64,000 nucleotides of DNA from an uncultured Planctomycetota bacterium (GTDB lineage: Bacteria; Planctomycetota; Planctomycetia; Isosphaerales; Isosphaeraceae). This document shows positions 1 to 64,000 of this stretch, piece after piece. The stretch lies in the NCBI GenBank assembly GCA_963823665.1, contig CAWGMQ010000011.1:512001-576000 (forward strand). The letters are read 5' to 3'. Under the pieces are notes generated by a model. The model worked only from the letters and a program-made list of their open reading frames with translations, was not told where the DNA came from and made no database searches. Positions within the stretch are counted from its first letter, which is position 1. The number at the start of each line of letters is the position of its first letter. Both the position numbers and the translations under genes were made by a program.

Positions 1-1986
1 TGAACGTGGCGAAGGGCACGCCACCCGAGTGCCGCAGCGGCGGTGTGATGGCCGCGGCGGTGCGGGCATCCCAGACGCGGGCGCTGCCGTCGCGGCCGGC
101 GGTGACGATGCGGGTGCCCTGGGGGTTGAACTCAGCGTAATCGACGAACTCGCCGTGATTGATTGCGGGTGCGACCGGGAGAGTGGAAGACAGATCCCAG
201 ACGCGGACCCTGCCGTCGGCGCACGCGGTGAGGATGCGCTGGCCGTCGGAGCTGAACGATGCGGAGGTGACGATGCCATCGTGCGGGCAAAGCTGAATGA
301 TCCGCGGCGTACCCCAGAGCACCGAGCCCAGGCGATAGCGATGGCCTTCCTCGCGAGCGGGGTCGCCCTGGTCGAGCTTGAGCGCCTCGCCGAGCGGAGG
401 CAAGGCGCGGAGGAAGTCGCCCTCGTCCATTCGTTCGCTGGCGGCGGCGACGTTCATGAGGACCAACTGGCGGCGGCCTGCTTCGGCGCGCACGGCCGCG
501 CGGTAATAGAGGACCATCGATCCGACGGTGAGGGCGCCACCGAGCAGGATGACGGTGGCGATCAAGCCGGCCAAGAGGCGGTTTTTCCGGCTCCATCTGA
601 CGAGCCGCTCGCCGAGACTTTCGCGGCGGGCAAGGATGGGCCGATCCTCGATGAAACGGCGGAGATCTTCGGCGAGAGCACCGGCGGATTGATAGCGGAG
701 CTCGGGCTCACGGGCGATGGCCTTGTGGATGATGGTTTGAAGATCGACCGGAGTTGCCGGGGCCAGGGTGCGCAGCCGCGGCGGCTCTTCCTGAGAGACC
801 TTGCGGATCAAGCTGTCGTAATCGGCGGCTTCGAAGGCCGGCCGGAGCGTGATGAGCTCGAAGAGCGTGAGGCCGAGGCTGTAGACCTCACTGCGGGCGT
901 CGCCCTTGCCGCGGAACCGCTCGGGGGCCATGTACCTGAGCGTTCCGACAAAGCTGCCGGATTGGGTCAAGTCTTCCGAGCCGGAGAGCTTGGCGAGGCC
1001 GAAATCGGTGATCCAGGTTGTGCCGTCGCGATCGAGCAGGAGGTTCGAGGGCTTGATGTCGCGGTGAAGCACGCCCTGGGTGTGGGCGTATTCGAGCGCC
1101 TCGGCGACCTGCTCGCCGATCCTGGCGACGCTCCGCAGAAAGACCTTGCTCGCCGGTACGTGACCGGAGACCTCGGCGCTGCCATTGGAGGACGGGCCGT
1201 TCAGGACGGCGTGGGGTTCTGTGACGGTGGAGGGAAAGTCAGACCGAGCGACATGGCGTTCCGGGAGAGCGCCGCCGGAATGGGGTGCGACCTGGGTGTC
1301 GGGGATGGAATGGAGCCCGGAAAGCTGGCCGGTCTCGATGTAACCGGCGAGGCGGGCGGTCTCGTCGGGGGCCTGCGGAGGGGTCTGGCCGGCTTGCTCA
1401 TGCGGCGTTCTGGGCTTGGCGCGCGAGCGTCTGAGCTCGGCGATGATCGCGTCCAGGCCGCGGCCCTCGATGTATTGCATCACGTAGAAGTGGATGCCCT
1501 GGTCTTCGCCGACGCCATGAACGGGGACGATGTTGGTGTGGTGCAGCCGGGCGGCCGCCTGAGCCTCTCGCTTGAAACGAAGGATATCTTCGGGAGACAG
1601 GAGAGCGCTCGACGGCAAGACTTTGAGGGCCACTTTCCTGCTGAGCGATTCCTGCTGGGCCTGATAGACCACGCCCATACCGCCGCGGCCGATCATGCCG
1701 AGGATGCGAAACTCGCCGAGGCGCTCGAGCTGCGGCGGCGCGAGGCGGCTTCAAGACGGCTCGCGTGCGCGACGGTCACGTCGTCGGCGGGAGAGGTGGT
1801 CTTGTCGGGGTCTTCCTCGCAGCGGAAAAGCTCCCGGAGCTCGTCGGCGAGCTCGGGAAAGCGGCCGGCGTATTCGTCAAAGCGGGGGAGCTCGCCGCTG
1901 CTGCGCCTGGCGGAGATTTCGCGTGCGATATCTTGCAGAGCCCGGTTACCAGCCCGATTCACACCGTCCACGAGCCCTGGCTCCAC
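1..1986 (-). CDS. Ser/Thr protein kinase with C-terminal WD40 repeats; runs off the window, apparent frameshift near 1725-1752, start uncertain
   Basis: Minus-strand translation gives GRGGMGVVY, VALKV, LHRDIKPSNLLL, DFGLAK, RYMAPE and WD40-like DGRVRVWDL and DGSARVWDA. The N-terminal EYAGRFPELADELRELF segment is in another frame (ORF 1693..2259), and the kinase frame has a TGA at 1751-1753. Confidence 0.85.
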
Positions 1987-2318
1987 TCGCCGACCACCCG
2001 GCGGGGCTTGTCTAAAGGCGCGCTTCTCATCTCGGATCGTGATCGAGGCGTTACAGACCGATCCCGACGCACCTCCTCTTCCATCATAAGTTACCCGGTC
2101 GGCGCCCAAACCGAAACCCTTGGTCTGCAAATCCGTTTCGGGAAATCGAGCCGGTCCTTGACCAAGGACTCGGGACGAGCGATTCTGTTGTCGCCGCGGA
2201 GAGACTGGAATCGGTCGCCCACGGGGGCGAAGAGCCGGTCTGGCGAGCAATCCGCACAAAGCCGATTGTGAACTCGGCTCATCCTGGTTTTCAAGTGATT
2301 CCTCTTGAGGGGGGCCCG

Positions 2319-2744
2319 ATGTCGCACCATATCGTCACGCGGAACAAGGAAAATGTAAGCCGCTTTTTTAACGAGGTCTTTAACAAGGGCAACATGGCGC
2401 TCGTGGATGAGACCATTGCTCCGGGATACACCTACAACGGTAGTCCCACGACGGCGGCGGAAACGAAGGCGTGGGCCACCGGGCTGCGGCAGGCCTTTGC
2501 CGGGCTGCAATTCACGATCGACGAGATTCTGGGTGAGGGCGAGAAGGTCGCGATTCGCTGGACGATGGTCGGGACCGACGTGAAGACGAATACGAAGTTG
2601 ACGACCAGTGGAACCAACATCATCACCAACGACGCCGAGGGCCGGGCGATCGCCAACTGGCAGAACGGCGGCACGATGCAAAGCCTGCAGCCGGTGACTC
2701 CTCCGGGCGGATCGGGGACGCCGGCGCCCGGGGCGTCGAAGTGA
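2319..2744 (+). CDS. SnoaL-like ester cyclase (NTF2 fold)
   Basis: NKENVSRFFNEVFNKGNMALVDE and FTIDEILGEGEKVAIRWTMVGT; GAGGGGG upstream of the ATG. Confidence 0.8.
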   Translation: MSHHIVTRNKENVSRFFNEVFNKGNMALVDETIAPGYTYNGSPTTAAETKAWATGLRQAFAGLQFTIDEILGEGEKVAIRWTMVGTDVKTNTKLTTSGTNIITNDAEGRAIANWQNGGTMQSLQPVTPPGGSGTPAPGASK

Positions 2745-2848
2745 GGGTGTTTTGTTGGATTTCAGTTATTGGTTGTCAGTTGTGAGTTGTCAGTTGTCGG
2801 TGGGCGATGTGGTCCGGGTTGACGTCTTCTGAAAGGGGGTGGTTCGTG

Positions 2849-4258
2849 ATGAGAATCTCGCGCTGTGGATTGGTTCTTGTGGTTAGCTTGCTGTGTGGCG
2901 TGCAGGCCGATTCGCCGCGCCCTTCGGCGCAGAACAATCCTGCCCAGGAGCCGTTCGCGGATTTCGTGTACCTGCCGCCGCCGTCGCAGTACACGGGGCG
3001 GGTGTTCAAGCTGAGCCAGCAATACCCTACGGAGCTGCCGCCGAATGAGCGAATTCCGGAGTTCTTCAAGATCGACTTCAAGACACAGTGGCGCGAGTAT
3101 CTGCTTGCGGCTCGCGCTTACTGCTTCGCGGGCAACGTCACGCCGGGCGGCGATTTGGAGAACGACTGGCGGATTGCCGAGGCGAACCCTCCGCGCTGGT
3201 TCCACATGCCGTGGCAGACCTATGGCCCGCTGGGACGGGAAGGGGTTCATGGGCTCACGCAAGAAGCGCCGGTGCAGTCGCGCCAGCTCGCGTGGAGCCA
3301 GACTTACACCGGGGGGACCACATTTGCTGTAGGGATGTTCAACGAGTTTGGCGGCTACGGGATCGGACAGATCTGGAAGGACCACAACAACCCTGATCTT
3401 TCCAAGGGGCCGTTCCCGGAGGGGACCGTCATTTGCAAGGTGCTGTTCGTCGATGTTCCCACCGACCAAGTTCCATGGCTGGTGAATCCCCTTGAATGGA
3501 AGGCCTATGTTCCTCCGAGTTATGTGGCGGCACCGCCGCCCTTACCGCGGGGATTCAAAAAGCTTGCACTCGTGCAGATGGACTTGATGGCCCGCGACAG
3601 CCGTGCGCCGAACGGCTGGGTCTTCGGCAACTTCCAGTACAACGGAGCGACCAATCACAAGAATCTCTGGGAGAATTTGGTGCCGGTCGGAGTGATGTGG
3701 GGCAACGACCCGGAAAGCGCGGAGAATCAGTCGAACTCCCAGCCGGTCACGACCATCAGGAACCCGAATCTGAAGGAGACGATCATCAACGATGATACGA
3801 AGGAGCTGCCGCCGACTCACCTGGGGTGGAACGGGCGACTGAACGGGCCGGTCGACAATCCGATGAGCTCGTGCATGAGCTGCCACATGACAGCGGAGTA
3901 TCCGGTGCTGACCCCGATGAGCCCGCTCTTTCAGGATCCGGCACAGGTTCCCGCGCCTGGCACTGCGGAGTGGATGCGGTGGTTCAAGAACATGAAATGC
4001 GGGGTTCCGTTTGATGAGAGTGCGAAGTCGACCGACTTCAGCCTTCAGCTCGTCGACAGCATCCAGAATTTCCGGCTGTGGCAAGCCGAGGAGAAGAGCC
4101 TTGCTGGCCTTTCGGCTAGCGAGTACGGCTTTGGCGGAGCGGCGCCTCCGGGGGTTGCGGCGGCGCCCGCAGCGAGAAACACGCCGATTTCGCCCTTCAA
4201 AGTGCGGATTAACGGGCGCGAGCAGTTCAAGATTCTTCGCGACGTACCGCATCCTTGA
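2849..4258 (+). CDS. secreted hypothetical protein with one CxxCH (putative c-type heme) motif
   Basis: Long ORF with a hydrophobic N-terminus and SSCMSCHM near the C-terminus. Confidence 0.65.
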   Translation: MRISRCGLVLVVSLLCGVQADSPRPSAQNNPAQEPFADFVYLPPPSQYTGRVFKLSQQYPTELPPNERIPEFFKIDFKTQWREYLLAARAYCFAGNVTPGGDLENDWRIAEANPPRWFHMPWQTYGPLGREGVHGLTQEAPVQSRQLAWSQTYTGGTTFAVGMFNEFGGYGIGQIWKDHNNPDLSKGPFPEGTVICKVLFVDVPTDQVPWLVNPLEWKAYVPPSYVAAPPPLPRGFKKLALVQMDLMARDSRAPNGWVFGNFQYNGATNHKNLWENLVPVGVMWGNDPESAENQSNSQPVTTIRNPNLKETIINDDTKELPPTHLGWNGRLNGPVDNPMSSCMSCHMTAEYPVLTPMSPLFQDPAQVPAPGTAEWMRWFKNMKCGVPFDESAKSTDFSLQLVDSIQNFRLWQAEEKSLAGLSASEYGFGGAAPPGVAAAPAARNTPISPFKVRINGREQFKILRDVPHP

Positions 4259-4410
4259 GCGGTGCCGGTGCCACCCATGAAGAACTTTCAGCGGGCGGCA
4301 CACGGAGTGTGCCTGCTACACCGGAGCCCTGGATAGCCAGTGCCGCCCATTCTGGACTGGCAATGTCAGTGTCGGCCAATCGATCTTTACCGTTCCTTCG
4401 GGGACCTTCG

Positions 4411-5148
4411 ATGGCTCGTTCGCGGCAGACCGAGAAGGATCGCAAGGACCATGCCCGCAGGGTTTGCAAAGCTCTCGAGCGAGCTTACCCTGAGGCTTCC
4501 TGTGCGCTTTTGCACTCTGATCCCTATCAGCTTCTGGTTGCCACGATCCTCTCGGCGCAGTGCACCGACGCCCGGGTGAACATGGTGACGCCGGAACTGT
4601 TTCGGCGGTTTCCGGATGCGGTGAGCCTGGCGGCCGCGGATCAGGGTGAGCTCGAATCCCTGATCCGATCGACGGGCTTTTTCCGGGCCAAGTCGCGCAA
4701 CCTGCTGGCGATGGCCAGGAAAGTGGCCGACGACCACGGTGGGGTGATTCCGCGCGATCTCGAATCGCTGACGGCGCTGCCGGGCGTGGGACGGAAGACG
4801 GCCAACGTTGTGCTGGGAACGGCGTTTGGGCTGGCTTCCGGTGTTGTGGTCGACACGCATGTGAAGCGGCTCGCCCGCCGCCTGGGATTGTCATCGCGGA
4901 ACACGCCCGAGCAGATCGAGCGAGATCTGATGGAGATCGTGCCGCGGGCGCACTGGGTGGATCTGAGCCATCGGCTGATCCATCACGGACGCCGCGTCTG
5001 TGTGGCGCGGCGGCCGCGATGTGATCTATGCTCGCTTGAGAAGTCCTGTCCCAAGATCGGCGTGGTAGCAGCCGCGAAAGCGGCCAAGGCCACGCCGGCG
5101 CGCCGGACTTTGCCCGGTAAGAGCCGATCCGGATCGACGGCCGGGTGA
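4411..5148 (+). CDS. nth: endonuclease III
   Basis: LLVATILSAQCTD, HhH motif LPGVGRKTANVVL, VVDTHV, Fe-S motif C-x6-C-x2-C-x5-C. Confidence 0.95.
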   Translation: MARSRQTEKDRKDHARRVCKALERAYPEASCALLHSDPYQLLVATILSAQCTDARVNMVTPELFRRFPDAVSLAAADQGELESLIRSTGFFRAKSRNLLAMARKVADDHGGVIPRDLESLTALPGVGRKTANVVLGTAFGLASGVVVDTHVKRLARRLGLSSRNTPEQIERDLMEIVPRAHWVDLSHRLIHHGRRVCVARRPRCDLCSLEKSCPKIGVVAAAKAAKATPARRTLPGKSRSGSTAG

Positions 5149-5217
5149 CGCCTCGGGTATTGTGGTTCCAAGCAAGCAAGAGCCCCCCCGGCCGACCGTG
5201 GAGCTTTGTCGATACTC

Positions 5218-6156
5218 ATGCATATTCAAGATATATTTAACACGCATACAACGACGTTCAGCTTCGAGTTTTTCCCGCCCAAGACCGATCGGGCTTCGAC
5301 CGAGCTTTTCGCGACGATCGCTCAGCTCCAGGCGCTGCAGCCTTCGTTCGTATCGGTGACGTATGGCGCGGGGGGCTCGACGCGAGAGCGCACGCATGAC
5401 CTGGTGGTGCGCATTCAGCGGGAGACGATGCTGACGGCCGTCTCACACCTGACCTGCGTTTGTCACAGCGAGGACGAGATCGCCGCGATCCTGGACCGTT
5501 ATGCGGAATCAGCGATCGAGAACATCCTGGCGCTCGGAGGCGACCCGCCGCGAGACATGACGCAATACGACCGGTCGCGCGATGCGTTTCAATATGCGGA
5601 TCAGCTCGTGCGTTTCATCCGGTCGCGCAAGAGCGCGGCTGATGCGCGAGGATTCGGGATCGGTGTGGCGGGGTTTCCGGAGGGGCACCCAGGGACTCCC
5701 AATCGGCTCAAGGAGCTAGATTATCTCAAGGGCAAGGTCGATGCCGGCGCCGATTACATCTGCACTCAGCTCTACTTCAGCAACTTCGACTTCTTTGACT
5801 TCCGGGAGCGCTGCGACCTGGCGGGCATCCGCGTGCCGATCATTGCGGGGATCATGCCGATCACATCAAAGGACAACTTGATCAGGATGGCTGAGCTTGC
5901 GCTGGGAACCCGGGTGCCCGCGAAGCTGCTGCGTGCTGTCGAGCGTTGCGGGAGTGACCCGGCCTCCGTCGCCAAGGTTGGCATCCACTGGGCGACCGAG
6001 CAATGCCTCGACCTGCTCGAGAACCAGGTGCGCGGGATCCACTTCTACACGCTCAACCGCTCGGATGCCACGCGGCAGATTTATGAAAACCTGGGCGTGA
6101 AGGATTCGATCTCGCTCGCGGGCCGCCAGCCGGTGCGTTCCTCACATGGGGGGTAA
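5218..6156 (+). CDS. metF: methylenetetrahydrofolate reductase
   Basis: FSFEFFPPK, SVTYGAGGS, HLTCV, ILALGGDPP, TQLYF, GIHFYTLN. Confidence 0.95.
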   Translation: MHIQDIFNTHTTTFSFEFFPPKTDRASTELFATIAQLQALQPSFVSVTYGAGGSTRERTHDLVVRIQRETMLTAVSHLTCVCHSEDEIAAILDRYAESAIENILALGGDPPRDMTQYDRSRDAFQYADQLVRFIRSRKSAADARGFGIGVAGFPEGHPGTPNRLKELDYLKGKVDAGADYICTQLYFSNFDFFDFRERCDLAGIRVPIIAGIMPITSKDNLIRMAELALGTRVPAKLLRAVERCGSDPASVAKVGIHWATEQCLDLLENQVRGIHFYTLNRSDATRQIYENLGVKDSISLAGRQPVRSSHGG

Positions 6157-7122
6157 CGCGGTCGCGCGGGGGCGATCGCGGTTCTTGATCATGATGATCT
6201 GGTTACCGTGTGAGTTGAAAGTCACCTCATCCATGAAGGTTCTGATCAAGAGCAAGCCGCGGCCGCCAATGCGGGTGAGATCTTCGGCATGGATGGGGCG
6301 GTTCAGGATCGACACATCGAAACCCGGGCCGTCGTCGCTGACGCTGAAGCGCGCGGCGTCGGCGTCGAGCTGCACATGAATCCGGACGCGGCGGGCCCGA
6401 TACGGTTCGATCTGGCGCCGTTCGAGGGCGAGCTGGCTGAAGATATGGTCGTCTGTCTGGCGAGTTTCGCTCGAAACCTCGAGATTGCCGTGAAAGACGG
6501 CGTTGGTGACCGCCTCCTGGAGGGCGATGCTGACCTGGACGAGGCCGGTCTCGTCCCAGAGCCCGATTCCGGCGAGCAATTCCTGCACGAGCTTCATGAA
6601 GGCCGCGATGAGATCCGGATCGTTGTCGAGCACGAACACCGACTCGGAGCGGACCATGCTCCGGAGGATGCGCGCTCGTTCGCGCCTGGAGGAAGCCGCG
6701 TCGAGTACCTGACGGAGCGTGGGAAGCAGGTCGTGCGTGATGTTCCGCTTGGCGATGTAATTGGCCGCGCCGGCTCGAAGCGCCTGGATCGCGGCATCTT
6801 CGCTGCCGTAGGCGGTCATCAGGATCACGATCGTAGCTGGATACAGTTCACGGACGCGCTTGACGATCTCGAGGCCTTCGCCGTCGGGGAGGATCAAGTC
6901 GGTGATGACGATGGAGGGAGACGCCTCGGCGATTGCCTTCATGCCGGACTGGATCGAATCCGCGAAAGCGAGCTCGAGATTCGTGAGCGGCGCCAGCAAT
7001 CTGCCGACGAGTTGACGATCGAACGGGGAATCATCCACGACCAGTACGGACGTAGGCTCGCCCGCCGTGGCAGAGGAAGCGGGAAGTGCGGTCATCGTGA
7101 GCTGGGTTTTTGATGCGCTCAT
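6142..7122 (-). CDS. response regulator receiver fused to an RsbW-like HATPase (anti-sigma) domain
   Basis: VLVVDD...TDLILP...MTAYG receiver, then EAVTNAVFHGN, DDGPGFD and GGRGLLLIRTFMD. Confidence 0.85.
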   Translation of the reverse strand: MSASKTQLTMTALPASSATAGEPTSVLVVDDSPFDRQLVGRLLAPLTNLELAFADSIQSGMKAIAEASPSIVITDLILPDGEGLEIVKRVRELYPATIVILMTAYGSEDAAIQALRAGAANYIAKRNITHDLLPTLRQVLDAASSRRERARILRSMVRSESVFVLDNDPDLIAAFMKLVQELLAGIGLWDETGLVQVSIALQEAVTNAVFHGNLEVSSETRQTDDHIFSQLALERRQIEPYRARRVRIHVQLDADAARFSVSDDGPGFDVSILNRPIHAEDLTRIGGRGLLLIRTFMDEVTFNSHGNQIIMIKNRDRPRATALPPM

Positions 7123-7236
7123 AGAAATGCAAGATAGCGACTTTACACCGCCAGTCCAGCCACCTGCGGGAGTACAATGGAGAAGAAAGCCTCGTTGCCG
7201 GCTCGCTCTCACCACGGGAACCCGGACGATTCCACC

Positions 7237-8376
7237 ATGTCTCGCCATGAGCTGACCGATCGCCTCAAGGCGGAAGCCGCCCGGCTAGGGTTCGACGCGG
7301 TTGGCATTGCGCCGGCCGTCGCACCGCCGGGCTACCCTGACTTCCAGCGCTGGCTCGATTCCGGGCATGCCGCCGGAATGGACTACTTGCGCCGGAATGA
7401 GGCGGCCCGCGCGCACCCGCGCAGTCTGCTCGATGGCGTTCGGTCCGTGATCATGGTGAGTGTCGTTTACGGGCAGAATCGGGACGACGCGGTCGAGGAA
7501 TCGAGTCGGCGCGGCAAGGTCGCGCGGTACGCTCGCGGGGGCGATTATCACGCTTTCTTGTGGCGGAAGCTCGAGGAGCTGCTCAAGTGGCTGCAGAGCG
7601 AATGCCCCGGCGTGGCGGGGCGTGCGGTTGCCGACACTGCGCCGCTTCTGGAGCGCGACTTCGCTCGGCTGGCCGGGCTGGGCTGGATCGGCAAGAACAC
7701 GATGCTGATCGACCGCAAGCTGGGCAGCTTCACGTTTCTAGGGGCGCTGCTGGTCGACGTTGAGCTGGAGTACGATGCGCCACATGAGGCGGACCACTGC
7801 GGAAGCTGCACGCTGTGCCTGGACCTCTGCCCGACGCAGGCATTCACCGGCGCCTATGAGCTCGATTCCCGCCGCTGCATCAGCTTCTGGACGATCGAGC
7901 ACAAGGGGGCGATACCCGAGGCGAATGCTTCGGAGCTCGACGGGTGGGTTTTTGGCTGCGACGTTTGCCAGGATGTTTGCCCTTGGAACCGCAAAGCGCC
8001 GCCCGGGCATCATGCCGAGCTGGAGGCGCGGAGCGAGTGGACTGACCCGGATTTGATCGAATGGGTATCTCGCGACCGGTCAGAATGGAGGGCTATGCTC
8101 AAGGGGACTGCGCTCGTGCGCGCGAATCGCTCCGGGCTGGTCCGCAATGCGGCGCTCTTGCTGGGCAGCCGAAAGCTGCCCGAAGCGGCCGCTGCCCTGG
8201 CAGAGCGGCTTGACGATCGGGAAGAAGACCCGGTGGTGCGCGCGGCGTCGGCGTGGGCGCTGGGCGAGATCGCGACTCCGCCGGCGCGGGCGGCCCTCTC
8301 GCGCCACGAGCAAGATCCCGACCAGTTCGTACGCGACGCTGTTTCGGCGGCGCTCTTGGCGGCACACCCTATCTGA
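7237..8376 (+). CDS. queG: epoxyqueuosine reductase
   Basis: VARYARGGDYH, DTAPLLER, GLGWIGKN, CGSCTLCLDLCPT, FGCDVCQDVCPWN and a HEAT tail. Confidence 0.93.
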   Translation: MSRHELTDRLKAEAARLGFDAVGIAPAVAPPGYPDFQRWLDSGHAAGMDYLRRNEAARAHPRSLLDGVRSVIMVSVVYGQNRDDAVEESSRRGKVARYARGGDYHAFLWRKLEELLKWLQSECPGVAGRAVADTAPLLERDFARLAGLGWIGKNTMLIDRKLGSFTFLGALLVDVELEYDAPHEADHCGSCTLCLDLCPTQAFTGAYELDSRRCISFWTIEHKGAIPEANASELDGWVFGCDVCQDVCPWNRKAPPGHHAELEARSEWTDPDLIEWVSRDRSEWRAMLKGTALVRANRSGLVRNAALLLGSRKLPEAAAALAERLDDREEDPVVRAASAWALGEIATPPARAALSRHEQDPDQFVRDAVSAALLAAHPI

Positions 8377-8424
8377 GGGACGGGGCGGGAATCACTTGAA
8401 GAACAGCGAGGGGTTCGTGCGTGG

Positions 8425-8477
8425 GTAGCAGGCACGCTCACCTGTGGGAAGAGCGGGCGGGCGAGCGTGCCTGCTAC
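8425..8477. repeat. REP-like inverted repeat between convergent genes (possible terminator)
   Basis: GTAGCAGGCACGCTC ... GAGCGTGCCTGCTAC perfect arms; a related half copy (GGCACACGGAGTGTGCCTGCTAC) lies near 4297-4319. Confidence 0.6.
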
Positions 8478-8488
8478 AAACGGCTTTT

Positions 8489-9466
8489 TCAGGTTGACGG
8501 CGGGTCGTAGACGACCGGCGAGATCGCCCCGGTGATCGACTGGTCGAACGCATCCTGGGTCGTGACCGTGAAGGTGTTCGAGCCGGACACGAGCGGGACC
8601 ATGATGCTGTAGGCACCGGTCGAATCGGCCGTCGCGGCCGTGCTCGTGCCGCTGGCCTGATCCACGAAGGTGACCGAGGCGTTCGGTGTGGTCGTGCCGG
8701 CGAAATGAACGGTGCTGTACGGCGTGGTGCGGTTGGCCGCGGGGTCGGACGCCGGATCGAGGTTCACGGAGACCACGGGGCTGACCTTGGTGGAGACTCC
8801 GAGATCCTCGCGGGCGATCTTGACGTCCTGGGAATTGATGACGCCGTCGCGGTTGGTGTCGGCATCGAACTGGTATTTCGCATTGGAAGACGTCAGGCCG
8901 TGTTCCGACTTGATGGTCTTGACGTCTGCCGCCGTGACCGTACCCGCGCCTGTGACGTCACCCGGGAGGTAGAAGCCGAGGAGATAGGTTCCACTGGTCG
9001 CGTCCAGCCCTTTGACCTGCACGGTGTAGACGTTGGCGGCCGCGCCGGTGGGCGGCACCTTGAGCGTCACCAGCGCGGCCGAGGTGGTCGACTGGGTGAT
9101 CTTGTTGGCTTTCATGACCGCACGGTCGTACTTCGAGTGCTGCACGTGGATCACGTGTCCGGACGAATCCTTGACGGAGATGATCTCGGGTTTCAAAGGA
9201 GACGTGGTCGAGGATCCCGAAGCGGTGGAAACAGCCGGCGTGATATCGATGCCGACGACGATGCGGCCGTCCTTCTTGGGCGAGGAGAACAAAGTGGGCG
9301 AGATCTGGAACGTTGTGGACGAGTCCAGCCCCGGACCGGCAACCGTGCCGGGCATGATCGCGAAGGTGCTCCCTTCGCCGGCACTCAAGACCACGCGGTC
9401 TTCCAGGATGTCGGGTGCGGGTTGGATGCGGCGGCGCCGGGGGCGCGATTGGTTAGATTGGTTCAT
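8489..9466 (-). CDS. extracellular protein with a dockerin-type domain and a C-terminal Ig-like domain
   Basis: LEDRVVLS leader, GDVTGAGTVTAAD and ADTNRDGVINSQD dockerin/EF-hand pair, T/S-rich beta tail. Confidence 0.75.
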   Translation of the reverse strand: MNQSNQSRPRRRRIQPAPDILEDRVVLSAGEGSTFAIMPGTVAGPGLDSSTTFQISPTLFSSPKKDGRIVVGIDITPAVSTASGSSTTSPLKPEIISVKDSSGHVIHVQHSKYDRAVMKANKITQSTTSAALVTLKVPPTGAAANVYTVQVKGLDATSGTYLLGFYLPGDVTGAGTVTAADVKTIKSEHGLTSSNAKYQFDADTNRDGVINSQDVKIAREDLGVSTKVSPVVSVNLDPASDPAANRTTPYSTVHFAGTTTPNASVTFVDQASGTSTAATADSTGAYSIMVPLVSGSNTFTVTTQDAFDQSITGAISPVVYDPPST

Positions 9467-9683
9467 TGGCCCTCCTTGGCCATCCACCGAATGAGAACTC
9501 AGCAAACGGCCGATCGTCGATCGGCCCGCATTTGAGCACGACGGAAAGACAGCCATCCTGGCCGCCCCGATCGGTTTCCTTTCGTTAATCGCAAAAACAC
9601 GCTCAGAGCCGCCTTGACCGATTCTCATTCTACTATCGTTACAATCGGTCAGCGAACATCAGGAAAATGAGAAGATTTCCTGT

Positions 9684-11057
9684 TCAGGAGGCGACAATCG
9701 GCCGAGAGACGGCCACGGAACGAATGTGAGTCCGATGAATTGACGAGCCGGGCGATTCCGGTGATCTGTACAAATCGGGTTCAGCACGACGGGCCCAGAC
9801 GCGCCATGCAACCATTGCGTACAGCAACATTCCGGCCCAGAGAAACGCTCCGTACGCTTGGGCGATCTCATGACCCTCGCCGTCGGCGAAGAGGCCGCCC
9901 AGGTCGGACGCCGCTGCCATGAGCGAGAACGCCAGAGCCCACGAGCCGACCAGGAGCACCCTGCCACGACTGGCGAGGCGATTTGAGAAGTATTCGCCCA
10001 CGAGATAGCTGTAGGGGAGCAGCAACGTCACATAGTGGTGCTTCCAGCTCCGCTCGGAGAGAAAGAGCATCGTCAACACGATCAAGGACACCTCGCCGAG
10101 CAGGCGGGGGTCGCGGCGATCGGTCGTTTTGGTGCGGCAGAGGAATGCCAGGAGCGCCACCATGCCGACGGCGAGCGCCTTGAAGAGGTAGGTCACCACC
10201 CACCCGGGCAACGAGACAAGGTTCACATCGAGATGCGTATCGTAGCGGCCAGGCCCCGTGTTCACGTCTGTGAGCAGCCGAGTGAGCACCGCCACCAGCG
10301 ATTGGTTGATCTCCGGCGGGCTCGATGCGTTTTTGACAATGAACGGGGTGATCATCCGGTCCCACCACATCCCCAGACACTCGCCGTTGAACTGAGGCCC
10401 GATCACGACGCCGGGCACGATGATCAGGAAGATTCCCAGGCCCAGCAGCCCCCAGGTCAGGGTGCGCCATGATCGCTTATATGCGAAATACACGAAGAAA
10501 AGGGCTGGAGTCACCTTGTAAGAGGTCGCCAGCGCCAGGAGCAGGCCGGCACCGATATCCCAGCCCTTGCGCCAGGCGTAGTACATCGACATGACGAGGA
10601 ACATGATGAGCAGGTTGTTGTTCCCGTGGTGCAGATCGCCCAGAATCGGGCGCAAAGCGAGGAGGAGAATCAGTGAGCGCATGATCGGCGGGGATGTCGA
10701 TCGACCCGGCGGCATGACGATTTCAAAGCACATCATGAGGACGGCCGTGGTCATCGCGACTTTGATCGCGAACCAGCACATGGCGCCGGCGACCGTCGGC
10801 ATCGCCATGAGTGGATAAAGCGAAATGGGCATGATCGGCGGGTTAGGGAAGAGAATCTTGTCATAGATGTTGACGCCCGACCAGAACTGAAGCACCTGAG
10901 GGCGCCATCGCACAAATGCGCTTCGATGGTCGGCGGCCTTCTCGTAATAGAAAGCGGCCGAAATGAGGATGATCGTCGCCCAGAGAAACCAGAAGGTGCG
11001 ACCCGAGAATCGTTCCAGCCGGCAAGACTCGCCGCCCGAGGTGTCAATCGCTGGCAC
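9684..11057 (-). CDS. GT87/DUF2029-like membrane glycosyltransferase
   Basis: Polytopic; FPNPP, HGNNNL, ATSYKVTPA, INQSL and SWKHHYV resemble GT87 motifs. Confidence 0.75.
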   Translation of the reverse strand: MPAIDTSGGESCRLERFSGRTFWFLWATIILISAAFYYEKAADHRSAFVRWRPQVLQFWSGVNIYDKILFPNPPIMPISLYPLMAMPTVAGAMCWFAIKVAMTTAVLMMCFEIVMPPGRSTSPPIMRSLILLLALRPILGDLHHGNNNLLIMFLVMSMYYAWRKGWDIGAGLLLALATSYKVTPALFFVYFAYKRSWRTLTWGLLGLGIFLIIVPGVVIGPQFNGECLGMWWDRMITPFIVKNASSPPEINQSLVAVLTRLLTDVNTGPGRYDTHLDVNLVSLPGWVVTYLFKALAVGMVALLAFLCRTKTTDRRDPRLLGEVSLIVLTMLFLSERSWKHHYVTLLLPYSYLVGEYFSNRLASRGRVLLVGSWALAFSLMAAASDLGGLFADGEGHEIAQAYGAFLWAGMLLYAMVAWRVWARRAEPDLYRSPESPGSSIHRTHIRSVAVSRPIVAS

Positions 11058-11153
11058 GGCTTACCCCTTCCCTGGAGAGACTGACGCCCACGCAGTTGTG
11101 CTGCGTTAGCGTGTTCCTCGGTCGGTCGCGACCGGTCACAAAGAACTGAACGA

Positions 11154-13421
11154 CTAACGCCCGACTGGGAGATGAAGCTGGAGCTCGACGTCGCTCGTCC
11201 CGGGAGGCAGTCGCAATCGAATGAAAGGAACCGGGTCATCCTCCCGGAATTCCTGTTCGATGGCGACCTCGGGTCGGGCCCTGAGATACGGGACGGAGTG
11301 ATACCGCAGCACGACCGTTCCGTCAAGTCCGGGGGTCAGATCACGCAGCCGAAGCACCCCCGCCGCCGCCTCAACCCTGCCCGAACCCTCGAGAAAGTCG
11401 CCTTCAAAGCCCTTTAGCTGCGCGAAGATGAACGTCGCCAGTGGTTGGTCGGATTCCTTGAAAGTCTTCGTTTCCAGGATTTGGACCACGTCCGGGTTAT
11501 CCGAGCAGAACTTTCGCGCGTGGGGTGTCCAGCATAATATGGCCGATGGGCCGTAAAGTTTAGCGTACCGAATGAAGTCTTGCCTGGTCCAGTTTTTCTT
11601 GCCGCATAGTTTTCCTTCGCCGAACTGGGTGAAGTTCGTTTGGAGGGAAGCGTGCAGATAGGGGCCCCCGATCAGCTGAGCGCCGGTGCGTTCCGGCAAG
11701 ATGCCGCTGAGCCGGCCTGCCTGGAACGCGTCCGGAAGGCGCTGGGTGAGGGCCCCGCTTTCGTCGGTGACCTCGACTCCGAACCCTCCCTCCTCGTAGA
11801 GAAGACGCTGGCCCGGCTTGAGATGGCGGGCGACGCAATCGACGATCCATTGGGCTCTCGGCGTGGGGCGGCTCATGAGGATCGAGTTCGTGCACCACGC
11901 GCGGAGCGAAGTAAACGTCGAAAAGCCGCCGGGGTAGCCGATGACGCGCACGCCGATCAGAATGGCGCCGATCATCACCCATCGATCGAGGGCATGGGGC
12001 GCACCGCACAATCGCTTGAGCAACTCTTGAATCATGGCTCCGCAGGAAACCGCAAGCGCGAGGTAGAACGCATAAGTGTGACGGCCGGGCTGGAGGAAAT
12101 CGAGTGACCGGGAGAGGCCGGCGAGGTAGCCCCATGCGAATCCGGCGGCGCAAAAGCCGACGCACGCCCAACCCAGTATCCGATCGCGCCGCAGGAGCAT
12201 GAGCATACCCGGTATGCCCGCGGCGATGAGCAGAGACTCGATGTGTGCCTCAGTGCTGAAGATCTGGCCGAGGCGCCGCAATACTCCCTCGTCATGAGCG
12301 AAGGCAAAACCACTCGGCCCCTTTGTGCTGGCGAGCCAGATTCCCGGGAGCCACCAGAACCAGTTGACGGCCAGAACCACAACGGGAAGCGCCCAGACGC
12401 CGAGGTGACCAAGCGGAGTGAGGCCGCGGACAGGGGCGTGCTCGGCGGCAACGCTCGCTGCACCGCGCTGCCCGGCGCGTTTCTGAGCCGATCGATCCCA
12501 GATTTGCATGAGCACCACCACGAGTGCTGTGTAGGCGATGGCGATCATCCACAACTGGGCATGCGTCAAGGGCACGTACTCGAACAGGGGACAAGCGACA
12601 AGAGCGATCAAAATCGACGTGTTGATGAACGCACCTCGTCGCGAGATTCGAGCGAGGTAGACCATCGCGGCGGCTGGCGCGATCTCCATCGCCGTGGTCA
12701 GATGCACGAGGAACGCGAGGCTCAAGAGCGCGGCGGCGAGTATCCAGTTGGTCGCACTTCCGCGCGCGAGGAGCCGCGCGAAGACGCCGGTCGCGCAGAG
12801 CGCGAGCGGGATCCCCAGAAAATAAGGCACCATGCCGACGGCCGCGTAGCTCAGGGGAAAGTCGGTCCAGATGTAGACGACCGCCAGGAGGACCGCGATC
12901 GCCGTTCCACCGGGAGGAAGTCGCCAGACTGCGCACGCCAGTGCGATCAGCCAGGGGACGGCGGCCGATGCGACGAGCACATAGATCTTGTAGGCGAACT
13001 CGGGGTGTTCGCCTCCGAAAAGGGCGATAACGAGTTCCGGAAGTGTGGACGACGATGGAAAGACGACGCTCTTGGCGTAGCCCGACATGAAGGATGGATC
13101 ATAGCCGGCGGTCGTCCACGACTGCTTCAAGAACGCCCGCGTCACGAGCGCCGAGTGGTAATACAGCGGGTGGTCATTTCGCCACACCGGCCAGCCGTTG
13201 GTCATTCCTGCAAGCCCGCCCAAGCCGAACCAGATGCCGACGCCGTGGGCCGACGAGAGGATCACGATCAAGGCCGGTGCGAGCCATTTTGCCAGCCGCG
13301 AAGGAGTCCGGGTGGGACGGGAGGTCGAGTGACTTTCTGATGTCCGTGCGTAGGGCCGGGTTGGTTGGTCGGTAGGATCGACATCCGCCAGCGGAATTGT
13401 ATCGGCGTCGGCCTCGTGCAT
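11154..13421 (-). CDS. large polytopic membrane protein (possible GT-C fold)
   Basis: 755-aa ORF, many TM segments, DHPLYY and YDPSFMSGY in the first loop. Confidence 0.6.
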   Translation of the reverse strand: MHEADADTIPLADVDPTDQPTRPYARTSESHSTSRPTRTPSRLAKWLAPALIVILSSAHGVGIWFGLGGLAGMTNGWPVWRNDHPLYYHSALVTRAFLKQSWTTAGYDPSFMSGYAKSVVFPSSSTLPELVIALFGGEHPEFAYKIYVLVASAAVPWLIALACAVWRLPPGGTAIAVLLAVVYIWTDFPLSYAAVGMVPYFLGIPLALCATGVFARLLARGSATNWILAAALLSLAFLVHLTTAMEIAPAAAMVYLARISRRGAFINTSILIALVACPLFEYVPLTHAQLWMIAIAYTALVVVLMQIWDRSAQKRAGQRGAASVAAEHAPVRGLTPLGHLGVWALPVVVLAVNWFWWLPGIWLASTKGPSGFAFAHDEGVLRRLGQIFSTEAHIESLLIAAGIPGMLMLLRRDRILGWACVGFCAAGFAWGYLAGLSRSLDFLQPGRHTYAFYLALAVSCGAMIQELLKRLCGAPHALDRWVMIGAILIGVRVIGYPGGFSTFTSLRAWCTNSILMSRPTPRAQWIVDCVARHLKPGQRLLYEEGGFGVEVTDESGALTQRLPDAFQAGRLSGILPERTGAQLIGGPYLHASLQTNFTQFGEGKLCGKKNWTRQDFIRYAKLYGPSAILCWTPHARKFCSDNPDVVQILETKTFKESDQPLATFIFAQLKGFEGDFLEGSGRVEAAAGVLRLRDLTPGLDGTVVLRYHSVPYLRARPEVAIEQEFREDDPVPFIRLRLPPGTSDVELQLHLPVGR

Positions 13422-13542
13422 CGTGCCATTCTAGAATCCCGACCGGGGAGATTCCAGCCGAAGCGATGGAGCGGAAATCGGTCTGCGAGTCGGGCTCAAA
13501 GCGAGAGGATCGAAACGAGGCGCGAGCGCCGATCATTCGGGA

Positions 13543-14388
13543 TCAGAGAACGCGGAGCGTTCTGGGGCGGGGCCCGCGCGGGAAGGCTTCGTCGATCTGG
13601 GCGAGCTCGATCTCGCGCAACCGCAAATCCCCGGCTGCCGCATTTTCGGCGGCGTGTTCTGGGCGGAAGGACTTTGGAATTGCGAAGAGCGCTGGCCGCC
13701 GCACGAGGAAGCGGAGCGCGACCTGCCGGGGAGTTGAGGCGTGACGAGCCGCAATCTCGGAGAGGATGCGGCCGCCTGCGGTGCGGGGACCGGGAAAATC
13801 ACCATGACCGAACGGGCTATAGGCGACGACCGCGATGCCGTGCTGTTCGCACCAGGGAACGACGGCGTGCTCGATCGCACGTTCTTTCAAGTGGTAGAGG
13901 ACCTGATTGCAGGCGATCCGGCCGGCTCCTGCGATCTGGAGTGCCTCCTCGAGGTCGGAAACGTCGAAATTGCTGACACCCCAGGACAGGATCTTACCGT
14001 CGTGTCTGAGCTGTTCGAATGCCGCGAACGTTTCTTCCAAGGGATGGTGGCCGCGCCAGTGCAGGAGATAGCAGTCCAGCCGGTCGGTGCCGAGGCGATC
14101 GAGCGTTGCTTCGCAGGCCTTGATCGTGCCTTTCCTTGATGCGTTCTGGGCCAAAACCTTGGACACCAGGAAGACCTCATCGCGATGACCGGCAATCGCT
14201 TCGGCGACCATCTCTTCGGCGGCGCCGGAGCCGTACATCTCGGCGGTATCGATATGGGTCATGCCCAGCTCGATGCCGCGCCGCAGCGCGGTAATCGCCG
14301 CGGCCCGGTCTGGCGCCTCCGTGTACCAGGTGCCTTTACCGACCAACGGGACCGAGCGATGAATCATGCCGAATGGGCGTCGTTCCAT
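13543..14388 (-). CDS. aldo/keto reductase
   Basis: IDTAEMYGSG, FLVSKV, LDCYLLHW, WGVSNF, NQVLYHL, AYSPFG, AIPKS. Confidence 0.92.
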   Translation of the reverse strand: MERRPFGMIHRSVPLVGKGTWYTEAPDRAAAITALRRGIELGMTHIDTAEMYGSGAAEEMVAEAIAGHRDEVFLVSKVLAQNASRKGTIKACEATLDRLGTDRLDCYLLHWRGHHPLEETFAAFEQLRHDGKILSWGVSNFDVSDLEEALQIAGAGRIACNQVLYHLKERAIEHAVVPWCEQHGIAVVAYSPFGHGDFPGPRTAGGRILSEIAARHASTPRQVALRFLVRRPALFAIPKSFRPEHAAENAAAGDLRLREIELAQIDEAFPRGPRPRTLRVL

Positions 14389-14578
14389 GTCGATCTGCTC
14401 GGAGCTGGGGCGCGAGGAAAAGGAGTTTCTCGCGTTGACTTGGGCCTGGTGCTTGATTGCCTGATTCTTGTGAATGCGCCAGCTTAACAGGGTAGCCGCC
14501 AGGGCGCCGAGCGCCGCGTCAGCGTCGGCGCCCTCCAAGCCGCCCAGAAATGCCCGGACCAGTCGTCCATCACAAGCT

Positions 14579-15400
14579 TCACGGAACGCGCCAGGGCTGG
14601 ACTCCGGCTTGTCGAAAGATCGGATCAAGCCGCCGCGACAGCTCCGGAAGGTTGTGGCTGGGAACCTCGGGGTAGAGGTGGTGCTCGAGGTGATAAGTCA
14701 GCTCCAGGAAGATCGCGGGCACGACCCGCCCTCTGAGCGTGTGCGTTTGCGATAACGGCGTGTTGCCGTAGTGCCGGTGCGGCAGGTGAACGGTCAGCAG
14801 CGGATAAATCCAGCTCCCAACGATCGCCAGGACGGCGTACACCAGCACGGCGGGGCTCCAGGGCAGGAGCCAGACGCCGCCAGTCACGACGACGAAGGAC
14901 CAGGCAGCCTCCGCGACAAGCCATCGCCTCACGTCGCCGCCGGTCCGGCTGCGTGCGAAAGCCCAGTGCCACAGCCGCGGCAAGAAGAGAGGGCCGCACA
15001 TCACTGCCTTCAGCAGGCTCAACCGAGCTGGGTCGCCTTCCGGGTCGTCGGGCCCCGGGAAGATATGGTGATGTCGCAGATGGGTCGACCGGTAAGCGTG
15101 CCCGCTCTCCAAGAGCACGGCGCCCATGGCGAACAGGGTCCAATCGGTTCGACGCCGGGAGAGCCCTAGCGAACCGTGGACGACATCGTGCGTGACAGTG
15201 ACCACAGACACGAAGATCAGGAACACGACGAACGGGGCCAGCCACCAAAGGCCGGCGCGCGCAACCAGGGCGTACGCCGCGACACCGAGGAATGGACGGG
15301 CCAGCGCGAGCCGGCGCTGGTAGCGCGTCGTTGCCAGGAGATCTTCGCCCAGGGACTCCAGAGTCGGCATCTCGGGCTCAATGGGCGCTACAGCATTCAT
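14579..15400 (-). CDS. membrane fatty-acid desaturase/hydroxylase family protein
   Basis: His boxes HDVVH, HLRHH and HLEHH with TM segments. Confidence 0.85.
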   Translation of the reverse strand: MNAVAPIEPEMPTLESLGEDLLATTRYQRRLALARPFLGVAAYALVARAGLWWLAPFVVFLIFVSVVTVTHDVVHGSLGLSRRRTDWTLFAMGAVLLESGHAYRSTHLRHHHIFPGPDDPEGDPARLSLLKAVMCGPLFLPRLWHWAFARSRTGGDVRRWLVAEAAWSFVVVTGGVWLLPWSPAVLVYAVLAIVGSWIYPLLTVHLPHRHYGNTPLSQTHTLRGRVVPAIFLELTYHLEHHLYPEVPSHNLPELSRRLDPIFRQAGVQPWRVP

Positions 15401-16925
15401 ATGAGGCTCCTCGTACTTGGGGGGTCTCGGGTCGTGGGGTGCGGCGCGGCCGGCACGCGCGGGCGAGCACGCCCTCGGCAACAAGGCGACTTCCAAGGCA
15501 ACACGCAACCGTACCCAGGCCCGGCCAGGTGCTGTCGCCGGCAAGCCAGTAGCCGGGAACGCCGATATCGTGTGGAACGGCGCGCTGGTTTGAGTTCGCG
15601 AGAGTCTGCCGGACGCCGCCCACGGCGCCTCGCGGTCGCCCGGTGAACCGCTCGTAGGTCCGCGGAGTCGCCACCTCGTAGACGACGGCGTCCCGACCGA
15701 GCGCGGGATAAATCCGCCTGGCCAGGGAGACCAGGCGCGCGCCCAGCTCGCGTTTCCGTGCGGCGTATGACTCGGGCGAAAGGTCCTGCCACGGATCGAG
15801 TGCGCAGTGTGTCGAAATCATCACCGCGCGGTAGCCCGGCGGGGCGCTTTCCGTATCGCCCGGCGCGGAGACCGACACAAACATGTTGTTGCCATCGCCC
15901 AGCGGCAGCGAGTAGTCGTCGAGGAGCTGGTGGTGGGTGAACGCCTGGCAAGCGACGTCGTCTTCGGGGACGCCCAGGAAGACGACCGCGGCACCGCCCT
16001 GGGCGGCTTCATCGCGGCGGAGGTACGGCGATAGCGCTTCGGCGACCGGCTCCGGACCTATCCTGGCCGCGAGTGCGGCCGGAACGGCAGCGACGACCTG
16101 GCTGGCTTCGACGACACCTCGACGCGTCACGACGCGATAGGCCCCCAGCTTTCCCGCTACCCGCTCGACCGCACAGCCGACACGCAACTCTCCGCCGAGC
16201 TGCCGGTAGCGCGCGATCAAGGCCTTCCAGAAGCCGCGCATGCCGCCTCTCGGCCGCGTCAGCCCGGCGCCTCGGATCGAGATTCCCAGTGCGGCATTGA
16301 TGAGTGGTGCCTCGGCCAAGGTGCCGTGGACCGTGTCCTCGATGAGCATCGCCAGCAGGCCGTGCAGCGCCCGATCGCCGCAGAGCCCGTGTGCCCGCAG
16401 GGCGTCGGCAACCGTCCAGTGGAGGTAGCGAACGAGCGGCAACCCCGCCACGCTGACCGCCCGCACCGCGCGGATCACATCGGCAACGCTCCGGATCGGC
16501 AGCTTGACCCCGCGCCGGCTGGCCCGCCAGAAGCAAGCAGCCAATCGGTCCAGCAGTCCCCAGAAGGCACGGTGTCCGGGCGTGTCTTCCAGCGCGTCGA
16601 GCCGCTCTCGCGACCAGGCGGCCGGGTCGCGGAAGAGGGTCACGGTACGGTCAGGCAGCCAAGCCACGTAACCAGGCAGAGTCTCGCTCTCGATCGGCAT
16701 CATCCCGACGCTCTCGAGCAGCTCGCCGCCGACGCCGCCGGGGCCGAAGTCAACAAGCGTGGTGGCCCCCACGTCGAAGCTGAATCCCTTCCGCCGGAAG
16801 AAGCCGGCGCAGCCGCCGGGCTGGCCGTGTGACTCGAACACGATTGTTGCCAGGCCGCTTGCCTGAAGCCGCAGCGCCGTCGCGGTCCCGGCCAGCCCAC
16901 CCCCGATGTTCGCCACGTCGTACAT
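15378..16925 (-). CDS. phytoene desaturase-like (CrtI/CrtD family) FAD oxidoreductase
   Basis: IGGGLAG, PGGCAGFFRRKGFSFDVGAT, ATPRTYERFT and LAGDSTWPGLG; overlaps the next gene. Confidence 0.85.
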   Translation of the reverse strand: MYDVANIGGGLAGTATALRLQASGLATIVFESHGQPGGCAGFFRRKGFSFDVGATTLVDFGPGGVGGELLESVGMMPIESETLPGYVAWLPDRTVTLFRDPAAWSRERLDALEDTPGHRAFWGLLDRLAACFWRASRRGVKLPIRSVADVIRAVRAVSVAGLPLVRYLHWTVADALRAHGLCGDRALHGLLAMLIEDTVHGTLAEAPLINAALGISIRGAGLTRPRGGMRGFWKALIARYRQLGGELRVGCAVERVAGKLGAYRVVTRRGVVEASQVVAAVPAALAARIGPEPVAEALSPYLRRDEAAQGGAAVVFLGVPEDDVACQAFTHHQLLDDYSLPLGDGNNMFVSVSAPGDTESAPPGYRAVMISTHCALDPWQDLSPESYAARKRELGARLVSLARRIYPALGRDAVVYEVATPRTYERFTGRPRGAVGGVRQTLANSNQRAVPHDIGVPGYWLAGDSTWPGLGTVACCLGSRLVAEGVLARACRPRRTPRPETPQVRGASYECCSAH

Positions 16926-17200
16926 GCCCTTCCCCTCGTCTATCGCGCCCGCGACGAATCCTCCGCTGCGAGCAAAAAGCGCAATCCCCGAGACGCCCGC
17001 GTGCCGACTGCGAGATCCAACGACCACATAACCGCAAAATGCTCGACAAGATTAACCGCAAGCCCGATCGACCCCAATCGAACGGGACATGCATGATGGC
17101 GAGGGGCTAACCGGCAGTTTGCGAATTCGGCAGTGCAAGACTTCCCCCGAGCTGCGCTCGCGCTTGCCTCCCCGCCGCGTTCTTGATGACGTGCGGCGGT

Positions 17201-17830
17201 TCAGGTCCGGCCGCTCCATGGAATCGAGGGTGGGTCGGCGCCCATGACCCGTCGAAGGAGGTTCGGCTCCGCAGCGAGCCACGGCTGGAAACCCGGGTCA
17301 GTCTGCATTTGCTCCGCCAGGGAGGCCCCCCGCTTCTCCTCTTGCTGGATGAACGAGATGATCTCCCGCGTCGCCCACGCCGTCGCGCCGGCGTCCACTC
17401 GTCCCGCCGGATAATACCGTCCCCGAGTCAAAAGCGGCCCCCACACTGATCTCGCCAGAACCCCGTGGGTACGTGGTACGAAGAACAGCGGCAACTGGAC
17501 GTGACAGACCTCAAGCGAGCTGTGACGCAAGTTCTCCTGAAGCAGGTTGGCAAAGGCATTTTCAACAATGCTCCAGCCGCGCCCTTGTGCTAGAAACGGC
17601 GCCGTGACGAAGTACACAACTTGGCGGCAATGTATGATTCCCTCCCGCAACGCCTCAAATGCCTCTTGGCCAGAGGGGTAATGATGCTGATCTAACCACG
17701 GGAAGTATTTGGCATCTTCTAATGCGCTGAATAGAGGCTTTACCAGGCGATCCCGATCTTCCGCACAGTGCGACAGAAAGACGTGATGGGTGCAGCGCGG
17801 CAAATGGCGAACGGTCCAATCACCGATCAT
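17201..17830 (-). CDS. TIR-domain protein
   Basis: VFLSHCAEDR, PWLD, and WSIVE with Glu at the TIR catalytic position. Confidence 0.8.
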   Translation of the reverse strand: MIGDWTVRHLPRCTHHVFLSHCAEDRDRLVKPLFSALEDAKYFPWLDQHHYPSGQEAFEALREGIIHCRQVVYFVTAPFLAQGRGWSIVENAFANLLQENLRHSSLEVCHVQLPLFFVPRTHGVLARSVWGPLLTRGRYYPAGRVDAGATAWATREIISFIQQEEKRGASLAEQMQTDPGFQPWLAAEPNLLRRVMGADPPSIPWSGRT

Positions 17831-18171
17831 TCCGCTGGCCCACGTGTCGGTCGGATCGAAGGCGGGGAAACGAAGGCAGGGACACCCGGCAGAGCGATTT
17901 GACCGTGTGTCACCGCCGCAATCAGCTCCTCGCCGAGAGGCGTCGGGTGCGCGAAAATCTCGTTCTTGATTTTCAGGACGCCGCCATCTGCCATTCTTTC
18001 ACACGCCAGACGAATTTCCGCCAAGTTGTACTTGCCGTTCAACGCAGAATACACCGAAGGGTATGACAGGCCATAGCCGGCCTTTCGCGTCGGATCGAAC
18101 CGCGGAAAGGCTGCGAGGATCTCACGGTAGATTTCCGGCAAACTCTTAACGTAATCAGCGTCTATGGCCAT
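17827..18171 (-). CDS. small hypothetical protein, possibly winged-helix, coupled to the TIR gene
   Basis: GAAGGAG upstream, ATGA overlap with TIR, EIRLACERMADGGVLK...PTPLGEELI pattern. Confidence 0.65.
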   Translation of the reverse strand: MAIDADYVKSLPEIYREILAAFPRFDPTRKAGYGLSYPSVYSALNGKYNLAEIRLACERMADGGVLKIKNEIFAHPTPLGEELIAAVTHGQIALPGVPAFVSPPSIRPTRGPAE

Positions 18172-18279
18172 TACCAAGCTCCTTCGGTCCTTCTAATCCT
18201 TGTGGGCTCGAGCAGAGGATCTTGAGGACGATCGCCAGTGCCATTGTAACCGGCACGTAGGCTGCGGGCTGCATCGTGC

Positions 18280-20001
18280 CTACTTGTGGATCAGCACCGG
18301 GGGCTTGCGGTGCTTCGTGGCCTGCTCGTACGCGAACGCCCATCCCAGCAAGTCGCCGTCCTTCCACGGCCGGGCTGAAAACTCGAGTCCGAACGGTAAT
18401 CCCGTTGGGTAGAACCCGCCGGGCACAACGATCGCAGGCGCGCCGATTGGATTTATCCAGCCGGTCTCGCTGTGCGGTCCGCTGCTGAACTGGCCGGGAA
18501 TCGTCTCGTCGTTTGGCGGCATTTGCGCGGACGGATACACCAGTCCGTCGAGGCGGAAGCGAGCGAACGCATCGTCATAGGCGGCCAGCGCCCTTTTCTG
18601 GGGAGCCCAGAACGTCTTCTCGGCGTCCGGATCGCTCGCGAGCTCGCGCTGCGCCGCGGGCCGCCCGCCGGTGACCATCATCGGCAGCGGGCTTCCAACC
18701 GCTTTCTCGTATTCCGCGGCTGATCGATAGTCCTCCGGACCGAAGTCGCGCAGGAAGTTGTCGAAACCCTCGCGGGCATAGGGCCGCGTGTTGATGGAGT
18801 AAACGAGCGAGAGAAAGCTCTCCGGCAGGAGTGTCTCGTCGATGACGACGGTCGCCCCCGCTTTTCGCAGTTCTTCGAGCGCCCGCATGAACATCTCGCG
18901 AGTGTCCGGCGTGAGCAGCAGGGTGCGGGACCGTTGGCCCGGCGCCGCGGTCTTGAGCATGAAAGCCGGAACGCCGAAGCGCTTGTCCTCGAGCGCGTTG
19001 CTCTTGAGGTAGTTCGTGTACGGCCCGCGCTGCGCCCTGGCGGTCGAGCCGCGCGTGCGCAAGTCGCGCGGGTCTTCTCCGGCCATCACCCCCAGCGCGA
19101 TTGCCGCGTCCGTTACCGTGCGCGTGATCGGTCCCGTGTTGTCGAGAAGCGGATCGAGCGGGTGAATGCCCGCGATGCTCACCAGTCCGCGCGTCGGCAG
19201 GACACCCACGACATTGCTCGTGCCTGACGGCATGCGGATCGAGTTTGACGTGTCGGTGCCGGTGCCAAAGACGGCAAAATTGGCAGCAACCGACGTCACC
19301 GTGCCGCCAGACGATCCGCCTGGGCTATAGCGCCAGTTGTAGGCGTTGCCAGTGCGGCCGCCCGCGCTGCTGTTGGTCGTGTCGCCCGCGGCGAAGTCCG
19401 GCATATTCGTCTGCCCGATGATCACGGCGCCGGCCGCTCGCAGTTTGACGACGACGGAAGCGTCGGCTGGCGCAATGAACTCGTGACCCTTGATCAGATA
19501 GCCCTTCCAGCCGGTGCTCGTGACGAGCCCCTTGATGCTGGTGTTGGCCTTGATCACGACGGGCACGCCCCAGAGTGGGCCGCGGTTGAAAGTCAGGCCG
19601 CCGCTCTCCGCCGCCGCATCCAGACCGGCCGCCGTCACGAGCGCGCCCGCCGCGTCAATGTGCAATAAAGCTTTGTAGACGCCGTCGTAGCGCGCAATGC
19701 GATCCAGGTACCACCGCGTGACCTGCGTGACGGTGTACTTGTGCGAACTGTACATCGATTCGAGCCTCGGAATCGTTACTTCGGCGAGGTCGCGATCGAT
19801 AGCGGCGGCGGTCTGCGAAGTCGTTGTCGATGCCGCATTCGGATCGGCTCCGGCACCAACCTGCGGGCGCTCAACCGAAGCCGCACGTCGTTGAAGCTGC
19901 GTCTGTGCTCGCAGCGCGTTGCTCGGGCAGACTGATGGCGCAAGCAGGAGAGCCACAACCGCGAAGCCGTTGCAGACACTGCGCAAAATCGAATTTGTCA
20001 T
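18280..20001 (-). CDS. secreted amidase-signature family enzyme
   Basis: GPLWGVPVVIK, PGGSSGG, GTDTSNSIRMP; signal-like N-terminus. Confidence 0.9.
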   Translation of the reverse strand: MTNSILRSVCNGFAVVALLLAPSVCPSNALRAQTQLQRRAASVERPQVGAGADPNAASTTTSQTAAAIDRDLAEVTIPRLESMYSSHKYTVTQVTRWYLDRIARYDGVYKALLHIDAAGALVTAAGLDAAAESGGLTFNRGPLWGVPVVIKANTSIKGLVTSTGWKGYLIKGHEFIAPADASVVVKLRAAGAVIIGQTNMPDFAAGDTTNSSAGGRTGNAYNWRYSPGGSSGGTVTSVAANFAVFGTGTDTSNSIRMPSGTSNVVGVLPTRGLVSIAGIHPLDPLLDNTGPITRTVTDAAIALGVMAGEDPRDLRTRGSTARAQRGPYTNYLKSNALEDKRFGVPAFMLKTAAPGQRSRTLLLTPDTREMFMRALEELRKAGATVVIDETLLPESFLSLVYSINTRPYAREGFDNFLRDFGPEDYRSAAEYEKAVGSPLPMMVTGGRPAAQRELASDPDAEKTFWAPQKRALAAYDDAFARFRLDGLVYPSAQMPPNDETIPGQFSSGPHSETGWINPIGAPAIVVPGGFYPTGLPFGLEFSARPWKDGDLLGWAFAYEQATKHRKPPVLIHK

Positions 20002-20165
20002 GGTTCTCGTCGCCCTCTTATCCGTGCTCGCTCCGTGGACACCATGCGAAACTCTTGATGAGCTCGAACTCAGCTCGAGTTGAACAAAACCGCTACACGG
20101 AAGGCAAGAAGGAGCCGCCCATGACGAAGTGGCTCGTTTCTCTGGCGCTATCACCAGATCCGCCG

Positions 20166-21305
20166 CTATGGTTTGTTCCCGGAAGCCCGCTCGGTCTCTC
20201 GCGTGATGCAGAGGGGGGCCTCCTCATTCCAAAGGATTGTCATCGGAGCAAGCCGTAAATCCACGGGATTGGAACCCTTGTTGAGTGCCTCATTGACGGC
20301 GCTCAGGTTTGCGTCGCGACCGGCGATGGCGAAGAATTCTTGGCGGGAAAGTGTGCCTTCGCGCATCGCTTTCCGAGCGAAGGCACACGATTCTTGAAAG
20401 ATGTCGCTCGACTCGAGGTCGATCGACGTGCGCGATACGCCATTGCCCACGATGCAGACCGTTGACACCGCGACACCAAGACTTTCCAGGAGCGGTTTGC
20501 CGAAGGCGATCGGCAACAACAGAGCCATGCGCCGGGCATCGATCAAAGACTGTCCCGCTTCAACGAGAAGTGACTCGATGAGCGCGTCATCGGCCTCAGA
20601 ATGGCGCGCCATCAGACCGATCGCCTGGCCCACGTCCACACCGCCCTGGATCACCAGAAATATGCGGATGCTGAAGAATCCGTCCGCAAGCGGCAGGGGT
20701 AGCGAACGAGCCGCGGCCAGACCGCTCGTCCATTGTTCGTTGTCGAGCAGCAGCTCGAGCATCGTGGGCCGGCGATCCATCTGAGCGTAATAGAGACGCA
20801 CCCAATGCGTTCCTTCCAGGAGCGGCTCCGTCGCGAGGAGCCGGTGAAACGCTTCGATCCAATCCGTACTCATCTCGACAGCGCCGGCGCCGCGGCAAGC
20901 CATGTTGCCGTCGGTGATCGTGCGCGGCACGCCATGATTCGTGATCTTCAGCTCATTTGTCTGCTCGCCACAGTCGAGCCCGAAGAAACGCTTCAGCAGC
21001 ACGTGGAGGGTGTTGTCGCTGAAGACCTGGAGCGACTGGCGAATGCGTTCCTCGCGGGTGTCTGCTATCCCGCTGAACGATTCGCAGATAGCACAACCTG
21101 GCCAGGGTGAAAACCGGATATCGACCTGAGTCGAGCACAGCGGATGGACGTTCTTGAGTGCGAAGATCAACCCTTGGATCTTCCCGGGGTGCTCAGGGAA
21201 TGTGACCCAATCTCCTTCGCTCTGCGCGGCGACGCCATGTGCGCCGAAAAGCGCGATCAGAGTGGCGTGAAGTTCATCAGGCGACGAGCAATCTGGGGCG
21301 TCCAT
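20166..21305 (-). CDS. hypothetical protein (resembles DUF6348 family)
   Basis: 379-aa ORF with ESFSGIAD, HWVRLYYA and ELLLDNEQW; family match from recall only. Confidence 0.6.
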   Translation of the reverse strand: MDAPDCSSPDELHATLIALFGAHGVAAQSEGDWVTFPEHPGKIQGLIFALKNVHPLCSTQVDIRFSPWPGCAICESFSGIADTREERIRQSLQVFSDNTLHVLLKRFFGLDCGEQTNELKITNHGVPRTITDGNMACRGAGAVEMSTDWIEAFHRLLATEPLLEGTHWVRLYYAQMDRRPTMLELLLDNEQWTSGLAAARSLPLPLADGFFSIRIFLVIQGGVDVGQAIGLMARHSEADDALIESLLVEAGQSLIDARRMALLLPIAFGKPLLESLGVAVSTVCIVGNGVSRTSIDLESSDIFQESCAFARKAMREGTLSRQEFFAIAGRDANLSAVNEALNKGSNPVDLRLAPMTILWNEEAPLCITRETERASGNKP

Positions 21306-21367
21306 CCAGAGTCTCGGGCTAAAATATCACAGCGGATGATGTCGTTCATTTCGGACACGAAGCAAAT

Positions 21368-21820
21368 TGCGGCCCGCAGGATTCGAACCTGCAACCAAGG
21401 GATTCAAGGGCCCTCGCGTTTCCACGAGGCTTGGACTATCTCATCCTCCAGGTTCCTTTGCATCCAGGAAGGCGACCGGAACGAATTCCGGGCAGTTCTT
21501 CTGGATGCGATCGTCCTCTGGAGGCCGGGCGCTCGGGGCGGGGGTTATTGTTGGGGCTCACCCCGCTAGTCTCTGAACCTTCCTGGCCACCAGTGCCCGG
21601 CCAGGCTTGGCTGCGGATTGCCCTACCGAAGAAACAAGTCGGACAGATCGAGAACATCGGTCAGGAAAGGTCGTGCGAACGACCAAACCACCCGAGTAAC
21701 CGCCGCTCTGATCCTCTCGGTTTAGGTTTCCCGCAATTCACCCGGTTCGCAGTCGAAGGTTTCCCTCCGTTGCCACCTTTTGTTGATGAGTCCCCTGCTC
21801 TGCCGTTGAGCTAGGGCCGC
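21368..21820 (-). tRNA. non-initiator tRNA with CAT anticodon (Ile2 or elongator Met), interrupted by an intron; exons 21786-21820 and 21368-21404
   Basis: Joined exons GCGGCCCTAGCTCAACGGCAGAGCAGGGGACTCAT/AATCCCTTGGTTGCAGGTTCGAATCCTGCGGGCCGCA fold into a full cloverleaf. The 1-72 pair is formed and the initiator triple-GC anticodon stem is absent. Confidence 0.92.
21405..21785 (-). ncRNA. group I intron (IC-like core), 381 nt, no ORF
   Basis: P AATTGCGGGAAA, Q GGCAATCCGCAGC, R GTTCAGAGACTA, S GAGATAGTCC; P7 GACTA/TAGTC. The 5' exon ends in U, an IGS GTG can pair with CAT, and the intron ends in G. Confidence 0.92.
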
Positions 21821-22008
21821 TTGTGAACTGATCGACGATATTGTTGCCGTGCAAGGTCGCACACGGCAAGGCTGTCTGTGTCGGGGAAAGCCTGGCGCCC
21901 TCGGAACGTCAGGCCGAAAGCCTGAGATACGGGACGTCAGGCTGAAGCCTGACCTACTGGGCGAATCTTGTCCGGCAAGATTTGAGACAAGCCGGGGCGA
22001 GATCGGGT

Positions 22009-22887
22009 TCAAGTTGAAGACACAGCCGTCGCCGTGGCGGTCATCGCTGAGCGCATCTTCGGCAGCCGGATGTCGTAGGCGATCCGGCAAAACTTCATGG
22101 CTTGAATCGAGAGATAAGTCAGGTCGATTTCCCACCAGCGGAGCCCGTGCCGGGCCGACGTTTGATAGGCGTGGTGATTGTTGTGCCAGCCCTCGCCATA
22201 CGTCAGAAGGGCCACCCACCACAGATTCGTCGACCGGTCTCTCGTGAGGTGCGAGCGGTAGCCCCACACGTGACTCGCCGAATTCACCAGCCAGGTGGAG
22301 TGCAAAACAAATACCGATCGCACAAAACCGCCCCAGACGAACCAGGGCATCCCGCCAACCATAAACAACCCGAGGAAGAGCAGGAGCGGAAAGACGAAGT
22401 GCCAGCGCTCAAGAAACATGTGCACCGGGTCTTTGCACAGGTCGGGACACCACTTCTTGTAATACTCGAGCGTGTGCTCAGACTCGTCGTCAACCTTCAT
22501 CCACCAGGCCATGTGTGCCCACAGGAAGCCACGCAGCGGCGTGTGGGTGTCGTCTTCCTCGTCGGAATGTGCATGGTGCTTGCGGTGATCGGCAATCCAG
22601 CCAATCGCGCCGCCTTCCGAGGCGCAGCAGCCGATGATCGTCAGAACGTACTCAAGCCACTGCGGACGGAGTGCAAAACTGCGGTGCGTCAGCAGGCGGT
22701 GGTACGCAAGGCAGATCCCGATGCCCCCCGTCAGCCAGTGCAGGAGAATGCAAACGGCCAGCCCGCTCCAGGAAAAAAATGCGGGCACAAATGCAAGCAA
22801 GGCGAGGGCGTGCAAGGACCCAATCCAGATCAGAGGGCCCCAGGAGAGCCGTGCCGGCGCAGGTTGCGCCGTGGTCGTTGTCGTCAT
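22009..22887 (-). CDS. acyl-CoA/acyl-lipid delta-9 desaturase
   Basis: YHRLLTHRSF, DHRKHHAHSD, WLVNSASH, GEGWHNNHH. Confidence 0.92.
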   Translation of the reverse strand: MTTTTTAQPAPARLSWGPLIWIGSLHALALLAFVPAFFSWSGLAVCILLHWLTGGIGICLAYHRLLTHRSFALRPQWLEYVLTIIGCCASEGGAIGWIADHRKHHAHSDEEDDTHTPLRGFLWAHMAWWMKVDDESEHTLEYYKKWCPDLCKDPVHMFLERWHFVFPLLLFLGLFMVGGMPWFVWGGFVRSVFVLHSTWLVNSASHVWGYRSHLTRDRSTNLWWVALLTYGEGWHNNHHAYQTSARHGLRWWEIDLTYLSIQAMKFCRIAYDIRLPKMRSAMTATATAVSST

Positions 22888-23393
22888 AATCAACCTTTGT
22901 TCGTATACATCGCTGAGGATGGATTCGTGTTGGTGGGAGGGCTACGCGAAGAGGCGCGGCATGTTTAGTGGCAGGTCTATCGGGGTATCGACTCGCACGT
23001 GGTTGCCCTGAAATGCTATAGTTGCTATCGCGCCTCAATTCAAGCCCGATGCGGATTTACGTACCTACATTATTGGGACGTCGCTTGCACCCAGAATCGC
23101 TCCGAGCATCCACTTTTTGGCGGATTCATCGTTGAACACCGGCCTTTCGCTGTAAAAATGAAGCGATGGGGTAAACTAGGTGTTTAGAGAAAAATGCAAC
23201 GACACGAAGCTCTTGGATGAGAAGGCACTGTGGGGAAAGCTTACGGTGGGTCTGGCCCGAATTCATCCGCACGCACTGCTTTGCGGTCTGATTGTGATCG
23301 GTCGCACGTGAAATCTGGGCAGGACCGCCGTCCAGACTCTGACGGCCGAGATTGTCCAGGTGAGGACTGAGCGGCCGTGAGCCGCGACTGCTC

Positions 23394-24569
23394 ATGAAGC
23401 TCAAGTGTCAGCCGGAAGACTTTCGCGTGGAAGAGCTTCCGCTGGTGTCACCGGCCCGCGGCGGCCGTTACGGGTTTTACAGACTCACGAAACGCAACCT
23501 CGGAACGCTCGAAGCGATCGAGCTGGTCGCCAGGCGCTGGAACGTCGCCGGGCGACGGATTTCCTACGGCGGACTGAAGGACCGGCACGCGCTCACGACG
23601 CAGTACCTCACAATCTTCGATGGCCCGCGGCAATCCATCGAGAACGCGGCCTTTTCGCTTGAGCACCTGGGCGGCTTGAATCATCCCTATCGGGCGGCGA
23701 ACTTTCGCGGCAACCGGTTTGACCTGGTCCTCCGCGACCTCGTGCCTGCGGAAGCAATTCGCGTGCTGGAACTCGTCAACTCGCTCGGGTCTGGCGGCCT
23801 GCCGAATTATTTTGACGACCAGCGATTTGGCTCGGTCGGGTACTCCGGCGAGTTCATTGCGCATGCGTGGCTCAAGGGCGACGCCGAACGCGCGCTTGAG
23901 CTGGCGCTCGCGGAGGCCAATCCGTCCGATCGTTCCGGCGTCAAGGCCCAGAAAGCCGTCCTGCGCGAGTGCTGGGGCAAGTGGAGTGCCGCCAAAGCCC
24001 GGCTCGAGCGCTCGCCAACACGCAGCATCGTCACGTACCTGGTGGATCACCCCACCGATTTTCGGGGTGCCTTCGCGCGGATGCGGCGCGAGCTGCGTAC
24101 GCTCTACTTTTCTGCATTTCAGAGTCACTTGTGGAATTTGGTCCTGGCTCGCACGATCGAGCGATGTACGACACCCTCAGAGCGGATTACCGTTGGGCTC
24201 AAGGGTCGCGAATTTCCGTTTCCGGTCGCGCTTGCGCCCGATCACGCCGCTGCGCTGCGCGACTGGCCGATTCCGCTCCCTTCGTCCAGGAACGTGCTGC
24301 CTGAAGGCCCGCGCGGCGAGATAATCCAGGAGGTGCTGGCCGAGTATCAACTGACCTGGCCCGATCTCAGAGTGCGCCACCTCAAGGATGTCTTCTTCTC
24401 GAAGGGATCGCGGCCGGCACTCGTTTCGCCCGAGAATCTGCGGGCCGAAATCAACGATGACGAGCTCCACGCCGGAAGGAAGGCGCTGCGGCTCGCATTC
24501 GAGCTGGGAAAAGGGTCTTACGCGACGATTCTGGTCAAGTGCATCACCGCGGGGGCGGGGCGCGTATGA
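23394..24569 (+). CDS. truD: tRNA pseudouridine(13) synthase
   Basis: PEDFRVEE, GGLKDRHALTTQ, GNRF, PNYFDDQRFG, SAFQSHLWN, FELGKGSYAT. Confidence 0.93.
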   Translation: MKLKCQPEDFRVEELPLVSPARGGRYGFYRLTKRNLGTLEAIELVARRWNVAGRRISYGGLKDRHALTTQYLTIFDGPRQSIENAAFSLEHLGGLNHPYRAANFRGNRFDLVLRDLVPAEAIRVLELVNSLGSGGLPNYFDDQRFGSVGYSGEFIAHAWLKGDAERALELALAEANPSDRSGVKAQKAVLRECWGKWSAAKARLERSPTRSIVTYLVDHPTDFRGAFARMRRELRTLYFSAFQSHLWNLVLARTIERCTTPSERITVGLKGREFPFPVALAPDHAAALRDWPIPLPSSRNVLPEGPRGEIIQEVLAEYQLTWPDLRVRHLKDVFFSKGSRPALVSPENLRAEINDDELHAGRKALRLAFELGKGSYATILVKCITAGAGRV

Positions 24570-25303
24570 TCGAGCTGGAAGTCCTTTACGAGGACAACCA
24601 CTGTTTGGCCGTCAACAAGCCCGCGGGCCTTCTCTCGCAGGGTGATCGGTCGGGCGACCCGAGCCTGGTCGAGGTTGCCTCTCTCTACCTCAAGACTCTC
24701 TACCAGAAGCCTGGAAGGGTGTACGTGGGGCTGCTGCATCGTCTGGACCGGCCGGTGTCGGGCGCGATGATTCTGGCCAAGACGAGCAAGGCGGCCGCAC
24801 GCCTGTCGGAGCAATTTCGCTCGGGGAAGATCGGAAAACTTTACTGGGCGATTGTTGACGGCACGCCGCCGGCTGGTTCCGGCAGTTGGACCGACGTGCT
24901 CGCCAAGGACCGCCGCGGCAACCGTAGCTTCACGGAGGCAGAAGAAGATTCTGCCGGCAAAGAAGCCTCGGTCAAGTATCGGGTGATTGAACGATGGGGT
25001 TCGCGGTCGAAGCTCGAGCTCGAGCCGCGCTCGGGCCGAAGTCATCAGCTTCGGGTGCAGCTTTCATCCCGAGGATTTCCTGTCCTGGGAGATATCAAGT
25101 ATGGGTCAAAAGTGCGTCTGAAAGCACTTGACGGATGCTTGCGCATCGCGCTTCACGCGCGCCAGATCACTTTCACGCATCCGACCCGCCATGAACCAAT
25201 CACGATCGTTGCGCCGGTCCCGGCAGACTGGCCCGAATCGACGCCCGGCGGGCCGGAATCAAGTTGCGGCTCCAGTAAGCCAGCGGCAGGCCCACGCACG
25301 TGA
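24566..25303 (+). CDS. RluA-family pseudouridine synthase
   Basis: VNKPAGL, HRLDRPVSG, GRSHQLRVQ, GDIKYG, ALHA. Confidence 0.92.
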   Translation: MIELEVLYEDNHCLAVNKPAGLLSQGDRSGDPSLVEVASLYLKTLYQKPGRVYVGLLHRLDRPVSGAMILAKTSKAAARLSEQFRSGKIGKLYWAIVDGTPPAGSGSWTDVLAKDRRGNRSFTEAEEDSAGKEASVKYRVIERWGSRSKLELEPRSGRSHQLRVQLSSRGFPVLGDIKYGSKVRLKALDGCLRIALHARQITFTHPTRHEPITIVAPVPADWPESTPGGPESSCGSSKPAAGPRT

Positions 25304-26922
25304 CGATGATCGCCGTGAACGACCGCCAGGACAGTGGGTTGCCCGGAAGCGCCCCATCGACAGGGGGCTGGCTGCCGTAGCTTGGTGCCGCGGGCTCGAG
25401 AACGGGTGGCATGGACGACGGGGTTTCCTGCGCAGGAGCGGATGAGGGCGCGGGGCGAGCCGCCGGGGTCGTTCGAGTCTCGGGAGTGGCGAGTGCGGTT
25501 TTCGGAGCGGCGTCCTCTGTTCGAACTGGTGTGGGAGGGGCGGGAGGTGAGGCAAGGGAAATGACGGGGTCGGCGGCGCTTGCACGCGAGCGGTCGTCGT
25601 CCGTCGAGCCGGTTCGAGCCGGGGGCAGCGTTGAGACGTACCTGGTCACAGCGGACCAGTACTCCTTATTTGACAATCCCAGCTCTTCGGCTTCGCGTCG
25701 CGCGACTTGCTCTTCGGCACGGTCGGTGACGACGCGCCGGATGTACCACAGTGCACCTGAGCGAGTGCCGTCGGAGTCGAAGAAATAGAGCGGCCGAGCT
25801 TCGGCCGCGGCGACCTCGAACGCAAATCGCGCGACATGCTCGCGATCGATCGAGCCGGGGCCGATTGGCAGCGCGATGTATCGCAATCCGCGTTTGGTGG
25901 CATCGGCGATGAAGGCAGGTTGCACCTCCCCGGACTCGCGCAGATCGAGCAAGGTGCGATAGCCCTTCTCGACGAGCCAGTCGAGCCCGGCGCTGGAGGG
26001 AAGGCTGCCGCCGGCGAGCTTGAGGTCGACGGCCAGGAAGCGAGTGAGCCCCGGCCCGACGCTCGCGGAGGTCGCGGGCTCGGGCGCGGGGAGGTTGATC
26101 GAAGTCAGCTCAACCTCGCTCGCAAGGGCGGCGGGGGTTTCGTTCTTCGGGTCCGGCTTGTTCGCGGCCGTCTTGCCGGTTGACGCCGGCTCGGCCGCGG
26201 GCCGGGCCGCCGCCGGTGGAGGCACCGGCGGCGTGGAAGAAGACCGGGGGACGTCGCCGGGCAAGTCGAGCGGCGGGATGTTGTCGAGCGGGTCTGGCTC
26301 GCCAGCGGACTGGCTGCCTGAGCCCGCACGCGAGGGCACCTGGGCCGACCGCGCGGTCGGCTCAGGCGTCGTCACGGTCGTTTTGATGTTGTTTTCGTTG
26401 CGCCGGCGTGCGATTCGCGTTCCGGAATCCTGGCCGCGAGTCTGGTAGCTCGCGCCCTGGGGCCCGGTACGGGAATGCGCCGTTGCCCGGCGGCGTGACG
26501 ACCCTGGACTTCGCAGTCGGATCGACGGGGTTGGCCGGGCCAAGCTCGGTCGACGAATCGGTCGAGCCGGGTGGATTGACTACCCGTGCTCCAGATGAAT
26601 AGCTCGGAACCACGCCCGGGGTGACAACAGCCGACGGTACGGCGTCCACAACCGTGCCATCGCTGACGATTCCGGGCTCACAGCAATCGGCGGCGCGGGG
26701 GCGATTGAAGACGCGGGCCGATGTCCGGCTGAAGAAGCCGCACGGGCCGAAGAGCCCGCTGCCGTCGCCGCAGTGCGCGAGCGGCCCGGATTGACATCCG
26801 CTTTGCAACAAAGCCAGGCAAGCGAGTAATCCCAGGGCTGGAAGCGAGCGGCACCAGTGCCGCTTGCGCGGGGGCTCGCCGCGGGTCGCTCTCCCCGCGT
26901 GTAACCAATCGAGGCAGAACAT
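25200..26922 (-). CDS. lipoprotein with a DSP-PTPase/DUF442-like domain; frameshift near 26460
   Basis: ORF 26362..26922 has a lipobox (LQSGC). ORF 25200..26543 has KGYRTLLDLR...GLRYIALPI...RPLYFFDSDGTRSGALW, with Asp at the catalytic Cys position. Confidence 0.65.
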
Positions 26923-27322
26923 GTTACGCTACTCCTGTTCTCCGACACCGCCGCGCGCATCGTCCTGTCGCTCGATCCCGCGCGGAAATTCGCGGAATCG
27001 AGCTGCCGAACGAGCCATCCGTGGCAAGGAGACGATGCACGTCGGGACGCTCGGGGTGCCAATCAAGGGTTCGGTGAAAGTTCCCAGGAGCGTCGATCGG
27101 GCTGCTCGGCGATCCGGATTTGACGAGTCGGCGGGCCCTGACGATCTTGACGATCGAATACCCGGCGAACTGGCCAAAACGGACCGTCGAGCTCGACCGA
27201 CGCATCGGCCGGAAGACTCGACGGCAACCCTCGTGAAAGAGTCGCCGATGAAACTTAGCCGACGATCGGCGCGTTGCCAAAGAAACGAATCGATTTCTAG
27301 AATGAGTCGTCGGGTGTATGTC

Positions 27323-28729
27323 ATGCAGTCGCTAAATCGCTCAGACCTTCTCTCGGAAACCGGGATGACGCCGGCCCTAAATCACGCCCCTCCGGCAACC
27401 TCAGCCCGGTTCCGCATCAGCCGGACGTGGAACGCGGCCCTGATTTTTTGCGCCGCGCTTCTGGTGTTCGGGTCGAGCCTCCACTCGCGCTACTTCGAGG
27501 ATGAGTACGCGTACATCAACCAGAGCTATTACGCGGACCTGTTTTTCAGCCGCCAGCTCAACCACCCGCTCTGGCTGGATATGCCGGCGACCGATTTGCA
27601 GCCGCTTCCCAAATACTTGATCGGGCTCGCTTTTCGCCTGACGAGTTTGCCCATGCCGACCCGTGCGGATGCCTGGAAGTGGTATTTGCACGACGACTAC
27701 CATAGATTCGGAGGCCCTTCGACGCTTCTGGCCGCGCGGGTCCCGATCATTCCACTGGGTGCGCTTGGTTGTCTTGCGCTCTTTGCCTGCGGCGCGATCG
27801 TGAAGGACGCGCGCGTGGGAACAATCGCCGCGTTATTGCTCATGATCAACCCGCTTTACTCCCTTCACGCCCATCGGGCCATGGCGGATGTTCCCTACGA
27901 AGCCTTCATGCTGTCGGCGCTGGCGGTCTGGCTCGCGATGTGGTCGCGCGTCTGGGAAAGGGGTGCGCCCGTTGCCTGGCTGGTTCTTCCCTGGCTGGCG
28001 GGGCTGCTCGCGGGGATGTCGCTGCTCTGCAAGTTGAACGGTTTCATCTCGCTTGCGAACGTCGCGGCGGCATGCGGGCTCACGTGGGTGCTGCCCGGTC
28101 TTTCGATCGGCCGCAAACTCGCGATCACGGCCGCGACAATTGTCACCGTCGGGGGTGCACTTGCCGTCGCCGTGGCGCTCAATCCCTACCTGACTGCGAA
28201 ACCGGCAGAGCTGGTTGAAGGCATCGACCCTGCACTGGTGTCGAAGAACGTGTGGGAGCGCTTTCTCAACCAGGTGAGCGTTCGCCTCGAGATCTCGAAC
28301 AACCAGAAAAAGAGCTATCGCACCGACGCTCTGGTGAATGTTCCCGAGAGGGCAGAAGTGATCCTTGTGCAGGGATTCGGGCGGTTCGGGCCGTTCGGGC
28401 CGCGCGCGGCGGATTCAAGAGTGCGATTCGACTTGAGCCAGGATTGGGGAGCCGTGATCTGGCTGCCGTTTGTCTGCTTCGGGTTGTATCAGTCCGTGCG
28501 GCTGGGCCTGGCACAGCTTCGCGCCGGCAAGCCGCCCGGTGCGCTGGTCGTCGTGGTCTGGGCCATGATTTCCGGGGTCGTTGTCACGATCTATCTGCCG
28601 ATGGCCTGGGACCGCTATCAGCTTCCGATTCAGAGCGGCAACGCGCTCCTGGCCGCGGTCGGCGTATCTGCGCTCTGGGAACGACTGGTGGCGGCGTCAG
28701 GTTTCCGGCCCGATCTCGCGAGGGGTTGA
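27323..28729 (+). CDS. ArnT/PMT (GT39/GT83-like) membrane glycosyltransferase; start uncertain
   Basis: FEDEYAY, QPLPKYLIG, RAMADVP, LCKLNG, WDRYQLP; polytopic. Confidence 0.75.
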   Translation: MQSLNRSDLLSETGMTPALNHAPPATSARFRISRTWNAALIFCAALLVFGSSLHSRYFEDEYAYINQSYYADLFFSRQLNHPLWLDMPATDLQPLPKYLIGLAFRLTSLPMPTRADAWKWYLHDDYHRFGGPSTLLAARVPIIPLGALGCLALFACGAIVKDARVGTIAALLLMINPLYSLHAHRAMADVPYEAFMLSALAVWLAMWSRVWERGAPVAWLVLPWLAGLLAGMSLLCKLNGFISLANVAAACGLTWVLPGLSIGRKLAITAATIVTVGGALAVAVALNPYLTAKPAELVEGIDPALVSKNVWERFLNQVSVRLEISNNQKKSYRTDALVNVPERAEVILVQGFGRFGPFGPRAADSRVRFDLSQDWGAVIWLPFVCFGLYQSVRLGLAQLRAGKPPGALVVVVWAMISGVVVTIYLPMAWDRYQLPIQSGNALLAAVGVSALWERLVAASGFRPDLARG

Positions 28730-28732
28730 GGA

Positions 28733-30259
28733 ATGCGCGCGTTACTACGCAAGCCCGCGTGCTGGGTCTTCCTCATCCTGCTCTTGAGCAATGCATTCTT
28801 CTGGCATTCGCGCGACTGGAATACCGCGAGCAGGCTGATGCTCGTGTACTCACTGGTCGACCGGGGCACCGTCATCATCACGGGCCTGGAGGATCAAACG
28901 GGGGATAGGGCCAGGTTCGAGGGCCAGTATTATTCTGACAAGCCGCCCGGCTTCCCCTTGCTCGGCGCGGTGCCGTACCTGGCTTCGAAGCTGGCGCTGG
29001 GAATTCCTTCCCATCCCCTTGGCGGGAAACCGCTATCCTACTGGGCGGCCGACTACTGGGTGACGCTGTTCACCTCCGGATTACTGACCGCGCTCACCGG
29101 TGCACTCCTCTGCTACTGGTCGCGCTGCCTCGGCTGCAGGGCGGGCCGCGCTGCGCTATTGGGCCTGGCCTACGGGCTGGCCACACCGGCGTACGTGTAC
29201 GCCACCTTGTCCAGCGGCCACCAACCGACGGCGTTTGCGCTGTTCACATCGTTCTTCCTGCTCTGGCAGAACGGAGCGCGCCGGCGCCGCGCCCGGTCGT
29301 TCTTCGCCGGATTTCTGGCGGCCTACGCAGTTCTGATCGAGCTTCAGGCGGCACCGGTCTCGGTGATTCTGGGACTGTATCTCATTTTCCAGTCCGTTCG
29401 CGGTGGGCGCAGCGGCTCGGATCTGGCTGCTTTCGGAATCGGCGGGGCGATCCCGACGTTGATTCTTCTGGGCTACAATCAGCTTGCATTCGCTTCGCCG
29501 TGGGAGTTCGCCTATTTTCATCACGACAACCCCGAGTTTCGCGCAGTTCATAGCGCGCAGCACCCGCTGGGACTTGCCTGGCCCGAATCGTTCTGGGCGA
29601 GGGTATTCGCCCTTCTCTGGGGCCGGCATCGCGGACTGACGTTCTACGCGCCGATCCTGTTCTTGACGATTCCTGGGTGGGTTGTGCTTTGGGCTCGCCG
29701 ATGCTTCAGCGTGGCGTCGATGACGATGCTCGTCTGCGCTGCTGTCCTGATGGTCAACGTGTGCTATCCGGAATGGACCGGCGGCTGGTCGACCGGGCCG
29801 AGGTTGCTGGTGCCGCTGCTACCGTTTGCGGTCCTGCCCATTGCCGCTCTGCTCGCGGGAGAGTCAAGGCTCTCACGGGTCGCAACCTGGCTTGCCCTCG
29901 TGTTGGCTCTGGCGGGTGGAGCGGAGATGTTCCTCTTTCAGGGGGCCGACGGGCGAATTCCGCATGACGTCGATGACCCGATTGCGAACGGAGTCTGGCC
30001 GCTCTGGAGCGGAGAAGAGCCGATCCCGTGGTGGCGTTTCAACGAACGCTTCAGCCGGGACCTCACGGTCGTGGCCGCCCCGCAGTGGGTCGCAAGCCTC
30101 CCACCCCAATGGCAGTGGCTTCAGTTCTTGCCCCTGCTGGTCTTTCAAGCCGCCGGGATTCTCGCGCTTTGGCGATTTGGTCTCGACGGCGAGCGCGCGA
30201 AGTTGAGGTCGTCGTCGCTCGTTGACGGGCCGGAACCCCCCCTTGCCCTGGGCGGTTGA
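28733..30259 (+). CDS. polytopic membrane protein (GT-C-like)
   Basis: YYSDKPPG and WTGGWSTGPRLLVP; many TM helices. Confidence 0.7.
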   Translation: MRALLRKPACWVFLILLLSNAFFWHSRDWNTASRLMLVYSLVDRGTVIITGLEDQTGDRARFEGQYYSDKPPGFPLLGAVPYLASKLALGIPSHPLGGKPLSYWAADYWVTLFTSGLLTALTGALLCYWSRCLGCRAGRAALLGLAYGLATPAYVYATLSSGHQPTAFALFTSFFLLWQNGARRRRARSFFAGFLAAYAVLIELQAAPVSVILGLYLIFQSVRGGRSGSDLAAFGIGGAIPTLILLGYNQLAFASPWEFAYFHHDNPEFRAVHSAQHPLGLAWPESFWARVFALLWGRHRGLTFYAPILFLTIPGWVVLWARRCFSVASMTMLVCAAVLMVNVCYPEWTGGWSTGPRLLVPLLPFAVLPIAALLAGESRLSRVATWLALVLALAGGAEMFLFQGADGRIPHDVDDPIANGVWPLWSGEEPIPWWRFNERFSRDLTVVAAPQWVASLPPQWQWLQFLPLLVFQAAGILALWRFGLDGERAKLRSSSLVDGPEPPLALGG

Positions 30260-30396
30260 TCATCAGAAAACGCCGTTTCTCCCGGTTGTGACCCTAACCT
30301 TGCTTCCATTGAAGTTCGCTCGAGAGCGGAACTACAACTTCTCAGCCCTCAAAACCACCGATTGGCGTCACGTCCTTACCACCATTGGACTTAAGT

Positions 30397-30555
30397 GTGA
30401 CGATTGAATAATCGGAACTCGGAGTTTTCCGCCGTAAACAACTGTGCGGCTAGTATTTATGGCGTGACGATGGAATAACCCGAACTCTGACGATTTCGGA
30501 CGTAAATTCCTGTGGTGACCAAAGTTACGGCGTGACGATGGAATTATCGGAACAC
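30397..30555 (+). repeat. three imperfect direct repeats with a 67-68 bp period
   Basis: GTGACGATkGAATwAyCsGAAC at 30397, 30464 and 30532. Confidence 0.75.
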
Positions 30556-32821
30556 TGGCTTGTTCACGGGCACTGAATCCGCATCATCGTCGCTTCCCGG
30601 CCACTCCGAAAAACCCCAGAAGCTGCACGGTCGCACCATGGACAGGCTCCCTTCCAGTGCCCTGAAAATTCGGCCCAAAACATAGTGAACAACACCCGCA
30701 ATCAAAAATGGCAATCTTGCGTGACCATTGCCAAAAGGTTTTGCCATCGCCGAAGAACGCCTGGCTCGATTCTCATTTGGGTATGCTCATTGTACTTACA
30801 GAGTAGCCACTCGACCAGAAGTTGTGGCTGCACTCATCGCGAAAATGGCAATAAGTGGCAATATTACGAGCCCCTTAAAGCATTCGTACACCAGTGTAAA
30901 CCGGCCACAGCTTGGTCCCGATCTTACGCTCCTATCTCGCTCCGACTCCAACAACCCAACGGCCGTCATCATCCGTCGCACTCCTCCCATAAACCCCGCG
31001 CACGAACTAGCTCCCGCCGGCTGCAAAACACCAACGCGCAGCGCACTACCTCATCTACAATATGCGACGACTTTACGACCTGAGGGCGCCAGCGACGGGG
31101 AGGTTTCCAGAAAGCTTCCGGGTTCGAGCGATCAGATCGATTAGCGCACTGAATTCATCATGCATCCGCGCGGTCGCAGGCGAAACGCCGGCCCCACAGC
31201 CATGTCGCCCAACTCTCGGCTACCGTCCTGCGCTTTGTTGACTTGGTTAACTTCTGTTGAAAATCCCCTCAGGGAAAGCCAGAGGAAAGCCAGACACCCA
31301 GCGATAGACGGACTAGTAGGTCAGGCTTCAGCCTGACTTCCCCAGCCCGATAGCGCCGGCGCGAGGGATCTTCCACAACCATACGCATATCCCATTTCGA
31401 CTGAGACGTTCCTATTCCCTCGTGGTGGAAGCGCAGCCGCAGCCGACTTTCGGCACCCCCTTTCCTCCGCCCTCAGTCCTCCGCCCTGATTCTTGGCGAG
31501 TTCGTTTTGTAGATTCGTCGCGCGTCCTTACGCCACAAGGATTACGGGAATGCACTCGGTCGGTCGTGATGGCGAACCATCGGCCGAACTCGAAGCCGAA
31601 ACCCCGCCCGCGAGCCGCGTCGCTTCGACCCAGAATCGCCGCGGCCCGGCCTGCGGAGCGCTCCACCCCCCAGATCCGGGTCCCCGGCGATCCGCAAGTG
31701 TCCATGCGAAAACGGCTTCGGTCGATCCAACAGCGTCTTTCGCGTGGCCCAAAATGATAACTAATGATAGCACAAAACAGGAGATCCTCGCCTTCCTCCC
31801 AGTTCAGAGTCCGGGGAGCGAACCGTGCGCTCGACACGACCACGCGGTCGTCCGATCGGTAATCTCGGTCGAATCCCGATCCCGGTATCGTGTCATGTTC
31901 TCTTCCCTCATTCGTGAGATTCTTAAGATTCGTGGTTCGACGTCCCCGCCATGTCAAACGACAGCCTGGCCACGCTTCGCACGCTCCAAATAAGTAGAAG
32001 TGGATGGGACGAAATGGGACTCTTTGACCCCAAAAAGTCTCATTTTGCTCGCTGTCTTGAACCCCTCCGATGGCTGGCCGGAACGCCTCGAAGCCGTACG
32101 GAAATGCTGAGAGCCAAAGAGGATAACGCCACCAGTCTGCTCTCTGATTGCTCGACGCGGCGGAAGAAAACTCACACTCATGCTGGTCCAGACCCGTCCC
32201 ACGCTCGGCACAGCTCAAAATTCGGGCGGATTCCGTCGCGCACCGGTCCCCCTTTACGAGCGCAGGCCGGCCCCATTTTTCCCAGTGCACATGCGTGGTC
32301 AGGCCGACTTGGGATCCTCGAGCACGCGCTCGAGCAAACGCAGCAATCATTCCAGGTTCCAGAGAGGTGGGCGCCCATCGCGCCGACTCCAGTGTCGGCG
32401 ATCGAGATCGGGCTTTAGATATTATGCGACGGGTTTCCCGGATTTGGACATTTCGCCGACCAGAAATCCTGGGATTCTTTTTCGCGTCGCAACGGATGCA
32501 ACGACAAACTCGATCGAATCCAACGATTTGCGCACGCCGCGGCCAAAAAACGGGGCTGGTTCAATCGTTCGTCTGCTTGGGTAACCCGTTGCGCGCTCGT
32601 CCCGGCGACCACACCAACCCGAAGCGTAAGCGAGGACTCCGGTTACTCTTGCCGGCGCTTCCTGCGCGTGTGCCGGGGGTGTTACCCGCAATTGAACCAG
32701 GCCAAAAAACGGGGAAAAACGTGTGCGTCCGGCCAACCCCATTCGGGGTTTCGGGCTGGCCTCAGGGGGGGCGACCCGGCATACCTTGAATGGCGGCGGT
32801 GGGACCGATCAACGACTTGGA

Positions 32822-33877
32822 CTAACCTGGCGAACGTTCGCGCCCCGATGCCGGCGAGCGCTTTGACACGTCGCGCACTGGCTCGTACGAGTTTCGCAAC
32901 TCCCGGAGGGACGTGCTCAGTCGAATCTCGTCCTTTTCGCGAATCGCTTTTTGCACGTCCCGAAGGTGCTCAGTCGTGGCGTGCACATCGTCTCGCAGTT
33001 TTCTCAGCGTCGGCGATGCACTCCAACCCACCAGAGAATGGATGGCCGGTCCGCGTGCCAGACGCTCTGTCGCGCTCGATGCTTGCTCAGCTTGCTCCTG
33101 CATCGTGTCCCAGTCTTTCTTGACTCGGGCCTGCTCGATGCCGTCGATCGCGGCGTCGATGCTCGCAACTTGCTCCACGGCCCAGGGACGGACCATCGGG
33201 CCGAGTTCCGGCGTCGCCAGACAGAAGGTCACCACGAGCGAGACCGTCATCACCATGACCACCAGGAACAAGCCCAGGGCCGAGGTCCCGAGCGCTGAGA
33301 ATCGCATCAGCGATTTGTTCTCGCCCTTGACTCGCCACTCGAAGAGGCCGATCGCCGCCGCCGCTGCCAGCAAAATTGACCACCAGTAATTCGCTGCCAC
33401 GGTCTCCAATCGCTCGAGGAACGTGAGCATCCATGAGCCGGTCACTTTCCGGAGGAACTCTCCATCGATGAGCCCGGCACCCAAGAGCCCGCTGAATTTC
33501 GGGAAGATGAAGTACACGTTGAATGCGATGAATAACAGCTCGAGAGCGATCATCAGACTCAGGGTCAGGTTTGCCCACGACGACCACAACCACTTCGCTC
33601 GCATTGTTCTCTCCTTCCATTGCAGCGCCCTGTCGATCAACACCGCGAGCATGCGGTGTCCGTGTGTCGCTTCCAGTTCCGGCCGGAGGTCCTCAGGCCG
33701 GCCGAACTCCTCCATCGCCTTGGTGACCGCCTCCTCATCGGTGAGCCCCGCCGTCTTGTGCTGCTCCACGGCATCGACGAGATGAGCGCGCAGTTCTTGC
33801 CGCACGTGCTCTCGAAGCGCCTTCGGGCCACCGATACTCCAGCAGATCTGATTGACGTACCTATCGAGTCTATCCAT
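32822..33877 (-). CDS. membrane protein with an N-terminal permease-prefix (HAAS-like) domain
   Basis: RQELRAHLVDAVE...GLTDEEAVTKAMEEFGRPE; coupled to PadR. Confidence 0.8.
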   Translation of the reverse strand: MDRLDRYVNQICWSIGGPKALREHVRQELRAHLVDAVEQHKTAGLTDEEAVTKAMEEFGRPEDLRPELEATHGHRMLAVLIDRALQWKERTMRAKWLWSSWANLTLSLMIALELLFIAFNVYFIFPKFSGLLGAGLIDGEFLRKVTGSWMLTFLERLETVAANYWWSILLAAAAAIGLFEWRVKGENKSLMRFSALGTSALGLFLVVMVMTVSLVVTFCLATPELGPMVRPWAVEQVASIDAAIDGIEQARVKKDWDTMQEQAEQASSATERLARGPAIHSLVGWSASPTLRKLRDDVHATTEHLRDVQKAIREKDEIRLSTSLRELRNSYEPVRDVSKRSPASGRERSPG

Positions 33878-34199
33878 GGGACTTGTCCAGGATGCGATTG
33901 ACCGCGATACACATGTCGGCCCACGACCGCCGCTTTTCGGCGAGCGCGGCCCGCCCGCGCTTGGTGATGTGATAGTACCGCCGCTTTCGCCCGCTCTCCT
34001 TCTCCTCCCATTCGCCCACGATCAGGCCATCCTGCTCCAGCTTGTGTAGGCTCGGATACAACGACCCCTCACGCCACGTGAACGCCCCGTCGCTGTCGCT
34101 ATGGACCGTCTCAGCGATTTCGTAGCCGTACATCTCCTTCCGGCTCAGCAACGAGAGAATGAGCAACGCGAGTGTGCCTTTGAGTAGTGCCGTGTCCAT
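33870..34199 (-). CDS. PadR-family transcriptional regulator
   Basis: LLKGTLALLIL, MYGYEI, EGSLYPSLHKLE, RRYYHITKRG. Confidence 0.93.
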   Translation of the reverse strand: MDTALLKGTLALLILSLLSRKEMYGYEIAETVHSDSDGAFTWREGSLYPSLHKLEQDGLIVGEWEEKESGRKRRYYHITKRGRAALAEKRRSWADMCIAVNRILDKSHG

Positions 34200-34306
34200 G
34201 ACTTGCCGTAACCCAGGATTCCGATGCATTGGATTCCTAGGTATTGTGTCGCGCGAGCCGCTAAGTGTCAAGGCGTCGATCGGTCTTAGGCGGAGGAATA
34301 TGGGTT

Positions 34307-36881
34307 CTAGCGGTCGCTCTCGTTCAATCCCTGCTTCATCCTGAGCAGCAGAAACAAGCGGTACGGCACCATTTCTCCGCGGCCGTTCTTGACGAACCGA
34401 TTCCAGTAATCCTCGGCGACCCTCTCGAATGTCCACTCGGCCTGTTTATCGTCGCCCATGATGACGAGTAGGTTCTCCAGCGCATCCGCGATCGACACAC
34501 CGCGCTGCCTGGCGACGTCGTTGTTGATGACCAGCTCATATCGCGGGTAGTGGCCGGCGAGGAAGGTGAAGAGGCCCTCCAGGCTCTTGCGTTTCAACAG
34601 GTCATCCATGAACGTCTCCGCCCCACTTCCGGGCCGCCTGTCGCCGTGCGAGTTCGTCTTGTCCAGGACGCGTACGGAGAAACCCCCGGCCGCGACGAAG
34701 ACCGAAACTGCGGGCGGCTCGAAGAACTCGAGATCGACATTCATCGTCCGGCATTTTCCCTCGAGCGTCTCGATGATCTGGCGCGAGGTCAGCTTGCGGC
34801 CCGACCGTAGCTTCAAATGGATGAAACAGGTCCCTACGCCCAGGCCGTGGCCCTCCGTCCGGATCTGGTAGCCCGCCAGCGACGAGACCGAGGCGATCCC
34901 GTCGATGCGCCTGGCGATCGCACCCAGCTCATGGCACTTGGCGCTCGTGTACTCGAGCGACGAGCCCCGAGGAGACTCGATAACCGCATAGATCATGTCC
35001 CGGCTATCGAGCGGAATGACCTCGAAGCTCATGCCGGGAGGGAACGCCGCCGCCTTCAGCTCCTCGAGGTCCTTCTCAATCGCCTCGATCGCGATGGCGG
35101 CGCTCCAGCCGGGGAGGGGCTTGAGGACGATCGCCGTCGCGGGATGCCCGTCGACGTCCGAGGAAATATCCAAGTACGGGGGGGGCCGGCTCCACCCGGC
35201 CGACGTCTTTGACTTGCAGGTGGTCGAGGTGCTCGCCGTCGCGATTCACCTCCAAAACGTTGAATTCATAGTTATCCGCCTTGTCGGAGGGCCAGATAAC
35301 AATCAGCTCGTACGGCGTGAGCGGAAACACCTGCCCCCAATACACCTTCCCCATGGCCTCGTCGAGCTCGTCGCCCGGGAGGATCAATTCCGACGGCCTT
35401 TCGCCGAGTTGCTCTATGATGTCCTCGGACGTTAGCTTGTGGGCCCGCATCTGGTCGGGGTTCAGCCGGACCCGCACGGCGGAGTGGCCCTTGGCGAGTT
35501 CCCTCGGGACATCCATGCCCTTGATGCGCCTGAGGCGGGGCATGACGACGTCGTTCGCGAACTTGACGAGGTCCTTCCGGTCGGCGTCGGGGGCGGTCGA
35601 GTAGACGTTCACATACACCAGCTTGCCGTCCGGCGTGAAGAGGCGGCCCTTGCTCCCGCCGCCGCCGTCACCCCTGGCCTCCGGTGGCTTCTCCGCCTTC
35701 GCCGCGGCGTCCGTATCGTCAGGAAAAAAGGTGTGGATGTTGAGATTCGGCAGCGCCTTGAGGATCCGCGACTTGCCCGCATCGGTGATCTGGGTATGGT
35801 AGGCCACCACTTCGCTGAGCCGCGCGAGTCGCTCGAGGTGCCGCAGGCCGGCATCGCTGACTTTGGTACCGTCGATCCACACGGTTTTCAGGCCGGTCAG
35901 ACCCGCCAGGTGGGCCAGGCCCGCGTCGGTGATCCTTGTTTGGCCGACATACAGACTGCTCAGCCCGTTCAAGCGCGGCAGGTGCGCGAGTCCGTCGTCG
36001 GTCACGGGCGTCCGGCTCAGGTACAGGCTGGTGAGCCCGACCAGGGGACGCAGGTGGGCGAGTCCCGGACCCTTAACCTGGGTGTGGGAGAGATTCAGCA
36101 CGCCCAAGCTCGTCATCCCTCCCAGGTGAACGAGTCCGGCATCGGTGACCCACGTACTGTCGAGCTCAAGCTGCCGGAGCCGAGGTAAGCGACTCAGGTG
36201 CGCCAGGCCAGCGTCGCCAACCTTCGTGCGCGCCAGCGTCAGTAACTCCAGGCTCGCGAGCCCCTCGAGAGATGCCGGGCCGGCGTCGCTGACCTGCGTA
36301 CTCGCAAGTTGCAGGACGCGGAGGTTGACCAGGCCCTTCAGGTGGACCAGCCCCGCATCGGTCACCGGCGTGCGATCCAACGACAGGAACTCAAGGCGAG
36401 TCAGCGCTTTGAGGTGAACCAGCGCGGCATCCGTGATCGGGCAATTCTCAAGGTCCAGGAACCGAAGCCGGGTCAGCCTCCCCAGTGACGCCATGCTGGC
36501 GTCGGTCACGTTCGCGCCGTCAACGTACAGATGCTCCAGACGGTCAAACTGTGCGACCTGGGCCAGCTCCGCCTCGCCGCAGCGCGGACTGAGCCACGCC
36601 TGAACGACGTTGCTTGTGAGATCGACGTCGACATGCTCCGCCACCCATCGGCGCCACCCGGGCGTACTGGGAGCGCCGGGAACATCCCACTCGTCGGAGA
36701 TCGTGCCCCCCGCCGCCCGAATGGCCGCCACCGCCTGACGCTGGACGCGTGCAAGGTGCAGCCACCAGCCCAGGCAGCCCCCGACCGCCAGGACCACGAC
36801 GATCAGTCCCCTCACGCTGAAACGCAGGTAACGCCACCAGGGCCGCTTGCGGGGTGTTTCCATGCAACCAGCATCCGGCAT
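34307..36881 (-). CDS. leucine-rich-repeat protein fused to AcrB-like periplasmic subdomains; frameshift at a G8 run (35178-35185)
   Basis: About 12 LxxLxLxxTxVTDAGLxHL repeats, then VRVRLNPDQMRAHKLTSEDI. After the shift come DVDGHPATAIVL and MIYAVIESPRGSSLEYT...VSSLAGY. Confidence 0.75.
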
Positions 36882-36950
36882 GAGCCGACTGGAGTCGATC
36901 TGAAAGATGCTACATGGCCGATTCGGAACGGGTTGTGATACAGTGCCGCG

Positions 36951-37427
36951 ATGCGTCCGCCAGGCGTTCGATTCTCGTTGGGATGGGGGATGGCTGCGAT
37001 AGGGGGTTTCGCGGTCGCGCTGTACTTGTTGCGAGTTGCGCCGCCGGTTGTTGGGATTGCAGTCGCGGTCATCGGGTCGATCTGGGGCATGAAACGGGGC
37101 GGAAACGGATTGAGCTTCGCCGTGATCGGTGGGGTCATCGCGGCGATCGGGGTTGGGATCTTTTTTCTCGTTCAGGCTTTCATCGCTCAAGATAATAGCG
37201 CCGTGACAGCGCGCTGGATGGGCGCGGCAGCGACGGCGCGTGGGATCGGCGGGCTAGCGAAAGTGTTTTTGTTCCTCATGCTCGACGGTGCCCTCACCGG
37301 ATTGGCGGTGGGAATCAGCGTTTGGGGCCTGCGCTGCCTGGCATTGCTGCCCGGTCGATTACGCCTCCAGGCGAACAGAAGCGCCCCTGGGAATTCAGGG
37401 AACGCCGAGCGGCCGGCGGTTGGTTGA
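36951..37427 (+). CDS. hypothetical membrane protein
   Basis: RFSLGWGM leader and four hydrophobic segments. Confidence 0.55.
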   Translation: MRPPGVRFSLGWGMAAIGGFAVALYLLRVAPPVVGIAVAVIGSIWGMKRGGNGLSFAVIGGVIAAIGVGIFFLVQAFIAQDNSAVTARWMGAAATARGIGGLAKVFLFLMLDGALTGLAVGISVWGLRCLALLPGRLRLQANRSAPGNSGNAERPAVG

Positions 37428-37592
37428 TCGTGGGGAAAAAGGCCTCGAATGCGCCTGCGGCGGGTCATCGCCTACGTCGGTGAGGATCAGTCGGTCAGGC
37501 ACTTAAGACGAGGTAGATGCGCGTTTTTTAGGGGAGCACGCCTGACGTAGCCGCAAATCATGAACACGCCGCGGTACCCCAGTTCGTCGTCC

Positions 37593-37847
37593 TTAACCAG
37601 GCGTCCCGAACGTAAAGGGCCAACGTCCGGTCCTCGCTCCCACAGCCAAGCCGATGCCAGCAAAGTAACAGCACGCCGCGCCAAACCATGCCAGGCAGTT
37701 CCCGTCTCGAACCTCAAGAACCTCCAGGGGCAACCCAACCAGCAGCAGGAACAACGCGAGGGCTCCCGCCAAGACCCGAAAAATGAAGCGGGTCTTCTGT
37801 TCAATGCGGGGATGCGATGTGGTCGTTCTCATGGAGACCAACTCCAA
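37593..37847 (-). CDS. small hypothetical membrane protein
   Basis: Two hydrophobic helices; short ORF. Confidence 0.35.
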   Translation of the reverse strand: MELVSMRTTTSHPRIEQKTRFIFRVLAGALALFLLLVGLPLEVLEVRDGNCLAWFGAACCYFAGIGLAVGARTGRWPFTFGTPG

Positions 37848-38100
37848 AGAGACTCGATGTTTCCGATCAGTGTCGCGACTTGCGACCCGCCTCCCGCATT
37901 ATACGCAACCCATCCGACCGGCGGAATACGAGCCCGCCAGGCCGTTCTGACCGCCACGCCTGGTATCGTTTACCCTACCTGGCACACCGACATCTTGGGG
38001 GCTAACGCTGGTTTTCTGTTCCGTTGCTACTCAGACCCCAGCACCTTGGTGTCCGCTTCATTATGGAAATCACCTCTCGGCCCTTTCGTCACTCACGGAA

Positions 38101-38421
38101 ATGCCATTTATAGCCGATAAACCTGAGGTTGGCATGCTAATGCAGGCGACTGCGACGCAGATGCCGTCCTCCCAAACGCTAACGCAGCCCAGGACCCCGC
38201 CCATGTTCGACAGAGGCGACCGCGTAACCCTGGACCTGGCCGCATTCGGGACCAGCTCGCGCCACCGCCGCACCGCCGAACGGGCTGGGACCGTGGTCGG
38301 GCTTGCCCGGCCAGACGGGCCTCGCGCGGGTGTGGTCTACGTGCGCTGGGACGGGACCTGGGCGTGCACGCCGGTGAGCCAGGACGCCTTGGTCCGGGTC
38401 GAGGCGGCCCCGAAGATCTAA
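38101..38421 (+). CDS. small hypothetical protein (SH3-like beta pattern); start uncertain
   Basis: FDRGDRV...GTVVG...VYVRWDG. Confidence 0.45.
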   Translation: MPFIADKPEVGMLMQATATQMPSSQTLTQPRTPPMFDRGDRVTLDLAAFGTSSRHRRTAERAGTVVGLARPDGPRAGVVYVRWDGTWACTPVSQDALVRVEAAPKI

Positions 38422-38542
38422 CCCGGTCCAGGAGGGCTAGGACACGCATCGGCACCGAGCCGCCGCTCATGTTCCTGGGGAAACGAATCGCGTCCCGGTT
38501 TCCGTCCCCATGGGCGAAACCCATGGGTGCCAGCCGTTACGA

Positions 38543-38944
38543 TCACGTTCGGTGTCCTTGAAGCTCTTGCCCCTGCAACTGTGCTGCACCGTTTCGCAAC
38601 GTCGACGACAGCACGGCGAACAGGTTCGAAGCATCCTCCGCGGCTTCCGCGTAGATCTCGCTCTCAGCGGCGGTACCGGGACACAGGAAGATGGCAAAAC
38701 GGCGATGCGTTGCGTCCTCCGGCGACGGAACTGAATAAACTTCGGCGACGGTCCCGGACGCCAGCTCGACGCGTACGTCCAGCAAACCCGGCTCCGGTGT
38801 CTCCAGCGTCAGCGTCGCGCTTGGAACCGCCGACAAGAGCTTGAGCGTAAATGACCGCAGGTGTCCCATCTCGATTTCAGGATCACCATGATCCGGATGC
38901 CAGTCAGGCCGATGCCATGCTTCGAGTTCTTGTGTCGAGTCCAT
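38543..38944 (-). CDS. hypothetical protein
   Basis: 133-aa acidic ORF with plausible composition. Confidence 0.5.
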   Translation of the reverse strand: MDSTQELEAWHRPDWHPDHGDPEIEMGHLRSFTLKLLSAVPSATLTLETPEPGLLDVRVELASGTVAEVYSVPSPEDATHRRFAIFLCPGTAAESEIYAEAAEDASNLFAVLSSTLRNGAAQLQGQELQGHRT

Positions 38945-39300
38945 TGCTCAGTTCCCCAGGATGGTCCAAAACTCGCCGGTCGTCTTGAAGATATATGTTA
39001 CGCCGCCGTCTTCGAATGCGACGGCGGCCTCTCCGGCAAATGTCGTGGCCCTCCCAGCTCCCTGGGCCACACGATCTTGATCAGAACTTCGGCATCTCCC
39101 AACTTTTCTCGCGATCTGGGTTTCCACGCGTGGCTCACGTTCTTACAAAATGATAAGCCGAACTCCGCGCACGAGCAACATCAGGCGGTTCCGGGGACAC
39201 AGGGGTTTACCTCACAAGGGCCCGGCTCGGTGGCCGGAAACGGACCGGGGGACGCGGCCTTGGCGACCGAAAACCTCGGCATCGCGCCGGCCACGTTCAG

Positions 39301-39451
39301 GGGATTCCAGGATTCCAGACACCCATCCTTTTGTCTCGGTCCCGCGCATCCATTCATTCGCGGCTCGCTCGTTCGGTGCAAAACTACGGCCTCTGGTCAT
39401 TTCGAACTCGCAGAAGGCGAGTGCCCGACGCACGGCAAAACGTGGGTGTCT
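39301..39451 (+). repeat. REP-like element copy 1 (5' exon of intron A)
   Basis: GGATTCCAGACACCCA...TGGGTGTCT terminal inverted repeat around a conserved core. Confidence 0.9.
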
Positions 39452-40183
39452 TTGCGTCAGGAAAGCTCGAGAAAGGAGGAAGTGCCTCGAAACACAGAAA
39501 CCTTTCATCGCGACCCTGCGGGTTAACGAATCCCGCCCGGCAGAGCCTGGCCGGCAGCCGGAAGCAAGTCTTGCGTGGGGAGGGGTGACCCTCACTGCGA
39601 AGCGTAGACAGCGAGTCTCCATGCCATGCTATCGAGCCCCGAAATACTCATCGTGGGAGCCTCCGTTGTAGACACAAGCGGGGGCCGCGTCGACACGCCG
39701 CAATGGCCTGGCGTGTTCGGTCCTGCCGGGGTCCAAGAACATGGCGCAGGGACGCGAGGGTTGCTCGGGAACCTGAGAGCCCCATCCGTCTCCACTGACA
39801 TTTCCGGCTCGGGAACCGGAATACCAACTCCCCGGCCCACGACCCCGCGTCGGGTCGCTGGGAGCGAACAAGACGCAAGGGTGGTATCGCAACATGAAGG
39901 CAACGAAATGTGACGAAAGGGGCGGACGGGAGTCGGAGTGCTCCGTAGTAGCAGTGAAGCGGGGGAATGGGCCCTCCCAGACCCTGTGGAGCGAAGGGGG
40001 TACCGTGTCGCGGACTGGAAGCCGGAACCACGCCGAGGGCATTGGACCTCAGAGCGCGTCACCGCGAGGCGACCAGATCGTGTGAGGGACAGCGACGCCG
40101 CGACATGACGAGCCGGATGCCTTAATTGGGCACGTCCGGATCAGTGGGAGCCCTGGCGGAGCGATCCGCCAGGGCGACCCGGC
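39452..40183 (+). mobile_element. ORF-less group II intron, copy A (732 nt)
   Basis: Starts TTGCG. DV GAGCCGGATGCC-TTAATT-GGGCACGTCCGGATC; DVI with bulged A, ending ACCCGGC. EBS1 AGACAC (39670-39675) is complementary to the exon end GTGTCT. Confidence 0.93.
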
Positions 40184-40621
40184 GACATCCCCTTCCCTGC
40201 TTTTCATTCGTGCGATTCGTCAGATTCGTGGCTTCTCTTCCCCGCTCCGCGCCACGCTTCGCTTCCGCTTTTCGCCTTTGGACACGCACAACCTTGTTCC
40301 GCCCCGTCGTTCGCGATCGGTGCTACGCAAATTCTGCTTCCCCTGTCGGGCGACCATCGGGCGGCAGCCGCGCACGCCATGCTACCCGCCGATCATTCCG
40401 ATTGCTGCCGGCCGAAGCCAGCCCGTCCGTCCATTGCGGACCGACTTCCGCCGAGCGAAAGTGGAGGCGCGCCGAAAACAACCGGCGCGCATCAGCTTTC
40501 GGTTGGTAAAATGGTGGAAATCCCGATGGGCTGCATCGCTTGACCGTGAGTCTCGACCCTCAAAGGAACCGGGTTTGGCGTAGTTACGGATAGCGTCGTC
40601 TATGAAAGGGAGAGCAAAGCC

Positions 40622-40906
40622 GTGACCACCGTGCGTACCGTCATCCACGACCGGCGAATCGAGATTCCCGCACCCGAGAACCTCGCCGATGGTACGGAGG
40701 TAATCCTCACGATCGGCACCGATGTCGCCGATGACGACGGTCCGATGTCGCCCGCGGAAATCGCCCGCGTTCTGGCGGCTATGGGGCGCTTGCAACCACT
40801 CGAAATCCCCGACGATGTCGCGGCGGAACTCGACGCCTGGGAAAACAAGCTGAATCAACACGGCATCGATCGCGCTGAGCGTGAAGGCGAGGACATGTCC
40901 GGATGA
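40622..40906 (+). CDS. putative antitoxin
   Basis: Acidic 94-aa ORF with an ATGA overlap to the PIN toxin; RIEIPAPENLADGTEV N-terminus. Confidence 0.7.
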   Translation: MTTVRTVIHDRRIEIPAPENLADGTEVILTIGTDVADDDGPMSPAEIARVLAAMGRLQPLEIPDDVAAELDAWENKLNQHGIDRAEREGEDMSG

Positions 40907-41301
40907 GACGGTTCATCCTCGATACCGGCATAGCCGCGCTGCATCTCGACCGCAAGCGAGGCGTATTTGAACGGGCAGCCGCCGAGGTCGCCAGAGGCAA
41001 CCGGGTCGGCATCGCGGCGCCGGTGCTCGCCGAACTTGCATTCCGGGCGGAAGGGAGCCCGCAACGCGAACGGAACATCCTGCGGCTTCGCCAGGCACTG
41101 GACGCGTGGAAACTCTGTTTGGTCGACACCGCAGCAGCATTCGAATACGGCCGGCTGGCACTCGAGTTGAAGTCGATCGGTCGCCCCATAGGCCAGAACG
41201 ACATCATGATCGCCGCCATCGCGCTGTCCCTGGGCAACACCACTGTCGTCACTACGGATAGCGACCTCGCCGCCGTCCCCGGATTGACCGTCGAGAACTG
41301 A
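40903..41301 (+). CDS. vapC: VapC-family PIN-domain toxin
   Basis: ILDTG, VLAEL, GRPIGQNDIMIAAIA, VVTTDSDL. Confidence 0.92.
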   Translation: MRRFILDTGIAALHLDRKRGVFERAAAEVARGNRVGIAAPVLAELAFRAEGSPQRERNILRLRQALDAWKLCLVDTAAAFEYGRLALELKSIGRPIGQNDIMIAAIALSLGNTTVVTTDSDLAAVPGLTVEN

Positions 41302-41347
41302 GCGGAGGCCACTTAACCAGCGAATGTCCGGGTCTCCTGGCGTGGCC

Positions 41348-41588
41348 AGGAGCCAGACACCCAATCTCTGAGGAGCCGAGGAGCCAGACACCCAATCTCT
41401 GGTTCCGAGGAGGAGCCAGGGATTCCAGGCACCCATCCTTTGTCTCGCGGCCCCCGCATCCTTTCATTCGCGGCACGCAAGTCGGGTGCAAAACCACGGC
41501 CTCTGGTCAAGTCGAACACGCAGAACGCGAGCGCCTGACGCTCGGCAAACGGTGGGTGTCTGACATCCTCGGCAAACGGTGGGTGTCT
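41348..41588 (+). repeat. REP-like element copy 2, with extra GAGGAGCCAGACACCC units and a duplicated (empty plus filled) target site
   Basis: ...GGTGGGTGTCTGACATC CTCGGCAAACGGTGGGTGTCT then the intron. Confidence 0.9.
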
Positions 41589-42320
41589 TTGCGTCAGGAA
41601 AGCTCGAGAAAGGAGGAAGTGCCTCGAAACACAGAAACCTTTCATCGCGACCCTGCGGGTTAACGAATCCCGCCCGGCAGAGCCTGGCCGGCAGCCGGAA
41701 GCAAGTCTTGCGTGGGGAGGGGTGACCCTCACTGCGAAGCGTAGACAGCGAGTCTCCATGCCATGCTATCGAGCCCCGAAATACTCATCGTGGGAGCCTC
41801 CGTTGTAGACACAAGCGGGGGCCGTGTCGACACGCCGCAATGGCCTGGCGTGTTCGGTCCTGCCGGGGTCCAAGAACATGGCGCAGGGACGCGAGGGTTG
41901 CTCGGGAACCTGAGAGCCCCATCCGTCTCCACTGACATTTCCGGCTCGGGAACCGGAATACCAACTCCCCGGCCCACGACCCCGCGTCGGGTCGCTGGGA
42001 GCGAACAAGACGCAAGGGTGGTATCGCCAAACGAAGGCAACGAAGTGCGGCGAAATGGGCGGACGGGAGTCGGAGTGCTCCGTAGTAGCAGTGAAGCGGG
42101 GGAATGGGCCCTCCCAGACCCTGTGGAGCGAAGGGGGTACCGTGTCGCGGACTGGAAGCCGGAACCACGCCGAGGGCATTGGACCTCAGAGCGCGTCACC
42201 GCGAGGCGACCAGATCGTGTGAGGGACAGCGACGCCGCGACATGACGAGCCGGATGCCTTAATTGGGCACGTCCGGATCAGTGGGAGCCCTGGCGGAGCG
42301 ATCCGCCAGGGCGACCCGGC
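41589..42320 (+). mobile_element. ORF-less group II intron, copy B (732 nt)
   Basis: Same boundaries and domains as copy A; followed by GACATCCCC. Confidence 0.93.
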
Positions 42321-42458
42321 GACATCCCCAAAAATGAATGTCGGCCCGGACCTGGAAATCTCGGATTCGGTGCTCAGTGGCGAGAGGGTCGGTTCGCCCG
42401 ATAAGCTAAACGCACGTCGACCTTCACTGCGAATATGCAAAACCGGAGTGCGTTTGCC

Positions 42459-43724
42459 ATGCAATCGAGCCGTCGCCAGTTCTTGCAGCGCTCGGCCGCT
42501 CTTCCTCCAAGCTGGATGGCGTTCGCAACGGCCCTCGCGGCCGCGCGAACGACGCGAGCCGTCGCCGATGGGGGTTCGGATGAACTGCAGTGGCAACTTG
42601 TCCGACGACAGTTTCCGCTCGAAGACGGCCTGATCTACCTGAACGCCGCCAACGTCTGCCCGGTTTCGCGCCCGGTCCTCGATCGGTACGCTTCATTCTT
42701 GCGCGACTTCCAGGCCAACCCTTCTTTTCAGAATCGCGACAAGTACCACGCGCTTCGGGAATCGGTCCGCTCCAAGCTGGCTGCCCTTCTCGGCGTCTCG
42801 GCCGACGAGGTTGCCATCACTCGCAACACCAGCGAAGGCTCCAATCTCATCGTCCGCGGAATCGACCTCAAGCCCGGAGACGAAATCGTCATCACCGACC
42901 ACAACCATCCCTCGAACAATGAGAGCTGGAAGCTTCGCGCCCGCCGCGACGCCTTGGTGATCAGAAGTGTTCCAGCGCCCGTCCCGGCGCAGTCGCCCGA
43001 GCAACTGGTCGCCGGCATCGAGAAAGCCTTGAGCCCGCGCACGCGCGTGATAGCGCTCACCCATTTGACCAGCACCTGCGGCCTTCGATACCCTATCAAG
43101 CCAATCGCTGAGCTGGCCCGACGGCGCGACATTTTCCTGCATGTCGACGGCGCACAGTCGCTCGGCGCAAGCGACGTGAATCTCAGGAACCTCGGCTGCG
43201 ACTCATTCTCGGCCAGTGCACACAAGTGGCCGATGGGCCCTCTTGAAGCCGGGATTCTCTTCGTGCGCACCGAGCGGATCCCATCAGTCTGGCCGTCGAT
43301 TGTCTCGGCGGGCTGGAGCGACCAGCTCAAAGGCGCCAGGAAGTTCGAGTCGGTCGGCCAGCAGGATGACCCCCGAGTGGTCGCCCTGGAAGCGGCCCTG
43401 GACCTGCTCAACCTGATCGGTATCCGGCAGGTCGAAGCCCGAGTGCAGGCACTGGCTGGTCGCGTCAAACATTCGCTGTCAGAACTGGCGAACGTGGAAC
43501 TGAAAACGAATCTCGAGCCCGAACTCTCAGGCGGGGTAGTCAAGTTCAGACTCAAGAACATGCCCACTGCGCAAGCCTACGACGTGCTCTGGAAACGGCA
43601 TCGCCTGGCGATTGCGATGACCGGCGGAGGCGATTCGGAAGGACTGCGATTCTCGCCCCATATCTATAACACCGTCGACGAGATCGACCGCGCCGTAGCC
43701 GCCGTTCGCGAGCTCTCCGGATGA
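42459..43724 (+). CDS. Tat-exported class V PLP-dependent aminotransferase (isopenicillin N epimerase/SufS-like)
   Basis: SRRQFL Tat motif, YLNAA, TRNTSEG, VDGAQSLG, SAHKW, RFSPHIYNT. Confidence 0.9.
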   Translation: MQSSRRQFLQRSAALPPSWMAFATALAAARTTRAVADGGSDELQWQLVRRQFPLEDGLIYLNAANVCPVSRPVLDRYASFLRDFQANPSFQNRDKYHALRESVRSKLAALLGVSADEVAITRNTSEGSNLIVRGIDLKPGDEIVITDHNHPSNNESWKLRARRDALVIRSVPAPVPAQSPEQLVAGIEKALSPRTRVIALTHLTSTCGLRYPIKPIAELARRRDIFLHVDGAQSLGASDVNLRNLGCDSFSASAHKWPMGPLEAGILFVRTERIPSVWPSIVSAGWSDQLKGARKFESVGQQDDPRVVALEAALDLLNLIGIRQVEARVQALAGRVKHSLSELANVELKTNLEPELSGGVVKFRLKNMPTAQAYDVLWKRHRLAIAMTGGGDSEGLRFSPHIYNTVDEIDRAVAAVRELSG

Positions 43725-44390
43725 GTGCCACTCGCAGACCGAGGGCTTCGATGCCGAGATTGGAAAGCCGAACTTCGTCGTCACGGCGATCATGGCCCAC
43801 GAGCTCTGTCACACACTCCAGGGCCTCAGAAACTACCCGCTTCCAACGGTTCTCAAAGAGCTGCACGCCGACTTCCTGGCTGGCTGGGCGGTCAAGTACC
43901 TTCAAAGGGTCGGCAGCGCCCGATGTCGACGAGACCAAAATCTTCGGGTCGTTCTACAACAAGGGCGACGTTGAGTTCAACAACGAGCAACACCACGGCA
44001 CCAAAAAGGAACGCCTCGATGCCTTCCTCGCAGGCTTTGAGATCGAGGAAGATGACGTCAATGTGGCGTTCGACCGGGGTGACGTGTATGTCAGAAATCT
44101 ACGGATCCGAGACGCGCGGGAGTATTTCGCCAGGAACCTCAGCGTGTACTACGTGGCTGTCGGCAGCCCCGACGGCACATTTGGACTGAAGGTCACCCGC
44201 CCCCCCCGCAGCAGACTCGCCCGTCGGCCGAGGCGGGATCGAGGTTGGCGACGTGATCGTCTCGCTCGACGAACTGCCGATTCGAACTCCCGATGACGTC
44301 GCGAGGCACTTTGGGACCACTACCGTCGTGGTGATCGACGTCAGAACTGGGCAACCCCAGCGAACCGTCATCGAGCTTCCGCAACCCTGA
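43722..44390 (+). pseudogene. 5'-truncated zinc metallopeptidase-PDZ gene with two frameshifts
   Basis: AHELCH...KELHADFLAG in one frame, HHGTKKER in a second, SPVGRGGIEVGDVIVSLD (PDZ) in a third; shifts near 43920 and 44200. Confidence 0.7.
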
Positions 44391-44408
44391 TGGATGGAGA
44401 GAGCGGCC

Positions 44409-44728
44409 GGGGATCCCAGACACCCATCCTTTGTCTCAGGGATCCCAGACACCCATCCTTTGTCTCACGGCCCCCGCATCCATTCATTCGCGGCTCGCAC
44501 GCTCGGCGGAATACCACGGGATCCCAGACACCCATCCTTCGGGATCCCAGACACCCATCCTTTGTCTCACGGCCCCCGAATCCACTCATTAGCGGCTCGC
44601 ACGTTCGGCGCAAAACCACGGCCTCTGGTCATTTCCAACACGCAGAAGGCCAGTGCCCGACGCTCGGCAAACGGTGGGTGTCTGACATCCCTCTGACATC
44701 CCCGACGTTCGGCAAAAGGTGGGTGTCT
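44409..44728 (+). repeat. REP-like element copy 3, with four GGGATCCCAGACACCCATCC starts and a duplicated target site
   Basis: Stuttered left end; empty site GGGTGTCTGACATCCCTCTGACATCCCC precedes the filled site. Confidence 0.9.
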
Positions 44729-45306
44729 TTGCGTCAGGAAAGCTCGAGAAAGGAGGAAGTGCCTCGAAACACAGAAACCTTTCATCGCGACCCTGCGGGT
44801 TAACGAATCCCGCCCGGCAGAGCCTGGCCGGCAGCCGGAAGCAAGTCTTGCGTGGGGAGGGGTGACCCTCACTGCGAAGCGTAGACAGCGAGTCTCCATG
44901 CCATGCTATCGAGCCCCGAAATACTCATCGTGGGAGCCTCCGTTGTAGACACAAGCGGGGGCCGTGTCGACACGCCGCAATGGCCTGGCGTGTTCGGTCC
45001 TGCCGGGGTCCAAGAACATGGCGCAGGGACGCGAGGGTTGCTCGGGAACCTGAGAGCCCCATCCGTCTCCACTGACATTTCCGGCTCGGGAACCGGAATA
45101 CCAACTCCCCGGCCCACGACCCCGCGTCGGGTCGCTGGGAGCGAACAGGACGCAAGGGTGGTATCGCCACACGAAGGCAACGAAGTGCGGCGAAAGGGGC
45201 GGATGGGAGTCGGAGCGTCTCGTAGTACCGTTGAAGCCGGGGAACCACTCCGAGGGACCCGGTGGAGGGAAGGAGACGCCATGTCACACAACCGTTGGAG
45301 GGAAAC

Positions 45307-46658
45307 ATGGCGGGTGCATCGGAACCCGTGGACGTGTCCACGAAACAACAACGGATAGCGGAACTCGCTCGGCGAAGCCCGGAGATGGGATTCACATCCC
45401 TGGGGCACTTCATCGACCTCGATTGGCTGCTCACAGCTTACTACCGGACCCGCCAAGACGGGGCGGTGGGCGTAGACGGACAAGATGGCGAGGCCTACGC
45501 AGCGAACCTGGTCCCGAACCTACGGTCGCTGCTGGAACGAGCCAAGTCCGGTACGTACCACGCACCGCCTGTGCGGCGAGTGCATATCCCCAAGGCAGGC
45601 TCAGCGACCGAAACCCGGCCACTGGGAATCCCGACCTTCGAGGATAAAGTGCTCCAGCGTGCTGTCGTGATGGTTCTGGAGGCGATATACGAGCAGGACT
45701 TCAAGAACTGCTCGCATGGCTTCCGGCCCGAGCGATCGGCACACACTGCGTCAGAGAGCCTGTGGCAACAGACGATGAACATGAAGGGCGGATGGGTAGT
45801 GGATGTGGACATTCGTAAGTTCTTTGACACGATTGACCACGGCCATCTACGCGACTTCCTCAAGCGTCGGGTGCGAGACGGAGTGCTGCTCCGGCTCATC
45901 GGCAAATGGCTCAATGCGGGCGTCTTCGAGAACGGGTGCGTTACGCACCCCGAAATGGGGTCGCCACAAGGGGGTGTGATCAGCCCGATCCTTTCGAATA
46001 TCTTCCTGCACTACGTGCTGGACGAGTGGTTCGAGCGGGAGGTTCAGCCTCGGATGATGGGCAGATCGTTCTTGATCCGCTATGCGGACGACTTCGTCAT
46101 GGTCTTCTCATGCGAGTCCGACGCACGGCGTGTGATGAATGTGTTGCCCAAACGCTTTGAGAAGTACGGCTTGACCATCCACCCGGACAAGACGCGGCTG
46201 GTGCCGTTCGAGCGGCCATCGGACCGTCCCAAACCGGAAGGCAGACCCACACGAACTCCACCAGGGACTTTCGACCTGCTGGCGTTCACCCATTACTGGG
46301 GTCGCTCCCGGCAGGGTCGCTGGGTGGTGAAGCGCAAGACGTCCAAAAGTCGATTTCGCCGCAGCCTGCGAACGTTGGCGGATTGGTGTCGCAAAATCGC
46401 CATCAACCGCTCAAGGTGCAGCACCGGATACTAGGTCAGAAACTGCTAGGCCACTATGCCTACTACGGAATCACCGGCAACTCCAAAATGTTGTCACGGT
46501 TTCGCAGTGGTGCCACCTGGCTCTGGCAGCACTGGCTGTCGCGCCGCGGGCGCGGCCGTCGGATGACATGGGAACGGTTCGCTCGGTTCCTGAAGCATAA
46601 ACCGCTTCCGGCAGCGATTGCGATCCACTCAGTATGCCGTCTCGTAGCGAACAAGTGA
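45307..46658 (+). CDS. ltrA: group II intron reverse transcriptase/maturase without an endonuclease domain; frameshift at the A4 run 46393-46396
   Basis: GVDG, RPLGIPTFEDK, GFRP, DIRKFFD, GSPQGGVISP, YADD. The maturase X motif GHYAYYG is in ORF 46383..46658. GGAGG lies upstream. Confidence 0.92.
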
Positions 46659-46705
46659 CATGACGAGCCGGGTGCCTTAATTGGGCAAGCCCGGATCTGT
46701 GGGAG

Positions 46706-49125
46706 TCGCGAAACGAAGCTGCGGATGAGTCTGTTATGACTGGATTTGCAACCAGGACATAACCCGATGTACGACCACCGGAACCCTACCAGGACGTGCG
46801 GCCGGAGCAATCCGACCGTGCGAAGCTCTTGGGACAACGTAACCTCACCTTCGGGTGGTTGGATATCCCGTGAGGGAATCCGGCGACTGCGAACGCCAAT
46901 GCGGTCGGGGGCCAGGGGTGGATGGCATGGCTAATCCAGGTGAACTGCCGATAAACGTCGTGAGATCCAACAAGCCAAAGGCGCTGAGAGGCTTGAACCA
47001 AAAAGGTACGTGGCCAGGTACAGTGGGATTTCCCATCCCCTGTCGTCGTCATCCGAGCCACCGGCGGAGAGGCAGAGCCTAAACCATCCGTGATTCATCC
47101 GTGGAACGTGGTAAGCCCGTCGCCCTCCCTTCGGGGTAGGACCGTCGTAAGGCGTCGCCGATGGGGCGGCGGGTGGAGGATGAGGGAGCAAGCCAATGCC
47201 GTTCGGTAGTCGATCGGATAGAGGGTGAGTCCTCCCACGGACGACATCCCCTCACCGCGAAAGCGGTGCCGACTTCCCTCAGGTGTTCCGTCACGAGAGA
47301 ACCTTGGCCAACCGACTCAGGGAGACAAGCAGATATGTCGGCGGCAGAAATGCTTGCTGGTGCGGCTCCCGAGCTTACGCCCGACTGGCACTCCATCGAA
47401 TGGAAGAAAGTCTGGCGCACAGTCCGTCGGCTCCAGGCGCGTATCGTGAAGGCTGTTGCGGAGGGCAGATGGAATAAGGTCAAGGCTCTGGTTTATCTGC
47501 TCACGCACTCGTTCAGTGGCCGGGCCCTGGCCATTTTGCGAGTCATCAGTAATTCGGGTGCGAAGACTCCCGGTGTGGACGGAGTTCTCTGGAACACACC
47601 GGAAGCCAAGTCGGCTGCTTTCAGCACTCTGCGTCGGCACGGTTACCAACCGCAACCGCTCCGCCGGGTGTACATTCCCAAAAGCAACGGCAAGCGACGT
47701 CCTCTCGGAATTCCCACCATGTCAGATCGAGCCATGCAGGCATTATACTTGCTAGGCCTCGATCCCATTGCGGAATCTCGAGCCGACGGCCATTCCTATG
47801 GCTTTCGGCTGGAACGTCGTTGTGCCGACGCCCTGGAACAATCTCATATTGTCTTGGGTAATCGGAGCGGTCCAGCATGGATTCTCGAAGGGGACATCAA
47901 AGCTTGCTTTGATCGCATCAGTCATGACTGGCTCTTGACGCACGTCCCCATGGACCGGCAGTTGCTCGGGCAATGGCTGAAAGTGGGTTTCCTGGAGAAG
48001 CACGCCTGGTTCGCCACCACGGAAGGAACACCTCAAGGCGGGATCATTTCACCCGTCCTGGCGAATTGGACTCTGGATGGACTGCAACGGCTGTTGGCGG
48101 AACAGTTCGCCGAGAAGCACGGGCGACAACGGAAGTTTAAAGTCCACCTGGTCCGCTATGCGGATGACTTCTTGATCACGGGCATCTCAAAGGAACTCCT
48201 CCGTGACCAAGTGCAACCTCTCGTGGCTCATTTCTTGAAGGAACGCGGCTTGGAACTTTCCCACGAGAAAACCCAGATCACGCATGTGGAGGATGGCTTC
48301 GATTTCTTGGGGCAGAATGTGCGACGCTATCGCTGCGGCAAGGTGTTCACCAAGCCGTCCTTGCGAAACGTGAAGACGTTCTTGAACAAGATACAGGAAA
48401 CGATCGACGGCTCGGGCAGCCTAACGGCAGGAGAGATGATCTGGCGTTTGAATCAGCAGATCAAGGGCTGGACCATGTACCACCGTTACGCGGCGAGCAA
48501 GCGCACTTTTACGTACGTGGATCACCGGATTTTCCAGAAATTGTGGCGTTGGTGTCGACGACGGCACCAGAACAAAGGCCGGAGGTGGATCAAGGAGAAA
48601 TACTTCCAGCAAGACGGTTACCGCCACTGGGTCTTCACCGGTACGCTGTTTGACCAGAAAGGCCAAGGCCGGCCGATCCAGTTGATGGAAGCAGCCAAAG
48701 TGAAGATCATTCGTTATGTGAAGATCCGGAGCGACGTGAATCCCTACGATCCGAAGTGGGAACTGTACCTGGAAGCACGACTGGGTTGGCAACTGAGCCA
48801 AACGCTGGCAGGTCGGGGTCGGATCGAATACTTATGGAAGGAACAAGAGGGACGATGCGTGGTCTGTGGTCAACCGCTGCGGATCGCAGAGGAAGACTTG
48901 CATCTCCACCATCGCATCTGGCGCAGCCGGGGCGGTTCTGGCACAGCCGACAACCTGGAGTTGTTGCATGCCAACTGTCATCGGCAGATCCATGTCCAAG
49001 AACGACTGACGAAAGCGGCCGCGTCCTGCGAGGGGCGTTCGTGAAGGCTTGAGCTGCATGAAGGGAAACTTTCACGTGCAGTTCTGAGGGGAGGGGGTGG
49101 CGGTAACGTCACCTCCTTACCCGGC
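46706..49125 (+). mobile_element. second group II intron (chloroplast-like class by recall), nested in DVI of the outer intron
   Basis: Starts TCGCG. DV GAGCTGCATGAAGGGAAACTTTCACGTGCAGTTC at 49051-49084; ends TTACCCGGC. Removing it restores the outer GGGAG/CCTTGGGGG DVI. Confidence 0.9.
47335..49044 (+). CDS. ltrA: group II intron RT/maturase with a C-terminal HNH endonuclease
   Basis: WHSIEW...[42 protein letters not shown]...HH...[10 protein letters not shown]. Confidence 0.95.
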
Positions 49126-49318
49126 CCTTGGGGGAGCGATCCCCCAAGGCGACCCGGCGACATCCCTGACATCCCCTAAGCGTGATAAGTAAACGGCAGG
49201 GGAAGAGTCGGACGGTCGCTGGAAGCTAACTCCCACCGACGTAGTGACCCTAACGGCAGGCCCACCAGGTCGCCGTCGGCGGGGTGTAATTACAGCGCGA
49301 GCTCGTTATGATAAATCC

Positions 49319-49585
49319 ATGAACGAAACCCAAGCGGTGCGAAATCTAGACGGCCTGCTCGACCCTTTGAGCCACTGCCTCGACGACGAGTCAGCGCGAC
49401 GAGTGGTCGATTTCCAGGTCGACCCGAACGTGCAGGCAAGAGTCGACGTTCTCGCCGAACGCGCAAACGAAGGTCTCCTAACCGATGATGAGCGGTCTGA
49501 GTATGAGGCTTTCATCTCCGCGGCGCATGTGATCACAATCCTGAAATTGAAGGCCCGGCGAAATCTCAGTCGAACCGGTGCGTAA
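49319..49585 (+). CDS. small hypothetical protein (antitoxin-like partner upstream of the HNH gene)
   Basis: QARVDVLAERANEGLLTDDERSEYE; ends 2 nt before the HNH fragment. Confidence 0.7.
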   Translation: MNETQAVRNLDGLLDPLSHCLDDESARRVVDFQVDPNVQARVDVLAERANEGLLTDDERSEYEAFISAAHVITILKLKARRNLSRTGA

Positions 49586-49587
49586 CC

Positions 49588-49713
49588 GTGGACAAAGCCA
49601 CGCGGGACCTCGTCCGATCGCGAGCCAACGGACGCTGCGAGTACTGCCTACTCCGACAAGAACATGTCTCACTAACGCACCACATCGAACGGTGGGTGTC
49701 CGACATCCGCTAG
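49588..49713 (+). pseudogene. HNH endonuclease N-terminal fragment truncated at the repeat site
   Basis: VRSRANGRCEYCLL...HHIE runs directly into CGGTGGGTGTCCGACATCC and stops. Confidence 0.8.
49688..49708 (+). repeat. isolated empty target-site variant of the REP-like element
   Basis: AACGGTGGGTGTCCGACATCC. Confidence 0.8.
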
Positions 49714-49806
49714 AGAACTCCCAGCGCGCGTCCGGCATCGGTCGGTCACGTATCGTAGTCGCCGCTGTCCCACGGCTCGTAGAACGCCATGTACTTCCCC
49801 TCCTGG

Positions 49807-51468
49807 TCAAGGGTTCGCCACCAGGACCGGTACCTGCACACCCTGCCAGATCGCGTGGTCGACGTCGTCCTGCACGAAGGCCACGATGGCCAGGTCGTCG
49901 AGGTCGATCGGCGGGAGCGGGTTCGGGAACGATCGGCCTGCGCTGCCGGGGAACTTGTCGACATAATCCGTCTGGGCCTTTCGCACATCGGACAGCTTGA
50001 CCACGAGGTCGACCGAGGCCTTGCCTCCCTCGAGCGCCTTGCCCGGAACGCCGCCGGGGAACGCCCGAACGACGTTGTGGTGGAACCGAAGCTTGTTGCC
50101 GCCGGGATAGCGCACGGATTCCTCGACTAGCACGAGCCGGAGCCTGGGCTTGGCGCTGTTGGAGGCGCCTTCGGCCTTGGCGGTCGCGTTGATCTTGAGC
50201 GAGTCGCCGGTCCGGGTCGCGCTCAGGGTGATTTCCGCCTGCTTCGACGTCTCGAGGGCAGGGTCGATCAATCCCCGATACTGCGTGTATTTGGCCTCGG
50301 CGCGCTGCATCGGGCCGCCTCCACCGGCGGCCTGCTTGCCCTGGAAGAACGTGCTGGGCGTGCCCCGGATTTCGGTGCCGTAGTACTTCTGCCGGGCGAC
50401 GGTGTCGTCGTTGGTCAGAGGGTCGGGACCGGGAATGTGAAGGTGGTATTGCAGGCCAATGAACTCGGTTGGCTTGTACGACTTGAGCAGGGCGTCGAAA
50501 CCGACATCGGCTGCGACGCACGGGGGGCACTCGGCCCCGGTGAAGATCTCCATGACCACCACGCGCTCGGCCTTGGTGTTCTTGCGGCCGCCGAAGGTCT
50601 GGGGCTTGAACGGCGGGACCGTCTTGTGATACTCCTCGTCCAGCTTGGCGTCGAGCTCCTTGACCTTGGCAAGGTTGGCGTCGGCGAGGTCGATCTTGCC
50701 GGCGAGTCGAGCCGACCGGGCGAGCATCCCACTGATAGAGGCGCGCACCTCGAGGGGGGCGTCGGCGGGCAGCGCGGCCTCGGCCGCAACCGCGAGTTCG
50801 GTGGCGAGCCCGGCAAAGTCCTTCTTGTCCTGCAGAGCCCTTAACGCCCGGGTGCGGATGTCAGTCACCCATTCAGTCCCGTAAGGGATGGCGTCATTGG
50901 TCCAGTTTTCGACGTGCTTGCGAACCTCGGCCTCGGACAGGCCGGCCTTATCGGCCACGCTCAGCATCGAGGCATAAGCGACGGCGTTGTACGGCTCGCC
51001 GTTCTCATGAATCAAGGCCAGCAGCTTGGCCACCTTGGCCTTGCCATCGGCCTCGCGCATGGCCTCCGACACGTTGGGACGGCTGCCCGCGTTCGATAAG
51101 GGCGCGACCTTCTCGGCGTCGGTCTTCTCCAGCCGCGCCGGGTACTTCGATGTCGCGTAATTGACAACGCCGCGGGCCTTGCCATCCGGCCCCACCTTGC
51201 CACGGAACGAGAGTGCGACCCCGCTGCCGGGGAAGTTGAGCGTGACCGCGTCTCCCTCGATCTTCCCCTCGGCCTTGCGTTCGCCCAGCATGGCCTGGGT
51301 GCTGAGCGCGCTGCCGGAGAGCGCACCGTCCGAGGCTTTTTTGAGATCAACGATCAGGAACTCGTCGTACCCGAACGGCAAGACCACGAGCTTCCACTTG
51401 CCGGCGAGGTCGGGCGGGGCGGCACCTGTGAGGGCCAGGGCTAGAACGGCGGTCGCGAGTCTCCACAT
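49807..51468 (-). CDS. secreted protein with a thioredoxin/Omp28-like CxxC domain
   Basis: Signal peptide; EIFTGAECPPCVAAD, LQYHLHIPGPDPL, HHNVVR. Confidence 0.75.
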   Translation of the reverse strand: MWRLATAVLALALTGAAPPDLAGKWKLVVLPFGYDEFLIVDLKKASDGALSGSALSTQAMLGERKAEGKIEGDAVTLNFPGSGVALSFRGKVGPDGKARGVVNYATSKYPARLEKTDAEKVAPLSNAGSRPNVSEAMREADGKAKVAKLLALIHENGEPYNAVAYASMLSVADKAGLSEAEVRKHVENWTNDAIPYGTEWVTDIRTRALRALQDKKDFAGLATELAVAAEAALPADAPLEVRASISGMLARSARLAGKIDLADANLAKVKELDAKLDEEYHKTVPPFKPQTFGGRKNTKAERVVVMEIFTGAECPPCVAADVGFDALLKSYKPTEFIGLQYHLHIPGPDPLTNDDTVARQKYYGTEIRGTPSTFFQGKQAAGGGGPMQRAEAKYTQYRGLIDPALETSKQAEITLSATRTGDSLKINATAKAEGASNSAKPRLRLVLVEESVRYPGGNKLRFHHNVVRAFPGGVPGKALEGGKASVDLVVKLSDVRKAQTDYVDKFPGSAGRSFPNPLPPIDLDDLAIVAFVQDDVDHAIWQGVQVPVLVANP

Positions 51469-51733
51469 GGTTGAACTCCTGGTGGGGGGACGGAAACGAG
51501 ATGCACCCAGTATCGAAATCGATCCGCCTTTTCGGGATCAGTCACTCTTATGCCCAGAACAGCCAGAGTAGCACCCCGCGGGCTGGTTTACCACGTCCAG
51601 GACCGCATTTCCCGTCGCGTTCAAGGATGAGCACCCGAGCACCCGAGCCGGGGACTGAGAAGCCCGTTGGCCGCGTCATTGCCGCCTTACCCGAAGGACC
51701 GCTGAAGCAAGTCTTGAGAAGGATGGCGGTCGC

Positions 51734-51897
51734 AGGGATTCCAGGGGATTCCAGACACCCATCCTTTTGTCACGGCCCTCCGCATCCACTCATTCGCGGC
51801 TCGCACGTTCGGCGCAAAACCACGGCCTCTGGTCATTTCCAACACGCATAAGGCTAGTACCCGACGCTCGGCAAACGGTGGGTTTCTGACATCCCCC
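51734..51897 (+). repeat. REP-like element copy without an intron
   Basis: Full core ending GGTGGGTTTCTGACATCCCCC (G-to-T change in IBS1). Confidence 0.9.
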
Positions 51898-51898
51898 T

Positions 51899-52576
51899 GC
51901 GAACGACGACGGCACCAGCAGCGGAACCCGATTGTGGCTTCGTCCGGTCGGCTGGATGGCGGCCGGCGCGCTGGTCGGCCTGGCCGATGGGCTCTTCGCG
52001 CTGTCACCAAACCGGATGCGCAACGGCTTGATCGGCGGACTGGCCGGCGGCCTGATCGGAGGCATCCTCTTTGATCCGATCAAGGCGCTGGTGGCGCGGA
52101 CCGCCGGCGCGGGCGATCCGGCCCTCCCGTTCGAGATCACCAGCCGCGCGGCCGGGTTCGTCGCAGTCGGCCTCCGCATCGGCGCGGCGGTAGGGCTGAC
52201 GCACCTTTTGCTCAAGCACGCCCGGCTGACCGTCCTCGACGGCGACCGGCCCGGCCGGCAAGTGATCCTCACCGGCAGCGGCGCGACTCTGGGAAGCGAC
52301 CTGGGCGCCGGCCTCCCGTTCCTGCGCGACGCCGACCCGACCCTGCTGCCCACCCATCTGCGCATCGAGCGCAGCCGCGATGGCTCCTTCTCGCTCCTGG
52401 CCGCATCTCCGGCCGCCGATGCCGATGTCACCGTCGTGAAGCAAGGCATCCGCCAGATGCGTTCGCTATTAGACCAAAGTGCGAAAGGCATCAGTCTCGA
52501 ATCTGACGGCCAATCGAGCGAAGAGGATCACTTCGCGCGGGCAGTGCCCACAACCTGGTCTGACGTGACCGACTAG
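51899..52576 (+). pseudogene. 5'-truncated membrane protein with an FHA-like domain
   Basis: The frame opens right after the TGA inside the repeat end. Gly-rich TM helices precede LTVLDGDRPGRQVIL...LGSD...HLRIE. Confidence 0.6.
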
Positions 52577-53646
52577 GTCCCGGATGCGCACTCGAGTGCA
52601 AGCGTGATGAACTTGGGAAGCATTGCAATCAACTCGCGAGCGAACACGTCGAACTCGATCGGTTCGTTCCGGCCGACGATCGGTAGGAAACGCGCTCTCT
52701 CGGCGGCTTCGACGTCTGAGACCAGTGAGCGACGTGCCCGGAGAGTTGTCGATCCATCGAGAGTCGTCAATCGGATTGTGCTTCGGTGCTCAAGCACCGG
52801 CTTTCTCAGGAACGTGCCGACACGCAGCTTGACGGCCAGCGCGATGTCCGCGTGAGTCTCCTCGAGGATTTTCCGCTGGGCAGCCTCTCGACTGCGAGTG
52901 GTTCCCTGCAAGACACCCAGCCCGGGTGCCGCGAAAGTCCGGGTGTGCAACACACGCCCGATGTCACTTCCGATTGGGTTAAGCACCATGAGTGGTGACG
53001 ACTTGACGAAAGGCTTCTTGCGCAATTCCCTGTACGCGGGACTCGCGAGCAAGTCGGAGTCGCGGACAGGCTCCAGCCTTCGATTGCGGAGGTCCTTCAC
53101 GAAGGCCGCATAGAGCTCGGACGCCAAAGCTTCCTGCTGCTCCTCGGGCATCTGCGTGTTCTTGCGCCCCACCCCGATCACCTGAAGGGCCCCGCTGGGG
53201 ATCATCACGAGGGGCGCAACGGGCATCACCACGAAGGCCGCGACAGGGTACACAACGGAGGTTAAAGACAGCGCCGTGTTCGGCATGAGCTTGAACATCG
53301 GCTGCCGCTCCAGCGCCGGCTGGAACTGGAGGTCCACCAGCTCGACCTCAAACTCCGTGACGACCACCCGCCTGCCCTTTGCGAGGGCTGCCCCCGGCTC
53401 GAGCGGTCCCTCGCGTTTCCAGTAGCCGGCCGGGACCACAGACTCGTCAGCACGTGCGGGAACCGCGTTGACCGATGCTGCTTTTGGCGGCGGATCCGCC
53501 AGTACTTCCGAAGCTCGTCGCGGCGGGCTAAAGCACCCGGGCACGAGAGACAGAACGAGCAGGGCACCGACGCGCGCCGAAAGGCCCCGAGCTCGTTCGC
53601 GACGGCATGACGGGTTTATCACTGGCACCCTTCCGGATCGATTCAT
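52573..53646 (-). CDS. hypothetical lipoprotein
   Basis: LLVLSLVPGC lipobox; 357-aa ORF. Confidence 0.65.
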   Translation of the reverse strand: MNRSGRVPVINPSCRRERARGLSARVGALLVLSLVPGCFSPPRRASEVLADPPPKAASVNAVPARADESVVPAGYWKREGPLEPGAALAKGRRVVVTEFEVELVDLQFQPALERQPMFKLMPNTALSLTSVVYPVAAFVVMPVAPLVMIPSGALQVIGVGRKNTQMPEEQQEALASELYAAFVKDLRNRRLEPVRDSDLLASPAYRELRKKPFVKSSPLMVLNPIGSDIGRVLHTRTFAAPGLGVLQGTTRSREAAQRKILEETHADIALAVKLRVGTFLRKPVLEHRSTIRLTTLDGSTTLRARRSLVSDVEAAERARFLPIVGRNEPIEFDVFARELIAMLPKFITLALECASGT

Positions 53647-54185
53647 CCCTGATTCTCCGGATCAAACCCACGCTCTATAGACAAGGAACAGTACGGCCCA
53701 GTTTGCGACGGCGCCCGCGAAGAGTACCCGATCTCATCAAAAACGCATATTCGTCTTGTTGACATTGTCAATTTTTAACCGCCCATGCATGGTGCTCGGC
53801 ACTCGAGCTCACCTCACCTAGCTAGATCTTGCTCGCGCGCTAGACCTGACGCCCGCTCACCGAATGAAACTCGTCGCAATCGAATGCGCTTTCTGGACCG
53901 CGATCCCTTGGGTGTAGTACACTTAATTCGCCGCGCTCAACCGTCACGTGACTGCTCTTGCGGTTACCCCGAGATCCAACGTTCTCTGTTCCACGGGATC
54001 GCGACTATGGCAGTGGTCGGACGGCGAACCGTTGCTCGCGTCGTTGAACAGTGTTCTCGTGGCTCTTCGACGCCATGATCTGGATGAGAGACCGGGCGAC
54101 GAGACGTTACCTGCCCGTCAGAGGGCGAGGGATTTGGCCGTTGGTCGTCGCTTGATGAGAATCTTTCCACTCGGGAGGGCCGCTG

Positions 54186-55364
54186 TTGGCCATGGCCAGG
54201 AAGTCGAGCCAAGAGCGAGTGCAGGCGACGCAAGACGGGCGATCCGAGCGAGCCGATTCCTTCGATATTGGCGACACGGTCGAGGTGCAATTTCGAGTCG
54301 TCGAGGGAGGGAACGAGCGGATCGAGATCTTCAATGGCGTCGTCGTCCAGCGGTCGGGGCATGGGTTGCACGAGATGTTCACGGTTCGCCGCATTGTTCA
54401 GGGCGAAGGTGTCGAGCGCCGGTTCAAATTGCATTCGCCATGGATCGCCGACGTCGCTGTGAAAAGGTCGGGCAAGGTGCGGCGCACCAGGCTCTATTAC
54501 CTCCGTGACAGGTCGGGGAAGGCCGTTCGGCTCAAGGAGCGCTTCTCCTACACAACCGGCGCTGACGCCAAAGCCGCCAAAGCCGAGCGCAGAGCCGCCC
54601 GAGCCGCCCGGAAAGCCAGCAAGGTAGAGGCCGAAGTAGCACCGTCAAGTAAAACGAAGCAGCCCAAGGAGGCGTCCCATCGAACGGCCAGTGCGAGCGA
54701 TGCCGGGCCGGCAGAGTCCGAAGGGACGGTCGCGGGATCGTCGATTGACGCCGTATTCGTCCCCGGTAAGTCGCCATACCGGCTAAAGCAGTCTATCGCG
54801 CTCACCGTGGTCGAAACCCGGTCAGGAGTGACCATCCGAAGCGCTGATCTGGGCCTCGAGCGCGACTTAGTCGGTCGTGGACCAGATTGGAACTCCGCGA
54901 TGAATGACTTCGGGCGCAGGTTCGACTTACTGGTCGAGAATAATTGGGCTCTACCGCCTCATAGCATGACACTCAAGAACCGTCGTATTGCCAGCATCCT
55001 CGACAGCGTCGTGGATTGGAAGCGCCACGACGACGAGAATCCTTTGGTGCAGCCCATGTGGGGCCGGCTCCAAGGGCGCCTTGCAGATGGGGCTTTGACC
55101 ATCCATTGGCTAATCGGTCCGAATGGGGATCGCGATGCCGAAGGCGGCCTGCACACGCGAGATGTTCCCGAGGCGCTCGCCGAGCTCGACACGGGCCAGT
55201 GGTTCTACGGCACGGCCAAGTGCTATCCGGATCACATTGAGTGGATCGAGCAGCCCAGCGTTGTTCCGGACCCGAGCGACTCTGAGGGCAGGCGTGCGGT
55301 CTGGGACAGCATGCGGAAGGTCCAGGCCAATCAGCCAGGCTGCTGGCCCGTGAAGCCGCGCTGA
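54186..55364 (+). CDS. ribosomal protein L19 domain fused to an unknown C-terminal region of about 200 aa
   Basis: FDIGDTVEV...EGGNERIEIFNGVV...FTVRRIVQGEGVERRF.LHSP...GKVRRTRLYYLRDRSGKAVRLKE matches bL19; the ORF stays open to 392 aa. Confidence 0.85.
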   Translation: MAMARKSSQERVQATQDGRSERADSFDIGDTVEVQFRVVEGGNERIEIFNGVVVQRSGHGLHEMFTVRRIVQGEGVERRFKLHSPWIADVAVKRSGKVRRTRLYYLRDRSGKAVRLKERFSYTTGADAKAAKAERRAARAARKASKVEAEVAPSSKTKQPKEASHRTASASDAGPAESEGTVAGSSIDAVFVPGKSPYRLKQSIALTVVETRSGVTIRSADLGLERDLVGRGPDWNSAMNDFGRRFDLLVENNWALPPHSMTLKNRRIASILDSVVDWKRHDDENPLVQPMWGRLQGRLADGALTIHWLIGPNGDRDAEGGLHTRDVPEALAELDTGQWFYGTAKCYPDHIEWIEQPSVVPDPSDSEGRRAVWDSMRKVQANQPGCWPVKPR

Positions 55365-55391
55365 TTCGGAGCGGGGAGCGGACGAGTAACC

Positions 55392-56435
55392 ATGGCGATC
55401 AGTTTGTATTGTCTGGATGTCGGCCAGGGCCAATGCATAGTGTTGATGGCCCAATCGGCCGAGGGAAACCAGGCCGCCTTGATCGATGTCGGCGTGGACG
55501 GGAAGCGGTTGGCCCGATGGCTGAAACGCATCAAAGTCCGGCGCATTCCGCTGGTTGTGTTGACGCACAATCATAGCGACCACATCAAGGGACTCGCTGC
55601 TCTGGTCGAGGAATTCGCATCGAAAGTCGGCGATATCCGATTCGTCATCGATCAGCCTCCAGAGCAACTTCCTTTCTGGTCGCCAATCCAGGCATGGCGT
55701 GCCGCCGGTAAGATCGGGTCGGCCAGCGTCGTCTATCCGCCGGACACGTTTGAGGCCGGGACGGGTCACCCCCTTCTCAGCCGCGACCTAGGGGGATTCC
55801 AGCTCTACTGCACCTATCCGACCATCTTCGAGGCCGAGGCAGTTGTCCGCGAAGCCCCGCTGCTGGGTACTCAGCCCGGCGGCAGCGTGAATGCCGTGAG
55901 CACGGTAGTGCGACTGGCCAGAACTGCTGAACCACACCGGACGATTGCCCTTTTTGGCGGCGATCTCACCTTTCGAGGATGGCAGCGCCTTGACGAGAAA
56001 GGTTACGACCTGTCCACCAACCTGCTTGTCGTCCCGCACCATGGCTCGAGTTTCGGTGCCAGCCGGGCGTTTGGGCCCCGACACCTAGCACGCCTCTCTG
56101 AGCCCAAATATGCCCTGTTCTCCGTCGGCACCGAGAATTCGTTTGGGCACCCCCGCAGGGATGTCGTTCGCGCTTTTTGCGAAGTGCGGGCGACGGTGCT
56201 CTGCACTCAAATCACGCATCAGTGCGTGCGCAGGCCCAAGCAACTCCCCGGTCAAACTGTGCGGACAGCCACGCCGGGGGAGCCTGACCTGGTTTCGATC
56301 GGAGTGCGCTGCGCAGGCACAATCATGATCGAAATCCCCGACGTGGGTTCGCCAAGAGTGGTTGGTCTTCGGGAACATCGGAGAGCGGTCGACCGCCTGC
56401 CTCGAACCGCGGACTGCCCGATGTGTCGCCCTTGA
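55392..56435 (+). CDS. ComEC/Rec2-type metallo-beta-lactamase-fold hydrolase
   Basis: LDVGQGQC, LIDVG, THNHSDH, FGGD, VPHHGS, NSFGHP. Confidence 0.88.
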   Translation: MAISLYCLDVGQGQCIVLMAQSAEGNQAALIDVGVDGKRLARWLKRIKVRRIPLVVLTHNHSDHIKGLAALVEEFASKVGDIRFVIDQPPEQLPFWSPIQAWRAAGKIGSASVVYPPDTFEAGTGHPLLSRDLGGFQLYCTYPTIFEAEAVVREAPLLGTQPGGSVNAVSTVVRLARTAEPHRTIALFGGDLTFRGWQRLDEKGYDLSTNLLVVPHHGSSFGASRAFGPRHLARLSEPKYALFSVGTENSFGHPRRDVVRAFCEVRATVLCTQITHQCVRRPKQLPGQTVRTATPGEPDLVSIGVRCAGTIMIEIPDVGSPRVVGLREHRRAVDRLPRTADCPMCRP

Positions 56436-56473
56436 GTTCCCCCAGATTGGTGACTCGCAATCCGCGTCCGTCG

Positions 56474-56737
56474 GGACAACCGTCCGAGGAGGAGGAGCCA
56501 GGGGGAGCCAGACACCCAATCTCTGGACAACCGTCCGAGGAGCCGAGGAGCCAGAGGAGCCAGACACCCAATCTCTGGTTCCGAGGAGAAGCCAGGGAAT
56601 CCAGGCACCCATCCTTTTCTCACGGTCTTCCATATCCATTCATTCGCAGCTCGCACGTTCGGCGCAAAACCACGGCCTCTGGTCACTTCGAACACCCATA
56701 ACGCGAGTGTCCGACGCTCCGCAAGAGGTGGGTGTCT
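56474..56737 (+). repeat. REP-like element copy with a stuttered left end and no complete intron
   Basis: Duplicated GGACAACCGTCCGAGGAG and GAGCCAGACACCCAATCTCTGG units, then the core, ending GGTGGGTGTCT followed by GTGCG. Confidence 0.9.
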
Positions 56738-56833
56738 GTGCGTCGTTGGCTCGGTGTCACCGCGTTTGCGCCTGAATCTCTCGCCTGAATCGGCTCCTGA
56801 GCCCTGTGTCAAACAATTCCGGCCCCGGCAAAC

Positions 56834-58613
56834 TCACGAGCCGTCGAAGAGGTCGCTATAGGCGGTCGTGGCCTTGTTGCCTTTGATACTGGTGGCCACG
56901 AGGCTCAGGGCGTGGTCAAAGGCGTAAATCCCGCCGCCCTGTCCCAGCACAGTGCCATCGGCCTTGTTGCCGATGACCGCGCAGACATCCAGGCTCATTG
57001 TGCTAGCGACGGAATAGATGCCACCGCCGTAGGCAGTCGAGCCGTCAGTCTGGTTGGCGTAGACGATGCAGAACCTGAGCGACAGGTCGCTGTTCGCGCA
57101 GTCGATCCCGCCGCCTGAGGCGATGCCGGTTGACTTGACCTGGTTGGAGTTGATCGTGGAGCCGAAGATCGTCGCGCTGCCGCCGGTCGTGCTGATACCG
57201 CCTCCCGCGGACGACGCCTGGTTCCCGCTCACGTCGCTGGACGCGACGGTGAGCGTACCGGTATTGGCAATGCCGCCGCCGACCGTCGCGGAATTGTCGT
57301 CAATGTTCGTGCCCGTCACGTTGGTCGCGCCGTAAACGGTGTTGTCAAGTCCGCCGCCACCACCGCTGGCCGAGTTGCCGCTGACGATGCAGTCGACCAG
57401 GTTGGTCGTGCCGCTCAAGTTGTAACCGGGAAGACCGCAGGTATACGCCCCGCCGCCGCCCCCGGCCGAATTGCCACTGATCCTGGTGTTGATCGCCGTG
57501 GTCGTGCCAAAGGTCGTGACCAGGCCGCCGCCATCGGTCGCGGCAGAGTTATTGCTAACGGTGCAGTTGTTCAAGATCGTCAACCCTTTCTGCGTCTGAT
57601 CGCCGCCGAAAAGACTGAACGTGCCCTGCGTGGCCACGCCGGCGCCGTTGCCGGCGGAGTTGCCGGTGATGGCGCAGCCAGTCAGCGTGAGGGTGCCCAC
57701 CTTGCCACCACCATAAAGCGTCGTGCCGCAGAACGCTCCGCCCCCTTCGCCGTTGGCCGAGTTGCCGCTGACGGTGCAGTTGATCAGCGTCGTCGTGGCA
57801 TAGTTAGCCACGCCGCCGCCGAAGCCAAGAGAACCGGTGGCTTGATTGCCGCTGATGGTGCATTTGGCCAGGATGGTGACAGCCGTGGAGTTTTCGAAGC
57901 CGCCGGTGTACACCCCGCCGCCGAATGCGTATGCGGAGTTGCCGCTGACGGTGCAATCGGCCAGCGTGGCCTTGCCGCCATTGTAGATCCCGCCGCCGGA
58001 ATAGGCGGAATTCCCGCTCAAGTTGCAACCGGTCATGGTCAGCGTGGCATCGGGGGCATAGGAGTAATTGCCGTTGGCGACGCCCCCGCCGCCTGGGCTG
58101 AAGCTAAAGCCGCCGGTGGAATTGCCGGTGACGGTGCAGTCGGTCATTGTCGCCGTGCCGAGGTTGAGCACGCCGCCGCCCACGCCACTCGAGTCTCGCA
58201 TTGCCGTCGCTGATCGTCAGTCGTGAGAGGGACGCCGTGACCAGCTCATCGATCTGGAACACGCGGCTGAGGCCGCCGCCGCTGATCGTCACGCCACCCG
58301 CTGGGCCTCGGATCGTCACCGCCTCGTTCGGTGTGCTCAGCTCGAGCTGGGTGCCGGAGAGAGTGATCGTCTGCGGCTTGTCGAAGACGGTGCCGTCGAA
58401 ATCGATCGTGCTCGCCCCCCCGGCCGCATTCGCCAGGCCGATCGCCTGGCGCAGATCGATTTCGCCGATCACGGGCGTATCGGTCGGGTTGTTCACGGTA
58501 AACGTGGACAGCAAGCGCCGGTCCTCGAGCGCGAGCAACGTCGGACGCGCCCGCCGGCCCTCGACTGTTCCCCGCCCGCGATTTCGCTCATCTCTGGCAC
58601 TGTCGTAGCGCAT
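56834..58613 (-). CDS. extracellular right-handed beta-helix repeat protein; frameshift near 58200
   Basis: LEDRRLLS leader, LRQAIGLAN, SRVFQI, then many CTVSGNSA...GGG repeats in the second frame. Confidence 0.85.
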
Positions 58614-59112
58614 CGTGCTCTCCTGGGGTGTTGAACTTTTGTGATGAACAACCTCTCTTACGCCCTGCACGAGTGCCTCGAATCCCTCGCGTCCCCATGG
58701 CGCAGGGGTCCACACATCCGGCGCCTGCCGGTCATCCCAGCGAATGGCGCCGGCTGCGAGCGCGGTGCCGCTGTCGATGGATCGGGGCGTTCGCGCAGGG
58801 ATCGGGCTCAAAGGCCCTGACCGGGTGAAAACGCTCGACCAAACCCGAAAACTCAGGGAAGCGCCTGCCGCGTGTCCGGCGCGGCGATGAATAGAGACCT
58901 TCGCGATTTCGAATTAACGGACAGGGTTTCCGGGAAAATTCCAGATTTTCCCCGTCGGTCGTTTCGAGCAGGGTGCCGGGGCCGCACCCGGCGTGCAACT
59001 CCTGGCGCTACCGACGCGGTACCGTGCGATCCCCTTACTCATACTCCTGCTCCTGCTCTCACTTCCGCTTTCTCCATCAATCATCCAACCCGGTTCGCAC
59101 AGACGAAGTGCC

Positions 59113-59326
59113 AGGAGGAGCCAGACGCCCAATCTCTGGTTCCCAGGAGGAGCCGGGGAATCCAGACACCCATCGTTTTATCAGGGAATCCAGACACCCA
59201 TCGTTTTATCACGGTCCCCCCCATCCATTCACTCGCGGCTCGCAAGTTCGGTGCAAAACCACGGCCGCCGGTCATTTCGAACACGCAGAAGGCGAGTGCC
59301 CGACGCTCGGCAAAAGGTGGGTGTCT
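59113..59326 (+). repeat. REP-like element copy (5' exon of intron D)
   Basis: Duplicated GGGAATCCAGACACCCATCGTTTTATCA, then the core and GGTGGGTGTCT. Confidence 0.9.
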
Positions 59327-60059
59327 TTGCGTCAGGAAAAGCTCGAGAAAGGAGGAAGTGCCTCGAAACACAGAAACCTTTCATCGCAACCCTGCGGGTT
59401 AACGAATCCCGCCCGGCAGAGCCTGGCCGGCAGCCGGAAGCAAGTCTTGCGTGGGGAGGGGTGACCCTCACTGCGAAGCGTAGACAGCGAGTCCACATGC
59501 CATGCTATCGAGCCCCGAAATACTCATCGTGGGAGCCTCCGTTGTAGACACAAGCGGGGGCCGCGTCGACACGCCGCAATGGCCTGGCGTGTTCGGTCCT
59601 GCCGGGGTCCAAGAACATGGCGCAGGGACGCGAGGGTTGCTCGGGATCCTGAGAGCCCCATCCGTCTCCACTGACATTTCCGGCTCGGGAACCGGAATAC
59701 CAACTCCCCGGCCCACGACCCCGCGTCGGGTCGCTGGGAGCGAACAAGACGCAAGGGTGGTATCGCAACATGAAGGCAACGAAATGTGACGAAAGGGGCG
59801 GATGGGAGTCGGAGTGCTCCGTAGTAGCAGTGAAGCGGGGGAATGGGCCCTCCCAGACCCTGTGGAGCGAAGGGGGCACCGTGTCGTGGACTGGACGCCG
59901 GAACCACGCCGAGGGCATTGGACCTCAAAGCGTGTGACCGTAAGGCAGCCAGATCGTGAGAGGGACAGCGACGCCGCGACATGACGAGCCGGATGCCTTA
60001 ATTGGGCACGTCCGGATCAGTGGGAGCCCTGGCGGAGCGATCCGCCAGGGCGACCCGGC
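59327..60059 (+). mobile_element. ORF-less group II intron, copy D (733 nt)
   Basis: Same boundaries, DV and DVI as copy A, with several substitutions. Confidence 0.93.
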
Positions 60060-60441
60060 GACATCCCCGCGTGAAATTTATGCCGATAGCGGCATAACTT
60101 TCATAATGCCGCCTTCCGGATTACGCCGACTGGGGTTCGCATGGTGATGCGACCTCCGGCGCATCGCGCGGGTCCTTCACGGCCTTGAGATATGGTGCCA
60201 TCCACGGGATTGTGAATGATGCAAAGAGCGTCGCGGAACGCTATCATTCGGAGGATGGACCGTGCTGGAACTTTGACCATCAATCGGTCACTCAGAGGAC
60301 GCTCGTGCGGCTGTCCAATGTGTAAAGGGTGAATATCCCCCTCGCATCAACGACATCCGAGACGAGGGTTAAGGACTTACGTCACACTTCCAATGTAAGG
60401 CCTGATCCAGAAACGAGAATTCACGGACGGAGCGGCTCGCA

Positions 60442-61041
60442 ATGCGCATGAAGTCTTCTCGCAAACTCACCGTGTTGGACGCCATGATTCTCGTCGGAGC
60501 AACAGCATCCGCGCTTGCGGTGATGCGTAGTCAATGGCCGACCGACTTAGGGATTCAGGACACATACACGGATTCAACCCACGCTTTGAGGTTGTCAAAC
60601 TTATTAATGATCATAAGGCATCACGTGTATTTTGCATCTTACATGATCGCGATGTGGACCTTGTCCTGCTTGATCCTCCGACTACGCCAGCCACGACCTG
60701 CTCTCCGCTTGCTGACCCGCGAGCCCGGGATGGTAGCCTGCATTGCGGCAGTGATCGTCATGGCCATCAGGATGATCAACTTTGGCAGTTTGATGAGTGT
60801 GCTCTCAATTGACGGCGTGAATTCCGTAGCTGGACTAACCGTGCTGGATCTCTTTCCTGATCACTTCATCAATATTCCCTCGGAAATCGGTTGTGCGGTG
60901 ACGGCGGCATGGATTATCCAGGCGATCAGCGGTCGATGGCGCTGCGAACCAAACTGGATCGACCGCGCGGGTCGTAGTATCGGAGCTTTCTGGATCGCAA
61001 CCATTCCGTTCGCCTGGTTTTCAGTTCACTGGTCCGGATGA
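60442..61041 (+). CDS. hypothetical membrane protein
   Basis: KLTVLDAMILV leader, RWRCEPNWIDRAGR near the end. Confidence 0.7.
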   Translation: MRMKSSRKLTVLDAMILVGATASALAVMRSQWPTDLGIQDTYTDSTHALRLSNLLMIIRHHVYFASYMIAMWTLSCLILRLRQPRPALRLLTREPGMVACIAAVIVMAIRMINFGSLMSVLSIDGVNSVAGLTVLDLFPDHFINIPSEIGCAVTAAWIIQAISGRWRCEPNWIDRAGRSIGAFWIATIPFAWFSVHWSG

Positions 61042-61097
61042 AAAAGGCGTGCGATGATGCACCCATTAGCGGCTCGTGAACCCGTTGTCGGCGACTT

Positions 61098-61649
61098 TTA
61101 TGCGTGTTCGGACCGGCCGTCTTCCGCGGCGGTGAGTCGGCCCAAGACCATTCCGATCAAGCCGAACATGATGGCCGCTAAACAATGGCCGATTCGGCGG
61201 AACTGGAAGGCGTCAGGAGGGGACACAAGGGGCCCTGGAACCAGCCCTCCGCCCATCCCCCCGCCCATGCCCTTCATCGTGAACCGCGGAAACAGCTCCT
61301 CTCCTGGTGAACCGGTGTCCATCCGACCGACAGACCAGAGTTTGGAATCCCAGTAGTCGAGCCCCCACCGGGTCACGTAGGGCGGTGCCGTCACCCCATT
61401 GACGGTCGCCCACGGTCCGAACGTCGTCCCGAGGTAGATCCATCCGAAGAGGGCGAAGCCGGCCCAGGTCATCCGGGCTCGCCCCCGGCGTGCCATTGCC
61501 CCAAGGATTGCCGCCGAGAGGACCGCTACGGTGAGCGTGAAGACCGCACTAGCCCAGAGGAGCGAGGCCGACCGTATCGCGGCGAATCCGAGCCCGATGA
61601 AGAACACGGTGGCCATCAACTGGGCGAGGGTGAAGCGGAGGCGCGTCAT
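61098..61649 (-). CDS. hypothetical membrane protein
   Basis: RFTLAQLM leader, WAGFALFGWIYL, FRRIGHCL. Confidence 0.75.
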   Translation of the reverse strand: MTRLRFTLAQLMATVFFIGLGFAAIRSASLLWASAVFTLTVAVLSAAILGAMARRGRARMTWAGFALFGWIYLGTTFGPWATVNGVTAPPYVTRWGLDYWDSKLWSVGRMDTGSPGEELFPRFTMKGMGGGMGGGLVPGPLVSPPDAFQFRRIGHCLAAIMFGLIGMVLGRLTAAEDGRSEHA

Positions 61650-61950
61650 GGGCTCTCTCCCGGAACGAGGGGCGAGGTCAAGGCACCCGGCAATCCCGAA
61701 TCTACGCGACGCCGCAGCTTCTTTCTAGCGAGTGACGTCGGAGGTTGGCGGCCCTTATTCCAGTTTCCTGTTCGTTTGCTATCCTCGGCTACACATTAAG
61801 GGTCAAGTCGCGGGGCGAGACTTACCAGTTCAGGCTGCTATCGACCTCGCGTTGGTGGTGGGGGTGGTGGGACCTGGACCGTTTTTGGTTCGCCGATACA
61901 GCACTTCCCCTGAGAAGGGAGCTCGTAAACCCGGACTGGCGAGGGTCCAA

Positions 61951-62035
61951 GGGGATTCCAGACGCCCACCCTATTGTCATGGTCCCCCGCATCCATTCAT
62001 TCGCGACTCGCGCACTCGGCAAACGGTGGGTGTCT
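61951..62035 (+). repeat. internally deleted REP-like element copy (5' exon of intron E)
   Basis: Both ends retained; about 60 bp of the core is missing. Confidence 0.85.
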
Positions 62036-62767
62036 TTGCGTCAGGAAAGCTCGAGAAAGGAGGAAGTGCCTCGAAACACAGAAACCTTTCATCGCGACCC
62101 TGCGGGTTAACGAATCCCGCCCGGCAGAGCCTGGCCGGCAGCCGGAAGCAAGTCTTGCGTGGGGAGGGGTGACCCTCACTGCGAAGCGTAGACAGCGAGT
62201 CTCCATGCCATGCTATCGAGCCCCGAAATACTCATCGTGGGAGCCTCCGTTGTAGACACAAGCGGGGGCCGTGTCGACACGCCGCAATGGCCTGGCGTGT
62301 TCGGTCCTGCCGGGGTCCAAGAACATGGCGCAGGGACGCGAGGGTTGCTCGGGAACCTGAGAGCCCCATCCGTCTCCACTGACATTTCCGGCTCGGGAAC
62401 CGGAATACCAACTCCCCGGCCCACGACCCCGCGTCGGGTCGCTGGGAGCGAACAAGACGCAAGGGTGGTATCGCCAAACGAAGGCAACGAAGTGCGGCGA
62501 AATGGGCGGACGGGAGTCGGAGTGCTCCGTAGTAGCAGTGAAGCGGGGGAATGGGCCCTCCCAGACCCTGTGGAGCGAAGGGGGTACCGTGTCGCGGACT
62601 GGAAGCCGGAACCACGCCGAGGGCATTGGACCTCAGAGCGCGTCACCGCGAGGCGACCAGATCGTGTGAGGGACAGCGACGCCGCGACATGACGAGCCGG
62701 ATGCCTTAATTGGGCACGTCCGGATCAGTGGGAGCCCTGGCGGAGCGATCCGCCAGGGCGACCCGGC
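62036..62767 (+). mobile_element. ORF-less group II intron, copy E (732 nt)
   Basis: Appears identical to copy B; ends ACCCGGC before GACATCCCC. Confidence 0.93.
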
Positions 62768-62776
62768 GACATCCCC

Positions 62777-63121
62777 TTCAGCGACCTTGCCGAGCAGGTA
62801 GCCAAGCTCGTCCCCGTCAAGCCCGGCGACCTCGGCAATCCCGTGGATATTCCGGATCAGGTCCGCTTCAGCGCCGATGACGACCGTGTGTGTTACCTCA
62901 CTCCTCGGCCGGGCGAGAACGAAGCGGTCCCATGAGATGAACAGTTCCTCGATCTTGGGTGTCGTCCAGTCCTCGTCGAGTAGAGCGGCCAGGAGCGCAG
63001 TGAACATTACGCCGGTCTCGATCGGCTTGAGTTTCCGGGCGCAGTCGGCGCGGATCTGGGCGGGGTGTTCGTACGACGACGTGAAGCGGATCATCAAGAT
63101 CCTCGCCACGTGGGGTGCCAA
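62777..63121 (-). pseudogene. hypothetical gene whose 3' end runs into the repeat/intron junction
   Basis: ...DELGYLLGKVAE reads into GGGGATGTC with no stop. Confidence 0.5.
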
Positions 63122-63344
63122 GATCAGCGGCGAACAGTTCCGGGAGCAAACCTCTGCCTATCTTAAGAAACGACCCGCCAGGTGAATCGCGCAATCGGTC
63201 TCCGCACTCGAACGAAATCATCGGCCGCTGTCGCCCGCGGTTCAAAGGCGTGCGTTCTGCCCAGAAGAACGCACATGACTGTAGATCGGCCGGGATCACC
63301 GTCTCAATACGGATTTTGGCTCTTCTGCACGTCCCGATTCACCT

Positions 63345-63893
63345 CTAAAGGTCATCGACGAGTTTTGGCAAATTGCGGAGCCAAACTAAAGGATTGAACG
63401 TTTCCTCGAACGCCCAACCCGCGAAGCTGCATTGCGCAACGAACGTCTCACGAGCAGTATTTCCTGATTTCCAGTGGCGGCCAGGAATGGCTTCCAGCGA
63501 TTCAAACTCGGTCAACACGGCATCGCAACTTATTTTGTTCATCGGCTTTTCACCCAATCGCCACCAGTTGGTGAGTCGGTCAGGGCGAGCTTGATAAAAA
63601 TCCCGCACCTCAGCGCCTTGCGGTGGGGAACTCACCTTGTCCTGCGAAACTAAACGGGCGACTACAGCCTCGACCCTTGGTGATCGATCCGGATGATGGA
63701 AAATCACGCATACGGAGTTACCAGCGCGCAAAAAACCAGTGCCAGCGTGGTGAGTCGCGAACCAAGCGGCTGAATTCGGATCGCGGCGGCACTGTTTCAC
63801 GATGTTTCGTAGTTCCGTGGCAGGGTGAGGCCCGCCATTCATCGACAGCTTTGTTAGAACATGTGAATAATGTTTAACTGAAGTCGCGGCCAT
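63345..63893 (-). CDS. hypothetical protein (lower GC)
   Basis: 182-aa ORF with CAGGAG upstream of the ATG. Confidence 0.6.
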   Translation of the reverse strand: MAATSVKHYSHVLTKLSMNGGPHPATELRNIVKQCRRDPNSAAWFATHHAGTGFLRAGNSVCVIFHHPDRSPRVEAVVARLVSQDKVSSPPQGAEVRDFYQARPDRLTNWWRLGEKPMNKISCDAVLTEFESLEAIPGRHWKSGNTARETFVAQCSFAGWAFEETFNPLVWLRNLPKLVDDL

Positions 63894-64000
63894 AAACTGT
63901 TACTCTCCTGGAGTTTTGCTGATTGCGTGAGACAACTTCCGGGATGGCGCACCGGCGAGCCCGCCACGGTCATCTTGACCGACGACGATGTCCCGGGATT

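What the first reader, a model, noticed from the sequence alone, without database searches (positions are those of the whole stretch)
21368..21820. Group I intron in the anticodon loop of a CAT tRNA
Seen: a 381-nt insert directly after the CAT anticodon with P, Q, R and S elements, P7, a P1 pairing of CAT with GTG, and a terminal G. Established: the Azoarcus tRNA-Ile(CAU) intron occupies this same position and is about 200 nt. This one is longer, with peripheral extensions and no homing endonuclease. tRNA finders may miss the gene. I cannot say whether it has been reported in this lineage.
Basis: partly seen in the sequence, partly recalled or inferred. Interest (0 to 1): 0.7.

Follow-up and report, generated by a model that had tools for sequence, protein, structure and literature searches.

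The report
Self-splicing intron in isoleucine tRNA gene
The gene for the tRNA that most likely reads the isoleucine codon AUA is cut in two, right after its anticodon, by a 381-base group I intron that is predicted to splice itself out. The same intron sits in nearly every genome of this planctomycete family, so it is a real feature of a kind already known.

Summary
On the minus strand a tRNA(CAU) gene (21820..21368) is split after CAT by a 381-nt insert (21785..21405) that ends in G. Rfam's group I model scores it 72.5 bits (cut-off 50).

The same insert, at the same site, is in 98 of 98 complete loci collected from relatives. Titles name them Isosphaeraceae (Planctomycetota). Compensatory changes occur in P2, P5a, P6a, P8, P9 and P9.0.

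In a family-wide search, 114 of 121 genomes match; one match (G005) is exon-only.

The tRNA is most likely tRNA-Ile2. It is closest to E. coli ileX. The genome has TilS, and it has separate initiator-like and elongator-like CAU tRNAs.

This is the classical "Ile2.5Ug" (Azoarcus-type) setting, so the kind is known. This copy has large, fast-evolving P5 and P8 arms. It also has a nearly invariant 29-nt hairpin between P7 and P3, shared with a tRNA-Arg(CCU) intron in a neighbouring family. It has no homing endonuclease.

Metatranscriptome contigs from relatives show an exon-exon junction at the predicted place and two intron circle-type junctions. These are weak hints of activity.

ARAGORN misses the gene by default. 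With introns allowed it miscalls it tRNA-Gln.

This scan found the same intron before in another genome (e1-9965660).

The parts
21786..21820 (-). 5' exon of tRNA(CAU): acceptor 5' strand, D arm, anticodon stem 5' strand, and loop bases C-U plus anticodon C-A-U
   Evidence: Sequence. Identical in 18 of 19 relatives' loci. ARAGORN -i gives the same 5' end.
21405..21785 (-). Group I intron, 381 nt. The first base is C and the last base is omega-G (21405).
   Evidence: RF00028 72.5 bits against cut-off 50. Same site in 20 of 20 and 78 of 78 complete loci, all ending in G.
21368..21404 (-). 3' exon of tRNA(CAU): A37-A38, anticodon stem 3' strand, variable loop, T arm, acceptor 3' strand, discriminator A. 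No CCA is encoded.
   Evidence: Sequence. ARAGORN cloverleaf of the exons joined in a script.
21773..21789 (-). P1: exon U-C-A-U plus the first intron C, paired with the internal guide G-G-U-G-G. A U.G wobble lies at the 5' splice site. The loop is 7 nt.
   Evidence: All 100 cells of these 5 pairs form a standard pair in the 20 sequences. The U.G pair is invariant.
21750..21772 (-). P2 hairpin with a GNRA loop (GAAA here)
   Evidence: 6 of its 9 pairs change on both sides. The loop is GAAA, GUAA, GCAA, GUGA or GCGA in relatives.
21739..21745 (-). P3, 5' strand (pairs with 21525-21531)
   Evidence: 7 pairs, invariant in 20 of 20.
21621..21735 (-). P4 5' strand, J4/5, and the P5/P5a arm. The arm has an internal loop that resembles a tetraloop receptor and an extension of about 85 nt. 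The P4 3' strand follows at 21612-21617.
   Evidence: P4 is invariant. 3 of the 4 P5a pairs change on both sides. The P5 arm is 110 nt here, against 26-110 (median 49.5) in 68 relatives. Folded alone, its energy is not better than shuffles, z -0.9.
21577..21611 (-). P6/P6a hairpin
   Evidence: 2 of the 7 P6a pairs change on both sides. MFE hairpin.
21567..21571 (-). P7, 5' strand within the R element. It pairs with 21434-21438 in the S element and forms a pseudoknot with P3. The G-binding site is inferred to lie here.
   Evidence: 5 pairs, invariant in 20 of 20.
21532..21566 (-). Extra hairpin in J7/3. The stem is GCGGGG/CCCCGC with a 17-nt loop (21538-21566), followed by a short variable linker. 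Rfam's consensus has 2 nt between P7 and P3' at this place.
   Evidence: Shown as a 33-nt insertion against RF00028. Nearly invariant. All changes seen in the 3' strand are C to U, which keeps pairing with G. Also present in a tRNA-Arg(CCU) intron of G025.
21445..21524 (-). P8 arm: a 7-bp base plus a long extension ending in a UUCG-capped hairpin
   Evidence: 3 of the 7 base pairs change on both sides. Folds at -36.8 kcal/mol, z -4.5, with 0 of 200 shuffles as good. The arm is 80 nt here, against 15-87 in relatives.
21405..21432 (-). J7/9 A-A-G (P9.0 5' strand), the P9 hairpin with a GAAA loop, the tail with C-U-U (P9.0 3' strand), and omega-G
   Evidence: 3 of the 7 P9 pairs change on both sides. 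P9.0 reads AAG/CUU in 63, GAG/CUC in 19 and GAG/CUU in 1 of 83 distinct sequences.

Best explanation
This is a tRNA gene, most likely tRNA-Ile2(CAU), interrupted between anticodon base 36 and base 37 by a 381-nt group I intron. The intron is predicted to remove itself by the usual two transesterifications.

Shown:
- The sequence has all group I core pairings (P1-P9, P9.0, and the P3/P7 pseudoknot).
- These are supported by covariation across about 100 relatives.
- There is a U.G wobble at the 5' splice site and a terminal G.

Inferred mechanism:
1. The pre-tRNA folds so that anticodon-loop bases U33-U36 pair with the guide GGUGG (P1).
2. A free guanosine bound in P7 attacks after U36.
3. Omega-G (21405), held by the 3-bp P9.0, then takes its place.
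4. The freed 3'-OH of U36 attacks the 3' splice site and restores the loop C-U-C-A-U-A-A.
5. The invariant 5-bp anticodon stem likely holds the two exons together in place of a P10.
6. C34 is buried in P1 before splicing, so lysidine formation by TilS would follow splicing.

Other inferences:
- The GNRA loop of P2 and the GAAA loop of P9 likely dock on helices, as in the Azoarcus intron.
- The large P5 and P8 arms vary freely and are likely dispensable.
- The role of the invariant J7/3 hairpin is unknown.
- The intron has no endonuclease and appears to be inherited vertically within the family Isosphaeraceae.
For: Group I identity:
- RF00028 scores 72.5 bits against a cut-off of 50, over the full model.
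- 18 of 20 relatives' loci also pass the cut-off, including Singulisphaera acidiphila at 70.1 bits.

Structure:
- On 20 aligned sequences, 98.4% of cells pair, against 38.5-50.6% when the partners are slid.
- 18 pairs change on both sides, against a shuffled mean of 7.3, and 0 of 500 shuffles reach this. 17 of these pairs are in the intron.
- P9.0 covaries: A-U in 63, G-C in 19 and G.U in 1 of 83 distinct sequences.

Splice sites:
- U(-1) and omega-G are present in 20 of 20 and 78 of 78 complete loci.
- Only this junction gives the same anticodon in all of them. ARAGORN's junction would give CUG in some and CCG in others for the same tRNA body.

tRNA identity:
- TilS is present (TIGR02432, 159.7 bits against cut-off 93.6).
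- Among 71 tRNAs read from the fetched loci, the other CAU tRNAs are an initiator-like one (73% identical to E. coli metY), an elongator-like one, and an odd 69-nt copy in a tRNA array.
- Ours is 70% identical to E. coli ileX, against 58% to metT and 49% to metY. It shares ileX's anticodon arm, the G27.U43 wobble and the variable loop.
- It is the only copy in this genome.

Distribution:
- 114 of 121 family genomes match, and 46 of 47 of the high-quality ones.
- All but one of the matching relatives match at E <= 7.4e-15, far better than exon-only matches give.

RNA (relatives, weak):
- One contig joins 21404 to 21786, skipping exactly 381 bases (X19).
- Contigs in two studies join the intron's 3' end to an intron 5' start (X5; X19).
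Against: - No splicing assay and no RNA data exist for this strain.
- The RNA contigs come from metagenome relatives laid at 85% likeness. The exon-exon joint has only 28 letters on its shorter side and could come from an intronless relative's gene. Such genes exist (G005, G025, G034).
- P3, P4, P7 and the J7/3 hairpin never vary, so covariation cannot test them.
- No promoter-like or terminator-like site was found near the gene.
- Ile2 identity rests on similarity and exclusion. Only 150 of 322 tRNA candidates were scored, and 10 long-arm tRNA matches were not fetched.
- The 4-69 pair is G-C here, against C-G in E. coli ileX.
- The subgroup (IC3) was not tested with subgroup models.
Confidence: 0.85

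Rival explanations
1. The host gene is an elongator tRNA-Met(CAU), not tRNA-Ile2. The intron is the same, but it would then be a 'Met' setting.
For: - The anticodon CAU alone does not tell Met from Ile2.
- ARAGORN labels the joined exons tRNA-Met.
- The acceptor 4-69 pair differs from that of E. coli ileX.
- The tRNA census of the genome was incomplete.
Against: - The genome already has an elongator-like CAU tRNA (L041) and an initiator-like one (L023). It has TilS, which needs an Ile2 substrate.
- Ours is 70% identical to ileX against 58% to metT. The anticodon arm and variable loop are nearly identical to ileX's.
- Ile2 after loop position 5 is a classical intron setting.
Confidence: 0.08
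2. The ribozyme is no longer self-sufficient. It would need a protein cofactor, or the split gene would be a decaying pseudogene.
For: - No activity data exist.
- The P5 extension alone folds no better than shuffles (z -0.9).
- Many natural group I introns need proteins in vivo (established knowledge).
Against: - It is the only copy of this tRNA in the genome.
- The exons are identical in 18 of 19 relatives, and the core is invariant.
- Compensatory changes keep six helices paired.
- Circle-type junctions in RNA contigs of relatives are what an active omega-G would give.
Confidence: 0.06
3. The wide distribution reflects repeated horizontal spread of a mobile intron, not vertical inheritance from the family's ancestor.
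For: - A close relative of the intron sits in a different gene, tRNA-Arg(CCU), in G025. It is 65% identical over 259 aligned positions and has the same J7/3 hairpin. It is closer to ours than the Ile2-site introns of family f6 are, at 57-58%. At least one move between genes therefore happened.
- One family member is intronless (G005).
- One contig titled 'Candidatus Kuenenia' carries the intron (L099).
Against: - There is no endonuclease ORF.
- It is present in 51 of 53 genera searched, always at the one site.
- Intron divergence tracks kinship: 84% identity within the genus, 72-77% within the family.
- Outside the family, only 3 of the 227 genomes of other families searched match beyond the exons.
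Confidence: 0.1
4. ARAGORN's reading is right: tRNA-Gln(CUG), with a 381-nt intron between loop positions 33 and 34.
For: ARAGORN -i output.
Against: - That junction has C before the 5' cut and T as the last intron base, not U and G.
- In the 19 of 83 distinct sequences whose tail reads CUCG, the same rule would give anticodon CCG (Arg) on the same tRNA body.
- The genome has 2 ordinary tRNA-Gln(CUG) genes.
- Williams 2020 describes this kind of miscall and resolves it by the U(-1)/omega-G rule.
Confidence: 0.01

Closest known systems
[quoted passage not shown] This is type 'Ile2.5Ug' of Williams 2020 (bioRxiv 10.1101/2020.01.27.920355) and is listed there as subgroup IC3.
   Same: - Same host tRNA type and same insertion point, after the fifth anticodon-loop base.
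- U(-1) in a C-A-U/G-U-G P1, and omega-G.
- P2 and P9 capped by GNRA/GAAA loops.
- A P5 internal loop (CCUAAA/UAGGG) that resembles the 11-nt receptor CCUAAG/UAUGG. The receptor motif and the Azoarcus structure are recalled, not taken from a call.
- No ORF.
- [quoted passage not shown]
   Different: - 381 nt here, against about 200.
- A 29-nt, nearly invariant hairpin in J7/3, where the Rfam consensus has 2 nt.
- A P5 arm of 110 nt and a P8 arm of 80 nt.
- P8 shows no 11-nt-type receptor.
- The lineage is Planctomycetota, not Betaproteobacteria.
- I could not align the Azoarcus sequence itself, because none of my calls reached it.
Bacterial tRNA-Arg(CCU) group I introns (type 'Arg.5Ug'; classical example Agrobacterium tumefaciens, recalled)
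   Same: - Same position in the loop (after base 36), with U(-1) and omega-G.
- The copy in G025 (L162:383-733) shares our R element, J7/3 hairpin and P3 3' strand. It is 91% identical over 62-64 nt and 65% over 259 aligned positions.
   Different: - Different host tRNA, and a guide sequence that pairs with C-C-U.
- 277 nt, with short P5 and P8 arms.
- Found with intron-level matches in 1 of 301 class genomes searched.
tRNA-Lys(UUU) group I intron of the same genome (G000:C11:460364-460657, 'Lys.3Ug'; earlier finding e1-8408324)
   Same: It is also a group I-like intron in an anticodon loop of this genome, with no ORF.
   Different: - It lies after the third loop base.
- RF00028 scores only 34.7 bits.
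- It has no J7/3 hairpin.
- It is 45% identical to ours over the aligned positions.

Membership tests
Group I intron (Rfam RF00028) | Covariance-model score at or above the curated gathering score | tested here: met
   72.5 bits against 50, model positions 1-253. 18 of 20 relatives' loci also pass.
Group I intron (Rfam RF00028) | P1 formed by the 5' exon end and an internal guide, with a U.G wobble at the 5' splice site | tested here: met
   The U.G pair is invariant in 20 of 20. All 5 P1 pairs are 100% paired.
Group I intron (Rfam RF00028) | Terminal guanosine (omega-G) at the 3' splice site, positioned by P9.0 | tested here: met
   G is the last base in 20 of 20 and 78 of 78 loci. P9.0 pairs in 83 of 83 distinct sequences, with an A-U to G-C exchange.
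Group I intron (Rfam RF00028) | Conserved core P3-P8 with the P3/P7 pseudoknot | tested here: met
   All helices can be drawn. P5a, P6a and P8 covary. P3, P4 and P7 are invariant, so they are supported by conservation only.
Group I intron (Rfam RF00028) | Guanosine-dependent self-splicing | not testable with these tools
   This needs an in vitro assay. The only hints come from relatives' metatranscriptome contigs: an exon-exon joint that skips exactly 381 bases, and two circle-type joints.
'Ile2.5Ug' bacterial tRNA intron type (Williams 2020) | Intron after anticodon-loop position 5, with U at -1 and G at omega | tested here: met
   The loop reads C-U-C-A-U / intron ... G / A-A.
'Ile2.5Ug' bacterial tRNA intron type (Williams 2020) | The host is the lysidine-dependent tRNA-Ile2(CAU) | tested here: inconclusive
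   The evidence favours Ile2. TilS is present. Separate initiator-like and elongator-like CAU tRNAs exist. Ours is closest to E. coli ileX, at 70% against 58% and 49%. No isotype-specific model or modification data were available, and the tRNA census was incomplete.
Subgroup IC3 | Assignment by subgroup-specific structure or models | not tested
   No subgroup models were on hand. The assignment is inferred from the statement that all four classical tRNA intron types are IC3 and from the P2/P9 tetraloops. The J7/3 hairpin is not part of the Rfam consensus.
Mobile (homing) group I intron | Intron-encoded homing endonuclease | tested here: not met
   The ORFs over the intron are at most 127 aa and have no Pfam match at E <= 0.1.

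The most novel reading that the evidence does not exclude
The nearly invariant J7/3 hairpin is a new functional module of tRNA group I introns. It is shared by the Ile2 intron of Isosphaeraceae and by an Arg(CCU) intron next door. It might be a docking site for a protein or for another part of the RNA, one that ties maturation of the only AUA-reading tRNA to cell state, or that stabilises a circular intron RNA with a role of its own. That would explain why more than a hundred species have kept an endonuclease-free intron in an essential single-copy gene.
Probability: 0.12. Interest if true: 0.6.

Novelty: new member of a known kind. Interest (0 to 1): 0.3.

Why it matters
Annotation:
- Standard tRNA finders miss this gene or mislabel it. 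ARAGORN gives none by default and tRNA-Gln with introns allowed.
- Genomes of a whole planctomycete family can therefore appear to lack the tRNA for AUA.

Intron biology:
- It is a clean case of an endonuclease-free group I intron fixed in an essential single-copy gene across a family.
- One sister copy has moved to tRNA-Arg(CCU).
- The set of about 100 natural variants has a constant core and freely varying P5 and P8 arms. This is useful material for studying ribozyme folding and peripheral elements.

It does not change what is known about how such introns work.

Tried and rejected
I worked with genome searches and fetched stretches instead.
- BLAST of the 37-nt 3' exon against E. coli genomes to name the tRNA gave only weak T-arm matches to tRNA-Arg and tRNA-Lys. 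It was uninformative.
- The RF00005 hit at 21368-21439 (24.3 bits, below cut-off) is a chance composite of P9 and the 3' exon, not a tRNA.
- A local GGGG/CCCC hairpin, and a register that uses the CCCG linker, were considered for J7/3. The first cannot form in the G025 Arg intron. The second uses bases that vary among relatives.
- A kissing contact between the J7/3 loop and the invariant GGGC of the P6a loop could not be tested, because neither side varies.
- I looked for a P10 between the 3' exon and the guide. The bases 5' of the guide are not conserved and cannot pair with A-A-U.
- Promoter and terminator scans found nothing.

RNA runs:
- All holders had small shares of the words (at most 0.17) and are relatives' conserved parts. 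I draw no habitat or expression claim from them.
- Parts of the stretch without contig cover mean nothing.
- Adapter letters next to 21820 in X3 and next to 21769 in X15 are ordinary fragment ends. I do not count them as mapped RNA ends.

Literature:
- Ikawa et al. 2000 (PMC110692) is not held.
- Table 1 of Williams 2020, the breakdown by phylum, is an image, and bioRxiv supplements are closed. I could not see whether planctomycete Ile2 introns were counted there.

Full report
**What is there**

Read on the minus strand, 21820..21786 is the 5' half of a tRNA: acceptor strand, D arm, anticodon stem strand, then loop bases C-U and the anticodon C-A-U. It is followed by 381 bases (21785..21405) that end in G. 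After that, 21404..21368 supplies A-A, the other anticodon stem strand, a 5-nt variable loop, the T arm, the acceptor strand and a discriminator A. No CCA is encoded.

Rfam's group I model RF00028 matches 21412-21798 (minus) over its whole length. It scores 72.5 bits against a gathering score of 50, with E 1.8e-16 for the window. ARAGORN with default settings reports no tRNA in the whole window. With introns allowed it finds a split gene with exactly these ends and a 381-nt intron. It puts the junction two bases upstream and calls the gene tRNA-Gln(CUG).

**Comparative structure**

A BLAST of the 453-base stretch against 40 relatives gave loci in 19 of them. In all 20 loci, own included, an insert follows C-A-T of the same tRNA and ends in G. 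The exons are identical to ours in 18 of the 19 relatives. The inserts are 252-416 nt long.

I drew P1-P9 by hand on the MAFFT alignment A1 and counted pairs.
- 98.4% of 1780 cells form standard pairs, against 38.5-50.6% when the 3' partners are slid by 1-3 columns.
- 18 of 89 pairs change on both sides, against a shuffled mean of 7.3, and 0 of 500 shuffles reach this.
- 17 of these 18 pairs lie in the intron: P2 has 6, P5a 3, P6a 2, P8 3 and P9 3.
- P1, P3, P4, P6 and P7 hardly vary, or do not vary at all, so they rest on conservation alone.

Across 83 distinct sequences, the three bases of J7/9 and the three bases before the terminal G form a P9.0 that covaries. It reads AAG/CUU in 63, GAG/CUC in 19 and GAG/CUU in 1. 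This fixes the 3' splice site independently of the exons.

RF00028 passes its cut-off in 18 of 20 relatives' loci tested. L008 and L016 fall below it.

**Which tRNA**

The junction with U before it and G at the intron's end gives anticodon CAU in every sequence. ARAGORN's junction would instead give CUG or CCG on one and the same tRNA body.

The genome encodes TilS (TIGR02432, 159.7 bits against cut-off 93.6), so it needs a tRNA-Ile2(CAU).

A genome-wide tRNA search gave 77 matches, with 150 of 322 candidates scored.
- I fetched all of them except 10 long-arm matches of 82-104 nt.
- ARAGORN read 71 tRNAs in the fetched loci, three of them with CAU.
- L023 has an initiator-type D arm and is 73% identical to E. 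coli metY.
- L041 looks like an ordinary elongator tRNA-Met.
- L024 holds an odd 69-nt copy inside a 10-tRNA array.

Our joined exons are 70% identical to E. coli ileX (annotated tRNA-Ile(CAU)). They are 58% identical to metT/metU and 49% to metY. They share ileX's anticodon arm almost base for base, including the G27.U43 wobble and the U-G-G-U-Y variable loop. Only one copy of the gene exists in this genome. I therefore read it as tRNA-Ile2, with about 9 in 10 confidence.

**What is known**

Williams 2020 (bioRxiv 10.1101/2020.01.27.920355; whole text read) lists four classical bacterial tRNA intron settings: Leu.3Ug, Arg.5Ug, fMet.2Ug and Ile2.5Ug. All four are marked IC3 in the database that the paper cites.
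- The paper extends these settings to 21 cases among 5292 introns.
- Ours is C-U-C-A-U / ... g / A-A, that is Ile2.5Ug, the Azoarcus setting.
- Its Table 1, the counts by phylum, is an image that I could not read, and the supplements are closed.

Two full-text searches found no paper that reports a group I intron in a planctomycete tRNA.
- the 15 listed papers have 0 occurrences of 'group I intron'.
- 10 papers hold all three terms, and by title and abstract none is about this.

I saw only passages of these papers:
- Hausner et al. 2014 (PMC3984707).
- Geary et al. 2008 (PMC2275092).
- Dolan and Mueller 2014 (PMC3895272).
- The 2025 group I intron database paper (PMC11835236).

This scan met the same intron before, in another Isosphaeraceae genome (e1-9965660). 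Its verdict agrees with mine, which I reached before I read it.

**Distribution**

An exact scan of one genome per species for a 21-base invariant block (R element plus the start of the extra hairpin) found 95 stretches.
- The titles of the 80 fetched are almost all Isosphaeraceae or unnamed planctomycetes. They include Singulisphaera acidiphila DSM 18658, Tundrisphaera, Paludisphaera and Tautonia.
- One contig is titled 'Candidatus Kuenenia'.
- 78 of the 80 are complete, and 2 are cut by contig ends.
- All 78 have the intron after C-A-T of the same tRNA, and all end in G.
- Lengths run from 252 to 425 nt, with a median of 296.5. Four of the 78 are 381 nt or longer.

In the family as sampled, 114 of 121 genomes match.
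- Among high-quality genomes, 46 of 47 match. By genus, 51 of 53 match.
- The seven genomes without a match are 64-96% complete.
- One member, G005, has an intronless gene.

In 301 genomes of the class that are at least 85% complete, 71 of 73 family members match. Elsewhere, almost all matches are exon-only. The exceptions are as follows.
- G039 and G140 (family f6) have an intron at the same Ile2 site. It lacks the extra hairpin and is only 57-58% identical to ours.
- G025 (family f2) has an intronless tRNA(CAU). Its tRNA-Arg(CCU) is split after C-C-T by an intron that is 65% identical to ours and carries the same hairpin.
- That Arg version was found in 1 of 301 genomes.

The hairpin-bearing lineage has therefore occupied two tRNA genes that share U36-A37. 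Within Isosphaeraceae, the pattern fits inheritance from a common ancestor.

**What is particular to this copy**

Anchored on conserved blocks, the length differences lie in three places (68 relatives with all anchors).
- The P5 arm is 26-110 nt, and ours, at 110, is the maximum.
- The P8 arm is 15-87 nt, and ours is 80.
- The P6 arm is 31-94 nt, and ours is 31.

The P5 extension differs even from that of the same-genus genome. Alone, it folds no better than shuffles (z -0.9). The P8 arm is a strong hairpin (z -4.5). These arms look like freely evolving additions.

The J7/3 hairpin is the opposite.
- It has a 6-bp stem, a 17-nt loop and an almost fixed sequence.
- The 21-base scan pattern fixed the 5' strand for 78 of the sequences.
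- The 3' strand was free to vary, yet every change seen in it is C to U.
- Rfam's consensus has two bases at this place.
- I do not know what this hairpin does.

No ORF in or over the intron matches Pfam.

The neighbouring genes are ordinary:
- a fatty-acid desaturase (22009-22893, minus);
- a DUF6348 protein (20166-21305, minus);
- an amidase (18280-20154, minus);
- TruD (23394-24569, plus).

**RNA evidence (weak, and from relatives only)**

No public run holds this strain's sequence. The best RNA runs share at most 0.17 of the sampled words. Eight metatranscriptome runs were laid as contigs at 85% likeness. They cover the conserved intron blocks and the exons.

Three joints are of interest.
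- In X19, one contig joins 21404 directly to 21786, skipping exactly 381 bases. Its depth is 8.3, and 28 letters lie on the shorter side. This is the predicted ligated-exon junction, but an intronless relative's gene would give the same contig.
- In X5, one contig joins the intron's last base (21405) through two letters to 21779, near the intron's 5' end. Its depth is 12.7, with 35 letters on the shorter side.
- In X19, which comes from a different study, another contig joins a relative's P9 and its tail ending C-U-U-G to an intron 5' start.

In all 98 genomic loci, the intron's last base is followed by the 3' exon. These two contigs therefore look like circular intron RNA, a known product of an active omega-G. 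They remain hints only.

**Verdict**

This is a genuine, well-supported group I intron in the classical tRNA-Ile2 position. It is new as a documented member in Isosphaeraceae. It has lineage-specific peripheral elements. It is not a new kind of element.

Noticed in passing
L002 (G000:C11:460364-460657, about 51 kb before the window's start): A second group I-like intron lies in the same genome, with RF00028 at 34.7 bits, below the cut-off. It splits a tRNA-Lys(UUU) after the first anticodon base (exon ...C-U-U / intron / U-U-A-A...). This is the same element as earlier finding e1-8408324.
   Followed up: partly
L162:383-733 (G025:C273): In a neighbouring family, a tRNA-Arg(CCU) is split after C-C-T by a 277-nt group I intron (RF00028 68.7 bits). 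It shares our J7/3 hairpin and is closer to our intron (65%) than the Ile2-site introns of family f6 are (57-58%). This suggests a past move between tRNA genes. It was found in 1 of 301 class genomes searched.
   Followed up: partly
L166 and L167 (G005:C4:101816-101887 and 116499-116535): This is the one family member with an intronless tRNA-Ile2 gene. A copy of the gene's 3' part, running from the anticodon stem onward, lies 14.6 kb away. This is the pattern left by an element integrated into a tRNA gene.
   Followed up: no
L024 (G000:C5:873601-876630) and L049 (G000:C5:949580-951440): These are dense tRNA arrays on contig C5. L024 holds 10 tRNAs within 1.2 kb, including an odd 69-nt tRNA(CAU). 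L049 holds 13 RF00005 matches within 1.8 kb, several with low scores. They may belong to a mobile element or prophage.
   Followed up: no
window 39527-39741, 41664-41878, 44804-45018, 59403-59617, 62111-62325; also 46763-46912 and 49049-49125: The second half of the window holds five near-identical group II intron D1-D4 matches (RF02005, 138-140 bits). It also holds one RF02012 match and one RF00029 domain V match. Other findings of this scan cover them.
   Followed up: no
L099 (contig titled MAG 'Candidatus Kuenenia stuttgartiensis'): This contig carries the Isosphaeraceae-type split tRNA(CAU), with a compensated change in the T stem. It is either a binning error or a rare occurrence outside the family.
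   Followed up: no
G051:C45:47854-48275 and G051:C43:67752-68175: One family genome holds two full-length copies of the split gene on different contigs.
   Followed up: no
L168 (G242:C145:105650-106400): A tRNA(CAU) 5' half ends in C-A-T and is followed by unrelated sequence. ARAGORN found no tRNA there with introns of up to 600 nt allowed, and no group I match appears at E <= 0.01. It may be a longer insert or a broken gene.
   Followed up: no

What the first reader, a model, noticed from the sequence alone, without database searches (positions are those of the whole stretch)
39301..62776. Family of ORF-less group II introns plus one RT-encoding relative, all inserted at the same nucleotide of a REP-like palindrome
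Seen: four 732-733-nt elements (39452, 41589, 59327, 62036) and one RT-bearing element (44729) all begin TTGCG, end ACCCGGC, and sit in TGGGTGTCT^GACATCCC. Empty versions of the site are also in the window. EBS1 AGACAC pairs with the exon end GTGTCT, and a candidate EBS2 (TCATCG) pairs with CGGTGG. Established: ORF-less group II introns can be mobilised in trans by a related intron-encoded protein, and class C introns target terminators and attC sites. Inference: this is an autonomous/non-autonomous pair specialised on an intergenic repeat as a multicopy safe site, at five insertions in 23 kb.
Basis: partly seen in the sequence, partly recalled or inferred. Interest (0 to 1): 0.9.

Follow-up and report, generated by a model that had tools for sequence, protein, structure and literature searches.

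The report
Introns homing into dispersed inverted repeats
Small self-splicing mobile introns that lack their own enzyme have spread through a soil bacterium's genome by landing at one exact base of a short scattered inverted repeat, and the enzyme-bearing relative that probably moves them is itself invaded by a second, unrelated intron; each piece has a known precedent, but the layered system looks undescribed.

Summary
Observation confirmed. Four 732/733-nt ORF-less group II introns and one RT-bearing relative sit at TGGGTGTCT^G. Genome-wide there are 14 ORF-less and 6 RT-bearing copies, all 20 at this site, against 194 empty 10-mer sites. (1) The RT element is a twintron: a 2420-nt CL1 intron sits in its domain VI, with seven identical copies here and the same landing site in four other genomes. 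(2) The target is the end of a ~150-bp inverted-repeat element resembling TIRYT-type terminal repeats, not a GTAG/CGTC REP; both ends are used. (3) A sister ORF-less family reads the opposite strand of the same repeat. (4) The ORF-less family is a mosaic: domain I is 99% identical to the RT intron, domain IV only 63%. Insertions follow the G-rich strand in 9 of 10 clusters, as expected for endonuclease-less homing. Intact donor ORFs lie elsewhere in the genome. Splicing and mobility are not shown. Precedents: T. elongatus TeI3/TeI4, RmInt2, B.t.I4. New variant of a known kind.

The parts
39310..39451 (+). ~150-bp inverted-repeat host element (left TIR to IBS1 of right TIR); last 8 nt follow the intron at 40184-40191
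   Evidence: blastn of the 158-nt element, 87%
39452..40183 (+). ORF-less group II intron, family A, 732 nt; EBS2 39645-39649, EBS1 39670-39675, EBS3 39734, DV 40110-40142
41419..41588 (+). Host element with an empty right TIR (41553-41568) followed by a 27-nt tandem copy of the TIR that carries the intron
41589..42320 (+). ORF-less intron, family A, 732 nt; EBS2 41782-41786, EBS1 41807-41812, EBS3 41871, DV 42247-42279, branch A 7 nt from the end; identical to four other copies
44534..44728 (+). Host element with empty right TIR (44675-44691) plus tandem TIR pieces; the last TIR carries the RT intron
   Evidence: folds as a long hairpin, z -2.2
44729..46705 (+). RT-bearing family A intron, 5' part (DI-DV and first 6 nt of DVI); EBS2 44922-44926, EBS1 44947-44952, EBS3 45011, DV 46665-46697
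45307..46658 (+). Outer intron-encoded RT/maturase without endonuclease; YADD at 46081; frame shifts in an A-run at 46393-46396 relative to the intact 450-aa copies
46706..49125 (+). Inner group II intron (CL1/IIB1 type), 2420 nt, inserted in the 5' strand of the outer intron's domain VI; EBS2a/EBS2 46962-46968, EBS1 47030-47035
   Evidence: RF02012 and RF00029
47335..49044 (+). Inner intron-encoded protein, 569 aa, RT + maturase + HNH, intact
   Evidence: best solved relative 6ME0, 605.7 bits
49126..49158 (+). Outer intron, remainder of domain VI and 3' end
   Evidence: matches nt 700-732 of the ORF-less copy
51745..51895 (+). Empty host element; its right TIR has one changed base inside IBS1
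56595..56744 (+). Host element whose right TIR is followed by a 7-nt intron-like stub instead of the TIR end
59184..59326 (+). Host element
59327..60059 (+). ORF-less intron, family A, 733 nt, most diverged window copy (96.6%); EBS1 59546-59551, DV 59986-60018
61952..62035 (+). Internally shortened host element
62036..62767 (+). ORF-less intron, family A, 732 nt, identical to the 41589 copy; EBS1 62254-62259, DV 62694-62726

Best explanation
These are class E-like (IIB) group II introns that spread by ordinary retrohoming. The intron RNA pairs with an 11-13-nt target through EBS1 (-1 to -6), EBS2 (-8 to -12) and EBS3 (+1), and that target is the conserved end of a dispersed inverted-repeat family (about 200 copies, many as ends of a ~150-bp element). 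The ORF-less copies splice and home using the RT/maturase of RT-bearing copies in trans, most likely the intact ones on contig C6. The protein has no endonuclease, so insertion is primed at replication forks on the lagging-strand template. Shown: boundaries, copy numbers, target, EBS1/2/3 covariation, lack of HNH, strand bias, mosaic structure, the nested intron and its complementary EBS loops. Inferred: splicing, trans-mobilisation, which copy is the donor, fork priming, that a Y1 transposase made the repeat family. On top of this, a CL1 intron whose EBS loops match the conserved DV-DVI sequence of class E-like introns homes into them, so an invaded outer intron can only splice after the inner one has left.
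For: 20 of 20 full-length family A copies at TGGGTGTC(T/C)^R on five contigs: 11 in right TIRs or their tandem copies, 2 in left TIRs, 7 in lone TIR units. Five ORF-less copies are 100% identical while their upstream 120 nt are 51-92% and downstream 100 nt 45-54% identical. Over 55 dereplicated introns EBS1 covaries with -1..-6 (MI 1.15-1.51, 85-98% Watson-Crick), EBS2 with -8..-12 (z 9.3), EBS3 with +1 (MI 0.9, 26 of 30 pairs); first and penultimate bases covary (T..G 59, G..A 15, other 2 of 76). DV/DVI fold with bulged A, z -5.3. Intact 450-aa IEP passes TIGR04416 (326.7 vs 300); the window copy shows only RVT_1 and no HNH. Intron sense strand equals the G-rich strand of intron-free flanks in 9 of 10 clusters (p 0.011); in C11:512-594 kb 6 of 10 plus-strand sites are filled and 0 of 17 minus-strand sites. 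Inner intron: 7 copies, 100% identical, all at the same base of an outer intron; relatives at the same base in G097 (4 copies), G064, G087, G117. Trans-mobilisation of ORF-less introns is shown experimentally in T. elongatus (PMC2882425, passages).
Against: No splicing product was seen: the four runs laid are contigs only and no listed joint skips an intron. Only 2 of 6 RT copies have an intact ORF as assembled. The ORF-less domain IV, which should bind the IEP, is only 63% identical to that of the presumed donor. EBS2 pairing in family A is weak in the covarying register (mostly 2 Watson-Crick + 2 wobble). The strand test assumes G-rich = leading strand, one cluster disagrees and one has skew near zero; minus-strand sites in the window are mostly left-TIR variants, which confounds the occupancy count. 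No cognate transposase flanked by this TIR at both ends was found among 11 Y1_Tnp matches.
Confidence: 0.85

Rival explanations
1. The intron rides passively: a composite of the 150-bp element plus intron is copied by a Y1 (TIRYT/RAYT-type) transposase.
For: The repeat looks like a transposase-associated TIR family, TIR units multiply in tandem, and TIRs carrying a 7-nt intron stub occur as repeated copies. Two C6 copies have 92% identical upstream elements.
Against: Introns sit in right TIRs, left TIRs and lone TIRs; identical introns lie in host elements only 86-92% alike or in unrelated flanks; EBS1 tracks the target across 55 introns; family B uses the opposite strand with a complementary EBS1.
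Confidence: 0.05
2. The ORF-less copies spread by gene conversion or homologous recombination between filled and empty repeats, with no RNA step.
For: Mosaic haplotypes among copies and swapped domain VI in two twintrons show that recombination between copies does occur.
Against: Seven copies share only about 12-15 nt of flank with the others, too little for homologous recombination; strand bias is not expected; ribozyme domains stay intact with compensatory changes.
Confidence: 0.06
3. The ORF-less copies are mobilised mainly by the inner CL1 intron's protein, or splice without protein and use any RT.
For: The inner IEP is intact in 7 identical copies, more than the outer IEP; class E introns self-splice in vitro (PMC3753933, passages).
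Against: The two IEPs are only 34% identical over the RT core; the ORF-less domain IV keeps the layout of the class E-type start region; strand bias fits an endonuclease-less protein, whereas the inner IEP has HNH.
Confidence: 0.03
4. Assembly artefact or segmental duplication.
For: Long-read-style single-base indels are scattered in the RT copies.
Against: Distinct flanks at every copy, graded divergence, the same families in other genomes, and contigs of public runs that hold the ORF-less join and the outer/inner junction.
Confidence: 0.01

Closest known systems
Thermosynechococcus elongatus TeI3 (ORF-less) and TeI4 (driver) introns (PMC2882425; passages read)
   Same: Many ORF-less copies beside fewer RT-bearing ones, mobilisation in trans, families with diverged EBS sequences, targets in mobile elements and in other introns, identical inner introns in diverged outer ones.
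   Different: There all introns are CL1 and the ORF-less ones come from one deletion; here the family is class E-like without endonuclease, the target is a short dispersed inverted repeat, the ORF-less domain IV is an older module shared across genera, and the inner intron belongs to another class.
RmInt2 of Sinorhizobium meliloti GR4 (class D; PMC4615759; passages read)
   Same: Endonuclease-less intron that homes into terminal inverted repeats, so each element offers two sites on opposite strands; lagging-strand-template bias; relaxed EBS2.
   Different: RmInt2 carries its ORF and targets the repeats of an autonomous IS (ISRm17); here most copies are ORF-less, the target is a non-coding repeat family, and the class D C-terminal motif is absent.
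B.t.I4 in RNA domain 6 of B.t.I3, Bacteroides thetaiotaomicron (one table row in the supplement of PMC3552965)
   Same: A bacterial group II intron nested in domain VI of another.
   Different: B.t.I4 is class D and listed as a single case; here a CL1 lineage uses the same base of class E-like introns in five genomes.
TIRtrons / TIR repeat families of TIRYT transposases (PMC3733652, PMC6006769; passages read)
   Same: Short inverted repeats in dimers and clusters, motif near the GGGGWSAS consensus (6 of 8 positions), partly self-complementary.
   Different: The motif points outward from a ~150-bp non-coding spacer, and no transposase gene flanked by this exact TIR was found.
Insertion sequences that target REP sequences (PMC1525189; search listing only)
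   Same: A mobile element uses a dispersed palindromic repeat as landing site.
   Different: DNA transposons, not RNA-guided retroelements.
Class C (IIC) and IIC-attC introns (PMC4424553, PMC7923331; passages)
   Same: Insert next to hairpin-forming intergenic DNA, no endonuclease.
   Different: These introns have a full 6-bp EBS1 and a covarying EBS2, so targeting is by sequence; they are not class C.

Membership tests
Group II intron | Domain I-IV ribozyme core | tested here: met
   RF02005 138-140 bits, gathering 49, in all five copies
Group II intron | Domain V with AGC triad and 2-nt bulge; domain VI with bulged A | tested here: met
   Fold z -5.3, A 7 nt from the end. RF00029 does not hit the outer DV even at E 0.05; its triad G faces A, as in nearly all relatives
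Group II intron | EBS1-IBS1 and EBS3-IBS3 pairing | tested here: met
Group II intron | Self-splicing or IEP-assisted splicing | not testable with these tools
   Only contigs were available; no splice joint listed
Bacterial class E (IIE) intron | IEP with RT and maturase, no endonuclease | tested here: met
   450 aa, TIGR04416 above cut-off; no HNH in the window copy
Bacterial class E (IIE) intron | 5-nt DV loop; alpha' in the terminal loop of a DId3 stem-loop (features shared by IIE and IIF, PMC3753933) | tested here: met
   DV loop of 5 nt; alpha nt 97 and 99 covary best with nt 254 and 256 in that loop, MI 0.61-0.66, a modest signal
Bacterial class E (IIE) intron | IEP falls in the class E clade rather than F/g1-g6 | not tested
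   No curated class E reference was fetched; the label E rather than F rests on recall of class E protein ends
Bacterial class D intron | C-terminal motif LX3AX3PXLF[V/A]HW (PMC4615759) | tested here: not met
   Absent from the intact IEP
Class C (IIC) intron | Short EBS1 and no EBS2 | tested here: not met
   6-bp EBS1 and covarying EBS2
CL1 / IIB1 intron (inner element) | IEP with RT, X and HNH, close to T. elongatus CL1 protein | tested here: met
   (6ME0 605.7 bits; next chain 136.5)
CL1 / IIB1 intron (inner element) | EBS1, 5-bp EBS2 at -9..-13 and EBS2a at -14 (PMC8643678) | tested here: met
   TTCCCA at 47030, GATCC at 46964, G at 46962 are complementary to the outer DV-DVI sequence; same EBS2 in G097 and G064 relatives
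GTAG/CGTC-tagged REP | 20-40-bp hairpin with GTAG or CGTC foot | tested here: not met
   ~150-bp element with ~23-bp imperfect terminal repeats and no such foot at its ends
TIRYT-associated TIR family | GGGGWSAS-like motif; dimers and clusters | tested here: inconclusive
   6 of 8 positions match; tandem clusters present; the genome's own Y1 genes carry related TIRs
TIRYT-associated TIR family | Cognate Y1 transposase gene flanked by the same TIR | tested here: not met
   0 of 11 Y1_Tnp matches has it on both sides; two truncated genes abut one copy; genome 92% complete

The most novel reading that the evidence does not exclude
A three-tier parasite community built on one short repeat. A long-lived, protein-less domain IV module moves between class E-like intron lineages by recombination, turning whichever ribozyme has the currently useful target loops into a fast non-autonomous copy. 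Two such families have split the same inverted repeat by strand. A CL1 lineage is permanently aimed at the catalytic DV-DVI sequence of these introns and so taxes the enzyme-bearing donors more than the ORF-less copies (4 of 6 against 1 of 14).
Probability: 0.4. Interest if true: 0.75.

Novelty: new variant of a known kind. Interest (0 to 1): 0.55.

Why it matters
Reviews treat bacterial ORF-less group II introns as rare and short-lived (PMC4424553, passages). Here they outnumber the RT-bearing copies 14 to 6, and their domain IV forms a clade across at least four genomes with compensatory pairing, which points to a durable non-autonomous lineage like the SINE/LINE pair of eukaryotes. The case also shows how an RNA-guided element escapes target saturation: aim at a repeat that another system keeps multiplying. 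The outer domain V is missed by Rfam's main group II model, so pipelines keyed on it would miss these elements. A compact 732-nt class E-like ribozyme with natural EBS variants and a cultured relative (Tundrisphaera lichenicola P12) makes trans-mobilisation, the role of EBS2 in class E homing, and ordered twintron splicing directly testable.

Tried and rejected
The whole genome could not be scanned in a script (16.46 Mb); counts come from the genome search, which scored 40 of 82 candidates for the intron query and 40 of 105 for the element query, so fragments may be missed; the junction pattern search is whole. Escape-mutation idea: 0 of 13 ORF-less copies with A at -8 of the inner target are invaded against 7 of 8 introns with T and an otherwise intact target (Fisher p 7e-5), but -8 is a spacer base in IIB1 pairing and a related inner intron in G087 sits at an A site, so I do not claim immunity; timing could explain it. 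Splicing evidence from public runs: four runs laid at 85% likeness, contigs only, mostly relatives' sequence, no splice joints among those listed (15 of 46 shown); the RNA rows do not show transcription. Cognate transposase: not found; the element itself was found in only 4 of 120 other family genomes. Promoter and terminator scans: no excess over shuffles. delta-delta' partner: no clear covariation. Nested inserts in relatives at intron nt 154 and 448 are transposase genes by eye (IS110-like and other, label recalled), not introns. Supplement searches for class E references found nothing. GC skew measured with introns included was discarded as confounded and redone on flanks. No structure or complex prediction was run.


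Full report
1. Observation. The five junctions are at the stated places. The four short elements are 732-733 nt and 96.6-100% identical, and Rfam RF02005 hits all five at 138-140 bits. The window is G000:C11:512001-576000 of a 16.46-Mb, 92% complete genome. Its nearest named relatives by IEP are Planctomycetota, many Isosphaeraceae, so the host is probably of that family (inference).

2. The RT element is two introns. It runs 44729-49158. Positions 44729-46705 and 49126-49158 match the short element's 5' part and its last 33 nt. Between them lies a 2420-nt intron with its own RF02012 and RF00029 hits and an intact 569-aa RT-maturase-HNH ORF whose best solved relative is the T. elongatus CL1 protein. 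It sits 8 nt after the end of domain V, in the 5' strand of domain VI. Its EBS1, EBS2 and EBS2a are complementary to the outer DV-DVI sequence (pairing rules from PMC8643678, passages). Seven 100% identical copies exist, in 4 RT-bearing family A introns, 1 ORF-less A and 2 family B introns. Related introns (81-92% over the 5' part) occupy the same base of different outer introns in G097 (4 copies), G064 and G117; the G087 copy follows the same DV-DVI sequence in a rearranged context. A junction pattern matched 4 of 401 class genomes including G000; G097 was not among them. More distant CL1 relatives found sit at unrelated sites.

3. Genome census. Family A has 14 ORF-less copies (13 whole, 1 twintron) and 6 RT-bearing copies on five contigs. 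Of 28 matches to the 5' junction pattern, 20 are these introns and 8 are short stubs. All 20 follow TGGGTGTC(T/C); +1 is G in 18 and A in 2. The empty 10-mer occurs 194 times (control 8), so about a tenth of sites are filled. Two of six RT copies encode an intact 450-aa protein (C6:911605, C6:1320043); the other four, including the window copy, have single-base indels. The window's indel is in an A-run and is shared with one C3 copy; in four public runs the listed contig over this region has exactly one gap against the window, in one case with no other difference, so an assembly error is likely but unproven.

4. The target. It is the end of a ~150-bp element with ~23-bp imperfect inverted ends (hairpin z -2.2). 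At least 40 such elements were listed, and lone or tandem TIR units are common. Introns use right ends (11), left ends (2) and lone units (7). The motif is near the GGGGWSAS consensus of TIRYT terminal repeats (PMC3733652, PMC6006769; passages) and lacks GTAG/CGTC tags. None of 11 Y1 transposase matches is bounded by it on both sides. The element was found in 4 of 120 other family genomes, strongly only in the same genus.

5. Targeting rules. From 100 intron starts in G000 and relatives, 55 remained at under 93% identity. The relatives are kin, so these z values overstate significance, but the contrast between registers is clear. In class E introns EBS2 is dispensable for splicing and suspected to serve homing (PMC3753933, passages).

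6. A sister family on the other strand. Family B (73% identical, ORF-less, 733-745 nt) has EBS1 TGTCTG and EBS3 G, and inserts at CAGACA^C, the complementary strand of the same TIR, five bases from the family A site. Of three full-length B copies only C11:703038 has both junctions in a TIR; C6:913071 has only its 3' junction there, and C8:520312 has a different EBS1 and matching exon. Five truncated B copies and B-type copies in G001 start or end at this site. No intact B-type RT was found in G000. Across the clade, a strict TIR motif spans the ligated junction in 10 of 33 planctomycete-type introns, 0 of 9 Halomonas-type, against 0.5% background; 13 of the 55 lacked a usable 3' end and were left out. 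T. lichenicola P12 copies are among the positives. So repeat targeting is frequent in this clade, not universal.

7. Mosaic origin. ORF-less A is 99% identical to the RT intron over nt 1-300 but 63% in domain IV, and 72% and 80% to family B in the same parts. In a FastTree analysis of 22 introns, the ORF-less domain IVs of A, B, G001, G002 and G003 form one clade (support 0.965), while their domain Is fall with different RT introns; G014's ORF-less copy looks like a separate recent deletion. This domain IV keeps its fold, 19 of 51 pairs with two-sided changes in 7 sequences. Long-branch attraction is possible, but the identities alone show mosaicism. Full-length ORF-less relatives occur in G001, G002, G003, G014 and G034 (22 of 60 other genomes had some match).

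8. Mechanism. Host read-through transcripts carry the intron (inferred; no promoter signal). It splices with IEP help, reverse-splices into the TIR strand matching its EBS loops, and is copied with a fork-supplied primer (inferred from the missing endonuclease and from RmInt1/RmInt2). Supporting this, intron sense equals the G-rich strand of 60-80 kb of flank in 9 of 10 clusters, and near the window 6 of 10 plus-strand and 0 of 17 minus-strand sites are filled. Identical introns in unlike flanks exclude duplication and passive carriage as the main route. Nothing here shows splicing or mobility directly.

9. What is known. ORF-less introns moved by driver IEPs, EBS divergence and twintrons: T. 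elongatus (PMC2882425, passages). Homing into both inverted repeats of an IS: RmInt2 (PMC4615759, passages). A domain VI twintron: B.t.I4 (PMC3552965, supplement table 1 part 1; also passages and section 11). Nested arrays in Methanosarcina (PMC4424553, passages and section 17). Also read as passages: PMC8919778, PMC12584367, PMC4649490, PMC4028801, PMC7049729, PMC8632793, PMC7923331. Searches for group II intron + ORF-less + REP sequences, + TIRYT and + twintron inserted into domain V gave 0 papers; group II intron + repetitive extragenic palindromic + insertion site gave 5, none on introns in repeats by title; one search listed 20 of 140, none on this. The library lacks most subscription papers; the 2008 survey of ORF-less introns (PMC2525955) was not held, and such papers or the intron database could hold a prior description. 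Earlier AI notes of this scan report repeat-homing ORF-less introns and DV/DVI twintrons in other genomes; they are leads, not support, but they suggest the pattern recurs.

10. Verdict. Real and well supported as ordinary group II retrohoming onto an unusual multicopy target, with an overlooked inner intron, a strand-complementary sister family and a mosaic ORF-less lineage. New variant of a known kind; interest 0.55.

Noticed in passing
window 21412-21798 (-): Group I intron (RF00028, 72.5 bits) inserted right after the CAT anticodon of a tRNA gene.
   Followed up: partly
window 56738; L031:8177 and 9459; L032:12256 and 14633; L033:12732; L041:14460; L056:6253; L240:7532: Nine TIRs are followed by a stub of the intron start (7 nt in eight cases, about 20 nt in one) and then other sequence; four share the same downstream repeat, and one form recurs in G008, so scarred TIRs seem to keep multiplying. 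Cause unknown.
   Followed up: partly
L028, L048, L049, L051, L052, L053, L243 (G000); L234, L248 x2 (G001): Ten 5' intron fragments break at the same base, after GCCGGAAG(C/T)GAG near nt 115, with unrelated sequence beyond. A recurrent precise breakpoint that nothing here explains.
   Followed up: partly
L041:6547-8036; L032:7928-8659 and 7893; L034:5027-10235: Head-to-tail intron arrays separated by 24-35-nt TIR units, including ORF-less + RT + inner intron chains.
   Followed up: partly
L037 (C8:678 kb) and L038 (C8:520 kb): Two twintrons whose outer 5' part is ORF-less A or B carry the RT-type domain VI after the inner intron, suggesting exchange of 3' flanks.
   Followed up: partly
L316, L317 (C8:613 kb, C8:128 kb) and C6:816 kb: A third RT intron family (38-39% to the outer IEP, 3 copies) starting just after terminator-like T/C-rich ends, probably class C (label from recall).
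   Followed up: no
L031:7321-7369; L320 (G087): 3' intron fragments that begin inside domain V next to an inverted copy of the same sequence.
   Followed up: no
window 40622-41301 (+): Small gene pair ending in a PIN-domain protein, probably a toxin-antitoxin pair, lying between two intron-filled elements.
   Followed up: no
window 54186-55364 (+): ORF with a ribosomal L19 domain (aa 19-119) and a 270-aa extension; followed by a metallo-beta-lactamase-fold gene at 55392-56435.
   Followed up: no
L142, L143, L145, L147: Relatives of the outer intron whose EBS1 is retargeted to an A-run ending AAAAAAG, likely an IS frameshift site (recall).
   Followed up: no
L069 (C8:1768 kb): Truncated Y1 transposase gene fused directly to the left 100 bp of the 150-bp element.
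   Followed up: partly

Follow-up and report, generated by a model that had tools for sequence, protein, structure and literature searches.

Group II introns inserted into other group II introns (twintrons), as well as introns that home into YADD codons, are already known, and the closest described systems are considered here as they appear in the excerpts available of the papers cited. The introns M.a.I5, UA.I3, P.l.I2 and B.th.I3 take as their homing site the codons for the RT active site (RYADD) in other retroelements (PMC2504315). Like them, the lineage described below uses its EBS1 and EBS2 to read a motif conserved among other group II introns, giving rise to repeated twintrons; however, their target is protein-coding and they carry no endonuclease, whereas the present intron encodes an HNH domain and reads the end of domain V (DV) and the start of DVI, a target that also exists in ORF-less hosts and spares the host ORF. 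On account of this target and of the HNH domain, it works alike but is not a member of the lineage of M.a.I5 and B.th.I3.

In Thermosynechococcus elongatus, the ORF-less TeI3 is found in TeI4 twintrons (PMC2882425), and there, as here, identical inner copies in diverged outer introns are read as independent insertions and ORF-less derivatives occur; TeI3, however, is inserted in a closely related intron, within DIV and between two start codons, while the present intron bears an ORF and enters the DVI of a distant class without endonuclease (En). The nested arrays of Methanosarcina acetivorans, as reviewed in PMC4424553, resemble the present case in the repeated site-specific homing into introns, several deep, outside genes and with a perpetual homing site, but their site lies in the RT ORF, whereas the present clade stacks remnants of DVI. 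In the Trichodesmium T.e.I7/T.e.I8 twintron, too, a bacterial intron hosts an inner one of IIB1-like type, and inner-first splicing, an order proposed for our locus, was shown there (PMC4649490); its inner intron lies in domain I at a single locus and, unlike the present one, is not described there as part of a targeting lineage. Finally, the Euglena psbF twintron (reviewed in PMC8393795) has a group II intron in the catalytic end of its host, namely in domain V, but the inner intron is degenerate and organellar, the result of a single fixed event with no homing lineage known from that account.

The nested introns and their host

The features of the locus are collected in table 1; the window is the whole 64-kb stretch of DNA that was analysed. 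When the 732-nt ORF-less short copy is aligned to the outer intron, it matches 44729-45273, 46657-46705 and 49126-49158, and exactly 46706-49125 is left over. The first-pass annotation had proposed that a complete 2420-nt intron splits the outer DVI and that its removal restores this domain; both statements hold, since an insert-free version of the long host exists in the genome (G000:C7:960479, L063/L026) and its DVI folds like that of the short copies. The locus is, therefore, a twintron as regards its nested arrangement, one complete intron lying inside another; in the strict sense of the term, which also asks for sequential, inner-first splicing, it is a putative one. A circularly permuted group II RNA, in which D5-D6 precede D1, separated from it by a short linker, and no DV/DVI follows (PMC8637638, in the excerpt available), was considered and rejected, because the upstream DV is followed by half a DVI only and a further DV and DVI are present within the inner intron.

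Table 1. Features of the nested introns and of their surroundings in the window
Feature	Position (strand)	Remarks
ORF-less host, short copy	41589..42320 (+)	uninvaded; A for T at -8
Dispersed repeat with inverted ends	44541..44728 (+)	REP/MITE-like (our own label); repeat families D7/D8
Outer group II intron, 5' part	44729..46705 (+)	DI-DV and first five bases of DVI; starts TTGCG
Outer EBS1 AGACAC	44947..44952 (+)	complementary to 44723-44728; sequence
Outer RT/maturase ORF	45307..46659 (+)	no endonuclease domain; wholly upstream of the insertion
Outer domain V	46665..46697 (+)	AGC triad; ends GGATC (canonical end GGTTC)
Inner IBS2 GGATCT	46693..46698 (+)	-13 to -8; 3' strand of host DV basal helix and one linker base
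Inner IBS1 TGGGAG	46700..46705 (+)	linker base and host DVI 5' strand
Inner group II intron	46706..49125 (+)	2420 nt, TCGCG...CCCGGC; 7 identical genomic copies
Inner EBS2 AGATCC	46963..46968 (+)	covaries with -13..-8
GAACC motif	46995..46999 (+)	conserved DI motif; independent of target
Inner EBS1 TTCCCA	47030..47035 (+)	covaries with -6..-1
Inner EBS3 G	47069 (+)	pairs with +1 (C49126)
Inner intron-encoded protein	47335..49044 (+)	569 aa; RVT_N, RVT_1 (YADD), GIIM, HNH
Inner DV and DVI	49051..49125 (+)	DV 49051-49084; DVI bulged A49119; Rfam, fold
Empty target for ORF-less AGAACT sibling	49080..49093 (+)	AGTTCT-G-AGGGGA, cut 49092/49093
Distal outer DVI and outer 3' end	49126..49158 (+)	branch A49152
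Outer 3' exon, repeat end	49159..49166 (+)	GACATCCC

The inner intron has the features expected of a mobile intron: a DI-DVI ribozyme with the DV triad and the bulged A of DVI, in which Rfam reports DI (RF02012, 46763-46912) and DV/DVI (RF00029, 49049-49125) above cut-off, and an intact RT-maturase(-En) ORF in DIV. EBS1, EBS2 and EBS3 are all found, in keeping with IIB-type 3' exon recognition. Its termini, TCGCG...GC, do not match the consensus GUGYG...AY, but the first and the penultimate base covary within the family (T/G in 16, G/A in 14 and other combinations in 3 of 33 introns) and the seven identical copies share these ends, which are thus best regarded as a variant rather than as decay; another CL1 intron has been reported to start with UUGCG (PMC7923331). 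The identity of these copies, found at distinct loci, indirectly indicates recent activity and leads us to predict self-splicing and retrohoming. The best PDB match of the inner protein is 6ME0 (E 7e-181, compared with only 9e-39 for LtrA), which we take to be TeI4h, presumably a member of the CL1 class; judged by this match, the inner intron is CL1/IIB1-like and probably shares the class of its protein with TeI3/TeI4. The outer intron, which presumably resembles bacterial class E, encodes an En-less protein far from 6ME0, with best plasmid relatives at 52-58% that carry no class labels.

The host is itself lodged in a dispersed repeat, the right end of which is its 5' exon, with IBS1 GTGTCT at 44723-44728, and the same 5' exon end is found at all short and long copies displayed; in a host variant, EBS1 GGACGC pairs with a 5' exon GCGTCC. 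The three tiers that had been suggested, namely repeat, intron and intron-in-intron, are therefore real. Rfam recognizes the DI of the outer intron (RF02005, 44804-45018), while RF00029 gives no report of its split end in the window, where four ORF-less short host copies of 732/733 nt are present (the three not listed in table 1 end at 40183, 60059 and 62767). The outer ORF is one A short at approximately 46392, yielding 375 aa as opposed to 450 aa in L025 and L028. When two DNA and two RNA sequencing runs, out of 22 listed, were compared as contigs, the extra A was seen in three of the four, and the frameshift as assembled is possibly a homopolymer error.

Landing site and exon-binding loops

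The insertion lies 8 nt past the host DV, behind the fifth base of the 5' strand of DVI and 33 nt before the host end, so that the stretch recognized runs from the end of DV through the linker into the start of DVI. The DV-DVI junction had been named as the target; the region was right, but the exact point lies inside the DVI strand. Folding DI, which had been advised in order to confirm EBS1 and EBS2, was of no help, in that DI, when folded in isolation, failed to adopt its known architecture and EBS1 was paired to its own stem (z -2.3); for this reason the sites were assigned by covariation. EBS1 and IBS1 score 5.07 across 36 pairs compared with 3.54 on permutation (0 of 10,000 permutations), which upholds the pairing of TTCCCA with TGGGAG that had been noticed initially. 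For EBS2 and IBS2, 4.5 of 6 positions pair over 30 distinct pairs against 2.63 when permuted (again 0/10,000), and shifted registers score 1.2-2.5. In 27 of the 33 introns, the base at EBS3 can form a Watson-Crick pair with +1, compared with 16 for the next best column. The GAACC motif, on the other hand, had been correctly located but wrongly credited with pairing to the DV end: it occurs whatever the target, in 31/36 DV-type and 12/25 non-DV introns, its place being taken by GGACC in 2/36 and 11/25, respectively, and it was discarded as EBS2.

The pairing of EBS2 with the 3' strand of DV, of EBS1 with the start of DVI and of EBS3 with the next base explains why the insertion falls 33 nt before the host end; because the loops match the conserved end of the host catalytic domain, there is a single fixed landing spot. 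Indeed, the 13-base match occurs once within the 64-kb window, and, with both strands considered, the landing site is the only one there that pairs without mismatch with EBS2, EBS1 and EBS3, so that the match is not due to chance. Site-specific homing of the inner intron into the DV-DVI region of other group II introns is thus supported by the sequence comparisons.

Site occupancy, relatives and rival explanations

All seven full copies in this genome lie at the same nucleotide, as does a 3' remnant, and they are spread over three host types; the presumed 'helper' intron is a genuine target, but two ORF-less host types have been invaded too. According to pattern and BLAST searches, by which divergent hosts may be missed, seven of nine fully matching sites are occupied compared with none of 18 mismatched host junctions, the latter including 13 ORF-less copies with A at -8 and one long copy with C at -11; being mostly 13 near-identical copies, these empty sites are not independent. 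Mismatches are no absolute bar, as L178 is inserted behind a -8 A variant and the L008 remnant has A at +1. Where the genome offers a full match, it lies at a host junction or in a DVI remnant. The inner intron's own junction, with four mismatches, is free of self-insertion in all seven copies.

In metagenomes, DV presence next to 61 distinct insertions was judged by a structural pairing test, a sequence-pattern detector having been abandoned as it missed hosts with an AAC triad. A DV precedes 17/19 insertions of AGATCC introns and 11/17 of AGAACN introns, so that the expectation that homologues are flanked by DV holds for these two types, but not for the other EBS2 types (0/25); random window positions pass the test in 36 of 3000 cases. 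Those that fail it include five AGAACT and two AGATCC insertions, and at some of the AGAACT ones the motif is present but no DV. The same landing site is used in L076, G061 (4/4 copies read), G005 (L176), L102, L123 and L133. A junction pattern applied to 400 further genomes from the phylum found a single match, which is no intron, and plasmids held distant relatives only, none covering 80% of the 5' RNA. In the DI clade concerned, 33 of 43 rows are DV-reading, and a 10-row subclade with a purine-rich, non-intron target is nested among them; relatives at about 75% DI identity occupy unrelated sites, and the relatives L213, L215 and L290, at 66-71%, may have arisen separately. On this evidence, DV targeting is a property of one clade and not of all homologues. 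We propose that changes of EBS2 switch the host range, with AGATCC reading GGATC-type ends, AGAACC the canonical GGTTC and AGAACT the lineage's own AGTTC, although the AGATCC introns of L227, L288 and L305 sit at GTTCT-type sites. The lineage of the window's inner intron is itself invaded at this spot by an AGAACT sibling that has no ORF, which produces three-deep nests with DVI remnants at 33-nt steps and adds a fourth tier to the three seen here.

Taken together, the comparisons make it highly probable that the inner intron is a recently active, CL1/IIB1-type retrohoming element from a clade with exon-binding loops directed at the stretch that is best conserved in other group II introns; the idea that it homes site-specifically into them is borne out by the seven genomic copies, the relatives and the EBS/IBS covariation. 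It is improbable that the clade merely reads a purine-rich motif, with insertions into introns being those that survive selection. The nested subclade, which has the same C-rich EBS1 at G-rich non-intron sites, and the AGAACT insertions without a DV would fit such a view, but EBS2 has moved between three DV types, and the rarity of full matches, in the window as in the genome, leaves hardly any other sites for selection to act on. Even less credit can be given to passive spread, in which a single insertion would have multiplied along with its host or through gene conversion among host introns. Four invaded long hosts are 99% alike, and in L002 and L003 the distal DVI of the long host stands behind a different host body, with one base pair lost (L279 has a similar swap), so that recombination has probably also shaped these two loci. 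Nevertheless, 0 nt separate the copies of the inner intron as against 3-14 alignment positions for the invaded long hosts, two invaded hosts are only 71-73% alike, an empty long host is just two positions away from an invaded one, 12 different DV-end strings precede AGATCC introns in metagenomes, and the compensatory changes of EBS2, which follow the DV type, largely refute copying without repeated homing. As to an artefact of assembly, which the large size of the assembly, its many near-identical introns and what look like homopolymer errors might suggest, the chance is negligible: the junction is spanned by a short-read contig covering 46191-46812, which deviates in one letter and one gap, it recurs in unrelated assemblies and the EBS/IBS pairing is exact, so that this explanation is refuted for the junction.

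Splicing order and biological meaning

By analogy with the established mechanism, the inner RNP would reverse-splice into the DV-DVI target, the HNH domain would cut the bottom strand and the RT would copy the intron in; in the transcript, the inner intron would be spliced first, rejoining the helix that carries the host branch A. With IBS2 forming one strand of the host DV, the inner intron could not bind its exon fully while the host DV is folded, and such competing folds would enforce an inner-first order. It is plausible, in line with what had been suggested, that the outer intron is unable to branch before the inner one has left. With its ORF upstream and untouched, the host would keep making its protein, spreading and supplying empty targets.

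The same targeting with no obligatory order, where the twintron leaves as one piece like the 'zombie' ones or the host is inactivated, is less likely, but it has the best claim among the alternatives. A folded inner intron might be tolerated in DVI, or the host might splice by hydrolysis; the basal pairs of the host DVI could still form across the insert, and one-piece splicing has been reported for plant mitochondrial twintrons (PMC7049729, in the excerpt available). The break, however, falls directly above the base pair adjoining the branch A and not in a peripheral loop, IBS2 overlaps the host DV, and, in contrast to the degenerate inner introns of zombie twintrons, the present one is intact and has moved recently. 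In RNA run X12, two low-depth joints jump from 46705 into the distal DVI, with different letters in between; since empty alleles in related hosts would account for them as well as splicing would, they are not used as evidence, given that in contigs spliced RNA and empty DNA alleles look the same and say nothing on splicing.

In contrast to twintrons as such, a lineage built on the DV-DVI landing site seems undescribed: no paper on it was found in the literature searched, although supplements and entries of intron databases may already list such insertions. Since standard intron pipelines drop twintrons or overlook the outer intron (PMC4028801, PMC8919778), and RF00029 is silent on the split host end, DV-reading lineages may be under-counted. 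A tentative extension, which we hold to be somewhat less probable than not, sees the clade as homing into the catalytic core common to all group II introns and as caught in a host-parasite race, in which EBS2 follows the DV variants of the hosts, a single change in linker or DV (-8 A, -11 C) is enough for a host to escape, the invader spares its own junction, a sibling without ORF is retargeted onto the invader, and a shared inner intron lets hosts swap branch-site hairpins. As DV and the start of DVI are hard for group II introns to change, an intron reading that stretch would have a self-renewing and harmless target, available in any intron-bearing genome, ORF-less introns included. The arrangement is also a natural test of a ribozyme whose 5' exon is the catalytic helix of another ribozyme, and of whether competing folds enforce the order of splicing.

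Architecture of the nested introns

The host, a group II intron lacking the endonuclease domain, lies inside a dispersed repeat, and its EBS1 loop AGACAC is complementary to the 5' exon GTGTCT. The insert measures 2420 nt, because the alignment of the host with an ORF-less 732-nt copy of its family stops at 46705 and picks up at 49126. It gives both Rfam DI and Rfam DV/DVI matches, as a whole group II intron does, with a DV/DVI that is predicted to fold cleanly around a bulged A, and it encodes a 569-aa RT-maturase-HNH protein. The closest solved structure to the latter is 6ME0 (E 7e-181), which we take to be the CL1 protein of TeI4h. The ORF-bearing (long) host is also present elsewhere in the genome without the insert, with a DVI that folds as expected; when the inner intron is excised in silico, G46701-46703 pair with C49153-49155 and G46705 with C49150, leaving A49152 unpaired. 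The first-pass annotation, which placed an intron inside the outer DVI and held that its excision restores that domain, is borne out by the alignment, the empty long host and the predicted fold; both the twintron and its targeting specificity are real.

Since the host ORF ends upstream of the insert, invasion leaves the host its protein. In the window this ORF is one A short, but contigs from three of four runs carry the additional A, so that an assembly error at this place is possible. Among the long copies the ORF is intact in 2/6, and single-base frameshifts at different or shared places are seen in the other four (L026, L027, L023, L024), a pattern that either homopolymer errors in long reads or decay would produce.

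Coordinates of features in the window
Feature	Position	Strand	Remarks
Group I intron	21412-21798	(-)	RF00028, 72.5 bits; adjoining ORFs: DUF6348, fatty acid desaturase
Outer intron	44729-49158		flanked by GTGTCT and GACATCCC
Outer EBS1 loop	44947-44952
Missing A in host ORF	near 46392
End of host ORF	46659
IBS2	46693-46698
IBS1	46700-46705
Inner intron	46706-49125
Inner EBS2	46963-46968		AGATCC
Inner EBS1 stem (5' side) and loop	47023-47035
Inner EBS1 loop	47030-47035
Inner EBS3	47069		G
Empty site for AGAACT introns	49092/49093		within inner intron
Inner bulged A	49119
Repeat copy	56727-56745		GTGCG after right end, at the usual intron insertion point; no intron behind it

Exon-binding sites and range of hosts

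The hairpin loop proposed as EBS1 at the first pass covaries with the last six exon bases among relatives, pairing at 5.07/6 over 36 distinct pairs versus 3.54 when permuted (0/10,000 as high; kinship ignored), and is upheld. The 5' side of its stem holds TGGGA, a copy of the target able to pair with EBS1 in the predicted fold; the same is seen in L076 and L226. The companion proposal, that GAACC pairs with the DV end as EBS2, was rejected, GAACC or GGACC being found at that place irrespective of target. Instead, EBS2 is AGATCC, exactly complementary to IBS2, with a score of 4.5 over 30 distinct pairs versus 2.63 permuted and 1.2-2.5 at shifts of 1-3 bases (kinship ignored). EBS3 is the complement of the +1 base in 27 of the 33 introns having both ends (34 given, one without a located end). 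The unusual TCGCG...GC ends represent a variant of the family, whose first and penultimate intron bases are T/G or G/A in 30/33 introns.

Searching GTDB with the protein returned 66 loci. The same site is occupied in L076, L102, L123 and L133 (in three of them recognized from the 3' flank alone), and most of the others, at 77-89% protein identity, occupy unrelated sites. Matches were found in 22/120 genomes of the same family; among the closest relatives read there, a host DV precedes all four copies examined in G061 and one in G005 (L176), that of G038 lies behind a rearranged DVI junction, and those of G006 and a second G005 fragment are at other sites. Named holders are mostly planctomycete MAGs, and the holding runs mostly soil metagenomes.

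When metagenomes were scanned by a DI pattern unconstrained at EBS2, 119 loci and 133 matches were obtained. A 5' end could be located in 98, which came to 61 insertions after removal of duplicates, flanks <30 nt and identities <0.6. These were tested by base pairing for a DV whose last base is at -9; 17/19 AGATCC introns passed, as did 11/17 AGAACT, AGAACC or AGAACG introns (five failed, one was too short), 0/25 introns of all other EBS2 types taken together, and 36/3000 random window positions. AGATCC goes with GGATCT in 15/19, AGAACT with AGTTCT in 8/12 and AGAACC with GGTTCT in 3/4; on these pairings, EBS2 tracks the host DV type.

In a tree of 76 DI sequences, with EBS1/EBS2 columns removed and labels assigned by EBS2 type, the window is placed within a starred 43-row clade in which 33 rows are DV-reading; nested in this clade, a starred 10-row subclade has switched to a non-intron purine-rich site. 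Three further DV-reading rows, more distant and weakly placed, fall outside, and four changes are needed; given this labelling and the likelihood of recombination among siblings, the tree is read as clustering only. Thus, the expectation that homologues keep to DV holds for the window's own type, and fails for distant homologues and one subclade, which use unrelated sites. Members of the purine-rich-site subclade, nested in the DV-reading clade, include L225, L233, L243, L244, L256, L283, L296 and L298, with L244 ending in a Shine-Dalgarno-like AAGGAGGA.

The targets of more distant relatives are conserved stretches (L212, L224, L228, L242, L248 and others; L106, L110; L111, L116) with the look of transposase genes (putatively of IS110 and IS5) and of a putative tRNA gene. 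Other relatives (L083-L085, L094-L097, L104) have a common 5' flank, and their 3' flank, ACGCACA, is what a GTGCGT start would read on the complementary strand; they may be opposite-strand insertions into another intron or element, immediately inside its 5' end. L157 and L159 (about position 1390; 70% DI identity, EBS1 CCTAAC) lie directly behind inverted repeats ending GTTAGG/GTTGGG, labelled attC-like by eye; a CL1 intron located behind attC is reported in PMC7923331.

Copies, empty targets and a sibling parasite

The genome holds seven full copies of the inner intron, with zero differences among them, and one 182-nt 3' remnant. Host DV plus TGTGGGAG or TGTGGGAA lies upstream of 7/7, and the distal DVI, ending 33 nt further on, downstream of 8/8. 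Four of the hosts have the ORF-bearing form; one is ORF-less and matches the short copies at 97%, and two belong to another ORF-less family, for which the likeness is only 71-73%. Pairs of invaded long hosts differ at 3-14 alignment positions, and two positions separate one of these hosts from the empty long host. It is from identical inner copies within diverged hosts that independent insertion is argued for the T. elongatus twintrons (PMC2882425). At L002 and L003 (G000:C8) the distal DVI of the long host follows the body of a different host and lacks one base pair, which points to recombination or trans-splicing via the shared inner intron; mosaic DVIs, in which the distal half after the inner intron comes from a sibling or from another host, are seen at these loci and at L279.

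Host junctions located by pattern and BLAST were occupied in 7/9 cases when fully pairing (G-U allowed) and in 0/18 with at least one mismatch, a contrast that is suggestive and carries no statistic, because the 13 short copies are near-clones. The two empty fully pairing sites are the intact long host and a solitary decayed DVI; the mismatches are A at -8 (13 short copies plus one solitary DVI), C at -11 (one long host) and G at +1 (three). At the inner intron's own junction four positions are mismatched, and none of the copies is self-invaded. Exceptions among variants are L008, with +1 A, and L178, behind -8 A. Solitary DVI pieces (L340 at G000:C3:129323, L178, L237/L257, L339) start at CCGGATC, the palindrome with which DV ends; a short inverted copy (CAGATCCGGATC) precedes several of these pieces, which are perhaps products of aborted reverse transcription, and some are invaded too.

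In the inner-intron lineage of the window DV ends in AGTTCT, and ORF-less introns of ~817 nt with EBS2 AGAACT are inserted there. At L287 three 3' ends are stacked in 33-nt steps, and at L279, L286, L219 and L231 one contig holds a host DV, a full AGATCC intron and an AGAACT intron; in the window this site is empty.

Mechanism and relation to known twintrons

IIB introns with an endonuclease move by top-strand reverse splicing, bottom-strand cleavage and target-primed reverse transcription (PMC4424553). The pairings, the fixed site and a host range set by EBS2 are established here by sequence comparison. The inner intron would splice first, rejoining the host's branch helix, and its exon binding would compete with folding of the host active site, because IBS2 is one strand of the host DV.

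Known twintrons have insertions in DV (Euglena; PMC8393795), in DI, with inner-first splicing demonstrated (Trichodesmium; PMC4649490), and in DIV (T. elongatus; PMC2882425), and others occur in Methanosarcina (PMC4424553) and plant mitochondria (PMC7049729). Specialization on other introns is shared with a lineage whose target is the RYADD codons (PMC2504315), whereas here it is the end of DV together with the start of DVI. Full-text searches of the main texts of mostly non-subscription papers, and passages of PMC12584367, PMC5572947, PMC3534033, PMC3245105 and PMC8637638, gave no account of introns that home to this site as a lineage. The window adds an intact, recently spread member (seven copies) with an empty allele and complete mapping of its EBS elements; it also offers matched targets next to mismatched ones and a sibling parasitic on the inner intron.

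Follow-up and report, generated by a model that had tools for sequence, protein, structure and literature searches.

Lamassu systems carry an SMC-like LmuB ATPase beside the LmuA effector. Duplicated and domesticated core ribosomal proteins are, to our knowledge, rare in bacteria. Operons containing DUF499 genes are presented in PMC12839542 as BREX-related defence systems with backup nucleases, and PMC7159879 proposes decoy effectors, as well as L12 and ClpS insertions, in conflict systems. In the MoxR-vWA systems described there, the inserted L12/ClpS unit is a multimerising protein-binding domain found in several Bacteroidetes.

Within the window studied here, a continuous stretch of 64,000 nucleotides of planctomycete DNA, we identified a ribosomal-protein-type domain in what may likewise be a component of a conflict system. 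The domain differs from the L12/ClpS insertions in being a near-complete rRNA-binding protein, of host-family origin and seen once. A single open reading frame of 392 codons, free of internal stops, including after the L19 part, joins a copy of bL19 to a 208-aa domain (hereafter the adaptor), and an MBL-fold gene opens 27 nt past its stop codon (Table 1). A sequence-only reading of the window had described this arrangement, along with the repeat copies that follow it and the lack of rimM and trmD nearby, and each of these features was recovered. The L19-adaptor fusion is confirmed as real as read in the single assembly.

Table 1. Positions of the features of the fusion locus within the window.
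Feature	Position	Strand	Length or basis
Fusion gene: short N-terminus, bL19 copy, linker and HicB-like/OB adaptor domain	54186..55364	+	392 aa from TTG, 390 aa from ATG 54192
Polar N-terminal segment, replacing the ~21 first residues of L19	54186..54260	+	sequence comparison
bL19 core, 96 aa, no indels	54261..54548	+	profile match, identity to canonical rplS of the host
L19 tail rich in Ala/Lys/Arg, specific to the family	54549..54626	+	identity to rplS tails
Low-complexity linker, 7% hydrophobic	54627..54737	+	composition
Adaptor N-half with a conserved PPH motif; HicB-like fold (beta-beta-beta-alpha) predicted	54738..55034	+	structure prediction, conservation
Adaptor C-half, predicted OB fold and conserved Trp/Pro tail, NP..QP.WG motif	55035..55361	+	structure prediction, conservation
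Soluble ComEC-type MBL-fold hydrolase, 347 aa	55392..56435	+	profiles, metal motifs
Upstream non-coding region	53821..54185	+	comparison with same-genus genome G001
Dispersed genome repeat with short direct repeats	56471..56738	.	repeat copies

Two start codons are candidates for the fusion, the TTG, with a GGAGG-type motif ~7 nt upstream, and the ATG, which corresponds to protein record P0003, known from a single contig. The adaptor begins at aa 185 and could not be translated separately from any common start codon, as in-frame ATG, GTG and TTG codons are absent between aa 120 and 207, where only ATT (187) and ATC (204) were found. The supposed Ala/Lys/Ser linker does exist as a low-complexity segment, but ~25 of the residues first assigned to it are the natural C-terminal tail of host-family L19. 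We found no significant homology between the linker and the N-terminus of P0004, an L19-free homolog; an internal start of P0004 weakly matches the first six residues of the fusion from its ATG (p=0.035, the best of 22 comparisons).

The bL19 copy (match spanning aa 19-119; PF01245 E 2.8e-38) scored above the cut-offs of both PF01245 (130.7 against 22) and TIGR01024 (125.4 against 90.7 bits), keeps 35 of the 39 broadly conserved L19 columns and has the family-specific tail. It differs from canonical bL19 in lying outside the rpsP-trmD-rplS operon, in the replacement of ~21 N-terminal residues, with profile positions 1-10 unmatched, in its 245-aa extension, and in its long branch and low codon adaptation. 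A canonical rplS, sought elsewhere in the genome as a check, was present on another contig (C3; 146 aa) behind rpsP and trmD. Its product is 73% identical to the fused core (70% at the nucleotide level) with no indels; the closest canonical rplS, from genus g58, reaches 78% amino acid identity, a value exceeded in none of 401 genomes of the class. The tail is identical at 22 of 27 residues to those of two genus-g58 rplS and at 18 of 27 to that of the host. Tree placement of the fused copy was weak (SH-aLRT 71.6, UFBoot 45); sequence comparison places its origin in a member of the host's own family. Four changes (Q45E, I52V, A99T and K100R) alter positions whose conservation across 57 distant L19s is 90% or higher, and these, together with the lower charge of the core, may weaken rRNA binding. 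Without the N-terminal segment, and with several near-universal residues altered, the fused copy is unlikely to replace the real L19.

For the adaptor, we obtained no match in Pfam, NCBIfam or PADLOC, no structural match to its model at E<=0.001 in PDB or BFVD using Foldseek, and nothing usable from an Atlas search; structure prediction points to an undescribed family with a HicB-like half and an OB fold. An earlier guess at a HicB-type fold gained a weak structural match and no Pfam match: the model of the N-half aligned with TTHA0281 (PDB 2dsy), which we take to have a HicB/UPF0150-type antitoxin fold, over 66 residues (rmsd 3.5), with a Z of 5.2 that lies in the range of common arrangements. 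Unlike in HicAB, the N-half continues into an OB fold and is paired with an MBL rather than with HicA; the gene adjoining the adaptor is an MBL gene at the fusion locus and at 17 other loci, and at these it is not hicA. The complex prediction that had been suggested as a check supports binding of the adaptor to the MBL, with a model score of 0.75 against 0.00 for the best control. Of 157 solved pairs 116 attain the mark for this score, as do 2 of 215 mismatched ones, although these counts are only roughly valid for the alignments built here. At least 57% of contacts are shared between runs, with a partner pLDDT of at least 79, and the predicted interface uses the PPH and NP..QP.WG motifs, the most conserved residues of the family, suggesting that the adaptor binds the MBL through them. 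The confident predicted contacts lie outside the metal motifs of the MBL, and a classical site-blocking antitoxin is therefore not indicated.

The MBL shares its fold and ComEC-like motifs with the ComEC-type defence MBLs (LmuA, PDC-M48B and RTasMBL in PADLOC; 6A-MBL and Avs1a in NCBIfam). Its metal motifs, H59-x-H61-x-D63-H64, D191, H216-H217 and H253, are mostly invariant or nearly so in 27 homologs, a conserved Cys motif lies near the C-terminus, and the protein is probably a nuclease. In contrast to the named defence enzymes, it gave short matches far under the NCBIfam cut-offs (NF058524, 6A-MBL, 27.5 against 220 bits), the best of the partial defence-profile matches being LmuA (E 1.9e-12, 82 of 345 positions), and their other genes were not recognised nearby. 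It differs from the ComEC/Rec2 competence protein in its low score (TIGR00361, 40.3 against 190.05) and in consisting of the MBL domain only, with no membrane Competence domain. Unlike Lamassu, the fusion locus is flanked by an unassigned ORF and a beta-helix protein, with no LmuB. Among the matches listed in an MBL scan of genome contigs, we found distant MBLs only, none with an adaptor or L19 nearby.

We identified the adaptor-MBL linkage in other genomes, with the MBL after the adaptor in 12 of the 16 loci recovered with the adaptor, the other four being cut by contig ends. Of 21 other loci, 15 have a TIGR04255 gene upstream, three lack it and three are cut before it; it is also absent at the fusion locus. 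The native unit is thus normally TIGR04255/adaptor/MBL, three genes and not the two first proposed. The adaptor N-terminus is disordered in most members, but in L140 it is a ~600-aa region encoded beside a STAND NTPase gene, in L054/P0018 it includes a patatin fragment, and in P0035 it carries PG_binding_1. P0045 proved to be a false match from a repeat protein; L046 and L064, weak matches unconfirmed on locus analysis, were left out of the counts, and the REC-containing MBL neighbour at L144 showed no detectable kinship with the adaptor.

This organisation resembles toxin-antitoxin-chaperone (TAC) modules, as described in PMC5105189, in its three genes, its constant extra gene, its middle protein with a disordered extension and its enzyme; it differs in the N-terminal position of the adaptor extension, in the absence of the third gene at the fusion locus, and in that no SecB appeared among the TIGR04255 matches listed. 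Relatives of the module also occur in the BREX-related setting, between DUF499-DUF7680 and DUF1156 genes: one module (L049) sits within a DUF499-DUF7680-DUF1156 operon, and two others (L047 and L052) precede the same methylase. In contrast, the DUF499 ATPase, DUF1156 methylase and helicase were not recognised among the ORFs flanking the fusion. The terms 'MBL', 'ComEC', 'lactamase' and 'HicB' do not appear in the main text of PMC12839542, and no description of the fusion or the module, nor any mention of the name TIGR04255, was found in the literature searched. The proposal of an undescribed toxin-antitoxin or anti-phage system gains partial support from the relatives within a DUF499 operon. 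Independently of L19, these data define an unnamed TIGR04255/HicB-like-OB/MBL module with a predicted interface, and give TIGR04255 a testable context.

We tentatively read the ORF, at slightly less than an even chance, as encoding one subunit, the adaptor, of a mobile TIGR04255/adaptor/MBL conflict module not described before, in which the captured L19 would serve as an RNA- or ribosome-binding domain that targets or arms the MBL. We take the adaptor N-terminus to be a variable slot; in the host lineage, where TIGR04255 is absent, the sequence shows that it holds an rplS captured from a member of the host's family. The L19 domain would bind rRNA on 50S or pre-50S particles, in or close to the position of L19, or else free rRNA or structured RNA, and hold the adaptor-MBL complex there; mere proximity, or an altered state of the ribosome under infection or stress, might then lead the MBL to cleave RNA and so halt translation. 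This scheme presumes that the MBL is a nuclease, that the module acts against phages and that the fusion binds ribosomes. Codon models place the fused L19 under purifying selection, with omega=1 rejected (branch omega ~0.03, upper bound ~0.07-0.08; omega=1 worse by 31 lnL) and no relaxation established relative to the background omega of 0.021. Compared with three g58 rplS, the copy shows 36-37 synonymous and 23-24 non-synonymous codon differences, and of its 11 changes at family-invariant sites eight give residues also present in distant L19s, where neutral simulation predicts 3.0 (p=0.0007). This preservation suggests a role in directing the enzyme to ribosomes or setting it off there. Against this reading count, besides the changes at conserved positions, the saturated silent sites and the lack of a second fusion, the net charge of the fused core, +8 where the 60 canonical copies range from +9 to +13; the TIGR04255-free modules at L058 and L142, which have no recognised N-terminal domain, indicating that the slot needs no occupant; and the same-genus genome G001, which holds a frameshifted MBL with only a 22-aa adaptor remnant. 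The narrower proposal, that the bL19 copy docks the adaptor-MBL pair on 50S or assembly intermediates and senses ribosome integrity, or acts as an integrated decoy, in place of the TIGR04255 input of the three-gene system, is possible but doubtful. Were it true, the locus would be a prokaryotic, ribosome-aimed counterpart of integrated-domain immune receptors. If L19 does target the MBL to ribosomes, defence modules can acquire a new input when a housekeeping gene of the host is captured, and phages or stress would be expected to perturb the ribosome at the L19 site.

The L19 might instead have been kept because it folds well, protecting or solubilising an adaptor that the cell requires to restrain the MBL, with no role at the ribosome. 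The conservative substitutions and the lack of indels fit selection on the fold, TIGR04255, a possible stabiliser, is missing at the fusion locus, and bL19 is reported in PMC10931766 to be an RNA and protein chaperone in vitro. We nevertheless consider this explanation unlikely, as the copy has kept both the low-complexity tail and the C-terminal segment with its basic surface, with every Lys/Arg of aa 91-119 retained or swapped from K to R, features that would not obviously be required by folding alone; moreover, the TIGR04255-free modules at L058 and L142 are untagged. We also considered TIGR04255 as a SecB-like protein whose loss L19 makes good, and rejected this for want of structural support from the fold matches listed, which show no chaperone to be replaced.

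A decoy, in which L19 mimics a host protein attacked by an effector (a protease, modifier or ribosome binder) from a phage or a rival and the attack releases or activates the MBL, would suit both the host-family origin of the copy and a variable slot that at L140 carries a long region beside a STAND NTPase gene. It would also accord with the proposals in PMC7159879 and with the modification of bS1 by T4 ModB, as given in PMC10931766. However, a decoy is expected to track the current L19 of its host, whereas the fused copy lies nearer to genus g58, and no phage factor aimed at bL19 was found in the literature searched; we regard this version as improbable.

We searched for a second fusion, as the sequence-only reading had proposed, and found none among 48 adaptor homologs (searched without a length limit), 21 other module loci and 119 long L19 proteins. 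A search of proteins of 215-686 aa with the adaptor domain gave two matches and no second fusion; a scan of genome contigs with a single domain gave no match, nor did viral sequences match either the adaptor or the fused L19. A second rplS locus was absent from the 114 other host-family genomes with L19 (1 of 115 overall). The fusion is a singleton, and there is thus no recurrence to show function. This would suit a neutral passenger of recent arrival, in which in-frame recombination brought part of the rplS of a divergent, unsampled member of the family into an N-terminus that tolerates unrelated fragments such as the patatin piece, its selection signal inherited from a ribosomal past; the weak tree placement fits as well. 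Silent sites are saturated, so that part of the purifying signal may predate the capture, which they cannot date. We nonetheless consider a passenger very improbable, given the lack of any closer copy among the 401 genomes and the 11 changes at 54 family-invariant sites, where canonical copies have 0-4 private changes and 55 of 60 have none. Codon adaptation of the fused copy (0.48 against a median of 0.72, with one of 60 canonical genes as low) also speaks against a recent arrival and suggests long residence outside the ribosomal operon.

We compared the locus with contigs from four of eight sequencing runs, which gave 13 near-identical pieces, spanning 53639-53792 and 53842-54123 in full and 55087-56528 for the most part. 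Positions 54124-55086 were covered by no piece, so that the junctions rest on the single assembly; under random placement a gap this long arises in 2.2% of trials and the L19 part is missed in 5.7%, and the hole speaks neither for nor against the fusion. An assembly error or chimera, to which the single contig and this hole might point, is scarcely credible, since it would need two frame-keeping junctions, since the L19 piece lacks its N-terminal segment and matches no canonical rplS found, since the adaptor is without a common start codon, and since both flanks recur at >=99% in independent runs with no conflicting joint or near-identical loose end.

Similarity to G001 stops at 53820, marking the left edge of the insertion, and the downstream repeat forms the right edge of the module and is probably host DNA rather than part of the system. 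A promoter scan returned no sites. An Atlas search with the TIGR04255 gene recovered TIGR04255-type clusters only, and fold comparison of the TIGR04255 model gave matches to AdoMetDC, to TBP-like folds and to the kinase domain of McsB (181 residues aligned, Z 8.2, rmsd 4.0). The host genome has three further TIGR04255 modules, whose last genes encode other enzymes, one of them an HNH.

We identified a bL19 domain with a long C-terminal extension in a single uninterrupted frame of 392 codons, bearing out the sequence-only reading. The domain occupies residues 19-119 (PF01245, E 2.8e-38; TIGR01024, 125.4 bits against a cut-off of 90.7), and a gene for a ComEC-type metallo-beta-lactamase-fold protein (MBL) starts 27 nt downstream. 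Because residues 120 to 207 contain no in-frame ATG, GTG or TTG, the C-terminal domain, here called the adaptor, relies on the upstream start. The host genome (16.46 Mb in 12 contigs; completeness 91.87%, contamination 3.48%) contains two L19 matches, the fusion ORF and the canonical rplS whose presence elsewhere had been in question; the latter encodes a normal 146-aa protein on another contig, downstream of rpsP and trmD. L19 was matched in 115 of 121 family genomes, and at two separate places in the host alone, the several matches in seven others being adjacent pieces of one frameshifted gene. Two long singleton L19 proteins were also noted, both without the adaptor: P0162, which is extended by ~125 aa at the N-terminus and whose C-terminal motif is degenerate, and P0189, with ~500 aa beyond L19. 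These may be errors or further captures.

A length-free search with the C-terminal domain yielded 48 proteins at E<=0.001 (one a false match to a repeat protein), none containing L19 by Pfam or by a custom L19 profile. The MBL gene lies directly 3' of the adaptor in 12 of the 16 loci found by adaptor query, the other four ending before that position. Five further loci were found via the MBL, giving 21, although the near-identical pairs L047/L049 and L048/L051 lower the independent count; none of the 21 carries L19. Thus, of the features sought in other genomes, the adaptor-MBL pair recurs and its linkage is conserved, and the L19 fusion was found only here. A third gene, TIGR04255, which is missing in the window, is directly 5' in 15 of the 21 loci, absent in three (L058, L140, L142) and cut off in three. 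The distribution of the module is sporadic: it was found in 5 of 121 family genomes with a single-domain query (one weak and unconfirmed), and in 4 of 401 in a profile search of phylum genomes (host included, one match unconfirmed). Relatives occur in defence-operon context, with the L049 module between DUF499-DUF7680 and a DUF1156 methylase, and the same methylase downstream of the module in L047 and L052. One paper describes DUF499-type operons as BREX-related defence systems with backup nucleases, and does not mention MBL, ComEC or HicB in its main text (PMC12839542). We infer a defence role for the module.

Coordinates of the module, neighbouring elements and related loci
Sequence	Position	Strand	Feature
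Window	45262-46658		Reverse-transcriptase/maturase-like ORF, group II intron type by eye; split
Window	47161-49044		Reverse-transcriptase/maturase-like ORF, group II intron type by eye; many copies in related genomes
Window	51733-51895, 56545-56738, 59110-59326		Dispersed repeat of ~150 nt between gene blocks; many copies in genus
Window	52573-53646		Divergent 357-aa ORF, no family match; conserved in same-genus genome
Window	54186-55364	+	Fusion ORF
Window	55392-56435	+	MBL ORF
L050	56-1159		Adaptor with extra ~70-aa N-terminal domain, no Pfam or PADLOC match
L139 (same-genus genome)	7095-8127		Frameshifted MBL and 22-aa adaptor remnant at a different site; assembly also has frameshifts in rplS
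L140	3402-8447		Adaptor-like domain as C-terminus of ~830-aa ORF; STAND NTPase gene 5', MBL 3', no TIGR04255
L143	3711-7228		Three-gene module; MBL broken by transposase-like gene pair (by eye)
L144	1009-4941		Related MBL after a gene with two HATPase-type domains and a receiver-domain gene

Adaptor homologs have a ~210-aa core in common, in which Pro, Trp and Gly residues are invariant, preceded by mutually non-alignable N-termini of 0 to ~210 aa; no Pfam, NCBIfam or PADLOC model matched the domain. In the AlphaFold2 model of the core (pLDDT 93.4), residues 12-99 match TTHA0281 (Z 5.2, rmsd 3.5, 66 aligned) and Rv1738 (Z 4.8), so that the HicB-type fold guessed earlier gains a candidate structural match, although the modest Z values make it a lead only. 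Residues 102-187 of the model match numerous OB folds (Z up to 6.8, with rmsd 3.6 and 78 aligned), and the number of consistent matches supports an OB fold for this half.

The MBL has its metal motifs, most of which show little or no variation across 27 homologs. Its profile matches to LmuA, PDC-M48B, RTasMBL, 6A-MBL and ComEC are all partial and score under the cut-off wherever one exists; because of the ComEC-type fold, it may act as a nuclease. Prediction of the adaptor-MBL complex, as the sequence-only reading had proposed, supports binding, with a score of 0.75 against 0.00 for the best control. Among solved complexes 116 of 157 reach the mark, as do 2 of 215 mismatched pairs, counts that are only approximate for our custom alignments. 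Runs agree in at least 57% of contacts, with partner pLDDT of at least 79. The confident predicted contacts involve adaptor core residues 70-77 and 98-108, including the adaptor's most conserved motifs, and MBL residues 38-48, 66-76 and 294-324. As these are not the metal ligands, the model points more to a subunit that regulates or targets the MBL than to one that plugs its active site, though residues outside the confident set are uncertain.

The same-genus genome matches the window at 89% up to 53820 and continues with unrelated genes, indicating that the module was inserted at this site. The module is mosaic in sequence: compared with L047, the MBL is 74% identical, the OB half of the adaptor 64%, and the HicB-like half only 34%. 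The adaptor N-terminus is a slot open to foreign sequence, as shown by the long ORF at L140, by a patatin fragment at the N-terminus in L054 and by PG_binding_1 in the same position in P0035.

The L19 copy is, by its sequence, of host-family origin. Its 96-aa core aligns to the host rplS without indels at 73% protein and 70% DNA identity (pS 0.66), which excludes a recent duplicate. Among 401 class genomes, the best matches of copy plus tail were three genus-g58 genes (78%), two of which share 22 of 27 tail residues. The tree places the copy in a clade with host and g58 (SH-aLRT 96.3, UFBoot 81), its sister being weakly placed (71.6/45). Of the TIGR04255-free modules located in genomes, the nearest to this one (69.7% DNA identity over 1333 nt) is also in a g58 genome. 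L19 may have been captured in a g58-like host and the module then transferred, a plausible but weakly backed scenario.

The copy is under purifying selection. In a codon model fitted on 28 of 66 sequences, omega on its branch is ~0.03 (upper bound ~0.07-0.08; background 0.021), and setting omega=1 costs 31 lnL, with dS saturated. Codon adaptation is 0.48, down from a family median of 0.72. Of 54 sites invariant in the family, 11 are altered in the copy; private changes at these sites are absent from 55 of 60 canonical copies and number at most 4 in any. Eight of the 11 new residues are known in distant L19s (3.0 expected by neutral simulation, p=0.0007), and the changes are conservative by BLOSUM (p=0.0007). 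Substitutions include Q45E, I52V, P79K, A99T and K100R (numbered on the 390-aa fusion protein). Q45, a glutamine in 56 of 57 distant L19s, aligns to residue 41 of u334, the most often solved bL19 chain, and we take its equivalent to lie at intersubunit bridge B8. The N-terminal ~21 residues are missing; the tail is retained, as is the basic C-terminal segment, which presumably contacts 23S rRNA. Our literature search returned no paper for either placement.

Since the copy retains surface-basic residues and a dispensable tail but has lost parts needed for full integration, we tentatively favour, at slightly short of even chances, an RNA- or ribosome-binding domain for targeting or sensing. The fusion may bind ribosomes, and its L19 domain would target or trigger the adaptor-MBL module. 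That the fusion was seen once limits confidence in function, but selection on the copy speaks against junk. A folding tag is unlikely, although it would fit the conservative changes and the chaperone activity reported for bL19 (PMC10931766); its form as replacement for a lost TIGR04255 chaperone has no basis left, as structure comparison gave no SecB match to the TIGR04255 model (pLDDT 82). A decoy, with a conceptual precedent in PMC7159879, is rather improbable. We very much doubt a recent passenger. An assembly artefact is highly improbable; independent contigs back the sequence on either side of the L19 segment, though not the segment itself.

There is precedent both for MBL effectors that have regulatory partners and for the insertion of host domains into conflict proteins. 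In the literature searched, with few subscription journals covered, neither this module nor any bL19 fusion was described. The L19-adaptor fusion is real, unusual and testable.

Finally, we noted three more TIGR04255 modules in the host genome (contigs C5 and C8), each with TIGR04255 and a small middle ORF, followed in L067 by an HNH endonuclease and in L065 and L066 by a ~170-190 aa protein without family assignment. It seems that TIGR04255 serves generally as an input gene whose effectors can be exchanged, and L144 pairs the MBL type of effector with a different input.
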